This document shows, in pieces, positions 1 through 64,000 of a stretch of 64,000 bases of DNA (positions are counted from its first letter, which is position 1; each line of letters starts with the position of its first letter). A program made the translations under genes and the position numbers. This stretch comes from Blepharisma stoltei ATCC 30299 (taxonomy: Eukaryota; Protista; Ciliophora), in assembly GCA_965603825.1 (NCBI GenBank), contig CBFDEM010000028.1:620395-684394 (forward strand), read 5' to 3'. The notes below the pieces were generated by a model that saw only the letters and a program-made list of their open reading frames with translations, had not been told where the DNA came from and searched no databases.

Positions 1-1042
1 ATCCAAACATTGTTACATATCCATGTCTCTCATAATGCTTTCATATAGCTTCTTCTTGCAGGGCTTCAAAATATTGTCAGTGAGATTTATGGGCTATTGA
101 GTATTTTGATAATTTTTTTTGGAGTAGTTTTAAATTGTAGCCATAGAGTAAAGGGACTAAATTAGGAATTGTGTTTTCTCCTTGGACATTATTTATAATA
201 AAATCGTACATAACAATTCTATTAGACAAAGAGCTGTCAATTATTTCAGTGTTGAGTGATTCTATTGTTTTTCTTAAATTTCTATAGAAATGCTGCCGAG
301 ATACTGAATCAAATAAAATCATAAGGACAGTTTGTGGCCTAGGCTTAGTTTTCATACCGAGCTCTTCAGCTATTTTTTTAGTTTTTTCAAAAGCTCGATC
401 TGAAGCTGTTTTATTAAAATTATTCCTAAGTATGGCTTGTTTCTTTGCCCTATAGCATCTTGCAAAAGCAAACTCTCTATCTTTAAAATCAACTGGTCCA
501 TCATAAGGCCTCCATCGACTTCTAAATGGTATTTCCCCTAATTGCTCATCGTTTAGCATTCCTCCTAAAACATATTCTGGCGTTTGGAACTCAAGGCATT
601 TTACATATAAAGTATCATTGGCAATGCTGATTATTTCAGTAGACACAGATCGATCAGCACAGTTATAAAACCTTCGATTTGGGTCAAATAATTTGTCAGC
701 TTGTTCTTGGGTGTACCCAAAAGATTTTGGGATGCATGAAACATTGCCATCATCAGGAAGTTCTGGGTATTGGGTTAAAGGCCATGAAGTAATTGGTGTT
801 TTTGATGTCTCATTATTGCTATTAAGTAGTATAAGTGAAGTTTTAAGATTCTCTATTATAATGTCTTGATCTTTAGCTGATGAAAAAACATTTAGGTTTT
901 CTTCTTCTTTGCTCAAAATAAGCTGATTTCCTTGGTCATTTTCTAAAGAGAATATGTAAATTAGACAAATTGAGCAACCAAATAACACTATACATGTGAG
1001 AATTGATAAAAACTTAGGAATTCTCTTTGACAAAATATGCAT
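1..1042 (-). CDS. DUF229-like (alkaline phosphatase/sulfatase superfamily) type II membrane protein, copy 1; 3' part runs off the window's left edge
   Basis: ATG at 1042, N-terminal TM helix, motifs MILFDSVSRQHFYRNL and GENTIPNL. The frame continues through TGA at 77-79 and 41-43 (TGA and TGG respectively in the paralog). Paralog of 1668-4277. Confidence 0.8.
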
Positions 1043-1667
1043 TTATATTCATATAAAAGATCATTTTTAATTTTCTGCTTTTTGAACTCTAAAAAATTTG
1101 AGAATTATTAATTATTTGAGTTGATAAGCTTACTTTTAAAAAAATAACTATTACATATTATTCAAATTATATAATTCTCATATATAATTGTTAGTTCAGC
1201 AGTGAAACTTATAGCTTGCTGATAGTTTTATAACAAAATTAATTGTTAAGAAAATAATTGCAATTCTAGTTGAACTTAACTTTTCCAAAGATATATTTTT
1301 TCTGCCATTTAAATAATTTATATACTCCTCATTAACATTTTTTACTTGATTAAAGGTGTTTGAGAGAATTCATATACGAAATTTTATTTCTCCTGCGAAA
1401 CCAAAATTCATATATATAATAATGTGCGCTAAAATGGTAGAAAATTCTGGGAGAAAAGTTGTTTCAGAATGTCAAATCCTTATTTATTATTTATACTATT
1501 TTAGGAAAAGAAATAAAATGTTAATCAATATATTGAAGAATATCAACAACTTAATTGCTAAAAAAAAATTCAACTCTTACAATAAAATAAAGCTAAGTGC
1601 CTATTCAGCTTACTATATACTCATTTATAATAAAATAATAAAAAAGTAATTTGTGCTTAAATTAATT

Positions 1668-4277
1668 TTACTGGCAGGGACACAGTGGTTGAACTCCATA
1701 TTCTACAGTAAAGCAAGTTATATTCTTCCTAGAGTAGGTCATCAGGTCAAAACCATCATTATTTTGTATTAGCCCCAATCCTGATCCTACAATTTCTCTT
1801 GATATTTTTAGCTCGTTAAATAATGCTACTCTTCCTTCCTCAAATGTCACTTTCAGCGGATTTTTTGGATCTCAGCTTTTTTTTAGTATATTTGCTTTAT
1901 TAAATAATTGAAATCCTCAGCCCTGACAGGAGAGGCTTTCAGCTTCACAAATTTCTGAGCATAAACTATGGCTTTCTCCTACAATAATTGATAATTTATT
2001 AAGCAAATTCCCAATCACTTCTTTCCACTTTTCAGAGGCCGCTGAAATATCAAGCTCTTGAGGCTGTTTGCATATGCATGTGCCTGGTTTAGAATTAATT
2101 TGATTTGCGATTTCTTCACAAATTGCTTTAACATTATCAACCCTTTCAATACCTTGCAGCTGAAGTGCCATTAGTTTTTTTTCTGTTTCATTATAATAAG
2201 TAATAGGATTAAGCCCATCATCATTCGGCTTAAAATAGTTAATAATAGTATTGGATTTAACAGCATATCCAAAAATTTCAAAAATAGCGTCTTCATCCTC
2301 ATTTATAGAAATTCGAATTCTATATATCTTATTTCCACCTTTTTCTGGAGGTTTTAGTTGTTGAACTTCTGCAGTCACTAGCTCTTTAAACGACACTTTT
2401 CTACAAAATTCTTCATGCTTGTTATTTTTAATATTCTCATTAATTGACTCCAAAGCAAATTCAATTAAAGTCTTAATTCCTGGCACATCTTCTGCGATTT
2501 CTAATGGAATTTCAGTAAACGTAAAGCACGAGCACAAAAAGTTTGGAATTGCGACATTATCACAGCTCCTATCATCATTTATTTTTTCTAATAGTAAAGA
2601 TATCCCATTTTGTGTATCAGGCAGTGTCTTTCACTCTTTATAAAGTTCGGATGATATTAACAAATTTCCATAAGGATTTAGTGCAATATGTTTAAAAGTA
2701 ATATATCAGTCAAATCTGCTTACGAGTCTTTTTGTATTATGTTTTAAGATAGAGTCTGTGTCTGACCCTAGTCTTGCAATTAATTCTTTATTAGTAATCA
2801 TAATATGCATAGGCAACTGGTTTTCTTTGTATCCTTCAGTATGTTTGTCCCATTCCTTTGAGTGTTTTCCATGGTCTGACATTAAATGTATGACAAAATC
2901 TTCTTCAGGGTGTTCATATAAGAAATATAAAAGATCTATAAAGAAATCTCTTAGATCATCATCAACTGTACGTATAACAGTGCCTGTACTTTCATGAGCC
3001 GGTGACAAATGGATATATCCGAATCTATTATTTCCAAGATAATTCCTGACATATTGATTGACATAATTAAGCATATACCAATGGGAATGATGAAGCCCAA
3101 AGCATCTTTGTCTCTCAATAAAGTCTACATATCCATACATTTTTCTTGCAGCATGCCAAAAATTAGTAGCAACATGATCAGTTAATATTTTTCTGCCTGT
3201 GCAGGTAGACAGATAATCCCACACTGTATCATACCCAAACATTGTTACATATCCATGTCTCTCATAATGCTTCCAGATAGCTCCTTCTTGCAGGGCTTCA
3301 AAATATTGTCAGTGAGATTTATGGGCTATTGAGTAACCTGATAGTTTTTCTTGAAGCAGATTTAAATTATAGCCATATAGTAAAGGGACTAAATTAGGAA
3401 TTGTGTTTTCTCCTTGGACATTATTTATAATAAAATCGTACATAACAATTCTATTAGACAAAGGGCTGTCAATTATTTCATTATTGAGCGATTGTATTGT
3501 TTTTACTAAATTTCTATAGAAATGCTGCCGAGATACTGAATCAAATAAAATCATAAGGACAGTTTGTGGCCTAGGCTTAGTTTTCATACCGAGCTCTTCA
3601 GCTATTTTTTTAGTTTTTTCAAAAGCTCGATCTGAAGCTGTTTTATTAAAACGATTCCTAAGTATAGCTTGCTTTTTTGCCCTAGAACATCTTGCAAATG
3701 CAAACTCTATGTCTGTAAAATCGATTGGCCCATTATAGAATTTTCATGGAGATCTGAACGGTATTTCCCCTAATTCCTCATCATTTAGAGTTCCTCCTAA
3801 AACATATTCTGGTTTTTGAAATTCAAGGCACTTTACATATAAAGTATCATTGATAAGGCGGATTATATCAGCAGATACAGATCGAGCAGCACAGTTATAA
3901 AACCTTCGATTTGGGTCGAATAATTTGTCAGCTTGCTCTTGAGTGTACCCAAACGATTTTGGGATGCATGAAATATTGCCATCATCAGGTAGCTCTGGAT
4001 ATTGTATTAAAGGCCAGGAAACAATTGGTGTTTTCGATGATATCTTATTGCTGTCAAGCAGTGAAAGTGATGGTTTAAGATTTTCTATTATAATTTCTTG
4101 ATTTATAGTTGATAAAAAAATGTTAAAGTTTTCTTCTTCTTCTTGGTTCAAAATTAGTTGGTTTCCTTGGTCATTTTGCAAAGAGAATATGTAAATTACA
4201 CTCATTGAGCAGGTAAATAGCACTATGCAGGTGAGAATTGATAAAAACCTAGGAATTCTCTTTGAGCAAATATTCAT
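1668..4277 (-). CDS. DUF229-like type II membrane protein, copy 2 (~869 aa), with Cys-rich C-terminal module
   Basis: Track ORFs 3744-4277, 3309-3587, 2706-3242, 1917-2537 and 1668-1850 share one frame and are separated by TGA; stop TAA at 1668-1670. Motifs FDSVSR, GENTIPN, HE, SDHG, RLVSRFD(W). Confidence 0.85.
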
Positions 4278-4678
4278 TTATATTCATATAGATTGGCATT
4301 TTAATTTTCAACTAATAATACTAAAAAAATTGAGAATTATAATTGATAGAGTTTATAAGCAAACTATTAAAAAGAAAATAACGATTTGGCATCTACAAAT
4401 CAAATTATAAAATTCTTACTGTAATTATTATCACCAAAGGCTATATCAGGGCTAATACCCAAATCCCACTAATTACCTCTCCAATAAAGAGAGAGTTAAC
4501 AGTATTCATGTGCAGGAAGTTTCTTGGCCGATCAAAAAAATGCTTGATAATTTATATCAAAATTAATTTTTAACTCCTAGAAAACATAATGCAATTCTAG
4601 TAGAAAATAATCTTTTAGTAGCAAGAATTATTATATTTTTCTATCATCAAAATAATTTGCTTATTAAAATTTCTGGCT

Positions 4679-4948
4679 CTACCTATATGTATCTTTCACA
4701 AAATGTTTTGAATGGTCAACAGAGAATTTTCTACAGAGAAACCATTCATTTAATTCCTTTTTGCAGAGATGAGCCACATTATCATCATTTCTTGCACAAT
4801 ATTTCAAAGTTCCTCCTTTTTCAAAGCAATCAGTCTGCGATATGCACTCTACAAGGTCTTTAGCAGGATCATGACAAGTTTTATTAACTGGTTTCGATGT
4901 GTCTCCTGTTTTAAGCCAATTAGAAATCTTCTCTATAAATCCTACCAT
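4679..4948 (-). CDS. COA5: Cytochrome c oxidase assembly factor PET191/COA5-like, 89 aa
   Basis: Six-Cys twin CX9C-like spacing: C-x9-C(ISQTD)C-x9-C-x10-C-x9-C-RK..D. Confidence 0.75.
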   Translation of the reverse strand: MVGFIEKISNWLKTGDTSKPVNKTCHDPAKDLVECISQTDCFEKGGTLKYCARNDDNVAHLCKKELNEWFLCRKFSVDHSKHFVKDTYR

Positions 4949-4985
4949 TTAGGGTAAAATATATAAGGAATTAAAATAAAAAGAA

Positions 4986-5603
4986 TTAAGATTTATTTCT
5001 GATTGTTACATTATAAGAAATTAATGCAGAAATAAACTGAAGAATAATCAATGAGTAGCCAATAGAAAGCCCAGGACCTGTAGACACGTTTTCACTATCT
5101 TTCCAAGTATCATCGATTCCATATACATCTGCAACAGCTAAATAAATTGTGATCCCAATTAGGTAAAGCAAAGGCTGCACCCAAATTCCATAATAAACGC
5201 TCCAGTGTTCTATCGTTTTGTCTCTAAATAGCCAAAGATGCACTATAAAATACATAACAGCAGGAATCATACTAAGTATCATAAATATCATCATAATAAT
5301 CCCTGCTGCTCTAATCCTGTCAAGGTCTCCACAAAAACCTTTACAGGCTGCATCAATTATCGGCTTAAAATCTTCACATAACTTATTATTGGCATTTCCA
5401 TAACTATCATCACTATTTATTATTGCTTTTAAATCGCTTTTGCTTGTGGATAGAGTTACCAAGCCCCAATCAAAATAGCAGTAATAAAATCATTGAGGGA
5501 CTGCTAAAGCTGATATCTGCAACGCAAAAATGATTACGTTTAATATCATGTTGAGTAAGCAGCACTGAGAAAAATATTTGGCTGAGAGATGCTTTCCTTC
5601 CAT
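4986..5603 (-). CDS. Claudin/PMP22-like four-TM protein (~205 aa)
   Basis: ATG at 5603 is in frame with track ORF 4986-5462 through one TGA (AVPQ-W-FYYCYFDWGL). Four hydrophobic helices, Cys in the first loop, GPGL before the last helix. Confidence 0.6.
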
Positions 5604-5671
5604 AATTATTATGATTTTTAGTTAAATATGCAACAATTTTTATAAATTTTGGAGAAATCTAAAATAATGAG

Positions 5672-5995
5672 TTATGGTTTAACTTGAGAATCCAGCATCA
5701 TCGTTCCTTCTTTTTCAAGCATATTTTCGTCATTTTTCTTAAGTTTATCTGCCTTAATAGAATCTCCAATCACATAGGCTTTATAAATCCCAACAATAGC
5801 AGCTGTGCTAACTATAGCTCCCAATGCTTTCCATTTCCCATAAGAAAGTGAATACATGTGCACATTTTTTCTTTTAAAAGCACTCACCATACTAATCTCT
5901 TCAGTCTCAAGCGTCTTTAATATCGGGTTATGTGTCAAAAATTCAGACTCAGAGCTCTTATGATTCTTAATGGTTTTATTAAACCTAAAATCCAT
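5672..5995 (-). CDS. Small single-TM hypothetical protein (start uncertain: 5995 or 5890)
   Basis: Open frame of 107 aa ending TAA, hydrophobic segment ALGAIVSTAAIVGIYKAYVIG, fills the gap between neighbouring genes. Confidence 0.6.
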   Translation of the reverse strand: MDFRFNKTIKNHKSSESEFLTHNPILKTLETEEISMVSAFKRKNVHMYSLSYGKWKALGAIVSTAAIVGIYKAYVIGDSIKADKLKKNDENMLEKEGTMMLDSQVKP

Positions 5996-5997
5996 TT

Positions 5998-6592
5998 ATG
6001 TCAAGATCCTCTACAAGAATCAAAAAAATCAGTGAGTCTATGAAATATGTAGACGAAGAAACCCGAGCTTTGGTCCATCAGCAGAGAATTAATGATCTAG
6101 AAGAAGATAATTTTTTAGCAGCAAATAGACTGTATATATAAATTTAGCGAAGAAATGACTTTTGGGGATGATAGTGCGTTCACATTCGAAGATGAACTTT
6201 TGCCTAGAAAAATCAAAAAAACACAAAAATGCGTTAAAGGTAATGTGGAGACAGAAAATGAAATTTTAGAAGAAAACGAGTCACCGCTTTATTCCAAAAA
6301 GAAAAGAAAAACAAAAAAATCACCTTTGATTAAGAAAAGGGTGCATCAGAGAAAATCACTGGAAAGAATTATTTTGGAAGAGGTAAAGAATATTCAGGGA
6401 CTATCTATAAATGATGCAGTGCCTAATTATTTGACAATGAGTGTTAAAGCTTCAGATTATCCTAGAAGATTTTTTTGTACAGTTTGTGGGTTTCAGCATA
6501 AATATACTTGTATAAGATGTGGGGAAAGATATTGCAGTAAAAAGTGTGAGTCTGTACATAAGGAAACAAGATGTCTTAAATTTTCAGACTAA
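5998..6592 (+). CDS. ZNHIT1: SWR1 complex subunit SWC6/Vps71/ZNHIT1 (zf-HIT); exons 5998-6131, 6148-6592
   Basis: Exon 1 MSRSSTRIKK...DEETR...RINDLEEDN. A 16-nt intron restores frame to track ORF 6155-6592 with PNYL...PRRFFCTVCGF..YTCIRCGERYCSKKC..HKETRCLKF. Confidence 0.92.
6132..6147 (+). other. 16-nt spliceosomal intron GTATATATAAATTTAG
   Basis: Removal shifts the frame by 1 and joins two halves of ZNHIT1. Confidence 0.9.
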
Positions 6593-6663
6593 TATTTAAT
6601 TAAGCTAAAAATATTACTATTAATTTATAGTAAAATACTAATAATATAAAAATTAGACTGTAA

Positions 6664-8091
6664 ATGGTTCTATTTTTGTATCTTTTAGGACTCGCAGCTG
6701 CCCTTCCAGCTGAGCCACTCGACAGCGAAATTTCATCAACATTCTCTAATCTTAACAAACTTACCAAAGCACGAAAATATTTGCTTTCAGCAAATACTGA
6801 TAAAAAAGACTCTGCAAATCTCCTCAGCATCCCTGAGCTTATAGAGCCTCAAGACTATGAGCTCGGAAGATTCATTCCAAAATTCACCCTCCACACAAAT
6901 CAAACCATTTCAGCGCTTGAATTTATTGCACTAAAGCCACTATCAATTTATAAGAATGGGATCAGTCAAGGCATAATCTCAATATATACAGACGGAGTCC
7001 TAGAAATTCATGACCTTGCAGGCGATCTTCTTTATCGTCACAATTTAGGCTACTCTTCCTCTCTTATAGCAGCTACTTCTAACTTTGACGATATAAAATT
7101 TGCATTGGTTTCTCCTGACGACAAACTAGTGATTTTTACAGTAAAAATAGACAAAGCTAAAAACAGCCCATTTACACCTATTGAATTTGGCAATCAAACC
7201 CACAAAATGAGCATTGAAATTAAAAAAGACACTGAATCGCCCCTATACCAGTCAGCCAAACCAACATGTATTCTTCACTACGTAAAATCAGGGCAAAAAA
7301 ACTGGGTCATTGGAGACAGCCTTGGAGGAGTCTCATTCCACCATATGAATGGAACATGACTAAAACGCACAGAAAGCTTAGGCTACCCTATAACTTCTCT
7401 AGACAGACTAGGCCCTCAGCTTGTATTTAGCGCAGGAGACTCAATAGCAGTATTAAATACACATACAATGGCATTATCACACAAATGTGAAGGGGTAATT
7501 CCTACATAGCCAGCTGGGATAATAACTGATATAGCTATCGACCAGATGTCAGGGGCCGTTATATATGCACTTTTAGACTCGAAAGATGTCTTAGTTTTTG
7601 AAGCCAGACATCAGCAGAAAAATGATTATGTTTGTAAAAGTAATTTTTAGGTAGATATTGGAAGAATTCACAGCCCAAGCTCAAATGAGAAATATAGGAT
7701 GAATATGATTAAAGATTATTTAACTGTTTTAGGCTCGAATGGGGAGCTTAGTTTGTATGATTCATCACTTTTATCGAAAGGAATACATATACATCCTACT
7801 CAAATGACTATTAGTAAAAAAAATATTACACCGCTGTTTAGAACTTTGAAATTACAAACTTATGGATCAGTCATGATTTTTGCTAAAGAAAATGATATTG
7901 CTGTATATGAAATTATTCAACCAAAAGTTCCTGAAAGTTGGGATATGGGGAATATCAGGACAATTGGGATTGTTCTGGCTGTATTAGGGGCTATTTTGTG
8001 GCAGTATTTCAAAAAAGGAAAGAGACCAACTCCAACAGCTTCAAGAAAATCAAAGAAAAACGAGCCTCCATTTGCAAAGAAAAGAAGATAA
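6664..8091 (+). CDS. Type I membrane protein, beta-rich luminal domain, unknown function; exons 6664-7494, 7510-7639, 7655-8091
   Basis: Signal peptide MVLFLYLLGLAAA, TGA at 7357-7359 read through, two 15-nt introns each removing an in-frame TAG, C-terminal TM and basic tail (KKRR). Confidence 0.8.
7495..7509 (+). other. 15-nt intron GTAATTCCTACATAG
   Basis: Contains the in-frame TAG that otherwise breaks the ORF. Confidence 0.85.
7640..7654 (+). other. 15-nt intron GTAATTTTTAGGTAG
   Basis: Removes an in-frame TAG; downstream frame matches track ORF 7699-8091. Confidence 0.85.
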
Positions 8092-8110
8092 ATTAAACCA
8101 TAAAAGTTAT

Positions 8111-8908
8111 TTATTGCGCTTTGAGTCCTAAATTTCCTTTTAATTTTTCTATGTCTTCTTGTCTTCTTTTATTTAATTTTTTTAGCCAAGTATCGCCTCT
8201 TTCGTGAGCCTAATTTTGTTTTACAGCTTTAATCCTTTCTTCAGCTTTTTCCTGGTAAACTCTAAAGCAATCTTCTAAGCTAATTTCCGGATTTTTTTCT
8301 TTAACATGCTCAAAAAAGCTTAAAAACTCTTTTAGCGTCATATTAGAGTTCTTCTGGCTTTTCTAATTATTATTTACAAATCTTCTGAACCCAGAATTGT
8401 GATAAAAAGTGCTGGCCCATTTATCTTTTTCATCAAATCATTTTTCTTCAAATGCAATTTCTAATAAAGGATATCTAGGATACCCTCTAAGCAGCCCTGA
8501 TTCTTTTGTAATGAAGTGATCAATCATTCGTTGCTGAAGGTCTTTAGGTAAGGAGGTCTCTGGTTCTACACAGTTAGCATGGAATCGATAAATCTTTTTC
8601 TTGAGAAGAATTTTTCTAATCCTTTCCATTGGAGTTTCCCTTGTGGCTCATTTGTAGACTCGTGTGTGGAAGTCGAAATAAAAATCAATTGATAAAAGAA
8701 ATACGAAAAATATGTTTTTCTTCTTGTGTGTCCATAGAAGATGATTTATTTTTCCGAATAAAGAGAGTTCTGGATAGAAAATACCTCGAAATGCTATTTT
8801 TTTGTTGGCTTTTTCAGAAACTTTTAGGACTTCTTGGCGAAGAGGCTGTGTTAGATTTACAATTGACTGAGAAATCCTGGCAAAAGAAAAAGCTCTGCTT
8901 ATGAGCAT
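8111..8908 (-). CDS. Hypothetical protein, probably mitochondrial, one hydrophobic segment; exons 8908-8378, 8362-8225, 8209-8111
   Basis: Track ORFs 8648-8908 and 8438-8629 join via TGA. Two 15-nt introns, stop TAA at 8111-8113. Arg/Ser-rich, acid-free N-terminus (MLISRAFSFARISQS). Confidence 0.75.
8210..8224 (-). other. 15-nt intron GTAAAACAAAATTAG
   Basis: Phase 0, ends in an in-frame TAG; 32 more sense codons follow. Confidence 0.75.
8363..8377 (-). other. 15-nt intron GTAAATAATAATTAG
   Basis: Phase 0, ends in an in-frame TAG. Confidence 0.85.
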
Positions 8909-9380
8909 TTTAAATATGGCTTATTGATTAGATAGATACACACTATTAAACTATAAACCTTTATAAAGATGGTGACAGCATAATAAACTATGGATCCTCA
9001 ATGAGTAAATAATTTGACTGCCTTCTTAATTCAACATAAAAAAAGAAAGCTAAATATTTTTTCATATGAAAAATATAAGTCAATAAAGCATAAAGAATTT
9101 ATTCGACCAAATTAATTCAGCAAAAATTATTTTGAATGAATTAGCAGAATTCTAAAGCATTTTCTCTTGGAGGATTCTACAGCCCCTTATATTTCTATAT
9201 TAACAATTTCAAAGTTTATTAAAATATGCTTTATCTAATCATATATAGCACACTTTAAAAATTAATTATATTCCAGAAAATTCTCTATTAATAATCAGTT
9301 ATCTTTTTTACTTTTGAATTTTTTATTTACTGTCAAAAATATTAAGTAAAGCTGCAGCTCATAACTTTTACAACAATAAA

Positions 9381-12068
9381 ATGGCTATTAAGAAACGCCT
9401 TTTCAAGATCTTTGAAGAGTCAAGTTTCTGCTTAAGAAATCGATACCTAGCCAAAAACCATATCCTTTCTAAACCCCAAGGCTTACGTTTTGACATCAAC
9501 TACAAAATTCAAAGCGATAGCATCATCAGAATCCCAGGTGGAATTTCACTGACAGCTGGAAGTGTATTTGAAACCGAAGTATTCTTAAAAGGAAACATTA
9601 TAATGTACAAAAACGGCGCCCTTCATACCTATTTAGACGAAATCAATCCTCTATTTCCTCGTTTCCGTCCTTCGCCCAATGATATTTTGAACCAAAGCGT
9701 TTTAGAAAAGCTAGAGGACGAGAACATCCATATAACTGAGGATATGGTCACTTGGGAATTTGACCATATTAAATACAAGCTTACTTTTAATCCGCTTAGA
9801 CTAGAAGGGTTCTATAAAGATGAATTGATAATTGCCGCTAATAGTAAATCTTTGATGAATTTTGAAAAATATAGGCCGAAAGGCGATGAGAATAATATTA
9901 ACGAGGTGGACGTAAACTTTCCAATAAAAATTATTGACGCAACTCAGCTTATTGAAGAAGGAGAAGGAGGATATAAAAATATTGGAAATATATGATCTGA
10001 AGAATACTTAGATTATATTGATGAAAAACCAAGAGGTCCTAGCAGTGTAGCTTTAGATTTTGAATTTTTCAATGCAAGCCATGTCTATGGAATTCCAGAG
10101 CATGCAGATTCATTAGCCTTGAATGACACAAAAGAAGGATCTCCTTATAGACTTTTCAATTGTGATAATTTTTCTTATAAATTAGGAGACACCGCAGCTA
10201 TATATGGAGCCGTCCCATTTATGGTAAGCCGTTCTCCAGCTTTAAAATCAGCTGGTGTTTTTTGGCTAAACTCCTCAGAAACTTGGATTGATATCGAAAC
10301 CCTCCCACAAAGCAAGCATTCCCATTGGATTTCTGAAGCTGGCGCTCTAGAATTCTTCTTATTTGTCGGAAATTCCCCACTTTCAGTAATAGAAACTTAT
10401 ACCTTGCTTACAGGGCCAGCCCAACTGCCTCCGTTATCAGTTTTAGGCTACCATCAATGTAGATGGAACTACAATACGCGTGAAGATTTACTAGAAGTTT
10501 CCAATGGCTTTTTGACAAATTCAATACCACTTGACGTAGTTTGGCTCGATATAGAGCATACTGATAAGAAAAAATATTTCACATGGGACGATGAGAAATT
10601 CCCTGACCCAACTTCTATGCAAGAAATTTTAGCGAAACAAGGCCGAAATCTAGTCACCATAGTAGATCCGCACATAAAAAGAGACCCTGACTATTTTGTG
10701 CATCAGGATTCAGAAAATCACAACTACTATGTAGCAAATAATGAAGGAAACAGCTTTGAAGGAGTCTGCTGGCCAGGAATTTCATCATGACTTGACTTCA
10801 CTAGGCCAGAAGTAAGGGAATATTGGTCTTCTAATTTCGATTACTCAAAATACCAAAACTCCACTAATAATTTGTATATATGGAACGACATGAACGAGCC
10901 TTCTGTTTTTAACTCTCCAGAAGGGACCATGCCAAGAGGCAATTTACATGGGAATTATGAGCATAGAGAAGTCCATAATACCTATGGAATGTATATGCAG
11001 CAGGCTTCATATCAAGGACTGTTAAAAAGAAGCCAAAAAAAAGAAAGGCCGTTTGTACTTACTAGGTCTTTTTTTGCGGGGACGCAGAAATATGGAGCTA
11101 TATGGACTGGGGATAATGCTGCGGAATGGAGCTATTTGGAGTACTCTGTGCCTATGCATTTGGCTATTGCGATAGGCGGGATAAGCTTCTGTGGGTCTGA
11201 TGTAGGTGGCTTTTTTGGAGACCCTACTCCAGAATTATTGGTGAGATGGTACCAATTAGGAGCTTATTATCCATTTTTTAGAGGGCATGCACATATTGAG
11301 TCTGAAAGAAGAGAACCTTGGCTATTTGGCGAAGAAGCTTTAAGAAAAATAAGGGCTGCTATTAGAGAAAGATATGCTTTATTGCCTTATTGGTATGGAC
11401 TGTTCTATATTTATAGAACCTGTGGAACACCTGTGATTAGACCTATGTTTTTAGAATACCCAGAGATAGAGGAATGTGCTAGTTTAGATCGACAATATTT
11501 GGTAGGGAGCTCATTATTGGTGGCAGGGATTACGAAAGAATTGCAAGAACATGTAGACGTATTTTTGCCTCAGGGCAGGTGGTTTGATTATCATACTTTA
11601 TTAGAAATAAATGCTGGGCAGCAGAGTTTTCAAGTCCAAGAAGACTGAATCCCTGTGCTTATCAAAGGTGGAAGCATAATTCCTAGAAAAAATACCCCAA
11701 GAATGAGCTCAAAAGAAATGCTGGCAGATCCTTATAGCTTTTTAATTGCTATTGACTCAAATGACTCAGCACAAGGATTTTTATATGCTGACGACACTAT
11801 TTCTCACAACTATATGTCTGGCGAATACATTTTGGCTGATATTCAGCTTAATGATTTTAAGCTCAGCTACAATCTTACAAACACAATGGAATTAGAAAAT
11901 AACATTGACGAAATTATGATTATTGGGCTTTCAAGAATCCCTAATGAAATGATATTAGACATAAAAGGCCAAAAGAAGCCAATTGATTTTGGTGTTAGGA
12001 ATAATATGATAGTTATCAATATATCTGATATTACTATCAGTCAGAATTGGACTATTGAATTTAAATAA
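9381..12068 (+). CDS. GH31 neutral alpha-glucosidase (glucosidase II alpha / GANAB-GANC family), ~895 aa
   Basis: Four track ORFs in one frame linked by TGA (9993, 10788, 11646). Motifs GYHQCRWNY, WLDIEHT, WNDMNEPSVF (nucleophile), WTGDN (acid/base), PFFRGHAH. Confidence 0.95.
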
Positions 12069-12105
12069 TAAACTGATCCCTGAGAATTATTTGTAAAATA
12101 ATTTT

Positions 12106-13122
12106 TTATTGATTTTCTTCTTTCTTGTTTTCTTCCTCCTTTTTCTTCTCCTCATCTTTGCCTTGGAGAGACTTGAGAGCTTCTTGGATTGCTGGATCTT
12201 GCATATCAACTCCAGGGAGAGATGACAAAATGTCACTTACGAACTCTTGGTTTCTAAACGCTGAGACATCAGGATCCTCTTGTTTAGGAGGTTCTTGTTT
12301 GGCTTCTTCTTTGGGTGGCTCTTGCTCGATATCCATCATTGAGAGCTTAATGGCTTCTTGTAAAAGCCTTTCTTCTTCGTCTTCTTCTTGCATTTCTGAA
12401 ATTCCTTCCATTGGCTGATTTTGGCCTCCTTCTCTGTTTTGGTCGTCTTGTCTTTTCTTATGCTCTTCAAGACTTAGCCTAATCGCAGCTGCATATTCTG
12501 GATCTGCGTTTGGATCAATCCCTCCATACTCGCTAAAATTGGCTGGCTGTCCCGACCCTCCGTGCATAATTGGGGTATTTGCTAAGTTTTCTGACAAAAT
12601 TCCAATGCCAGAAGGAATGGACACCAGATGGGAGTTGTCGCCTGAGTTCACATTTTTATGGAGTTCTTGGAGTTTTTCAATATTATCTAAATTCCCGAAG
12701 ACTACTAAATCAAGTGAAATATTGTTCTTTTTAAGGTTCCTGCCAAGGGTCACTAGCTTTTCTGTTTCCACCTCCACAGGGCTGCACACGAATCCGATCA
12801 CTCGTTGCCTTTGCTCTTTATTTGATCTGTGCTTAAGGGCTAATTGAGCTGTCTGAAGGGCTGAGTAAAGGTCGGATTTGCCTTTAATACTGGTTGAGTG
12901 CATTGCGGCGAAAATCTTGGCTATGTCGTTCGTAGGAGCTACGAGAACATCGACTCTTGGACCTGCCATTGCTACGACTCCTACTGAGTTGCCGGGATTT
13001 TGAGTTTTGTTCCCTGCAATGATACTTGCAGCTTCTTGTTGGGCTTCCCACCTGTTAGGACTGTAATCACCATTGCGAGCCCATTCAGAGTTGTCAAGGC
13101 ATATTACTGTAGCTTCTACCAT
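12106..13122 (-). CDS. RPN10: 26S proteasome ubiquitin receptor RPN10/PSMD4
   Basis: MVEATVICLDNSEWARNGDYSPNR vWA domain, LALKHR, GIDPNADPE, UIMs (AAAIRLSLEE, LQEAIKLSM), C-terminal LSSLPGVD. True ATG at 13122 rather than the track's 13200. Confidence 0.96.
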   Translation of the reverse strand: MVEATVICLDNSEWARNGDYSPNRWEAQQEAASIIAGNKTQNPGNSVGVVAMAGPRVDVLVAPTNDIAKIFAAMHSTSIKGKSDLYSALQTAQLALKHRSNKEQRQRVIGFVCSPVEVETEKLVTLGRNLKKNNISLDLVVFGNLDNIEKLQELHKNVNSGDNSHLVSIPSGIGILSENLANTPIMHGGSGQPANFSEYGGIDPNADPEYAAAIRLSLEEHKKRQDDQNREGGQNQPMEGISEMQEEDEEERLLQEAIKLSMMDIEQEPPKEEAKQEPPKQEDPDVSAFRNQEFVSDILSSLPGVDMQDPAIQEALKSLQGKDEEKKKEEENKKEENQ

Positions 13123-14591
13123 TTTATTCTTATTTGAGATTTGAGTTTTGTATATGAAATAAGCAAGAAATAGCAGAGAAGCGAAAAGATAAGATATCAA
13201 TAGAAAAGGAAATCTCGGATTAAAAGCCGCTGTTTTGGATTTTGAGGGGTTTTATAATCTTCTCTATTATTGTTCTTAATCTATAAATTTTAAGATTTGA
13301 GATTTGCTATGAATCATCATCCAGAGTATGATTTAGAAACTTTTGAATGCTCTCCTTTAATAGTAAGCCTAGCTTTTGAATTTTAATTGCAAAATAAATA
13401 TCTAATACATTATCCATTATAAAGAAAAAACTATAAAAATACATTTCATATAAGAAATCTTTAAGTTTTAAGCCAAAACTTCAATATAATAAATTTATTA
13501 TCACTAATAGGAGGAGTAATAAAAATCTCAAAACTAATATACAATATATACATAACAGAAATCTTATAATTATCAATGGGAATATAAAAGTCTGCATCTT
13601 TGCGGTACTTCTTGTTCAGCTGCATAAAGTTCATCGTTTTGTTTTAGCAAAATTGATTTCATCTCAAAAAAAACCTATTTACAAGCCTAAATTCTGAAAA
13701 AGATGGAATAAATCTATTAACTTTCTAAGAATCAAAGCTGCTTGCTCACTATATTACTGCTACTAATATGCTTGAATCGCCCCTTTTCCAATTAAAATAT
13801 ATAAATTCTGCTAAATCATCTTCTTATTCTTTTATTATAAATTTTTTCGTATATTAAATCATTCTATAATCCTATATTCATATCTCGAAAAAAAGACTAA
13901 AATTAGCAATAAATATTCTCAATTTAATTCAATTTAAATCAAAATTTTTTGGTTTTATCATTTTTTTGTACAAATTTTGGGGTAAACTGATTGGAGGTAA
14001 TAAATGAAAATGTCAACAAGGGAAATCGAGAAATTCCAGGATGACTTCAAATTTTTGTTCAATTTTGAACAAGCCGAGAGCATTCTTGCATCTTTCCAGT
14101 CTTTGGAAAAGTAATTTCTATTTAGGGACTATAAGTCATTCCAAAGCGGATTGGACTATTCTAGCACATTGGTCGGGCATGTCCCAAATGAAGAGTTGGA
14201 TCATATTTGGAACGTCTATTTACCTAAAGAGCGTGTCTTTAGTTAAGCCGAAATTGTCTTTAAATAATTGATTCTTATAAATAATCGAGCCTTATAATAG
14301 CCTGCCTTTTCGAAATTTCGATTAAATTCCCTAGCTGAGTCTTATTAGCTAAAAATTGAAATTTTATAGAAACTTATTGATTAAATAAGCAGAAAACCTT
14401 TAAGTGACTATTGCTACTTATTATGAAACCAGCAAATAATTATTCCTGTATAGTTAAACTCACCATTTATATTGTTGTGTTCCTTATTTGCATCTTTGGA
14501 AGCCATAAAATTATTTCCTATTTAAAGAGTCTTTAAAATTTAAAATTTAAAAATTTCTAGCTTTTATGAGACTATATTAATTATTATGAAA

Positions 14592-16187
14592 TTAATTGTT
14601 TAATAAAGCATAAAGGCTTTTTCTCAGCTCATTTGTGTTAGCTTTCACAATAATTCGCTTTCCTTTGAAAATTATTTCTCCGTCCGGAGCATATAACACA
14701 CATTTGGTTTGGTAAAACTTCACGCTGGACTCCAGTCCTCTATTATAAAGCTTTTCTCTTATCAGCCGAATTCTATCTTGCAAACTAGCTACATATTTGT
14801 AATTTTTTAAATCCAGTGTTCCAACCACTGGGCAAACTTCTCCTGGACAATTTGCATGTATTTTAAATAAAGTAGGACTTGCGTTCACCGTGCAGACTTG
14901 TGCATCTTCATAATATTTAAGCTTTCTAATATTAAGAAGCCCTTCAAAGCTTTTCGGAATCAAAATAGTATCCGCTTTCGTGTTTTCCAAGCATGTTTCA
15001 ATTTCCCCTAAAACCAGCCCAACATTTAAATAACAGCTTTTTATATCAAAATTTTGCAAAATTCCTGCATTTTGAAAAGGGGGAAGAGCAGAATCTCTAT
15101 ACTGCCCATCTACAAGCACCATTACATTGTTAAACCCTTTTCTCGAAAGATGAGAAATAACGTAATCTGCTTCTCCAAGTCTTAAGCTTGAATGAGAAAG
15201 TAATAAAATGCATCGGGATTTCAGCTTGGCCCCAAACCCGTCTTTTAAGTTGTGAAATACTGCTAAATGGCCTTTTTCTTTGGCAGCTTCAAACATAAAG
15301 CAATTTTGAGGAATATAAGCCTTCATCCTTAAATCATGGCTTAACCACTCAGTGCATCCAGATGCATATGAGAAAAAGGCGTTAGCTGAAGGCGCCATAC
15401 AGAGTGTAGGAATATCAAATAGTGTCCCTGCTGAAAGCACGTGGGATTCCAAGTCTAAAAGCTGCCAAGACTCTATAGGTACCACAATAGAGCTTTGAAA
15501 AGCCAAAGATCTACAAGTCTCTATAAAAGTGTTGTATAAGGCTTTAGCTGAAAATGGCTCTGTAGAAGGCGTGTTCTGTGGGGTGAAAATAATGATGTTT
15601 GAGTTGAAAATGCTTTGGTTAAACGCTGCTGGGTATCGAGAAGCGTCTAAACAGGACTGACTGATAATTCCAATAGTGAGATTTCCTAATTCCAATATCC
15701 AGTTGGCTCCACCTAAGCTATGTCCTGAGCTTACTGCTGCAATTTTAAGCTCTCTAAGCTGATATATTTGGTTGTAACTTAGCGGGATCACCTTTTTCCA
15801 TATCCCTTTTATGTCTTCAGAGCTGTATAAGTTGCTTGTTCCAGCCATTGTCCTCATATATTCTTCGTCGAATTCTAATAATTCTTGACATATACTGGCC
15901 CCAAGTGTTGACACAGGCTCAGTCATAAGGATTTTCCCGTTAAATTTGGTGTTTAGGTAGGGAAGAGCGTGGATTGTAGTTATGTTAGATATTAAGACAA
16001 GGTCAATTAAGCTGATATCTAGGTCTGATATTCAAGCATGCTCATAAACAATAGGCTCATGATGAGAATCAATTGAAATTGGGGTGCTTTTTAATAGAGA
16101 AGACATACTTATTGGGCATTCTACTAAGATTGAAGTGTCAGAAATCTTTAAAAGAAGAGCTTTATCTTGAATTGATCTTATTTCCAT
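14592..16187 (-). CDS. INTS9: Integrator complex subunit 9 (inactive MBL/beta-CASP), ~531 aa
   Basis: Extending upstream through TGA gives DISLIDLVLISN...ALPYL..KFNGKILMTEP; also SSGHSLGGANW and HSSLRLGEA, matching INTS9 motifs. Confidence 0.85.
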
Positions 16188-16484
16188 TTATAAAATTTCA
16201 AGACTTATTGGGCTTAATTTGGACTAATTACGGACTTTTCTTAAGAAATTTTGGAGATAAAATGATGCTATTTATAATATCAGAAGAGTGTAAGGCATTA
16301 TATAAATTAAAACGCTTATAAAAATAAAAATTGTTAGCAGCCGACAAAATCAAAAAAATCGCCTGATGACGAAAACCTTAATTTGTGGTGAAATATACCT
16401 GAGCTTCAAGATTTCAACAGAGGAGACAGACTAGAATTAAATTTTATGAGAAAAGTTATCTAGAAAGGTTGATTAGTTAAGCCT

Positions 16485-16664
16485 TTACTCCTTTACTGGA
16501 TGCTTTATGTTTGGATCATGAAGTTGAGCAAAACGTCTGTTCTTTCTGTACTTCAAATCGCAACCACGGAGAGACTCATGAAGCTGCTTCTTTGGTCTCT
16601 TGATGCCATTTCTATGGTTCTTGTGTCCTTGATTGTGGCTTGAGTGTACCTTTTCCTTAGACAT
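16485..16664 (-). CDS. RPL29: 60S ribosomal protein L29 (eL29), 59 aa
   Basis: Hand translation MSKEKVHSSHNQGHKNHRNGIKRPKKQLHESLRGCDLKYRKNRRFAQLHDPNIKHPVKE*; HNQ..K.HRNGIK.P signature. Absent from the ORF track. Confidence 0.93.
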   Translation of the reverse strand: MSKEKVHSSHNQGHKNHRNGIKRPKKQLHESLRGCDLKYRKNRRFAQLHDPNIKHPVKE

Positions 16665-17045
16665 TTATTTTATATTGTAAAATTTTACATGAGATTAACT
16701 ATTTTAGCAAGTTAAAATAACCACTATCCTTGTGTTATTATAAATTATGTAATTCATATTTCTTTTCAAAAAATGAAGAGTCTAGCTTTATTTGTGAGAT
16801 ATAATAAATATTTGATTGGATAAAGAAATTAGGCTCAATGCATCTATTGCAGCCATTCAGATTTTTTATTTATATGTAATGGAATATCTTATTATTGAAT
16901 CAAATACCATGATAAAAAGTGATGACGATTAAGATTATTTAGCCTTAGGGTTCTAGGATTTATATTTTGTGCCATTTAAAATTCATTTTTTAAGCCATAG
17001 AATCCATATTTACCGTCGAGCCGATAGACCAATCTCATAATATTT

Positions 17046-17846
17046 ATGTGCAAACTTAACTTAAATTGTCAAGTACAAGACTCAACATGTACATGCGCAT
17101 CGCAAATTCATTCAAAGGGATTCAGGCCATGCCAAAATTATCTTGATACCTACGGGATTCTGCCTAAGCCAATCTTCCCAGAAGAGCAATCTCAAAGCCC
17201 AATTTTTCAACTAATTGCACAACAAATGAAAGCAATAAAGATTCTTACAGAAAGAAGCGCACAAACAACAGAAAAACTGATTCAGTTAACCCAAATCGTT
17301 GACAGACTCGCAAATAACCAACAAACCCCTGAAGCTGTCTCTCCATGCTTGCATTCGTCAGAAAGTGTAACAACGTCAGAAGATTTACTGACTGCCATAT
17401 GCGGTCCACACCAAGATTTTGACTTTTTCATTCAACTAGTGAATGAAATTCCTAACCCAGCATACAAAGAGCGTGCTTTTCAAGTTGTGGCACAGATAGT
17501 AGATGCCGAGGGGAACAAAGTGACATTGCCAAATATGGTGTCATTTAACATTATGCTATTCACAACAGAAAGTCCGACAAAATCACTGAAAGTTAACACT
17601 TCTGGGGACAAGATCATGAGAGGGACAACGGAGGTTGAGGCAACTTCTGAATTAGTCTTCAGAAAAGTTGTAATTAAAGAAGTGACTTCTCACTTCAGAA
17701 ATGGCTGCATTTTCATGGCGATTTGCCCGAAGCAGAACTCGAGGATCAAACCATTAATCATTAACAACGTTGTTGTTAAAGCTAGGAAGCTCTGCCCAAA
17801 CGCTGGAGCAGTTAAAAAACTCAAAACTGAAGAAGATAACATATAG
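17046..17846 (+). CDS. Hypothetical protein, 266 aa: Cys/His N-terminus, short coiled coil, beta-sandwich C-terminal domain
   Basis: Uninterrupted ORF ATG to TAG, basic C-terminus (KARK...KKLK). Confidence 0.8.
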   Translation: MCKLNLNCQVQDSTCTCASQIHSKGFRPCQNYLDTYGILPKPIFPEEQSQSPIFQLIAQQMKAIKILTERSAQTTEKLIQLTQIVDRLANNQQTPEAVSPCLHSSESVTTSEDLLTAICGPHQDFDFFIQLVNEIPNPAYKERAFQVVAQIVDAEGNKVTLPNMVSFNIMLFTTESPTKSLKVNTSGDKIMRGTTEVEATSELVFRKVVIKEVTSHFRNGCIFMAICPKQNSRIKPLIINNVVVKARKLCPNAGAVKKLKTEEDNI

Positions 17847-17864
17847 AATATAGTAATTTATCAT

Positions 17865-19907
17865 TTAATCTGATATTAAGACGCTTGAATGCATAAATCT
17901 TGGATTCTGTAAAGGCAAAAGCTCAGTCCACTTATCTTCTACAACAGAATATCTTTCGACAACAGCAAGAGCTGATCCGTTAAATCCTCCGATTGCATAT
18001 ATAAATTGGCAGTCTGGAGAAACAACTGCACTTAGTGTGCATCTAGCGTGCTTCATGGATGCTAGATTTATCCATTTTCCCATCCTTATATCGAATTTCT
18101 CCAATGTTTTCAAATATTTTCCTCCATCATATCCTCCAATAGCATAGATCCCATCAGGAAGTGTAACCGCTGACAGCGCTCTTCGAGGAACCTGCATTGA
18201 TGGGATTTCTTCTCATGAATTTGTCTCCATGCTAAACCTTTCTGAGGAATTCAAGCACATCATTTCTCCACCTCCATAGCCTCCAATTGAATAAATCTGT
18301 AAATCGGGCCCAACAGTCCCAGCAGTCTCATCACGCCTTTGTTTCATAGGGGGCAATGAGCTCCATCCTCTGTCATTAAAGCATTCAAAAACGCGTAAAG
18401 GAACTCCGTCACTGCCTCCTAACACGTATATGTCATCTAACTAAAAATTACTTGAAATTGACATAGCGGCGAACCCACTTCTAGGGGAGGTTAGCGTTAT
18501 GTCACTTAAAAGTCATTCATTTGTGTGGATATTATATTCCTCACTAGAAGAAATTCGCTTTCCTGCATGTTTTCCACCTATCATAAGTATCGAATTATTC
18601 AAGGAAATTGCCCCAAATTGAGTTCTAGACGTTAAAGAGTCTGCTAAAAAATCTGAGGAATTAGTTGTGCAGTTATAGCATTCTAAGCTGACTAATCCTT
18701 TATCAGAAAACCCTCCAAGAGTATATATATTGGCTTGTGGGGCTTTATAAAGGGAAGCTAAGTCGAAAGATTTCATTGAAAACGCGAATTCGTCTGGCGG
18801 CTTGTGGAAGCCTGAAAAGTCGTCATTTCACTCAAATAAGCCGTCATCATGAGGAGTTTGCCCTGCTGAGCTTTCTTTAGGCCTTCCTATCTGTTTCGGC
18901 TTCTTCTGGGTTGGTTTTACAGTTGCAGGTCTTTGCTTTACTTCTTTTTTCCCACCCTTTTTCTCAATTTCTACTACAGGCTTCGCATTTCCTCTTAAAT
19001 CTTTCGAAAAAGCTGCATTTGCAAGGGCAAGCGGCACTTTTTCTTCATTTTTTTTCGGCTGGATTTTTGATTTCGGGGCATATGCAAAGACTTGCTTTAT
19101 GAGTTTCCAAAAGAAATTGGCTTCAATTTCACGTGAAAACTGAGAAAACGCGTCACTTTTACTAAAAGCTTGCAGCTTAGAGCAAGCTTGTTTGGCTACG
19201 GCTTCTCTTGATTTAAATCTTGAAATTAATTCAAGGTCATTTTCTGATTCAGCTCTTTCTAATTCACTTTTAAAGCTTTGGATTAAGCAGGCTTGTTTTT
19301 TGTTTTGTTTATGTCTTTCGTCAATAATAGCTAAATCTTCATCAAGCGTCGTCTTCATTCTTGCTACCATTTCGTTTTCTCTTGCTAACAAGGCTTCTCT
19401 TATAGCTTCATAAAATCCTGAAAATTCTTTTAAAACTTTTTCATAATTTTCATACGAAATTTTTGTGAGATTTTCCAGTTCCTGTTCTTCTTTTATTAGT
19501 CCTTGCTCATTTTGTAGCGCAGAAAGGGCAAGATTTGATAAGATTTCTCGCTGCTTGCCTGCAGCTTTAGAAATTGAAGAAATGTCGTGTGATTTGTGAC
19601 CGCTGTCTAAAATACAGCTGACGCATAATACTTTGTGATCATTGTTACAGTAACCTTCTAAACTTTTCCCATGAATTTCGCATAAATCTTGTGCTGGTTT
19701 TTGTCTGAGTTGAATTAATGCGATATTTGCTGGGAAACTATTAACACTTGTAGCGGGATTTTTAGTGTTGCATTGAGGGCAGATTACTGAGTTTGAGACT
19801 AATAGGGTGGAGACACAAGAATGGCATAGAGTGTGGCCGCAGGTTGTTAAAATGCGTGGAAGACGGTGGGGTTCTTCAAATTCTAGCTGGCATTCATAGC
19901 ATTCCAT
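17865..19907 (-). CDS. RING / B-box / coiled-coil / Kelch-repeat protein; exons 19907-18452, 18436-17865
   Basis: RING CYEC...CGHTLCHSC...CPQC, B-box CEIH...C.SC...H..H, coiled coil, six Kelch repeats (IY.IGG). TGA at 18513 and 18213 fall on conserved Kelch Trp positions; one 15-nt intron. Confidence 0.92.
18437..18451 (-). other. 15-nt intron GTAATTTTTAGTTAG
   Basis: Removal deletes an in-frame TAG and gives SIS-N-DIYVLGG, the proper Kelch spacing. Confidence 0.88.
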
Positions 19908-20299
19908 CTTATATTATTTATATTGGAGGAGTTTTCAGATTAAATTTAGAATCGGGATTAGGTTGATTTGAAAATAGTAGAAATTAAAGCAGGTAGGAGA
20001 GGGATTGATAGGTGATTTTAAAATATTTTAAGGCGATAGATATTTTTGAATATGACATTTTTGAAAATAATGAAGAAAAATTGAGATTAGACTAGTAATA
20101 ATTAAATGCATGAATTTTATATAGCTTAATTCGAGAGATAAAATAATCTAAATGCTGCCAAGCTATCACCTTTTTTCTTTAAAAATTTTCTATTATAATT
20201 CTTTTACAAAGGCTAAATTCTTTTAATTTCGCTTCCTTATTAAATTATTTCTACCTTCTCTCAAATAGTTCTCTAGTCTAAATAATTCTCAAGTCTAAA

Positions 20300-20995
20300 A
20301 TGGTAACCAAACTGCAAACTAGATTTCATTCTCCTTTACACATGAAGCCAGATGACACCAATCTCCACCCATCTCGAATAGGAAAAGATTCCTACCACTG
20401 AAGTTTTGGAAAAGCTCGCAGATTTCACGAGCGGAAGTTAACGATTGACCCAGATTTTATAACTCCTCCTACATCTCTTGCAAAACGAGCCACCTCATTT
20501 GGATTAGGACGCAGATGAGAGCCAAAGAATGACAAAGGGAAAGACTCGCCTCCTCCAACAACCTATAACCCTCCTGGTTTATTTACAAATAATTCAAAAA
20601 CCTTGAACTTCGGCATTGGGTCTACTGCAGAAAGAATTCCTATGAGGATGCAGCTAACTCCAGGGCCAGGGTCATATAACCCGTCCTCTCCTCTAGGTGA
20701 GGGCTCTCCTAAGTTCTCATTTAGACCAAGAATCCAGCTCAAAGCCAAGATTGCGTCGCCATGTCCTAGTCTTTATAGCCCAAATTTTAAACTTATAGAA
20801 AAATCAAATTATTCAAAAATTGGGTTTGGATATGGACAAAGACTGAAAATTGGCTCACGAGATTCAAGCCCAGGCCCAGGCTCCTATGATGTGCTTTCAG
20901 GGTTTTCAACCACTCAATCTAGATTTGTCACACCAATTAGAAACCATACCCCAATTCATCAGCATAAAAGGTTGTTATCTGCATTGGACCATTAA
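20300..20995 (+). CDS. SHIPPO/PGP-repeat (ODF3-like) microtubule/ciliary protein, ~231 aa
   Basis: ATG 20300 in frame with track ORF 20603-20995 through two TGA. Repeats SPPPTTY, TPGPGSY, SPCPSLY, SPGPGSY, each near SFG/GFG. Confidence 0.85.
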
Positions 20996-21039
20996 CAAAT
21001 TTTACTTTTCTTATTAATTTTTCACTGGCAAAATAAAAA

Positions 21040-22842
21040 ATGGAATCATTGCTTGAGTGCATTATTTGTAAAGAGCCGTATAACCAAAGTAACCGAGCGC
21101 CCATAATTTTGACATGTGGACATACTTTTTGCAAATCCTGTGTTCATAAAATGTCACAGCATAGTCAATATATTCGATGTCCTATAGATCGAAAATTCGA
21201 ATCGAGGGATCTGTCAAGTCTTAACATGAACTATGCAATAGTTCAAATCCAAGAATATGAGAGGACTGGGATATTGGCGAAAGAGCGATGCAAAGCCCAT
21301 GAATTTCCTATAGTGATTACATGCAAAACTTGTAATATAGATTGCTGTCCTAAGTGCATCAGAAAGCATTTATCACATGATATGTACGATATGGAGCACC
21401 CTACACTAATACAAGAGCTCGATAATTCTATGAATGGTTTCGAAATAAAAATAAAAGAGTACCTCGATGCTTCTTTTTCAGCAAAAAATCGGCTTGATAA
21501 AGAAATTAGCGAGCTTGATCACCAAAAAGTGAAATTAAAAAAAGAAATCGAAGATGCGTTTGAGTCACTGATGAGGATTCTGGAAAATAAAAAAATTCAA
21601 AGCATTCAGCAACTTGACCACAAAATTAAAGAAAAAGAAGATTTTTTAAAGCAGAGGCTTAATGACGTAAATGAGCAGATAAAATACTACTCGATGCACT
21701 ATGACGAGTTCCAGCATATGAAAAAGTACTATAAAGAAAGCACTTTTATTGACAGAGTGGTCAGCTGCAGAAATGTTTTGAGAGAACTGAACTTTGTGCA
21801 GTTTATCAAGCCAAAAGATATTAATGACAATAAATTGAGGATTATTGTGGACACAACTCCGCTGATTGCTCATTCTATTGGGTCCGTTAGTTTCAATGAA
21901 AAATCATCGTCAGAAATATTAATGGAGCAGCTTAATTTTCAAATTGAAGAATTAAAATCAAATAAATTGATTTACAATAAAACTAACCCAGAACAAAAGC
22001 TCAGCTTAGAAATTCAATCCATCTCAAATTTTTTATGCATGTCCGAAAACATCCCAGAGCTTGCAAAAATGCACCTAATCGAGTGCTGTTGCAATGAAAT
22101 TTTAGGCTATTCTTCACTAAAATTAAGTGATCACTTAAAGCAAGAGCTTTCTAAAAAAATAGATACCGAGAGTTTATTTGATACAAAAATTCAAGAATAT
22201 ATCCCAACACTCAGAAGTAAACTAAAGTACGTAAAAGGTTTAATATACTCACTAGAAAAAATCCACGAAAAAGAGTGGGAAAAAGGCTTATATGTCTTAC
22301 ATTGTTTAATTATCAATGAAAATGAGTACGATTTTGCTGAGTTGTATTTGCAGATCGCATTGCTCAGAATATGCTCCCAATCATTTTATATAATAAATCA
22401 GTTTAAAGTGATTGACGCACTTCCTTTAGTAGACCTTATAAAGCGATATACAAAGTTTCATTTTCTCCCCTCTACAATGTGCTATAAACAAGTGATGTCA
22501 AGCCTAAGATTTGCTTATAAATTCGTAGAAAACCAAATGCCGGATTTTTTCTTCCCTTATTTTAAGACCCAATATTCAGCATATTTAACTGAAATGAGTT
22601 CTAAAGCGACCGAAAATATTCCGTCTGAATATCCATCTGAGCTTTTAGCTATTTTTCAAGGCCTTGATAGCTCTGATTTGCATTTTTGGAAAGACTCAGA
22701 TCTATCTAAACAATTTTTAAATAAAGTCCATAGGTTCAAAGAAGAATGTTCTCCGTGGTTCCAGGCTTTGAGATTTGTCCAAGAAAGAGGGGAAGAACTT
22801 TCAGATTTTGAATTGGCAGCTTTAGAAAGATCTCTTAATTAA
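21040..22842 (+). CDS. RING / B-box / coiled-coil (TRIM-like) E3 ligase with helical C-terminal domain, 600 aa
   Basis: CIIC...LTCGHTFCKSC...CPIDR, CKAH...CKTC..CCPKC..H.SH, coiled coil. Confidence 0.9.
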   Translation: MESLLECIICKEPYNQSNRAPIILTCGHTFCKSCVHKMSQHSQYIRCPIDRKFESRDLSSLNMNYAIVQIQEYERTGILAKERCKAHEFPIVITCKTCNIDCCPKCIRKHLSHDMYDMEHPTLIQELDNSMNGFEIKIKEYLDASFSAKNRLDKEISELDHQKVKLKKEIEDAFESLMRILENKKIQSIQQLDHKIKEKEDFLKQRLNDVNEQIKYYSMHYDEFQHMKKYYKESTFIDRVVSCRNVLRELNFVQFIKPKDINDNKLRIIVDTTPLIAHSIGSVSFNEKSSSEILMEQLNFQIEELKSNKLIYNKTNPEQKLSLEIQSISNFLCMSENIPELAKMHLIECCCNEILGYSSLKLSDHLKQELSKKIDTESLFDTKIQEYIPTLRSKLKYVKGLIYSLEKIHEKEWEKGLYVLHCLIINENEYDFAELYLQIALLRICSQSFYIINQFKVIDALPLVDLIKRYTKFHFLPSTMCYKQVMSSLRFAYKFVENQMPDFFFPYFKTQYSAYLTEMSSKATENIPSEYPSELLAIFQGLDSSDLHFWKDSDLSKQFLNKVHRFKEECSPWFQALRFVQERGEELSDFELAALERSLN

Positions 22843-22879
22843 TATACATAATTTCAATAATTTTTTAAATTGAAATAAT

Positions 22880-23260
22880 ATGCAAGAAGAATCAAGACAA
22901 GGCTTCAAAAAATCAAGGAGATCACTATCAGGGAGCTTAACTGGGTATTTTTCACCTTTTAACAGATCTACACCTAAAAGTGCGACTGGGAAGCATCCAA
23001 TTTGGGAAACAACTCAGGACGAAACTAATGAAGAGCCTTATAAGCGCTTAATTACAAAAAAAAGCTTGAAAGAAGCTTGTGCAGGTTTAGACTTAAAAAA
23101 CCAGGATAATTTAAAGAAAGAAATTGATGCGAATTCTATGAGACATTTTTTCAATTCACCAGTACCTAGTTTTTCAATTGATGAAAGAGAAATCATAAGC
23201 GAAATTGAAAATCTCCTGACAAGAGCTAATGAATTGATGGCAAAATTAGAAAGAGTGTAA
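22880..23260 (+). CDS. Hypothetical protein, 126 aa
   Basis: ATG to TAA ORF after an AT-rich spacer; purine-rich coding-like composition; C-terminal amphipathic helix. Confidence 0.7.
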   Translation: MQEESRQGFKKSRRSLSGSLTGYFSPFNRSTPKSATGKHPIWETTQDETNEEPYKRLITKKSLKEACAGLDLKNQDNLKKEIDANSMRHFFNSPVPSFSIDEREIISEIENLLTRANELMAKLERV

Positions 23261-23349
23261 TTATATTTATTAATAGTCAAATTAAGCTGAAATTTCGTAT
23301 ATGATTTAGAAGATTCTAAAATTTTCATTTATCCATTCTTAAATAGCAT

Positions 23350-25002
23350 AATATACTCTAGCATTGTAAATTAAAGATTTCAATTTTTCAGATTATGGGT
23401 ATGTGTAAAAGAAATTTATTAAACCTTGCAACGCGGCATATTTTTCTAAAGAACTATCTCAACAGATTAGTAGGTATTACAAAAAGATTTCTTTCAAGTT
23501 AAATTTCCTTTTTCTATTGCATAATTTTTATGCAGGATACGATAATCGATCTTAGTTTAAGGGCTTAATATATGATAGCTGCGATAAAAATAAGATATTT
23601 AGCTCAACTATAATATAAAGATTCAAATATCAGTCTTAAAGTCATTAAATTTATAGTGAAATATCCTCAAATAGTTGACTTACTCAAATTTTCTTCTTGT
23701 GGGAAGTAATCAAGCTCATTTTCTCTAGTGTTATATGAAATCACGCAGCTTATCAGTTTGAGATCGTCCCTATAAATTTCTAAAATTTATGAGCAAACTT
23801 ATTTGTAGTTCTTGATTAACAATTAGTCTTTTCAATATCATACTCTCCTTATTAGAGCAAGCTTTTATAGTTTTCTACATTAGAATGATATCCTTGATTG
23901 TAGTTTTCTAAACTCAAACTCTTTTGCAAAATATTTTATAATCTTTTATGTTAGGACTTTCTAATTTTGAGTTCTCGAAAGTGCAAGACTAACTGCCATT
24001 AATTCAAATAGCCATATGATTAATAATATTTTTCAAATTTAAAACGAAGAGTTCATTAATAGAGAAGTCAAAGTATCTCTGGATTTTTGAAATATCTTAA
24101 AGGGTATCAGGGATTTTGGTCCATCTTCGCTTTTTTTTCCAATTTAATAGTGTTTAAATCATCATCTCTGGTAGTTTTTTATGCTTGTTTTGAATAATTT
24201 TCTTAAGTAGTATATGATCACCAAGCTTTGAGCAAAACATTGACTTCTTTTAGCAGTTATGGTAAAACAAATTTCAGAGTTTTCTATAAGATAATAAGAT
24301 TATGATCCAAATATTTGCGGAATCCGATATTTTTTTCAGACCTCGATTAACGGGTAGAAAAGAAACATTATTGTCTAAACATTTGAGAATTCCATTGCAA
24401 ATGCAATTACCAAAGAATAGATATCAATTTCATTTTCATATTTTTGGTTCTAGATAATAATGTTAGAATTTGAGTAGCAAAATCTGACAGGAGCTATGCA
24501 AAAAGCTTCCAAAATAAGTGTTTTTAAAGCATTTACAAGTTGATCTTCATTTTCTTCGTTTTCTCTGACTAAGAAACAATCATTTTCTAAATTATTGATA
24601 ATAAATTTTGCATGTCTAAAAGAATTAGTAATTGATTTCAAGCCATTTTTCTTTAAAGCAGCATTCTCGACAATATCTAAGTCATGACAACTTAAGTTAT
24701 CAAAGTGCTACCAAAATTTGTAGATATATAGATGCTCATAAAATTGTGCAGTTTTTTAGCTTTTCCACTACTAAGCATTTTCACGTAATTAAATAAATTC
24801 TGTAATATTTCGAAAGATCGATACTTAAGACTCCACTTATGGGTTTATTTGTCATTTTTTAATTTCTCAACAATTTTCACACAGAGCTCTATCAGCGTAA
24901 TATATTCGAATTCGCAAAATTCTTTGTAGCAGTTTCAAAGTTAGTTGATTGAATTTCTTCCATAAGACTCCTCGCATGCTCTGATATGGCATGATCCGGC
25001 AT
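23350..25002 (-). pseudogene. Probable decayed gene; boundaries approximate
   Basis: 1.6 kb with coding-like strand bias, short protein-like frames (MPDHAISEHARSLMEEIQ..., track ORF 24450-24641) broken by TAA/TAG and frameshifts that tiny introns do not obviously repair. Confidence 0.35.
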
Positions 25003-25306
25003 TTTAAATTATTTTGTCAAAAATATCTAGACAGTCAAAATAAGATAATGGAGAAAATTTAAGATATTTTCAGATTTAAATTAATCTGATTGATAGAGAC
25101 AAATCTAATGATAAAAGACTCAATAATAAATGGGTTTTAGATTAATAATAATTAGACATATTATAAAGTCTATATATATTACTTAGTCCCTGAATATCTT
25201 TAAGTTAAATTATCCCGTAAATAGTTTTTCTCATATAACTTTACTCATAATTCAATTAATTTCGAATTTTTATAGATAGATAAATAAATTAATTCTAAGA
25301 TTGATC

Positions 25307-26263
25307 ATGGAAAGCGAGATATGTGAACTTTGCGGAGTCGAAGTGTCAAAAATTTCCATCAGTATTCACAAAACTAGGTGTCAAAAGCTTCGAGATCTTA
25401 ATGGGCAACCCTCTTCAGGCCTAATCAAAATTCCTTCTACGAAACCTCAACCTCTTAGCCCTCAAATCTGTTCAGCCTGCAGCCAACCAATGATGCCAAA
25501 TCATCAATGCGAACCCCAACATCTATGTGAATACTGTCAAGATATGTTTTCATCAGCGTCCTTTGCTGAACACATAAGAACATGCGGAAGTCGAACCGAA
25601 AAATGCGAAAGATGCAATCAATACATTTTATTGAGAGATTTCAATAGGCATATAGCAGAAAATAGCTGCAGACCTCCGAGCAATTTAAGATTTCCATCCC
25701 TAACAGATCTTCCTGCATTTCAGCCTCCAACACAAGCCTTTCCAATTCCAAGAGTCCCTCAACGCCTCCCAAACCAAGGCCAAACCTACCCACTTATAAG
25801 CATCCCTCAAAGTATTCACAGATTTCCACCTAATCTGCCAGACCCCCAGGGTCTTGCTCCTTCTCAGCCTGAAGACAATTCCCAAGAAACTCCTTTAAGA
25901 CAAGCAACTACCTTAAATGGTTATGATATTCGGCTTGAAATCCAAAGAGGACTGCAAGCCAAAAAAGACCATGACGAAAAAATAAAGCAGGAACAATTGA
26001 TGAAAATGAATGAAAAACTTGATATGGTAATGAAAAAACTCAAAGAAATTGAAATAAAGGACAAAGGAATAGAAGAAGAAAAGAAATTGATTGAAGAAGA
26101 GAAAAAAAATAAACAAGTAGAAGACTGTGATGGAAAAGACCAAGAAATGTATGAAACGTATGCGTTTGGGACAATCCCAAGGGCAGAAATCAATGAGTTT
26201 GGTGAGTTTACACAGCCTGAAGATAATGCGTTTGATGATGTTTGGGAAGAATTTGTTGGCTAA
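25307..26263 (+). CDS. TRAF-type zinc-finger protein (XAF1/TRAFD1-like N-terminus), ~318 aa
   Basis: CEYC...EHIRTCGSRTEKCERCNQYI..RD...H; Pro/Gln-rich linker, coiled coil, acidic tail. Confidence 0.8.
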   Translation: MESEICELCGVEVSKISISIHKTRCQKLRDLNGQPSSGLIKIPSTKPQPLSPQICSACSQPMMPNHQCEPQHLCEYCQDMFSSASFAEHIRTCGSRTEKCERCNQYILLRDFNRHIAENSCRPPSNLRFPSLTDLPAFQPPTQAFPIPRVPQRLPNQGQTYPLISIPQSIHRFPPNLPDPQGLAPSQPEDNSQETPLRQATTLNGYDIRLEIQRGLQAKKDHDEKIKQEQLMKMNEKLDMVMKKLKEIEIKDKGIEEEKKLIEEEKKNKQVEDCDGKDQEMYETYAFGTIPRAEINEFGEFTQPEDNAFDDVWEEFVG

Positions 26264-29079
26264 TCAAAGGATGTTAATGTTAATGATAATTTATTTGCTG
26301 GGGAAAAATTTCTAGAAATTGTTGTTTTACGCCTTTGGACTACTTTTGGAGTTTGTGGCCGACCAGCTCCATATGAAGATGTCCGGCTTTTGCTGGAAGC
26401 TGATGTGTTTGCAGATGAAAATAAAAAATTTAAATCATTTTCATGACTCATCAGCTGCTTTCTCATGCTTTTTAGTTCTTTTTCAAGCTTGGCTATAATT
26501 TCGTCTTTCTTTAAAGCCTCTTTTTGGAAATTCTGGATTTCGCTTAATTCTGATTCTTTTTGTTTTAGCTGCGCTGACAAAATAGAGCATTTTTCTCTTG
26601 ACTTGTCGTAATTTGCTTGCATTGTCTGAGTCATTTTTTGCATTGAGTTTTCAAGGTATTCTATTTTTGACTGGCATTTATTTATGACTGCTCTTTGCCG
26701 TTTTAGGACTTCGCTTTCACATTTTTCAGGCTCTGGGTCTGTTTGAATGAATTTTTCAGTGGTTTTTATTTCAGGGTATTTTAGAGAGTGAATTTCAGAA
26801 TTTAGTTCAATAATTTTTGCTTTTAGTTCTGAGTTCTGATAGTTTGCCACTTTTAAGTCACTAAACATATTTTCTATTTCTTTTTTTGAGTGGTTTTCGT
26901 GCTCTAACAGTTTTATTTCTTTTGAGTGAGACTCAATATTTAACGACTCAAGCAGGTTTCTTAACTCCTCAACTTGAGAGTCATAGGCTGACCTTATCAG
27001 ATTTTCATTCTTTTTATAGAGCTCTTCTTTCATTTCTAGCTCCCTTTTACTATCTTCAAGAATCCTTTTGATTTCTTTGGCATGTATTTCTGATAATTCT
27101 TGGATTACCTTTTGTGATTCTTTTCCACTAATAAGTGATATTTCTTCAGTTTTCTTTTTAATTATCTCTTCCAGTTCTTTTTTTTCTTCTTTTAGCTTCT
27201 CTTTCTTTTTTCTCATCTTTTCTTTTAGGTTTCTTATAGATTTTTCTTTTTTAATTTCAGCTTCTTTCAATATTTCCTGGCATTTATTTTCGCATTCTAT
27301 TTCTTTCGCAACCATTTCTTTTTCCTTGCCTACAATTATACTAAATAATGTATTTTTTTCAGCTTTATAAATATCCTGCAGTTTTTTGATATCATCATTA
27401 TGCCGTTGAGCAAGGCTTTCAATTCTTTCTTTGCATTTTTCTTTCAATATTTTAGACTTAGCTTTATAAGCAGATTTAGCTTTGCTTAATTCATGCTGAA
27501 TCCTTTCTTCTACTTCTGCTTGAATTGATGTTATTTTTTCAGTAGTTTTCGCAATAATAGACTGATTTTTAAATCTAAATTGTGCCTCGTTTTCTTTCAG
27601 CTCACTATATTTTTCTTTTAGTTCTAAATATTCGCTTTCAATTGATTTGCATAGCTTTTCTCTATCCTGGCATTTATAATTCAAAGCCGAATTTTCATTT
27701 TCTAAGTTTTCAATTTTCTGCTTTAAAATTGATACTTCTTTGCTTAAACTCACCTTCTGTGAATAATGGAATTTTTCTTCTTGGCTTAATTCTTCAGATT
27801 TTTCAGCCAAGGCTTTATCATACCATTTTCTATAGTCTTCAATTCTTTGTTTAAAATAATTTTTCATATTTTCTTCATTGCTTCTTGCTCTATCTTTAAT
27901 CTCATTAATTCGCTCTTCAGTGACTGCTTTGATTTTTTCAATTTCCTCAGAATAATTTTTTGTTAAATTAGATATTTCTAGACTGTGCTCAGTAGTCAAT
28001 TTGTGAACTAAATCTTTTTGCATTTTTTCAGCTTCACGCTGCTCGTCCCTAAATTTTAAGCATAAATCTGTAATTGAGTCTTTAAGCTCAACAATTTTTT
28101 TATTTCCTACAACTAATTCATTAGTCACCTTTTCTTTTAAATTTTTCTCTGTGTCAATTTCTTTCATCCTTTCAGTCAAAACTTTTTGAGCATCGTCAAG
28201 CTCTTGCTTTGTAAATGCCAACCTTTGATTTAAGCTTTGCATTTTACTCATCACTGTCTCAAACTGATGCGATTTTTTCTCAACTTGTGCCTGCCAATGT
28301 TTTTCTCTATACTCACTTGATTTTTTATAATCTTCAAAATCGGCTTTCAGCTTTGCAAGCTCAGCGTTAGACGATTCTATTTTATGCTTTAAATCAAAAT
28401 TCCTCAGCCGAAATTCATCATATTTTGTAGTTAACGTGTAATTTTCTTCTTCTAATTTAGATATTTTTACTCTTGACTCATTGAGCAGGGCTCGAATTGC
28501 GTCTTTTTCTTCAGAAATTGCTGCAAATTTTTCTTCATTGAAATTTAGCATTAGCTGCTCATTTGAAATTAATTCTTGAGAGATTATAGGGAATGGGCTG
28601 TCTTGGCTTGCTTCTGCATTTTCAATTTGGTGCTTTTCTTCTTCAAAGGACTTTGAACGGAACACTTCTTCAATGCTGGAAATCGCTAAATTATGTTGAG
28701 TAGATTTTCTAGCAAGATTTTCACTTTTTCTGCTGTTAGCAGCTCCGATTTTGGTTTCAAATTCAGTTATCCTTTTTCGATATTGGTCTTTTTCTGTTTC
28801 CAACTTGTGCTTATAATGGTCTACTTGGAGTTTTAGCTGTTTTTCTCGCTCTTTGGTTTCTGATTTAAAATTTTCGAAACTTTTTTGGAGTGAGTCAACT
28901 TCGTCCTGGTTCGAGCCTTGCTGAGACCCTACAAGATACTCTAAAACAATTAGATTTTGCATAAGTACTTCTATAGAAGACTTTTCTATTTCGTTGCTCC
29001 TTGACAATAAATCCTGGACAAATTTTTTTATTTTACAAACCTTTGATCTTATACTTCTTTGTGTTTCGCTGTTTTCCAT
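26260..29079 (-). CDS. Long coiled-coil protein, 939 aa
   Basis: Uninterrupted E/K-rich heptad ORF with Ser/Arg-rich tail; stop TAG. Confidence 0.88.
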   Translation of the reverse strand: MENSETQRSIRSKVCKIKKFVQDLLSRSNEIEKSSIEVLMQNLIVLEYLVGSQQGSNQDEVDSLQKSFENFKSETKEREKQLKLQVDHYKHKLETEKDQYRKRITEFETKIGAANSRKSENLARKSTQHNLAISSIEEVFRSKSFEEEKHQIENAEASQDSPFPIISQELISNEQLMLNFNEEKFAAISEEKDAIRALLNESRVKISKLEEENYTLTTKYDEFRLRNFDLKHKIESSNAELAKLKADFEDYKKSSEYREKHWQAQVEKKSHQFETVMSKMQSLNQRLAFTKQELDDAQKVLTERMKEIDTEKNLKEKVTNELVVGNKKIVELKDSITDLCLKFRDEQREAEKMQKDLVHKLTTEHSLEISNLTKNYSEEIEKIKAVTEERINEIKDRARSNEENMKNYFKQRIEDYRKWYDKALAEKSEELSQEEKFHYSQKVSLSKEVSILKQKIENLENENSALNYKCQDREKLCKSIESEYLELKEKYSELKENEAQFRFKNQSIIAKTTEKITSIQAEVEERIQHELSKAKSAYKAKSKILKEKCKERIESLAQRHNDDIKKLQDIYKAEKNTLFSIIVGKEKEMVAKEIECENKCQEILKEAEIKKEKSIRNLKEKMRKKKEKLKEEKKELEEIIKKKTEEISLISGKESQKVIQELSEIHAKEIKRILEDSKRELEMKEELYKKNENLIRSAYDSQVEELRNLLESLNIESHSKEIKLLEHENHSKKEIENMFSDLKVANYQNSELKAKIIELNSEIHSLKYPEIKTTEKFIQTDPEPEKCESEVLKRQRAVINKCQSKIEYLENSMQKMTQTMQANYDKSREKCSILSAQLKQKESELSEIQNFQKEALKKDEIIAKLEKELKSMRKQLMSHENDLNFLFSSANTSASSKSRTSSYGAGRPQTPKVVQRRKTTISRNFSPANKLSLTLTSFD

Positions 29080-29323
29080 TTAATTTATAATCATTTCCCA
29101 TGAATATTCATTTTAGCTAAAGTTCTGTAGAAATAAATAATTTAAATTATATAGCTATTTATTATGGAGAGTAATTGAGATATATCTAAGATTCTATTGC
29201 ATAAAACTCAAAATTCTTAAAGAGTATGAAGAGAAATATATTTAAGAAACGAATATTAGGTTCTGTGCAAAGTCATATCGTAGCTTAAAAAATTAATATT
29301 AATTAATTTTTAAGCAAAAGCTT

Positions 29324-32300
29324 TTATCTAATGTTATTTTCGTTTTCTGTGTTTGATGTTCCAATAATCATAATGATTATCGGGAATATCCAAATCAAAA
29401 ATGCTTTAAATGCTACCTTGGCAAATGACACCACAAACAAGTTGGTCCCATAGCTCACGCTGGTATTGCAAATTCATAAATAAGTAACGTTCAGTTCAAA
29501 TTGTATTGAAAATAATATGATAGACCAACAGAAATAAAATAGAAGCCCAAATGATATCAAGTAAAACGCAATAAGCTTAAAAAGGTTATTCTTTTTGATG
29601 CTTTTATACAATGTATCATCAGTTGAAGGCAGTGGAGTAGATTTGGATAAATAATTCAATAAAATCCCTACAAGCAGCATAATACTTGAAGAATAAACCA
29701 AAATCCAGAAGTCTTGAAAAGAGTAATTATTAAAAGCACTTGAAAAATCACCGATAGAATAGTCACTTCCTTTCGGCTTAGATTGGTAAAATAGTCCTAT
29801 AAAATACATATTTCCTAATAAAGTGATCATATAAGATGTCAAACGCGAAAAATGAGTGAAGTTTTCTTTATTTGTAAAAATGGTAACGAAATCATGATTT
29901 TTTGCAATAAAAATAAGTGCCCTTGTATATCTTTTGAGAGGTTTTTCTTCTTTTACTTGATGCTTGATATCTTTCACATTTATTACATCAGCCGTGTCGA
30001 GCTTGATTATTGACATATCAAAACTATTTTTTGTTTTTAGAGTAGTGTCAATACTCATTTCTTGGCTTTCTTTTATCCAGGTTGGAGATTCCTCACTTCT
30101 TGCAGTTTCCAATTTTTCATCTCTCGTACCTATTTCTGATTCATCTAAATCGAATTTAATTATTGTGCTCTTACGTTTCATTCTAACCCTTGGATCATCA
30201 TTTTTCCGGAGGTCATGCGAATTATTAGGATCAAGCTCAGGAGCGTTTTCTTTCTTTTTTCTTTCAAGACGATCCATATTACATGCAATTGCGCTGAGAA
30301 CTGCATAAATAAACAGAACTGTAATACAAAAATATAAGCCAATTGCATTAGTTGCCCAGTCAATATCATTAAAAGCATCGACGTTGACGGTATCTCCTAT
30401 ATTGCTCCCGCTAGCAGTTGACCATGCATCAGAGAAAAATGAAGAAAAAATAGTTAAATGGTTGCATGAGCAGATTACGTTGGTAGCGTTGTAGGAATCT
30501 AGGACACAGCCAGTGGTGTGTCAACGTGTCTCATTGTTTTCTAAATAGGTGCAATAAATGGGATTATCCTTTGTCACTGGGACATCGTAGTTGTGGACGG
30601 GAATATTTATGGTGTTATAGCTTGTATTGTTTAAGTGTACTTCTTGAAAAGTTATGTTGTTTATCAGTCTGTAAGAAACTAAGGAAAATGATGGTTTTAC
30701 AGTGATATCCAGTGCAGGATCATATATAGTGATTATAACTCCAATACCTTCATTTTCATTGAAGTAATCCGAAACATTATGGCCTAACGTAACAGAAGCA
30801 TTTTTTATTTGAGATGCATAATTAGATAATTCCGAAGATGTAGTTTTAGATACTTCTGTTGCAAATTTATCTTCAATAAACGTTTTCGACTCTCCAGTAA
30901 CCATTCCAGACAATAAAACAGTACTAATTTTCCTAACATTTTCATCAATAGTATTAACGGTATTTGTTTGGTTAATAGCCCCATTGCTATCTAATTGAAA
31001 ATTATTATCGCAAATTCCTGCAAAAACTTGCATTTGGCCGTCATCAATTGTAAGTTTATCATTATTTTTAATCATGAAGTCAGCAATGTCGCTTATTTTA
31101 TTAATATTATCATAGCTGTTTATATTAGGATTCAACGTGGCAACATAAAGCATATAAAAAACAGTGGTATAGGAGTCTTCGTTATATTTGTCCATGGCTT
31201 CAACATAAAGGTTGACTTTGTCAATAATTGAATCATAAGCACTTTGCATTTGGGAATCTACGTCAGAGTATTCGTTATTAATGATATTATCTCTATTTAA
31301 TACTAGCGCTGACAACTCGGATGCAAACCCAGGAACTGCTTGCGGGTTTAAAACTGGCAAATTCATGCGGTAATCGATATATTGGTCAATATTCGGATTT
31401 TCGTTAATTGTGACATAGGAAATTTTGTTGGTTTTTGAAGCCAAGGAGTCATAGATGTCTACTGAAATTGTAATATTTCCTGGAGAATAGGGGAAGTTTG
31501 TGAATATTAGAGAGGATAAATTTTTAGCAGAAATTGCTTGATAAGCATCAGAAATGTAGTAGCCGAAAGAGTATTGAAGTGGCAAATTGTTTTCTGGATC
31601 TTCCCAATTTAGTGCTGCCACTGTGAAAATCGTTGACATTTCTAGGCCTGAGCTGGGGACAACCATAAGTTTTCCATTATTTGGAGGGTTGTTTACATAA
31701 AATGTTCAGGTAAACGAAAACTCATTGTCAACAGAAGCAAGCAAAGTATAGGAGAAGCCTGAAGCCAATGAATTTGGAGGGATGACCAAATAATTAGAGT
31801 TCGTAGGAGTTGAATAAGAAATTTCTGATGAAGAATTTAATGACCAGTCAACTGAAGAGAATGTCCCTTTGATTTCAATTCTGTAAGTTGTATCAGGATT
31901 TGCGATGTTAGGGATTGAGCTGGATACTTCTACCATATTTACTGGAGGGACTGTCTTATTGATAGCTGTGATGGTTATGCTTTTTTGTGAACTTTTGGCT
32001 GTGCTGACAGGGTTTGTAGTTATTTTTGTGAAATTTAATGTGAAGTTGTAGACTGCGCCTAGAGTCAAAGTATTTGCTGGAACTATTAAAACAGAAGAGC
32101 TAAAATCATGAATAAAATCTGAACAACTAGTGGAAGAGCCATGAATTTGGCAGCTTCACTGGTATAAAAAGTTCGAATTATAGTCAGGATCATAAGAATC
32201 GCCTGCATCGACAACTAAGTTTTGGCTTACGCCTGAATCTCCATCAGTTCGATTAAAAACGATAATAGGGTCTGATGATTGAGTTTCAATTGAAAAACTT

Positions 32301-35300
32301 GTTTCTCCAGGAATATTATAAGTCAAATCTTTTGCAAAAACTTTGAAATCTATCGTAGACGAAGCAGGAAGGGTTTTTGGAGGAATATTCAGCAGATACT
32401 GAGACTTCTGAGCGCTCCAAAATGTGCTTTCGTCAATGCTTGAAGCATTATTGCTGACCCCAGAGATGCTTCACGTGATGTTTAAGTTATCAGAAATATT
32501 GCAAGAAGTTATTGATCCAACAGAAACCGTATATGATTTCAGCCTATCAAAGGAGCTGGCTAATAAAGGGTCAATATTTATTATAAGAGTAGGAGATGCT
32601 GTAGCATTAATTTCCTTGTCTATAGTCGAAATGCCTCCAAAATTATTTTTCATAGAAAAAGACGCATGAATAATTCCTTCAGTTAAATTTTCTTTTTTAA
32701 TGCTAAGCGCAGTATAAGAGTTACTATACTCAGTAGAAAAAGAAGAAATTACAGAGCTGGGGGGATTAGAAGAGAGTGTCCATTTATAAACCTCATAAGG
32801 CAGTCCTTTGTCAACAATCACATCTAATAAGAGATCCTGACATGATATCTCAAGAATCTTCGGAGCTATATATGTAAATTTTGGCGTTGGCACATCACCT
32901 TGCAAGGCTACAGGAATTGAGAGTTGCAGCTTCGATTTCCCACACAATGGAACTGAGCTTATTAGTGCCCCAGGCTTAAAAATTGCATTTTCTGTGCTAA
33001 AAGTGTAATCGTGTCCCAATAAAACTTTTAAAGAACTAAAATCTGATGCAAAGCTGCATGAATAGTCCAAACCAAAGCCTGCCAAAGTGGAAGAATCGAA
33101 CGATGAGCTGCAGTTGTACGGGGAACGGTCTGCTGGAATATTAAAGGTAAACTGAATTTCTGAATAACTATTTCTAAATGACGCAGCAATATTGGTGGTA
33201 TCCAAGTAGTTCACACATGCAATGCAGGTTCCTTGGTTCATATAGTAATAATTATTGCAAACACACTGATTTAGCGTTGAATCATATTTAGCATTAGCAA
33301 TATTGCAAATGCAGGTAGATCCTTCACGTGAAGCGTTTTCAGGACATTTGATGCAGAGACCATTATCTAGCCAATAATTAGCATTGCAAACGCATTTATT
33401 TGATGACGAATCATAGGATGCATTAGATATGCTGCAGGTGCATGTGGCTCCGTTAGGTATAGCATTTTCAGGACAAGTGGTGCAGAAACCATTATAGAGC
33501 CGATAGCCACTGTTGCAAACACATTGAGCCAGGGTAGAATCATATGAGGCGTTATCAATATTGCATATGCATGAAGATCTTTGAGGTGTTGCATTATCTG
33601 GACAGATAGTGCAGAAATCATTATAGAGCCGATAGCCACTATTGCAAGTGCACTTATTTGAGGTGAAGTTATATGAAGCATAAGGATCATTGCAGACACA
33701 TTGATTTGTAGAAGCATTATAGGTAGAATTGAGATCTTTGCAGACACATGTGGAACCTTCAGGTATAGAATCTTCAGGGCAATAGGTACAGAAACTTACA
33801 TAAAACCAAAAGCCGCTCTTGCAGGTGCATGGAGGCTGCACAGGGTCGCAATTGTCAATGCAAGCTAGGCAGCCACTCCAGTCATTACAAGAAGCGCATA
33901 ATGGGTCATCACACAAATTGCAGGTATCATCGTTTCTTACACAGCCTTTTGATGAGCAGGAGCTTGAGCACTGCAACCACGAAGAAGTTGAGGAGTTATA
34001 GTAGTTGCTAATAGGTTCATTTGCTAAACAATTGGGAGCATACCCAACTGGGCAAATTGTGCATCCTGGGTTGCAGTTATAAAAGACGTCATTTAAGGTA
34101 GGGTTCGTAGGGACGATTCATATATTCATACTGTAAATAAATCCGGTAAAAAAGTCGGAGTATGTTGAAGATGAGGCATGCTGAGCACCAATCAAAATAG
34201 AGTAGGCGATGCTCGAATCTTGTAAGGGACTTTTAGCTGGAGTTGCCATGTCTAACTGGCTGTTAATGTAAAATGTCACTTGCGTGTATGGGAAACTATA
34301 AGAAAGAGAAAATGCTGCATAATTTCAGCCTTGGGTATTAGTTTCATGATATGAAATATATGTTTGCTGTGAAAGAAAAGAGTGTACTACGACATATAGT
34401 TTTGGCAGAGATATGCTAACTTCTATCAAAGCTGCCATTGATGAATTTTGCTTTGTAAAAATAACTTGTTTAGTGCTTGAAGTAGTTGAGGTTGGCCAAA
34501 TCCATATAGAAAAAGTAATGGCGGTAGCAAAATTAAGAGAGTACGAACTATCATTTATATTTGGAGGCAATTGCATCAAAGAGTTGCCATTAAAGTAGTA
34601 CCCTCTTTTATATGCTGGGATAGGATCATAGCTATCATAGGTAGGGTAGAAACTATCTGAACTCCCGGATAGGACGTTAAAATTATTCACAGTATCTTTC
34701 ACGAGTCCTTCAATTTTATTCAATTTCAAAGAAAATATTAATCCTTGGTGGCTATCAAGCACACAGCTTCCAGCTTGATTCCCATTTGTTCCAGTTGGAC
34801 AGAAATTCATACATATGGACTGGAATTGCAAATTCGATGAGCAATAACAGGCAAAAACTAACGGATCTAGCACTGAAAAAGTGTAGGGGCATGCGCATTG
34901 GCCATCGATAAATAAGAAATCTCCATGGCACAGCCCACAAGTAGAAGTTCCAGTGCAAGTATCGCATCCTGTTAAGGAGCATAAGGTGCAGTCATTCCCA
35001 TTGGCGCATCCATGCATGCAGTTGCTAAGACAATTGACACAGTTAGAGTTTATATATTGATTATATTGGCAGTTTGTTGGTAGGCAGAGTAAAGAAGGAG
35101 GACATGCTGAGCAGCCTGCTGGGCATCCTGAAGTAATATATTCAGATAGAGAGATAAGATTTGGAGCATCACGGAAAGCATGAAAAAAATAAATATATCC
35201 ACTAAACCCTAAAGCCTTTCTGACAGCCCACTCAGGACAGGATCCAATATATTTCACATAGTTTGCGTCTGGATCAATATAAGTGTTTGCAAATGAAATA

Positions 35301-38300
35301 GTCATAAAAACTGAGCTAGAGTCAATGATCACCGTTTCAGTCAATTTTCCTACATCTTCTCTAAATATAGAGAAATAAATGTAATGCCAAGAGTTCAAAC
35401 TTAGTGTAGCTGGATTATTTACAAATGAAGAATATGAGGTCTTAAAATTTAAAGTTTGACTGCTTCCTTTATAGCTAAATCCATAATCTCTACCAACGTA
35501 AAAAATAGTATCTTCATTGGTAAAACCAGTAAAAAATATCCACAAAGAGACTCCAAAGAAATAGCTGAGCTTGTTTTCTGTAGAGACATAATCTGCAGGC
35601 TCAAAATATCATCCACGATTATTTACATAGTCAGCTCCTACAGCAGTATATTCAGATGGAAGGGTAGCAAGAGAATAGAAATCGAGGCTGATTGAAAATA
35701 CAGAGTCTTGATCGCAGCTGTTTGTTACAGAATTAGACAGAGTTCCAGCTGGGCATGACTTATAGCAAATCATTTGGTATAAAAAATAGCCTGGCTGGCA
35801 AGATGTGCAGTCGGAATAGGAAGTTGATAAACAGCTAGAACACCCTCTAGCGCACCCTGAGGTGCATGAAAACCCACCTGGGGAAGAAAACCCTGCAAGG
35901 CAAGCACATGGCGTTCCTGAAGCATTTTCTACGCATTCCGAGCATTGATCTCCAAATCCAGTGCAAATTTTACATAATGGATCCTTACAAATATTGCAGC
36001 TTTTGCCTCTTACACAACCATTATAGCAATTATTGCAGGTCACATAGTTTCCTCCTTCATTATACATAAATATATCGCATGCCCACAGGCAAGATGCATC
36101 CAATGTTATGCCACTACAAGGCATATTTGTAAAGAAATCTGTTGTTGCTTGATTTCACAATGTAAAAGCATATATAAACCCTACGAAAGAGCTCGTCTGG
36201 CTTTTTCCTAAAAGCAAGGTCTGTGAGCTGTTATCCCTGAACAGGGCATATTGAGTAGAAATTGTGTTTTTTATATCGCTATTTAAATAAAAACGGGCTT
36301 TGGCTGAGTCATCTACATATTCCATCGAGAAAGCAATATGACACCATCCAGAAAAATTTATAGGAGTAGTTACTAGTGTTGAGCTGCCTTTAAATGTTGT
36401 TAAAACTGCGTTTACTTTTAAGTTAGAACTTAAAGTAAAGGTGCCTATTTTATATATGACGTCGCCATCATCAATTGTGTAGATTCACAGTCCCATCGTA
36501 AATCACGAGCTAAGGTAAATAGGTGTTGTTGTATCTAAAAATTTTCCATTGGAAAAATAGAGGCCTCTGTTATATGCAGGAACAGGGTCTAAAGTTTCTG
36601 GGCTATTAAAAAAATAATAATTAGAATCTGACTGCGCAGTTCTAAAAATCCCGTAACTTCCTTGGAAGTCACCGTTGAACCATTGGTCAATCACTGGAGA
36701 TGTCTTACTGGCACAATCAGAATTACTGAAAAGCCCATAGGGGCATTCATTCAAGCAAACTTGATTTAGATAGACTCCACTTCCTGTGCAAGAGCTGCAC
36801 GTGAAATAATTATAATTAAGACAGCTTGTGCATAAGCTATCGCATCTTCCACAAGGATATAAATTTGTGTCACATTTACACGTTTTTGAGGAAGAATCGT
36901 AAACATAATTTTGCAAACAGGCGCACGTCGTCCCCGCTCCTGTAGCTCCAGCAACACAACTTGTGCATTCACTAGGTTGAAACCCAATTTCAGCCGCACA
37001 TAAAAGATCAACACTCATGCTACAATCTCCATTCCTCACACAACCATTTGTGCAAGAAGAGTCACAGTCAGTGCAGCTGGAAGTAGCGTTATTATAATAT
37101 TGCAAATAAGAGCAGCTGCGCAAGCATTCATTCCCAAAATCGCCACACGCAGGGCATAAACAAGTGGTTTTTATTAGTCCAGCAGCAATACTAGAGCTAA
37201 TTGCATAGTTATACAGAACCATCTCAAAAATGAAGCCATTGAAAAAGTAGTTTTCAATATTACTGCCACCTACAATAAAACTATCGCTCGGAATATCCAT
37301 AAAAAACGTATTTTGGTAGGCTATCAGGTTATTAATAGCTTGTGCTACTCCGTTTATATATAAAGAAATCTGATTAGTATGAGAAGTCCATGAAAATACG
37401 ATAATAATGTTGTATCATGCATTTAAATTAATATTGCCAGCCTCACTAATCATATTTTCAGCTGTCCCCGAAAGGTCATCATAAACTTCGTAGTTTACAT
37501 GCAATTTTCCAGTGGATAATATCTTGAAACCACTGTGCACTTGAGAGGCGTTTTCTTTTGAAAAAATGATTGAATCATTGGCTAAAGACGTAGGCCTGAC
37601 CCAGAATAGCAGACTGTGGTTATTGCCCAAAATCACTTCTTTAGAATCTGCAGAGTTTGGAGGTAGCTTAAGATATGAGTTTCCAGAAAAATAAAAGCCG
37701 GATTGATAAACTGGCTGTGGGTCATTAGGCCCTAAATAACTATCAGTTGACCCCATATAAGCTAATAACCCAGAAACATTATCTGCAAACGTATTTGCTA
37801 ATTTATTGAGCAAGTAATGAAGGACCATTGAATTTGCAGCTGTTTGCAGACAAGTGCCATCGGACTGCTTTGCATATCCCATAGGACATAGGTAAAGGCA
37901 AAGATTTTCTGGATTTAAATAATATCCCGATTTGCAGCTTGAGCAGTCTCCATTATGAGAGGACGAGCAGATTTCGCAAAATGGAAAGCAAGCACACTCA
38001 TTTGCTATAGGATCATAAATATAACCAGATAAACATTCGCAAGGAAAGTGGTTTGGCTTGGTTTTGGAAATGCAAGTCACACACCCAGTTCAGTCCTCAC
38101 AGACTTTGCATAGTAAATCATCGCATATGTTGCAGAAAACGTCATTTCTTACACAGCCAGTAGACTGGCACGAAGATCAGCACAAATTTCAAGTTGATGA
38201 TGAAGAATCGTAATAATTTGAGATAGGCTGACTTGGCAAGCAAGATGAAGAAGATAAAGGGCAAAAAGAGCAGCTGGAGCCACATGAGTAAGAAATATCA

Positions 38301-41300
38301 TATAGAGTTGGGTTTACGATAGTATTTCATATTTTTATACTGTAGACAAAGCCTGTATAAAAGCTTGAGTAGGCAGAAGAGCCTGTGTGCATTGCTGCAA
38401 TTAATATGCTGTAGTTAGAATCTAAGTCTTGGAATGGGTGCTTTATGATCTTAGGGGTGTCAAAGCTGCTATTGATATAATAAGTCACCTGACTGTATGG
38501 AAATTTATAGCTAAGTGAAAACCCTATATAGCATCAACTATCAGCATTGATAGAATTTCTGGAAGTAAATGATACTGAAGAGCTTAACATAGAATCATAA
38601 AAGCTAAGAATAATTTTAAGTCCTACTATCTTGATTGATAGATATGTCGTATAAGGGCCATCAGAACTCTGCTTAGCTAAAATGACTCCATTTTCATTTT
38701 GAGACCAAAGTCACATTGAGTATGAAAAATCTGCGGCGATAGTCAGAGATTTGGAGCTATTATCTATATTTGGAGGCAACTGCATAAAAGAATTTCCATT
38801 AAAATAATATCCTCTCTTAGAAGCTGGAATAGGATCATATGCATCATAACTAGGATAGAAATCGCTGGAAATTCCAGCCAAAACATCAATTCCACTACTA
38901 GAAGAATCATGGACTATTCCTTTTATTTGAGTTAGAGCCAATGAAAATACAAGTCCTTGACTGGCATACAATATGCAGGCTCCAGATAAATTATCAGAGG
39001 TTCCTGTTGGGCAGGAACTTACACACACAGAATTAAAAGTTAGCGAAGACGTACAGTTGCATGTGAACAAATCTGGATCCTTAACTGCATAGGTATAAGG
39101 ACATTGGCAATTGTTATCAATAAATACGAAATCCCCTTTGCATGATCCACAAGTATTTGTCCCAGTACAACTATTGCATCCAGTCATAGAGCATAAAGTG
39201 CAGTCATTTCCATTATTACAGCCATTTATGCATGCGCTGTTGCATGAATGGCATTCTGAATCATAGTATTCATTATAGGCGCAGTTAGTAGGCAAGCAGA
39301 ATGACGATGAAGGGCATACTGAGCAGCTAGGGCAACTTGAACTTGGAATCTCATTGCTTGGAATATCATATAGGCCATCGTTATAAACATGAAGCCAATA
39401 CATGTACCCAGTAAAACTTGTATATCCTCGATTATTCCAATCGAATTGAGTGCCAATATATTTGCTACCTCCTTTGTCTTGAAAAATAAAATCACTTGCA
39501 GGAGTTAGGCTATCATGAGTTAACGAAGTAGAATCCAATGTAATTAGTTGCTTAATAGTGCCATCACTGTTATGAATGGTTGAAATGAACAAAAAGTGCC
39601 ATGTGTTTATATCTAATGCTGACAAACTTTGTGCTTGAGATCATACAATAGGTCCTGTGTTGAAAACAAGCTGCTTATTGCTACCGTTATAGCTTATTCC
39701 CCAATCCCTACTCATATAGAATATAGTATCTATACTAGTGTATGCTGTAAAACAAATCCACATTGATATAGTTATATAGCTGCTGAGTTGGACACTGGTT
39801 GAAATATAGCTTTGAGGAAAGAAGCGCCAGCCTCGGTCACTTATAAAGTAAGGGGTTTTACCTGAGGCGGATGAATAGCTAGAAGGTAGGCTTGCTAATG
39901 CATAGAAATCAAGGCTTATAGACATTGGGAAATCTTTATCACAAGTTTTTGTCACTGAATTTGAAATGGTTCCTTGTGGACAAGTTGTGTAGCAAATCAT
40001 TTGATATAAGAAATAGTTCTGTGCGCAAGATGTGCAGCTTGTATACGAAGTTGACAAGCAGCTAGAACACCCAGTAAAACATTTGAGAGTGCATGAAAAG
40101 CCATCTGGAGATATATAATTTGCATTGCAAGCGCATGGGTTTCCAGAAGCATTGTCTACACAAGCAGCGCACATTCCGGACCAAAATCCACTGCAAGCAG
40201 AGCACAAAGGATCGTAACAAATATTGCATGAATATTTTCTGACGCATCCAGTATAGCAGTTATTGCAGTATAAGCAAGAGCTATCATTTTGGCTATAATA
40301 TTGATTTATATCGCAAGTTTGCAGGCATGAAATTGACAGAGCTGATCCACAAGGTCTTGAAAGTTCACTAGTCAAATCAGTTATCACAGCATTTCAGAAA
40401 GTGAAGGAGTATATAAATCCTATAAAAGTGCCAGTTGGGCTCCCTCCTAAGTATAAAGGAGAATCTCCGCTGTCTCTAAATAAATAATATTTCGCAGATT
40501 CTGCTGCTTTGAGTTGGTCATTTATATATCCATAAATTTGTGTGTAGCCATTTGAATACCCAACAGATACAAACAGATAAGTCCATCCTGAAAAAGTCTG
40601 GCTGCCCACTTGCTTTGTAAAACTATTAGTCGCTAAAGGATCTGTCAAATAAACAGAAAATCCTGCATTTGAGTTTAGCGATATCTGTCCTTGCTTGCTC
40701 AAAATCGTCCCTTCGTGTAGTGCATAAACCCATAGCCCAAGCGAAAACCCAAAATTAATATAAACATTTTGGCTTGTCATTAAATATTTCCCATTATCGA
40801 AATAAAGACCCCTACTGTAAGCAGGGATTGGGTCACCTAAGTCTGGACTATTAAAAAATTGATAAGTGGCGCCTGAAACTGAAGTCAAGAAATTATCATA
40901 ATTTCCTTTAAAGCTGCCATCAAATGTTATGTTAAATTTTGGAGATACTGAGCTTGAGCAGGGGTTAGTTAAAAAAGGGCAATAATTTAAGCATATACCA
41001 TCCACAAGATATAGACCGTCATTGCAGCTAGTGCAGTAAAAATAATAAGTTCCTCTGCAAGTTTTACAATTGACATCGCACAAGTTGCAAGCTTCATCTA
41101 TCCAAATTGCATTGATTTTGCATGTGCAAATCCCGTTAACCAAGCTTGCATTTTCCACACAATTGATACACTCTTCATCAAATGTGCTGCACGTGGAGCA
41201 TTCCTTATAAAGGCAAAGTTTGCAGGTATTGCTAGAGCGGCATCCTTGATCGCAGATATCTAAGCATGGGTCGCAAACAGTTGAATTAAGATAGGATCCA

Positions 41301-42736
41301 AATGAACACGTGTCTGGGCAAACTAACTCTGATGGACAAGTTGAACATCCGCCAACACATCCTGAGGTCTTCCATTCAGCATATTGGCGAGAACTGTCAC
41401 TAAAAAATTTAATAGCTCAGAGAAAGCCAACGAAGCTTTTTACTGAAGTGGAATATCCAATTATCAATTTCCCAGAATCAATATAGGGAGATGCATTGTC
41501 TGAAATTTTCCATGCGATAAGAGATCCATTCATATATGAAGCAACTTGAGTTTTTTGATTCCTTACTGTCCCAGTAACCGCGATATTCTGTCATTTATTT
41601 AAAGATACTTGACCACCAGAAATTGTTAACTGTGAGGTATCTTTAAGCCTCATTACAGTAAACACGGTTGAACTTGTATCAAAATACATGTTGAAATAAT
41701 TTGTTGAGCTGCTTTGGTCGTATTTCAAAGCAATTGAGCCGATTTCAGCTAAAGATGACGGATTTATCCACAAATTGACAGTAAAAAACGGAGAAATAAT
41801 TAAATTGTCATGGGTAATCTGGGACGTTAAGGTGAAATAGTATCCTCTATATATCGAAGGGATTGGGTCATTAGAGTCCCATTGAGGATAAGGATTTGCC
41901 TGACTGCCAACAGTTGCATAATTTATATAGTCAATCAATATTTGGTTTTTGAATAAAAGGGAGTAGGCCTCAAGTGAAAGTAGATTGCAGTAATTAAGCT
42001 GCAGGTCAGTTTCATAGTTTGATGGGCACGAAGGTAAGCATAAATAGTTTAAAAAATAATAGCCTGTATTGCAGCTAATGCACTCATCATAGCCTGGACC
42101 AGTACAGGCTGAACATTCAGTACTGCAGCTGTCTAAACGTCTTTGGAGAGGATAGTTCTCGTTTGGCCTCATTCAAACAGGGCATATATGGCTCAAGTTT
42201 TCGCAGTCTTCCTCTCTTACGTTACGTTTTTCAAAGCAATGAATATCTAATCCAAAATTTCATAGCTCCTCAATAGTTAAAAATCCCTTAAATCGGCTTT
42301 CAGAACTGCTTATAATGCCAATAAACCAAATTAAGAAGGGTTTCTCCTCATTGAAAATTTTTAATAAAATTCCAAAAGTAAATAGAGAGTCCTCATTCAG
42401 CATAAAGCTGCAGTTTAAATGTGAAACCGTATTTTCTTCGCCAGCAATTATTAAGGTTTTCATGTCTTTTGAGGAGCCTTTGTGCTTAAAATCTATCCCC
42501 TTGTCTTTTTCATGTAGTTCTGAACTAAAAATTATCCTTTCGCTATTAATTACTAAAGAAATTTCGCCAAATGAGCATTCAGTGCTGCTTCATAAATTGC
42601 AAAGACTATGATTGCCATGGTTTTCAGTTTCTAAAAGACAATTCATACAGTTTATGATGTCAAGGCCTTCACATTCTTGAATGCATATGCTGAGAATTTG
42701 CGGTATTTGATAGATCACTAAAAAAAGGAGAAGCAT
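29324..42736 (-). CDS. Giant polycystin-1-like receptor A (~4470 aa): SP, 8 LamG-like + furin-like Cys repeats, EGF-like stalk, REJ, GAIN/GPS, ~5 TM
   Basis: All major track ORFs from 42463 to 30277 share one frame with ATG 42736 (MLLLFLVIYQIPQILS) and TAA 29324-29326; breaks I checked are TGA. REJ motif LVVDAGDSYDPD..FLYQWSC; GPS C..W.TTGC...CSCNHLTIF; PKD1-like KNHDF..FSRLT..LLGNMYFIGLFY. Confidence 0.88.
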
Positions 42737-43353
42737 ATGAACTCTAAATTATTATATATAAATAAAATTAATTTTAATCGCCAAAAACATTAAAAAAGCA
42801 ATGCTCTCTCATCATAAATTTTTATTGTCCATTTTTGTCAACAGTTATGATCATAAAGAATTAAATTTAGTTTAGATAATAGGATTAAAACTGTTGAAAA
42901 TTAATGATTTCCTCAGCTTCGACTCAATTAATTTAAGCATCCTGCATTATGCATTAAGGACTTATTTTTTAGAGGAATTTATAATCCCAACCTTAATAAA
43001 GCTAAAACAAAAAACTTAAATTCACAATTATGCATGCATTTGATTATAATAATCTTTTGATTTTTCAAGCTATTTTATTTAGACTGAAATCTTTGAGGAT
43101 TCTTCATTTATAGCCCAATAAGGTCTTATGCCGCATTTAATAAGTAAGTAATTTTTACTCTTTAGCCATTATAGAAAGGCAAAGCAAAGGGCAAATATTA
43201 TTCTTTCTTTAATTTCTTCGAATATTACTCATGAATTGATTATTTATCGACGCCATTCGTATTATTAGAATGCAAAAATTAAATCAAATATCTATTAGAA
43301 ATTTTTTATAATATTTTTATAGCTTTAAAGATTAAAATAAATATGCTTAATAT

Positions 43354-46300
43354 TTATTGTTTATCTTTCTTTTCTACTTTCCTATTTGATATTCCAATGC
43401 TCATAACAATTATTGGTAAAAGCCAGATCACAAAGCCTTTAAACGCAATCTTGATAAATGATATTACAAATAGATTACTTCCATAGCTAACACTTGTATT
43501 GCAAATCCATAAATAAGTAACACTTAATTCAAATTGTATGGAAAATAAAATAATAGACCAACAAAAGTAGAATAGAACCCCAAATGACAAAAAATAAAAA
43601 GCGCAAAGCTTAATGCAGTTTTTCTTTTTAATCCTCTGATACAGTGTATCATCAAAAGGTGGAACTGGAGTAATAATAGATGCATAGCTCATTAAAATCC
43701 CTATAACCAACATGATTCCTGAGGAATATACCATAATCCAAAAGTCTTGGAACGAGTAGCTATTTACAACTTTTTGAAAACTGTCAATAGAATAGCCACT
43801 TTCACTATCGCTTGGCTCGGACTGATAAAATAGTCCAATAAAATACATATTCCCCAATATATTAATCATATAAGCTGTCAGCCGTGAAAAATGGGTTTGC
43901 TTTTCTTCGCTTACAAATATCGTAATTAAATCATGGTTTTTCGCAACAAAAATGAGGACTCTGAAGATCTTTCTTATAGGCTGTTCTTCTTTTACTTGGT
44001 TTTTGAAATCTTCCACATTTATTATTTCGGTAGAATCGAGTCTGACAATTGACATATCTGAGCTATCTTTTGTTTTTTCCGCAGAGCCTACAGAAACTAC
44101 AACCATTTCGGTATTATATATTGCTGATTCCTCGCTCCTCGCTGTTTCTATTTTATCATCTTTTAAGCCTGGACTGTTTTCTTGATCATCCGCGTCAAAT
44201 TTTATGATAGTGCTTCTATCTCGGCGCTTGGCTTGCATCATCATGTCGTTTTTCATCACAAAATCATCAGGCTTGCCTTGGTCAAATGCAAGAGATTTTT
44301 CTTTGCTTTTCTTTTCGGCTCAGTCCATTTTGCATGCAAAAACACTGAGAACAGCATATATGAATAACACAGCAAGACAAAAATATAAGCCAATTGCATT
44401 GGTGGACCAATCGAAGTCGCTAAAGGCGTTGACATTTATAGTTTCCCCTATATTGCTCCCACTTGCTGTTGACCACGCGTCTTCATAAAATGCAGAAAAA
44501 ATGCTTAAATGGTTGCATTTGCAGACTACGTCAGTTTCATTGAAAGAATCCAGGAAGCAGCCTGTGCTTTGCCAACGCGTGCCATTATGATCTAAAAATG
44601 TACAGTAAATAGGGTTATCTTTTTTAGATTCTTGATAGTTCTGAACCGGAATGTTTATAGTGTTATAGCTTGTGTCGTTTAAGTAGAACTCTTTATAAGT
44701 TTTCAGGTTGATCAGTCTGAAAGAAACCAACGAAAATCACGGGGCATCGGTGCTGTTATGGGTAGGATTATACACAGCCAGGATTATTCCAACATCTTCA
44801 ATGTCTTTGAAATAGTCGGAAATATTGGAGCCCAACGTAAATGAAGCTTGATTTAATGTAAATTTATGGTTAGATAAGTCTGAGGTTTTAGCTTTAGAGA
44901 CTTCTACAGAGACATCGTCATCAATAAATGTATGTGATTCCCCAGGAACCATCCCTTCTAGTAAAACTGCACTGATTTTCCTCACATTTTCATCTATAAG
45001 ATTAACTGTTGCTGTGTGATTAATAGCTTCATAATCTGACAACTTGAAATTATTATTGCAAATACCTGTAAAAATCTGCATTTGGCTGTCTTCAATTGTA
45101 AAATCTTTATTATTTTCAATCATATAGTCGGAAACTATGCTTATTTTTTCGATATTATCGTATGTATTTATATAAGGATTCAAAGTGATAATATAAAGCA
45201 TATAAAAAATGGTTGTATAGGAGTCTTCGCTATATTTATCCATCGTACCGATATAGAAATTTATTTTGTCAATAGCTATATCATAAGAACTTTGCATTTG
45301 AGTATCTATCTCTGAGTATTCATTATTAATAATATCGTCTCTATTTAAAATGAGAGATGACAGCTCAGCTACAAACTCAGGAATTGCCTGAGGGTTTAAA
45401 GTGGGTAAATTCATGTGATAATCAATATACTGGTTAATATTTGGATTTTCATTAATCGTGACATAGGAAAATTTATTGGTTTTTGATGATAAAGAGTCAT
45501 AAATATCCACAGAAACTTTGATGCTTGCTGGGGAAAACGGGAAAGTTGCGAAAATTAACGAAGAAAGGTTTTTGGCTGAAAGCACTTGATAAGTATCAGA
45601 GATATAGTAGCCAAAGGAGTACTCAAGAGGTAAATTGCTTTCTGGGTCTTCTCATTCCAATGCGCTAATTGTAAATATCGTTGACATTTCAAGGCCTGCA
45701 TCAGGTACAACCAAAATATTTCCATTGGTTGGGGGCTGGTTTACGTAGAAAGTCCACGTAAACTTAAAATTATCGTTAACATAAGCAAGCAGTGTGTAGG
45801 AAGCACCAGGAGTCAAAGAATTTTGAGATATGACCAAATAATTAGAATCTAGAGGAGTTGAATAAGCAATATCCGAAGAAGATTTTAAGGATCAATCTAT
45901 TGAAGATAGCGAGCCTTCAATGGAAATTCGATAGGTAGCATCAGAATTCGCGATACTCGGGTTTGAGTTGGATACCTCTACGATATTTACTGGAGGGACT
46001 GATTTATTGACAACTGTTATGATGATGCTTTTTTGGGAACTTTTGATGGTGCTGAGCGGATTTGTGGTGATTTTCGTGAAATTTAATGTAAAACTGTAGA
46101 CTGTGCCAAGAGTTAAAGTGTTTGCAGGGACTTTTAGAACAGAAGAGGCACGATCCTGAATTAGGCTGGAGTAATCAATAGCCGAGTTATAAATCCTGCA
46201 GCTCCATTGGAATAAAAAGTTCGAGTTATAGTCCGGGTCGTAAGAATTGCTTGAGTCAACCTCTAACTCTTGGCTTACTCCTGAATCCCCATCAGGTCTG

Positions 46301-49300
46301 CTAAAAACAATGATGGGGTCAGACGAAGCTGTTTCAACGTTAAAGCTTGCTTCTCCAGAACTGCTATAAGTCAAGTCTTTTGCGAAGACATTAAAAGTAA
46401 TCGTAGATGATGCGGGAAGGGTCTTTGGAGGAATGATCAGCAAATACTGGGAGTTTTGGGCACTCCAAAGCGTGCTTTCATCAATGCTTGATGCGTTATT
46501 GATGATTTTGCTAATACTTCAGGCTATGCTTAGGTTATCAGAAACTTGACAAGAAGTTATTGATCCAATAGAAATAGCATAAGATTTTAGCCTGTCAAAT
46601 ATGCTAGTCAATGATGTGTCAATATTTATTGTGAGTATTGGTGAGGATGTTGCGTTTATTTGCTTGCTTATCGTTAAGATACTCCCAAAATTATTTTTCA
46701 TCGAAAAAGATACATAAATAATTGCTTCAATCAAATTGTCTTTTGAAATATTAATGTCAGCATAAGAGCTGCTATATTGGGTCGAATAGGAGGATATTAC
46801 GGAATCGTAAGGGTTAGACGAGATTGTTCATTTATATGTTTCATAAGGGAGGCCTTTGATAATAATAGCACTTAATAATAGATCTTGGCATGATAATTCA
46901 AGAGTTGCAGGAGCTGTATATGTGAATTTTGGAGTTGGTAAATCTCCTTGCAAGGCTACAGGAACTGAAACTTGAAGTTTATTTTTCCCACACAATGGAC
47001 TTGAGCTTATTAATGCTCCAGGCACAAAAATTGCATTTTCTCTGCTGAATGTGTAATTTTTCCCTAGTAAAACAGTGATCGAATTAAAATCTGAGGCGAA
47101 GCTGCATGAATATCCTGAGCCGAACTTCGATAATGTAGCAGAGTCAAATGATGAACTACAGCTTCCAGGTGATAGATCTGCAGGAATATTAAAATCGAAT
47201 TGGATTCCTGAATAACTGTTTATAAATGATGCAGCAATATTGGTGCTGTCCAGATAGTTCACACACGCAATGCAGACTCCTTGGTCCATATAATAATAAC
47301 TATTGCAAATGCATTGATTCAATGCTGAGTCATATGAAGCGTTATCAATACTACAAACACATGTAGATCTCTGGGGTATAGCATTAATAGGACAATTAGT
47401 GCAGAGATCATTATAGAGACGATATCCGCTGTTGCAAACACACTTGCGCAAGCTATAGTCATATGAAGCATTGAGATCACTGCAAATGCATATATTTCCC
47501 TGAAGCACTGCACCATCCAAGCAGTTAGTGCATATTCCATTTGATAACCAATATCCGCTCTTGCAGGTGCATGGAGGCTGAACAGGGTCACAATTGTCGA
47601 TACAAGCTAAGCAGCCAGTCCAGTCGTTGCAAGAAGCGCATAATGGGTCATCACACAAATTGCAGACATCATCGTATCTTACACAGCCTTTTAGTGTGCA
47701 AGAGCTCAAGCATTGCAGCCATGAAGAAGTTGAGGAGTCATAATAGTTACTAATAGGTTCGGTTACTAAACAGTTGGGAGCATACCCCACTGGGCAAATT
47801 GTGCATCCTGAGTTGCAATTATAAGAGACGTCGTTTAAGGTAGGATTTGTGGGAACAATTCATATATTCATACTGTAAATAAATCCGGTGAAAAAGTCAG
47901 AAAATGTAGAAGATGAGGCGTACTGAGCGCCAATCAAGATAGTATAGGCAGTGTTTGAATCTAATAAGGGACTTTTAGCAGGAGCTGCCATGTCGAACTG
48001 GCTGTTTATATAAAATGTCACTTGCGTGTATGGGAAGCTATAAGAGAGAGAAAATCCTACATAATTTCAGCCTTGGCTCGAAAGTGCATGATAAGAAACA
48101 TACATTTGTTGCCCAAGCAATGATTGTGTTCTAACGTACAGATTCGATGATTTGATGCTGAGTTCAATTAAAGCTGCCGTTGGTGAGCTTTGCTTTGAAA
48201 AAATGATCTGCTTAGTGCCTGAAGTAGGAGAGTTTGGCTGAATTCATACGGAAAAAGTAGCATCTGTACCGAAATTAAGAGATGATGAACTGCTTTTCAC
48301 ATGTGGAGGCAGCTGCATCAGTGAGTTCCCGTTAAAATAGTAGCCTCTTTTATAAGCAGGAATAGGGTCATTGCTATCATAAGTAGGGTAGAAAATATCT
48401 GAATTTCCAGCTAAGACGCTGATGCTGTTAATTGAATCTGTTACAATTCCTTCAATCTTGTCCAATAATAGAGAAAATACTCATCCTTGATGGCTATCGA
48501 GATCGCAACTCATACCTTCACCATAATTCAAGGTCCCAGTTGGGCAAAAATTCACACATGCTGACTTAAATTGCAAGCCAGATGGGCAATAGCATGTAGA
48601 AGTATCTAGGGCTGAAAAAGTATAGCGACACTTGCACTCACCGTCAATAAAGAATAAATCTCCATTGCACAGCCCACAAGTAGAAGCTCCAGTGCAAGCA
48701 TCGCATCCTGCTAAGGAGCATAAGTTACAATCATTCCCATTGGCACATCCATGTGTACAACTGGCAAGGCAGCTGAAACAATATGAATCTAGATATTCAT
48801 TGTAATTGCAGTTTCTTGACGGGCAGACTAATGAAGGAGGGCATCCTGAAGTTATATATTCAGACGAAGGAAAAGGATTTTGAGCATCGCGAAAGACGTG
48901 AAAGAAATAGATAAACCCGCTAAACCCTGCAATCCCCCTAGCTGCCCACTCAGGGCAAGATCCAATATATTTCACATAATTTGTATCTGGATCAATATAG
49001 GTGTTTGCAAACGAAATAGTCTGCGAAACAGAGTTAGAGTCAATGACCAGCGTTTCTGTCAACTTTCCTGCATCTTCTCTGAAGACCGAGAAATAAATGT
49101 AGTGCCAAGAGTTATAGCTTAGCGTAACTTGGTTATCGATAAATGGAGAATATGGAGTCTTTAAAGTTAAAGTTTGGCTGCTTCCTTTAATGCTAAACCC
49201 CGAATCCCTACCTATGTAAAAAATAGTGTCTTCATTGATATACCCAGTAAAAAATATCCACAAAGAGACTCCAAAGAAATAGCTGAGCTTGTTTTCTGTA

Positions 49301-52300
49301 GAGACATAATCTGTAGGCTCAAAATATCATCCACGATTATTTATATAGTCAGCTCCTACAGCAGTATATGCAGATGGAAGAGTAGCAAGAGAATAGAAAT
49401 CGAGACTGATTGAAAATACAGAGTCTTGATCGCAGCTGTTTGTTACAGAATTAGACAGAGTTCCAGCTGGGCATGACTTATAGCAAATCATTTGGTATAA
49501 AAAATAGCCTGGCTGGCAAGATGTGCAGTCAGAATAGGAAGTTGATAAACAGCCAGCACACCCTCTAGCACACCCTGAGGTACATGAAAATCCATCTGGG
49601 GAGGAAAACCCTGCAAGGCAAGCACATGGCGTTCCTGAAGCATTTTCTACGCATTCCGAGCATTGATCTCCAAATCCAGTGCAAAATTTACATAATGGAT
49701 CCTTACAAATATTGCAGCTTTTGCCTCTTACGCAGCCATTATAGCAATTATTGCAGGTCACATAGTTTCCTCCTTCATTATACATAAATATATCGCATTC
49801 CCACAGGCAAGAAGTGTCGAGTACTGCACTGCAAGGCTTAGATAATTGTGCTGAAAAATCAGTCGCCAGCTGATTTCATAATGTAAATGAATAAATAAAC
49901 CCTACAAAGGAGCTTGTCTGGCTCCCTAGGAATAAAGACTCAGAGTTGGCATCTCTGAACAAGGCATATTGAGTTGTAAGTGTAGTTGATAAGGTACTAC
50001 CAAGATAAAACTTCATAACTACAGAGTCTGATGTATAGGCCATTGAAATAGCGATGTAAGTTCAGCCAGTGTAAGGTATAGGAGTTGTCGAAATGCTAGA
50101 GTTTCCTTTGAATGTGGTTAATGATACTGATGCAACTAAACTAGAGCTCAAAGTAAAGACACTCCCTTTTGAAACTATAATTCCGTTGAAGATCGTATAT
50201 GTTCAGAGCCCTATTGTAAGCCAAGCGTTAAGATAAATGGGGGTAGCCGAGCACAAATACTTCCCGTTAGAAAAATAAAGGCCTCGCTGATAAGCTGGAA
50301 TGGGATCGAAATTTTCTGGGTTATTGAAAAAATAATAATTCGTATCTGACTGCGCAGTTTTAAAAATCCCATAGCTCCCAAGGAAATCTCCGTTAAACAA
50401 TTGGTCAATGACTGGAGATGCATTACTGGCACAAACAGAATTGCTAAAAAGTCCATAGGGGCATTCATTCAAGCAAACTTGATCTAGATAGACTCCACTT
50501 CCTGTGCAAGAGCTGCAAGTGAAATAATTATAATTAAGACAGCTTGTACATAAGCTATCACATCTTCCGCAAGGATATAAATTTGGATCACATGTACATG
50601 TTCTAGAGCTAGAGTCATAAACGTAATTTTGCAGACAGGCGCACGTCGTGCCTGCTCCTATTGCTCCAGTCACACAGCTCGTACACTCACTAATCTGAAA
50701 TCCAGTTTCAGCTGCACATAAAGGATCAAGACTCATGATGCAATCTCCATTTCGCACACAGCCAAATTGACATGAAGAATCACAATCAGCACAGCTAGAT
50801 GTAGCACTATTATAATATTGCAAATAAGAGCAACTGCGCAAACATTCATTTCCAGAATCGGCGCATGCAGAACACATGCAACCACTTGTAATGCTCTGAA
50901 TGCTAATCACATAGTTATATAAGGCCATTTCAAAAATAAAGCCAGTATAAAAAATTCCTTCAGCTTTGCTTGCTCCTAGAAGAAAATTATCGCCAGAAAT
51001 ATCCATAAAATAGGAATTTTGAACTTGAGCAAAACTCTCATAAGTATCGAGGACTCCATTAACATATATTGAAATTTGATTACAATGAGGTGTTCATGAT
51101 AATAGGATAACAATATTATATCACCCATTATTAGTGATAGAACTTGCTTTGAGGTGGATATTATTAGACGCCATTGTGGTGTCATCATAGACTGCATAAT
51201 TTACGTAGGGATTGCTATTTGAGTCAATCATGAAGTAGCTATGAATTTGTGAAGCGTTTTCTTTTGAATAAATAATACCACTAGTGCTCGAAGATGTAGG
51301 TCTGATCCAGAATAGTAAACTATGATTATTTCCCAAAACAACTTCTTTAGAGTCTACAGAATTTGGAGGCAGCGAAACGTATGAACTCCCAGAAAAATAG
51401 AGTCCAGATTGATATATAGGCCATGGATCATTAGGCCCTAGATAAGTATCTGTTGAGCCCATATAGGCCAAAAATCCGGAAACTTTGTCTGCAATAGTAT
51501 TTGTTAACTTAGTGAACACATAATGAAGAACTATAGAGTTAGGAGATACTGCTGTGCATGGGCTGCCAGATACTTGTGTATATCCTAAAGGACAAGTAGA
51601 TAGGCAAAGATTTTCAGGTGTCAAATAATAGTTAGAGTTGCAGCCAGAGCAGTCCCCATTATGTGAAGAAGTGCACACACTGCAGAAAGAAAAGCATGCT
51701 GTGCACTGATTTGCTGATGAGTCATAATAAAAGCCTGATGCGCATTGGCATGGGAACTGAGATGGTTTTGTGTTTGCCTTGCAAGTTTTGCAGCCAGTCC
51801 AGTCTTCACAAATATCACACAAATTATCGTCGCATAGGTTACAAAAGCCGTCACTTCTAACGCATCCAGTCGATTTGCAAGAATCTGAGCAAGCTTTCCA
51901 TGAAGATGACGAGAGGTCATAATAGCTGGAAATTGGTTGGTTCGGGAGACAAGAAGAGGAGGCCAATGGGCAAAAAGAACAGCCGGAATCGCATGTATAA
52001 GAGAGATCATACAGAGTGGGGTTTACCACAGTGTTTCATATTTTCATACTATAGATGAATCCTGTATAAAAATTCATTCATTCATCGGAATTTTTGTGAG
52101 TTGCTCCAATTAAAATAGTGTAGTCGCTGATCAAGTCTACAAACGGGTGCTTTAGAACAAATGGAGTATCAAAGTTGCTATTAACATACCAAGTTAATTG
52201 GTTATAGGGAAATTTATATCTGAGTGAAAATCCTATATAGTACCATCCAGAAGTATTAATAGGGGCACTAGAACTGTAGGAATAAAGGGAATTTAAAATT

Positions 52301-55300
52301 GGGTCATGAAAGCTAAAGAATGCTTGAAGGGAAGATATCTCGATTGATAGATATATTGAATAAGGGTAGCCATCACTCTGCTTAGTAAAGATGACCCCAT
52401 CCCCTCCCTGAGGTCATATTCACGCCGAGTATGAAAAGTCTGTTGCAAAATTAAGAGAATAAGTGTTGTCGTATGAGTGTGGTGGCAGCTGCATAAGCGA
52501 ATGTCCGTTAAAATAATACCCTCTCTTATATGCTGGAATTGGATCATAAGGATCGTAATTTGGATAGTAATCACTAGAAATGCCAGCCAAGACTTTAATA
52601 TTGCTATCAGATGAATCTACCACAGTTCCTTTAATTTGATTAAAAGCCAATGAAAGTACGAGTCCTTGACTAGCTTGCAATGTGCAAACTCCAGATAAAT
52701 TATCTGAAGTTCCTGTTGGGCAGGAACTTACACATACATCATTGAATTTTAACGAACTTGAGCAAATGCAAGTGGAGGAAGCTGTGTTGCTGACTCAAGT
52801 GTAAGGACATTGGCATTCCCCATCAAGGAATACATAATTTCCTATGCATGATCCGCAGGTGCTTGTCCCAGTGCAAGTGGCACAACTAGTTATAGTGCAT
52901 AAGATACAGTCATTACTGTTACTGCAGCCATTAGAGCAGCCATTGCAGGAAAGACATCCTGAGTTATAATAATATTGGCTATATGGGCAAATTCCAGGTA
53001 AGCAGTATAGTGATAAAAGACATAATGATGAGCAGCTAGGACAATTTGAGCTGGCAGGCTCATAGTTTGGAGTATAATATAAGCCATCATTATATACATG
53101 GAGCCAGTACATATACCCAGTAAAGCTCGTGTAACCTCGATTATTCCAATCGAATTGAGAGCCAATATATTTGCTACCGCCTTTGTCTTGAAAAATAAAA
53201 TCACTTGCAGGAGTTAGACTATCTTGAGTTAACGAAGTAGAATCCAATTGAATCAGCTGCTTAATAGTGCCATCACTGTTATGAATGGTTGAAATGAACA
53301 AAAAGTGCCATGTGTTTATATCTAATGTTGACAAACTTTGTGCTTGAGATCATACAATAGGTCCTGTGTTGAAAACAAGCTGCTTATTGCTACCGTTATA
53401 GCTTATTCCCCAATCCCTACTCATATAGAATATAGTATCTATACTAGTGTATGCTGTAAAACAAATCCACATTGATATAGTTATATAGCTGCTGAGTTGG
53501 ACACTGGTTGAAATATAGCTTTGAGGAAAGAAGCGCCAGCCTCGGTCACTTATGAAGTAAGGGGTTTTACCTGAAGCGGATGAGTAGCTAGAAGGCAGGC
53601 TTGCTAATGCATAGAAATCAAGGCTTATAGACATAGGGAAATCTTTATCACAAGTTTTTGTCACTGAATTTGAAATGGTTCCTTGTGGACAAGTTGTGTA
53701 GCAAATCATTTGGTATAAGAAATAGTTCTGTGCGCAAGAGGTGCAACTTGTATAGGAAGTTGACAAGCAGCTGGAGCATCCAGTAAAACATTTGAGAGTG
53801 CATGAAAAGCCATCTGGAGAAATATAATTTGCATTGCAAGCGCATGGGGTTCCAGAAGCATTGTCTACACAAGTAGTACACATTTCAGACCCAAATCCTG
53901 TGCAAACAGCGCACAAAGGATCGTCACAAATATTGCATGAATTTTTTGTCGTGCAGCCATTATAGCAATCATGGCAATATTTATAGCCTTGTAAATCTTT
54001 ATATTGGTTGACATCACAACTTCATAAACATGATACATCCCCTACACTGCTTCCACAAGGCTGTGATAGCTGACTTGAAAAATCACTCGTGACTTCATTT
54101 CACAATGCAAAAGAGTAAATGAACCCAACAAAAGAACCAGGAAGACGTGCGCCAACATTTATCAGCGATGATGAAACTCTAAATATTTTATTCTGAGTCA
54201 GTGTAGCAGTGTTTTGCTTCGAGCCATTCTTATATATGGATACAGGAACTGTATCTTGGCTGTATGAGACAGAAAAAGATAAATAATATCATCCGTAATA
54301 ATCTGCAGGAAAAGAAATTGACTCTCCTAGGAGTGTAATACCCATATCTGAATTGATTGACAATGAATCAGTCGTCCATGCAAAAGTGCCATGAAATATG
54401 ACATAGATTCAGAAGCCTATAGAAAATCATGAATTTAAGGTGATACTTTGGGTTGTTACAAGATAGGAGCCTTGATAAAAATAAAGACCTCTATTTTTGA
54501 CTGGATAAGGGTCTTGAGCTTCTGGGCTAATGAAAGGCTGATAGGAAGAACTAGATGTAGCAGTTTGAAATATTCCGTATAAACCTTGAAAGTTACCGTT
54601 AAACAATTGGTCAATCACTGAAGAAGTTGGGCTTATGCAAGGGCTGCTGAATCCATATGGGCAGCTGTCTAAGCACACCCCATCAACAAGAACTTTCCCT
54701 GCAATGCATAAATCGCACAAATAATAATAATTTCCCGTACATTGACTGCAGTAAGAGTCACATGAAATACAGTAAGGCCACGTTGAATCGCATACGCATG
54801 CCAATGTTTGCAAGTCATAATGCATATGCGAAATACAGTTGCATTGTGTTCCAGCGCCACTAGCATTGGTTATACAACTTGTGCATTCACTAATTGCAAA
54901 TCCAGTTGCTGAGACACACAATGGATCCAAATTCATATAGCAATTCCCATTCCTCATACAGCCAGTTGCGCATCCTCCATCGCAGCCTTTGCAACTTCCA
55001 TCATAAAATTCATTGAATGCGCACGGTCTCAAGCAGTCATTTCCACTATTTGCACAATCAGAGCATCCACAATTATTAGAAGGAGCTTGGTAAGTTATTG
55101 CGTAGTTATATATGCTAATTTCATAGATAAAGCCCTTAAAGTAAAGAGAGTGCTGAAAACTGTATCCTACTATGAAATTTGAGCGTGAAAAGTCTATGAA
55201 CATCGAGTTTGTGATGGAATTTATATTGGTAGCTTGGACTTGGTTAATATAAAAAGAAAATCCTGGGGCATAAGAAGTGCGCTGGAAAATCACAATAATG

Positions 55301-58300
55301 TTTTGTCAATAATTTCAGCTTAATTGTGACGAAGCTTCGGAATATATGTAGCCTTTGTATGATGCTGTAATATCATCATACACATAATAAGTAACTTCAA
55401 AGAGGAGCGAGTCATTAATTGATATATAGAAAGAGTCACTTGAAAGCTCTTTGGATATCAAGTATTGAAGATTAGAAGTGGATAAAGGTCTGAATCAAAT
55501 CAACAAGCTATGGGCATTACCTAAAACTGCTTCTTGCTGATCTGCTGAATTCGGAGGGAGCTTCATATAGGCTTGCCCATTAAAATAAAGCCCTGATTGA
55601 TAAATTGGATAAGGATCATTAACATCAAAATTCCCCATATACTGGTCGCTTGACCCCATATAAGCTTTATATCCACCCACTAGATCTGAAACTGTATTCG
55701 TTTCTTTATTAAAAATATAATGGATAGCCAAAGCGCTTGCCCCACTGCAAGGATTCCCTGAATATCCTAGAGGACACGAAGGCAAGCAAAGACCTCCTGG
55801 ATTAAGATAATACCCACTTTTGCACGTCAAGCAGTCTCCATTGTGCTGTCCAGAGCAAGTATCGCATCCCAATGCGCATGCTGAGCATGCATTGTTGAGT
55901 CCATCTAGATAATATCCGCTTGCACATTTACTGCAGCCTGCAAATGTTTGAGCAGTGCATGTCACACAGTTGGAAATGCAAGGGACGCATGAGCATGGAG
56001 TAGTGACTAAGAAAGTGCCTGTTTGACAGTTATTCATGCAACTTATACAGCCAGTTCAATCGTCACATAAGGCACAGAGCTGATTGTCACATAGGTTGCA
56101 GGCTGTATCGTATCTTACACAACCGAGATTATCGCATGAGGATGAACAGGCGCTCCACAATTGTTGTGTAGTATCATAATACATGTTTATTTGAAATGGC
56201 TGGAGGCAATTTGGCGTATATGAGGAAGGGCAAAAGTTACATTCTGAGCAAGTTGAGGAAACTTCAGGGGAAAGGTTTATTATTATGTTTCATATTTTTA
56301 TGCTGTAAATAAACCCAGTTAGCATAGCAAGCAAGGTCTGTTGGGAACTGTACTTTGCTCCTATTAAGATGGTGTAAGAGCTTTCAATGTCAAGGAGAGG
56401 GCCTTTAGCAGGAATAGCCAGATTTGTGAGAAAATTTTCGTAAAAGGTAACTTGGTTATATGGGAAGCTGTAAGATAAAGAAAATCCGACATGGTGCCAA
56501 TTAGTAGTTGTTAAGCTATTTTGCGAGTAAAATTGCTGTGAAGTGCTTGTTTCTGACGAATAAACATTAACAAATAATTTTAATGCTATCAGTTCAAAAG
56601 AAAGGTAAACTGTAAAAGGACTCGCAGAGGCTTGCTTAGCCAGAATCACTCCATTATTAGCCCTTGGTCACATTCACACAGAAACAGTCACATGGCTGCT
56701 AAAGTAGAGAGAATTTGTATTCATCACACTGTTTGGAGGTAACTGCATCAAAGAACCTCCATTAAAGTAGTAGCCCCTGCGATATGATGGGATTGGGTCA
56801 TAGCTTCCATAAGTAGGATAAAAATCTGTAGACGTTCCAGCCAGGACCTGGAAACTGTACACCTTGTCTATGACTATCCCCTTAATCTGATTAAGAGTCA
56901 GCGAAAATATGAGCCCAGCGTTTGCATCCAAAACGCAAGTTTCTGAAGTTGCATCATAGCTGCTACCAGTCGGGCATGAAGAAATGCATAGAGACTGGTA
57001 ACTTATAGTTTGACTGGAACAGCCACAAGTAGATTCTGTGGCGTTTAATACCGAGTAGCTATAAGAGCATCTGCATGTGCTGCCAATAAATTTATAGTCG
57101 CCAGAGCATTTTCCACAAACATTTGAGCCTGTGCACGTCAAGCATCCTGGAATTGAACAAAGATTGCAATCATTTGGATTATAGCAGCCATGCGTACAAG
57201 TAGCAAGGCATAAATAACAAATGGAGTCAGTTGAGTTATAGTATTGCGTAATAAGGCAATCAGATGGCAGGCACATTGACGTAGTGGGGCATGCTGAGCA
57301 TCCACTGGAGCACCCTGATTCATGGAATTCGCTTTCATAAATGTTATTTGAGCCATCGTTATAAACGTGAAAATAATACATAAACCCAGAAAAACCCGTT
57401 TTCCCCTGCTTGCATCAGTCATACTGGCATCCAATATATTTCGTATATGATTTATCCCTATATGTATAATCGCTAGTTGGCGAAAAATTCTGAAGCACAC
57501 TAGTTGAGTCAATCTTTACCAGCTGATCTACAGTGTCTCCATCGTAATGAATAATTGATGTATAAATATAATGTCACTTGTTGGAAATTAATAATGATGA
57601 CAAGCTGTCCAAGTCTGGCCATTTGACGTACCCAGTACTAAAACTTAACCCTTGACTGGTTCCATTTAAGTTCATGCCTCAGTCTCGGCTTATATAGAAA
57701 ATCATCGCAAAATCAGCATTTTGGGAGATGTAAATCCAGGTCGAAATCGTAAAAAAATCAGGGATCTGATAAACTGTTGAAACAAAGTCATTTTTTCCAA
57801 ATTTCCAGCCTCGATCAGTGGCATAGGTAAGTTGAGATGACGAAGAATACCCAGTAGGCAGGCTTGAAAGTTGAAAAAAGTTGAGTATGATAGAAAATGG
57901 AGAATCTTGGTCGCAGGACTTTGTGGATAAATTTGAAATTGTTCCAGTAGGGCAACTGCTATAGCAAATCATTTGGTATAAATAATATCCTGACTGGCAT
58001 GAGGTGCAGCTAGAGTATGAAAGTGAGGTGCAGGTCAAACAGCCAGGATAGCATAATGATGTGCAAGCTCCTGATATAAGGGTAAATCCGGGATTGCAGT
58101 TGCAAGTGGTTCCTGAAGCGTTATCAATGCATGCTGTGCATAATCCAGACCCAAACCCACTGCAATTAGCACATAGAGGATCATTGCAGATGTTGCACGA
58201 GTCCTCTCTGACACAGCCATTATCGCAACTATTACAGTATAAGCAAGAACTGCTGCTTTGGCTATAGTATTGATTAATAGCACATGTAAGTAAACAAGAA

Positions 58301-60702
58301 ACAATTAAGCTAGTCCCACATGGTCTTGAAAGTTGACTAGATAAGTCAGTTATCACAGCGTTTCATAGTGTAAAAGAATAAATAAATCCAGTAAAAATGC
58401 CTGTTGGACTTCCCCCTAAGTATAAAGGCGAAGCGCTATCTCTAAAAATGTAATCATTTACTGATTCTGTCAGCTTTAATTTATCATTTACGTATCCATG
58501 TATTTGGGCAATCCCATTTGAATAGCCAACAGATACAAGCAAATATGTCCATCCTGAGAAAGAATAGCCTCCCACTCGCTTTGTTATCCAATTGCTATTT
58601 GCAGGATCTGCTAAAAACACAGAAAGCCCTCCAGTGGAATTAAATGCTATTAAGCCTTGCTTGCTAAAAATATCTCCATCATAGCTAGCGAACATCCAGA
58701 TTCCTAGAGAAAAGTCAAAATTAATATAAACGTCACTATTTGTCATCAAATATTTTCCATAAGCAAAATACATACCTCGCTGATAAGCAGGGATTGGATC
58801 AGCTGTATCTGGATTATTGAAGAACTGGTAAGTCTGATCCGAAGTTGAAGTCTGAAATATCCCATAAATCCCTTTAAAACTGCCATCAAAAGTTAAATCT
58901 ACTATTGAAGACGAACCGCTGGTGCATGGATTACTAGAAAATCCAGTAGGGCATGCGTTTAAGCATATTCCATCTACAAGCTCCAAGCCACTATTGCAGT
59001 TAGTACAATAAAAAAAATAATCTCCTTTGCAAGTTGCACAATTTACATCGCACAAATTGCAAGCTCCTTCTAGCCACAGTGCATTACTAGTGCAAGTGCA
59101 GACTCCATTATTCATATATGCATTTGCTGTGCAACTTATGCAAGTTCCATCAAATGTGCTGCATTTTGAGCATGCTTTATCAAGACAGAGGTTGCAAGTA
59201 ATAGTGCTGCGGCACCCGTTCACGCACCCAGAGCACGAGATGCAAGAAGTAGAGTTAAAATAAGAGCCAAATGAGCACGTGTCAGGGCACTTTAAATCTG
59301 AAGGACAGTTTGAGCATCCACCAGTGCAGCCAGAAGTGACTCATTCAGAGAATTGGTAATAGCTGTCGCTGAAAAATATGATTTTATAGAGGAAGCCTTC
59401 AAAACTATTTGATAAAGAGGAATAGCCGATTGCCAGTTTTCCAGAATCACTAAAGGGATAAGCAGCGGCTGAAATATCCCAGACTATGAGAGATCCATTT
59501 ATGTATAAAGCCACATATGTGCATCCATTACTAATTACTTTTCCAATAGCAGCAATGTTTTGCCAAGACTTTGTTGATATAGGCCCTCCAGAAATTGTCA
59601 ACTGAGAAGCATCTTTAAGCCTTATTGCAATTATCACATTAGAATTTCCATCAAGTTTCATACTGAAATAACTTGTTGCACTGCTTTGATCATATTTCAG
59701 CGCTATTGAGCCTCCTAACGATTCAGGATTTATTCACAAATTTACCGTAAAATAAGGAGAGATAATTAAGTTGTCATAAGTAATTAGAGAATTAGAGTAA
59801 AAGTAATATCCTCTGTATATAGAAGGGATCGGGTCATTGGTATCTCATTGAGGATAGGGATTCGGCTGGCTTCCAACTGTAGCGAGGCTTATATAGTCAA
59901 TTAATATTTGGTTTTGAAAAGAAAGGTTAAGAGAATATATTGAATCCTGCACACAAAATTGATGGGCCAGGTCAGTTTTGTAGCCTGATGGGCAAGCAGA
60001 TAAGCATAAACTATTTAATAAATAATAGCTACCGCTGCAGGCAATACATTCAAAATAGCCTGAACCGCTGCAAGCTGAGCATTCAGGGCTGCAGGTAACT
60101 AAATGCCTTTGTGAAATGCAATTATCATCTGGCCACATTCATATAGGGCAATTTGGGCTGCATTTTTTGCAATCTTTAAGGCTTATAGAGCTTCTATCGA
60201 AACAATAATCGGCTGAGGGATAATTTCAAGTTTCTCCAAGAGCCAAAAATCCTTTAAAACCTTCTCTAGAACTTTTTATGCTACCAATAAGCCAAATTAA
60301 TAAGTTCTGCCCTTTGTTTAAGTGCTCCAGCAAAAACCCATAAGTAAAGAAAGAATTATCATCTATCATTCAAGTGCAGCTTCTGCTTGTAAGCGCTTTT
60401 TCTTCTCAAAAAATTGTCAAGGCTTCTAAGCCTCTTGTGGAGTCTCTGTATTGAAGCACAATTTCATAATAAATTTTATGTAAATCTGAGCTGATAATCA
60501 TCCTTTCTTTGGTAATTACTAAAGAAAACTCATTAAAAGGGCATTTAGTAGCATCTAATAAATTGCAAAGATTCTGGCTACTGTAATCTCCTTTTTCTAA
60601 AAGGCAGCCAATACAACTTAAAGAATCAGAGCTTCCACATTCTCTATTACACATGCTGAGTATTTTCGGAATTTGAAGAAGTACAAAAAATACTAGCAGC
60701 AT
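43354..60702 (-). CDS. Giant polycystin-1-like receptor B (~5782 aa): SP, 12 LamG-like + furin-like Cys repeats, EGF-like stalk, REJ, GAIN/GPS, ~5 TM
   Basis: More than 20 track ORFs in one frame from ATG 60702 (MLLVFFVLLQIPKILS) to TAA 43354. DSSNSYDPD..FQWSC (REJ); CTFLD..RWQSTGC...CKCNHLSIF (GPS). Collinear paralog of gene A. Confidence 0.88.
47800..59300 (-). repeat. Coding super-repeat of ~4.2-4.3 kb (four LamG-like modules), 2.75 copies in gene B; 1.75 copies in gene A (~34000-41300)
   Basis: Motifs F(D/N)G.F.G.Y, L(D/N)F..L..LP, L.FSL....I.G and HY.F.K....YMGS recur in the same order; first motif near 58880, 54600 and 50395. Confidence 0.8.
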
Positions 60703-61089
60703 ATGATATATAGCTTATTATTATTAAATAAACATAAAATGAAAATACTCTCCCTTTTTGGAATCTGAAATATTAATCAAATCTACTCCAAAGCAATCTT
60801 AAATATTTTACAAAATCCTACTTCTTTTATTATTTGACCTTAAACATTTTTGTCGACAAACTATTAAGGTAAGACTGCAATTATAATAAATATTTAAGAT
60901 CAAGATACTGCATTATAAGACATAGCAAGATATATAGCAATAAGCTTGATTGGTGAAAGATAGTTTAAAAGTTTGGCTTGAGCTGAAAAGCTAATAAGCT
61001 ATAAATATTAATTAAATAATGATATTTTTATTTGCATATTCTTTATAGAAAGAGTTTATCTTTCTAATGAATCTACTTATTATTTAATT

Positions 61090-61950
61090 GTTATTAGTCT
61101 TTTAATAATTGAATCTAGACCTCTTCTTAACTTCTAAGATAGCAGATTCAACGGTATAGCCTTTCCTTTATTATCATAATAAATTGCAGAGTTTAGTTTG
61201 ATTCTAATTGTATCTTTGAATGCTTTAATGCTTCTTCATATTTCTTCTCATGATAGAAGGCATCTCCTATGTCATTGTATGCATCGTTATTATTTGAATC
61301 GATTTTTATAGCTTTTTTATATGATTCCATAGCTTCTTCTCTTCTGCCTAACTCATCTAGAGCATTTCCTTTATTATCATAATAAGTTTGGGTTGATTCT
61401 AATTGCATCGTTGTTATGTTTTAATGTGCTTTCATAGCTCTTTTCAATTTTCATTACAGAAGATAAGTCCTATGCCAATGCATGCATCATCATTATTTGG
61501 ATCAATTCTGATAGCTTCTTTTACGCTAGCTGTAAATTCTCCCTTCCTTCTCAAAGTTCATCTGAATTTTGCTAATTAAAAATGCATTTCATGTTGGAAT
61601 GACTTTAGATTTTCTTCGTAAAATCTCTTGATAACTGCAATAATTTGTTTTCCTATTTCACAAAATAACTCGATATATTATTTGATATTACCGTAAAAAT
61701 CGCTTTAGATCTTTCAATAGCCTCATTTGCTTGTAAGGCTAACAAATTCAAAGCTGCTCTATCTCTATTCTCTATAGTTTTTGCACTTGCCAGATTTTTG
61801 GACATAGCTCCCAATTCTTTTAAAACTTTCAAAAATGTTTTCGATTACAAAGAGTTTGAGTAATGATTAATTTTTAAAAGACTTTAGCTATTATTATGCA
61901 CTGCCTATCTAAAATCTTCCAACGAAACTATTTAATTTGAAACCAATAAG
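61090..61950 (-). pseudogene. Degenerate subtelomeric TPR-repeat gene; boundaries approximate
   Basis: YYDNKGNALDELGRREEAMESYKKAIKIDSNNNDAYNDIGDAF is a clear TPR. Flanking copies of the same unit (DAIRINPN, IYYDNKG) lie in other frames with TAA stops. Confidence 0.7.
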
Positions 61951-62070
61951 ATCCAATAAGTTTTTAATGTATTTATAACTTTTGCACATTTGCAGTAAAA
62001 TCTCAAAGAGTTAAGATAGAGAGCGGAACCCATTTTTACGACACTCATATTTAAACAAAGCAAAACAAAA

Positions 62071-64000
62071 GGTGTTAGGGTGTTAGGGTGTTAGGGTGTT
62101 AGGGTGTTAGGGTGTTAGGGTGTTAGGGTGTTAGGGTGTTAGGGTGTTAGGGTGTTAGGGTGTTAGGGTGTTAGGGTGTTAGGGTGTTAGGGTGTTAGGG
62201 TGTTAGGGTGTTAGGGTGTTAGGGTGTTAGGGTGTTAGGGTGTTAGGGTGTTAGGGTGTTAGGGTGTTAGGGTGTTAGGGTGTTAGGGTGTTAGGGTGTT
62301 AGGGTGTTAGGGTGTTAGGGTGTTAGGGTGTTAGGGTGTTAGGGTGTTAGGGTGTTAGGGTGTTAGGGTGTTAGGGTGTTAGGGTGTTAGGGTGTTAGGG
62401 TGTTAGGGTGTTAGGGTGTTAGGGTGTTAGGGTGTTAGGGTGTTAGGGTGTTAGGGTGTTAGGGTGTTAGGGTGTTAGGGTGTTAGGGTGTTAGGGTGTT
62501 AGGGTGTTAGGGTGTTAGGGTGTTAGGGTGTTAGGGTGTTAGGGTGTTAGGGTGTTAGGGTGTTAGGGTGTTAGGGTGTTAGGGTGTTAGGGTGTTAGGG
62601 TGTTAGGGTGTTAGGGTGTTAGGGTGTTAGGGTGTTAGGGTGTTAGGGTGTTAGGGTGTTAGGGTGTTAGGGTGTTAGGGTGTTAGGGTGTTAGGGTGTT
62701 AGGGTGTTAGGGTGTTAGGGTGTTAGGGTGTTAGGGTGTTAGGGTGTTAGGGTGTTAGGGTGTTAGGGTGTTAGGGTGTTAGGGTGTTAGGGTGTTAGGG
62801 TGTTAGGGTGTTAGGGTGTTAGGGTGTTAGGGTGTTAGGGTGTTAGGGTGTTAGGGTGTTAGGGTGTTAGGGTGTTAGGGTGTTAGGGTGTTAGGGTGTT
62901 AGGGTGTTAGGGTGTTAGGGTGTTAGGGTGTTAGGGTGTTAGGGTGTTAGGGTGTTAGGGTGTTAGGTGTTAGGGTGTTAGGGTGTTAGGGTGTTAGGGT
63001 GTTAGGGTGTTAGGGTGTTAGGGTGTTAGGGTGTTAGGGTGTTAGGGTGTTAGGGTGTTAGGGTGTTAGGGTGTTAGGGGTGTTAGGGTGTTAGGGTGTT
63101 AGGGTGTTAGGGTGTTAGGGTGTTAGGGTGTTAGGGTGTTAGGGTGTTAGGGTGTTAGGGTGTTAGGGTGTTAGGGTGTTAGGGTGTTAGGGTGTTAGGG
63201 TGTTAGGGTGTTAGGGTGTTAGGGTGTTAGGGTGTTAGGGTGTTAGGGTGTTAGGGTGTTAGGGTGTTAGGGTGTTAGGGTGTTAGGGTGTTAGGGTGTT
63301 AGGGTGTTAGGGTGTTAGGGTGTTAGGGTGTTAGGGTGTTAGGGTGTTAGGGTGTTAGGGTGTTAGGGTGTTAGGGTGTTAGGGTGTTAGGGTGTTAGGG
63401 TGTTAGGGTGTTAGGGGTGTTAGGGTGTTAGGGTGGTTAGGGTGTTAGGGTGTTAGGGTGTTAGGGTGTTAGGGTGTTAGGGGTTGGGTGTTAGGGTGTT
63501 AGGGTGTTAGGGTGTTAGGGTGTTAGGGTGTTAGGGTGTTAGGGTGTTAGGGTGTTAGGGTGTTAGGGTGTTAGGGTGTTAGGGTGTTAGGGTGTTAGGG
63601 TGTTAGGGTGTTAGGGTGTTAGGGTGTTAGGGTGTTAGGGTGTTAGGGTGTTAGGGTGTTAGGGTGTTAGGGTGTTAGGGTGTTAGGGTGTTAGGGTGTT
63701 AGGGTGTTAGGGTGTTAGGGTGTTAGGGTGTTAGGGTGTTAGGGTGTTTGGGTGTTAGGGTGTTAGGGTGTTAGGGTGTTAGGGTGTTAGGGGTGTTAGG
63801 GTGTTAGGGTGTTAGGGTGTTAGGGTGTTAGGGTGTTAGGGTGTTAGGGTGTTAGGGTGTTAGGGTGTTAGGGTGTTAGGGTGTTAGGGTGTTAGGGTGT
63901 TAGGGTGTTAGGGTGTGGGGTGTTAGGGTGTTAGGGTGTTAGGGTGTTAGGGTGTTAGGGGTGGGTGTTAGGGTGTAGGGTGTTAGGGTGTTAGGGTGTT
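62071..64000 (+). repeat. Telomere (TGTTAGGG)n, ~240 units, G-rich strand running 5'->3' to the chromosome end
   Basis: Direct 8-bp tandem repeat; reverse complement CCCTAACA is the heterotrich (Stentor/Blepharisma) telomere unit. Confidence 0.99.

Follow-up and report, generated by a model that had tools for sequence, protein, structure and literature searches.

Two adjacent genes on the minus strand of a macronuclear contig of Blepharisma stoltei, here called A and B, are likely to be expressed tandem duplicates. They would encode giant membrane receptors whose N-terminus faces the outside of the cell and which are equivalent to the N-terminal half of polycystin-1 (PC1) standing on its own. 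The window analysed, a stretch of 64,000 nucleotides, is the terminal part of this contig. The telomere occupies positions 62071-64000, and a tandem repeat scan found 241 copies of the telomere repeat GGTGTTAG at the window end. The coordinates of both genes, their domains and the spacer between them are collected in Table 1.

Table 1. Features of genes A and B and of the intervening spacer, in window coordinates; the slash in a GPS motif marks the predicted cut.
Feature	Position	Strand	Basis
Gene A, intronless CDS, 4470 aa + TAA, 25 in-frame TGA (=Trp)	29324..42736	-	frame scan; identical to public protein P0001
A likely signal peptide, aa 1-19	42680..42736	-	Kyte-Doolittle peak 2.22; conserved in B
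A 8 basic units of ~340 aa, 2 super-repeats x 4, aa 221-2980	33797..42076	-	unit-vs-protein BLAST, Cys periodicity, Laminin_G_3, unit model
A Cys-rich stalk, aa 2981-3411	32504..33796	-	TRF, Cys counts
129-bp (43-aa) tandem repeats inside A stalk	33291-33694	-	TRF
A REJ domain, aa 3412-3780	31397..32503	-	PF02010, 92 bits on P0001; three collinear TGA-split pieces
A GAIN domain, aa 3781-4105	30422..31396	-	PF01825, profile match, model fold
A GPS motif C-N-H-L/T	30452-30466	-	motif position; predicted cut L4094/T4095
A TM1, aa 4132-4164	30245..30343	-	hydropathy; model helix 353-385
A charged cytoplasmic loop, aa 4165-4265	29942..30244	-	pLDDT ~30; occupies PC1 PLAT position
A pre-TM2 helix + TM2-TM5, aa 4266-4459	29360..29941	-	model helices, PC1 superposition, family block
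AT-rich spacer, gene B stop to gene A start	42737..43353		TAA stops both sides; GC ~0.30
Gene B CDS, 5782 aa + TAA, 45 in-frame TGA	43354..60702	-	frame scan; 50-74% identical to A
B 12 basic units, 3 super-repeats x 4, aa 221-4390	47533..60042	-	unit BLAST, Cys periodicity
B REJ domain, ~aa 4717-5085	45448..46554	-	placed by alignment to A; PF02010
B GAIN domain	44473..45447	-	PF01825, 33.4 bits
B GPS motif C-N-H-L/S	44503-44517	-	motif position
B TM1, ~105-aa charged loop, TM2-5, aa 5437-5770	43393..44394	-	hydropathy + sequence; 61% identical to A

Paralogues of the two genes carry B. stoltei protein names in public records, and the macronuclear genome of this species has been published with UGA read as Trp (PMC9942806). 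Under this code two giant frames are open throughout, as the original prediction had proposed: no TAA or TAG, which had been named as a sign against it, interrupts the gene A frame over 29327-42748 (minus strand, 13,422 nt) or the gene B frame over 43357-60714 (minus strand, 17,358 nt), while the remaining two minus-strand frames over the two spans contain 197-303 such codons. The first ATG is at 42736 in gene A and at 60702 in gene B, and both frames are terminated by TAA. For 20 of the 22 aligned TGA codons of gene A, the opposite codon in gene B is also a Trp codon (TGA or TGG), and the TGA at A position 4072 encodes a Trp of the GPS motif that at least 90% of the aligned family members share. 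Between the two genes, first and second codon positions are 75-86% identical and third positions only 53-66%, which points to purifying selection. Taken together, the open frames, the alignment of TGA with Trp codons and the codon-position pattern indicate that both genes are real. They were described as hidden by the genetic code, and this is correct for the standard code, but gene A already exists as a public 4470-residue model. For gene B, the public annotation has 4773 residues and appears to start at Met1010 of the 5782-residue frame; this gene probably needs the longer model, including the signal peptide.

An explanation by subtelomeric pseudogenes, silent or in decay, or by a single mis-assembled gene, would fit the proximity of the telomere (less than 20 kb) and the shortened public model of gene B, but its probability is practically negligible. 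Both frames are wholly open, codon position 3 diverges most, and TGA is found at conserved Trp positions. The explanation is also contradicted by the stops in the spacer, by the signal-peptide-like start of gene A itself, homologous to that of gene B, and by a second public assembly, which holds the same sequence, interrupted there by germline-limited segments. Contigs from four public runs, presumed to be RNA, map to the bodies of both genes, and the spacer section 42700-43300 has none from any of the four. Since the runs are only presumed to be RNA and give contigs rather than reads, expression and the transcript ends of the two genes can only be suggested from them.

Gene A is one super-repeat short of gene B. 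The junction, at about 40270, adjoins a section of gene A (39404-40100, minus strand) which is 94-100% identical in DNA to gene B 53113-53800, over a background of 73-78%. A second tract of high identity pairs A 35604-36003 with B 49322-49722. Judging from these alignments, both are probably gene-conversion tracts, and the two copies may still be exchanging sequence while differing by one whole super-repeat.

The ectodomains comprise about 4100 residues in A and about 5400 in B. Each unit of about 340 residues consists of a Cys-rich segment and a ConA/LamG-type domain. The LamG/ConA-like repeats of the original prediction are well borne out: Laminin_G_3 (PF13385) matches four stretches of the public gene A protein with 145 bits, and the model of the unit (pLDDT 84.7) resembles the carbohydrate-binding domain of AbnA (5hon_B) with Z 20.9, as well as CBM40, pentraxin and laminin-G domains with Z 13-17. 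The modelling thus supports a lectin fold of ConA/LamG type for the repeat core, for which sugar binding is only a candidate function. Other parts of the earlier description need to be softened. The Cys pattern of the repeats termed furin-like is conserved, but the Furin-like and GF_recep_IV matches in gene A are weak and below the Pfam threshold (E 6e-4 to 5e-3). The stalk termed EGF-like is Cys-rich with 43-residue tandem repeats, but no Pfam domain matches the region of residues 2975-3415 of A even at E 0.1. The hydrophobic N-termini, homologous in A and B, are best called signal-peptide-like.

The REJ and GPS domains that had been predicted are present in both genes. PF02010 gives 92 bits in A, with collinear matches across the pieces of the gene split by TGA, and 47.6 bits on the piece 45895-46518 of gene B; PF01825 gives 25-33 bits in the two genes. 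A profile of gene A compared with solved GAIN domains matches that of latrophilin with E 1e-11, and the modelled fold is close to the GAIN domain of BAI3 (4dlo_A, Z 20.7). The autoproteolysis site is canonical, HL/T in A and HL/S in B. The presence of REJ and GAIN/GPS, with a predicted cleavage site, is therefore supported by the domain profiles and the model.

By hydropathy and in the model, the stop codon comes shortly after five transmembrane helices, leaving tails of 11 residues in A and 12 in B, which agrees with the expected end after about five TM. The charged loop of about 100 residues expected after TM1 is likewise found; it is predicted to be disordered (pLDDT ~30), and family members differ in both its sequence and its length. 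The C-terminal model (pLDDT 74.7, built on an alignment of 23 sequences) was compared with 48,161 PDB representatives in an exhaustive fold search, and its sole membrane-protein match is PC1. Residues 333-675 of the model superpose on TM1-TM5 of PC1, approximately residues 3063-3621, in nine cryo-EM entries (Z 15.6-16.9, 181-209 residues, 15-17% identity); the comparison with PKD1 advised in the original prediction gives Z 16.5-16.9 over about 200 residues. The best PDB sequence match of the TM2-5 family profile is also PC1, weak (E 0.076) and in two collinear stretches, the pre-TM2 helix with consensus K-H-x-L-x-x-I-F and the TM5 region. These results support a five-helix anchor which, in the model, folds like TM1-5 of PC1.

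In the family members from Blepharisma, Stentor and the environment, conservation is highest in the TM2-5 block, with H, G, F, Y, D, F and W shared by at least 90%. This exceeds what a passive anchor would need and makes it very unlikely that the proteins are structural or adhesive components of a surface coat, with GAIN and the five helices as a mere anchoring and shedding device without signalling. Such a role would fit the huge, repetitive ectodomain, the different repeat numbers of the copies together with gene conversion, which is typical of surface arrays, and the short or disordered cytoplasmic parts.

The claim that the proteins lack both PLAT and a channel also stands. PLAT (PF01477) is absent from the post-TM1 loop at E 0.1 and from a 348-residue piece at E 0.01, and no Pfam domain of any kind is found in the loop at E 0.1. 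Over the whole genome (41.46 Mb, 64 contigs) PF01477 has no match, in a search run without a positive control. PKD_channel (PF08016) has no match on this contig, and hence none in the window; at least 35 loci with this domain lie on other parts of the genome. Downstream of A, the next gene codes for a soluble E/K-rich coiled-coil protein. Neither a channel fold nor a 7-TM fold, named beforehand as evidence against the assignment, was found at the C-terminus.

The proteins can also be compared with the adhesion GPCRs latrophilin, BAI, ADGRG and their relatives. The GAIN fold and GPS are common to both (E 1e-11, Z 17-21), some adhesion GPCRs carry lectin-like, pentraxin or LamG modules in the ectodomain as the Blepharisma proteins do, and both follow the same logic of an N- and a C-terminal fragment connected through a tethered stalk. 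However, adhesion GPCRs possess the 7TM_2 domain, which has no Pfam match in the Blepharisma proteins, and PDB holoreceptor structures could be aligned to the model in its GAIN part alone. With five helices and a TM part matching PC1, the proteins do not fit class B2.

PC1 and the 11-TM PKD1-like proteins (PKD1L1-3, PKDREJ and suREJ3) show the same order of REJ, GAIN with HL/T or HL/S, and TM1-TM5. In contrast to PC1, the Blepharisma proteins have the disordered loop at the position of PLAT, and they are devoid of the large cytoplasmic TM3-TM4 loop, the TOP domain, the six-helix channel-like half and the coiled-coil tail. Their ectodomain is built of ConA/LamG-type and Cys-rich units, while that of PC1 contains LRR, C-lectin and PKD-Ig repeats. 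REJ/GPS receptors without the channel half occur in animals: sea urchin suREJ1 and suREJ2 (1-2 TM) and the PKD1-like s-Themis-A of Ciona (5 TM) function in gamete or self recognition. These proteins have small ectodomains, and s-Themis-A retains the PLAT/LH2 domain.

About 31 loci with the REJ-GAIN-5TM architecture are found in the B. stoltei genome, and the giants on contigs C25 and C37 likewise end after TM5. Among 1.84 billion proteins 67 representatives were found, all of them from Blepharisma, Stentor, where a survey had been recommended, or unnamed environmental sequences of eukaryotic metagenomes. Nearly all members that reach TM5 end 12-72 residues beyond it. The exceptions are two short fragments with 150-190 more residues and one match consisting of GPS and TM1 only. 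The architecture is, by these sequence comparisons, a family trait. A literature search found no description of this family of some thirty genes, which deserves a name. A Pkd1 homologue has been stated to be missing from Paramecium (PMC6627415); this should not be generalized to ciliates as a whole.

There is a small chance that these proteins are the equivalents in heterotrichs of the ciliate 5-TM receptors for mating type and adhesion, serving cell-cell recognition in conjugation and not polycystin-type sensing. Paramecium mtA and mtA-like proteins and Tetrahymena MTA, MTB and MRC1 are large surface glycoproteins with a similar plan, a Cys-rich GFR-like domain and beta-sandwich ectodomains followed by five C-terminal TM (PMC10901506; bioRxiv 10.1101/2024.10.01.616003), and the GF_recep_IV and Furin-like matches in gene A, weak as they are, would agree with this. 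However, the likeness is by description only, the mating-type papers mention neither REJ nor GAIN, and the family searches recovered none of these proteins. The two explanations could be compatible if those 5-TM domains are also PC1-like.

For the free-standing half of PC1 that we favor, the following mechanism can be proposed. The lectin-type array would bind glycans or a partner surface on prey, substrate or another cell. GAIN would cut itself, and the huge N-terminal fragment would stay non-covalently held on the 5-TM fragment. A pull on this fragment, or its shedding, would expose a stalk of about 40 residues; this could change the 5-TM bundle and the cytoplasmic loop and so signal via a separate effector, plausibly a PKD2-like channel, of which other parts of the genome encode many. 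Self-cleavage, ligand binding, the PKD2-type partner and the adhesion or glycan-sensing role are inferred. PC1 binds polycystin-2 through its channel half and its C-terminal coiled coil; both are absent here, so homology does not imply a PKD2-like partner.

To our knowledge, little is understood of what the TM1-5 bundle does in PC1, since the animal proteins always have it fused to PLAT and the channel-like half. Here TM1-5 stands alone behind REJ and GAIN, in some thirty B. stoltei genes as well as in Stentor, in which RNAi is available. The family thus offers a natural minimal system for the function of TM1-5 and the GAIN-tethered stalk, and a dated comparison point for the assembly of PC1, by fusion or by loss. 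We see a modest chance, still well short of even, that REJ-GAIN-5TM is an unfused PC1 acting in trans with PKD2-like channels (a "split polycystin"), that animal PC1 is a later fusion, and that the 5-TM transducer may be present in ciliate mating-type receptors too. If this is true, the 5-TM transducer would be an ancient eukaryotic device for recognition at the cell surface. The practical gains, probably a longer model for gene B and a name for the family, are modest. We know of no identified cell-contact receptor of Blepharisma, and the proteins described here are candidate surface receptors for the recognition of glycans, prey or partners in this organism.

The products of genes A and B are best described as the channel-less, PLAT-less half of polycystin-1 (PC1, the product of PKD1), and this structural interpretation, put forward in the original prediction, is supported by the domain order, the predicted folds and the superposition on PC1. 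In gene A the REJ domain found with Pfam spans residues 3412-3780. A profile of the 690 residues downstream of REJ, built from 23 family members, matches solved GAIN domains with E 1e-11. In the model of residues 3780-4470 of A (pLDDT 74.7) the GAIN domain aligns with that of BAI3 at Z 20.7. The canonical cleavage motif is C-N-H-L/T in A and C-N-H-L/S in B, where the slash marks the predicted cut. The REJ and GPS elements first recognized from the sequence alone are thus borne out. Gene B was searched as its TGA-free pieces, and the full-length product of gene A was represented by its public protein record.

A stalk of ~40 residues connects GAIN to TM1. The next ~100 residues, rich in K/R and D/E, are modelled as disorder (pLDDT ~30), and neither their length nor their sequence is conserved across the family. 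Next come an amphipathic helix and four TM helices, with only 11-12 residues left after the last of them, so that the predicted succession of TM1, a charged loop of about 100 residues and a stop after five TM helices is found both in the hydropathy and in the model. The topology agrees with the positive-inside rule, and N-X-S/T sequons occur in loops TM2-3 and TM4-5, both predicted to face outwards. A PLAT domain in the loop is ruled out, as had been supposed: the loop is modelled as disordered and matches no Pfam family at E 0.1, and PLAT has no match in the paralogues or in the genome (the genome search was made without a positive control).

On re-alignment of the Foldseek candidates, residues 333-675 of the model superpose on PC1 residues ~3063-3621, bypassing the PLAT domain and the long TM3-4 loop of PC1. 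We take this section of PC1 to extend from TM1 to just beyond TM5 in UniProt numbering. The match is present in nine cryo-EM entries of PC1 with polycystin-2 (PC2, PKD2), with Z 15.6-16.9 and 181-209 residues aligned at 15-17% identity. In an exhaustive alignment against 48,161 PDB representatives, PC1 (Z 16.5) is the sole chain in the top 50 that matches on the membrane part, and the adhesion-GPCR holoreceptors match only the GAIN part of the model. The best PDB sequence match of a 31-sequence TM2-5 profile is also PC1; it is weak (E 0.076) and consists of two collinear stretches, one from the pre-TM2 helix through TM3, with a K-H-x-L motif, and one at TM5. PC1 has the same order of REJ, GAIN and TM1-5 as genes A and B. 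The TM1-5 fold, the TM2-5 profile and this shared order together argue for homology to the N-terminal half of PC1.

Adhesion GPCRs have GAIN in common with genes A and B, but their 7TM part is unmatched. In a shape search of the ESM Atlas they appear at a TM-score of ~0.4 only, driven by the GAIN domain. A seven-helix reading is ruled out by the five helices and by the match to PC1 rather than to adhesion GPCRs. A sequence profile of GAIN plus TM, used against the PDB, matched GAIN domains alone. A channel half is likewise ruled out: PKD_channel has no match on the contig of the window (C28), and the ORF downstream of gene A has no TM helix. REJ and GPS matches are present, and in-frame stops, a 7-TM fold and a channel fold are all absent from the two genes.

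The reading frames are listed in the table together with the other features of the region. The stop-free giant frames described at first reading are confirmed, with no in-frame TAA or TAG over the full lengths given, and the remaining two frames of both stretches contain 197-303 such codons. In-frame TGA occurs 25 times in gene A and 45 times in gene B. The REJ Pfam matches are collinear over three successive TGA-bounded pieces (profile positions 69-117, 154-289 and 307-416). Twenty of the 22 gene A TGA codons alignable to gene B face TGA or TGG, the two codons being interchanged 8-10 times between the aligned genes, and the TGA at residue 4072 is a Trp of the GPS motif that at least 90% of the family members in the alignment share. 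TGA is therefore a sense Trp codon, in agreement with the macronuclear genome of B. stoltei ATCC 30299, in which UGA is Trp and the introns are tiny, 15-16 bp (PMC9942806). Homologous hydrophobic N-termini begin at the first ATG of each gene, and TAA closes both frames. The spacer between the genes is AT-rich and 0.6 kb long.

Features of the region around genes A and B, in window coordinates
Feature	Position	Strand	Remark
RING-finger protein, 601 aa	21037-22839	+	neighbouring gene
Coiled-coil protein, E/K-rich, 939 aa	26263-29079	-	downstream ORF; no TGA codon
Gene A, coding sequence	29324-42736	-	4470 aa; first ATG at 42736
Gene A, TAA/TAG-free frame	29327-42748	-	13,422 nt
Gene A, section broken by extra segments in GCA_914767885.1	32400-41580	-	
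Near-identical tract 1	A 39404-40100 / B 53113-53800	-	94-100% DNA identity
Near-identical tract 2	A 35604-36003 / B 49322-49722	-	94-100% DNA identity
Junction in first super-repeat of A	near 40270	-	
Section between the gene bodies with no run contig	42700-43300		
Gene B, coding sequence	43354-60702	-	5782 aa; first ATG at 60702
Gene B, TAA/TAG-free frame	43357-60714	-	17,358 nt
Gene B, 3' 6 kb broken by extra segments in GCA_914767885.1	44346-49470	-	
Gene B, part probably missing from public model	57673-60702	-	aa 1-1009
Short ORFs with TPR-like repeats (e.g. 61193-61408)	61100-61560	-	between gene B and telomere
Telomere	62071-64000		last 1.9 kb; 241 copies of GGTGTTAG

The telomere repeat reported for Blepharisma stoltei is CCCTAACA, of which GGTGTTAG is a permutation (PMC9942806). 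This, together with paralogues of the two genes being on record as B. stoltei proteins, identifies the window as the end of a macronuclear contig of this heterotrich ciliate; its own assembly comprises 41.46 Mb in 64 contigs. Gene B starts just 1.4 kb from the telomere, which gives the two giant genes a subtelomeric position on this contig. The TPR-like ORFs in between may represent a TPR gene that is either small or decayed.

The ectodomains consist of repeated units in which the Cys density oscillates with a period of ~340 residues. A single unit used as query (A 1600-1950) recovers 8 copies from A and 11 from B. Non-orthologous units are 22-29% identical, while whole blocks of four units share 42-74% identity, which defines two super-repeats in A and three in B. 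From the 11 matched copies, the Cys periodicity and the three four-unit super-repeats, 12 units are counted in B. The AlphaFold model of a single unit (20-row alignment of units, pLDDT 84.7) has a predicted jelly-roll core at residues 34-276 and small disulfide-rich hairpins outside it. This core resembles the arabinan-binding domain of AbnA (Z 20.9) and the sialic-acid-binding CBM40 modules, pentraxins and laminin-G/neurexin LNS domains (Z 13-17). The model also resembles the lectin-like sub-domain of clostridial neurotoxin binding domains, a common fold with no bearing on toxicity. Of the alternating furin-like and LamG/ConA-like repeats first proposed, the second kind is upheld by the lectin-type fold and by a Pfam Laminin_G_3 match of 145 bits; for the first kind, Pfam gives weak matches only to Furin-like and GF_recep_IV. 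The stalk of A (residues 2981-3411) is Cys-rich, with 43-residue tandem repeats. It has no Pfam match and is therefore not called EGF-like, as it had been. The N-terminal 230 residues have no Pfam match either.

A full HMMER scan of the last 348 residues against 1.84 billion representatives returned only 67 proteins. The named members belong to B. stoltei and Stentor coeruleus, and the others derive from metagenomes and transcriptomes. Name look-ups of 20 representatives gave only Blepharisma, Stentor and environmental or transcriptome records, one word-indexed search of wider taxa gave Stentor and Blepharisma only, and an atlas feature search gave ciliate clusters. Almost all members that reach TM5 end 12-72 residues beyond it; the exceptions are two short fragments with 150-190 residues more and one match limited to GPS and TM1. 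The ectodomains differ among members (LamG, TIG, PA14), and the REJ-GAIN-5TM section, with its conserved TM2-5, is constant. A metagenomic protein, P0064 (879 aa), has a family-like GPS motif and TM1 and then a C2 domain (86.6 bits), a different lipid-binding beta-sandwich located roughly where PC1 has PLAT.

In the Blepharisma genome the TM2-5 profile finds 31 loci, ~10 close and ~20 distant relatives, most of the distant loci adjoining other REJ loci. Two distant giants with frames of 9202 and 5879 aa stop directly after the fifth helix. These REJ giants (C25:322000-331000 and C37:116000-124000, on other contigs of the same genome) contain zero TGA codons, end after the module of TM1, loop and four TM helices, and have a GPS-like site H-F-S, not H-L-T. 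REJ loci number at least 52 and PKD_channel loci at least 35 in this genome, and in no case does a channel domain come after a REJ locus on its strand. PKD_channel lies within 11 kb of a REJ-5TM locus in 2 of 31 cases (C54:612399-626297 and C58:568025-578508). In the C58 pair both genes share one strand and the channel gene lies upstream. As linkage of two halves of a polycystin system this proximity is a weak hint, too weak to count.

Genes A and B are 75-86% identical at codon positions 1 and 2 and 53-66% at position 3; this much lower identity at position 3 places both copies under purifying selection. The two genes are collinear except for one super-repeat absent from A. In the first super-repeat of A, the first 600 residues resemble the first of B and the rest the second of B. 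Tract 1 adjoins the junction of this missing super-repeat. The near-identical tracts stand against a background DNA identity of 73-78%, which points to unequal recombination and probable recent gene conversion in the tandem pair.

The contigs of four public runs from one study, presumed to be RNA, cover both gene bodies without splice joints, and none lies on the spacer. This fits two separate transcripts without proving them, the runs being contig-level data that carry no transcript-end or expression-level information. The frames had been described as hidden. This is true under the standard code only, since translating gene A from its first ATG yields the sequence of a nameless 4470-aa protein in NCBI and UniRef; automatic domain labels of its paralogues are also public. 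In a second public assembly, GCA_914767885.1, gene A spans 19.3 kb, its coding sequence being broken by ten extra segments of 136-1627 bp (~5.9 kb in total), and at least five break the 3' 6 kb of gene B. These segments are probably germline-limited eliminated sequences that need precise excision. The upstream gene in that record has a product of 4773 aa. The difference from 5782 is 1009 residues and residue 1010 of the gene B frame is Met, so gene B appears to have been modelled there from an internal Met onwards, probably without its signal-peptide-like start and initial three units.

In the literature searched, no study of heterotrich (Blepharisma, Stentor) REJ or polycystin-1-like proteins turned up, and neither the TM1-5 homology nor the family size was found described. 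Gene A is already public as a nameless model, and its TM1-5 homology and family size seem undescribed. For Tetrahymena, GAIN domains have been on record since 2012, and a paper on Paramecium Pkd2 reports that Paramecium lacks a Pkd1 homologue (PMC6627415). The mating-type proteins mtA of Paramecium and MTA, MTB and MRC1 of Tetrahymena are described as large ciliate glycoproteins that end in five TM helices and carry beta-sandwich ectodomains together with a Cys-rich growth-factor-receptor-like domain (PMC10901506; bioRxiv 10.1101/2024.10.01.616003). Genes A and B are like these mating-type proteins, by description only, in the five C-terminal TM helices and the large Cys-rich ectodomain.

A PKD2-like channel is a possible partner, since many channels are encoded in the genome. 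PC1 binds PC2 through its channel half. This half is missing from genes A and B, and such a partner is therefore not implied by the homology. In the proposed mechanism, the lectin-type array would bind glycans or surfaces, and the GAIN domain, with its cleavage motif intact, would cut itself. The five-helix fragment may then signal when the N-terminal fragment is strained or lost.
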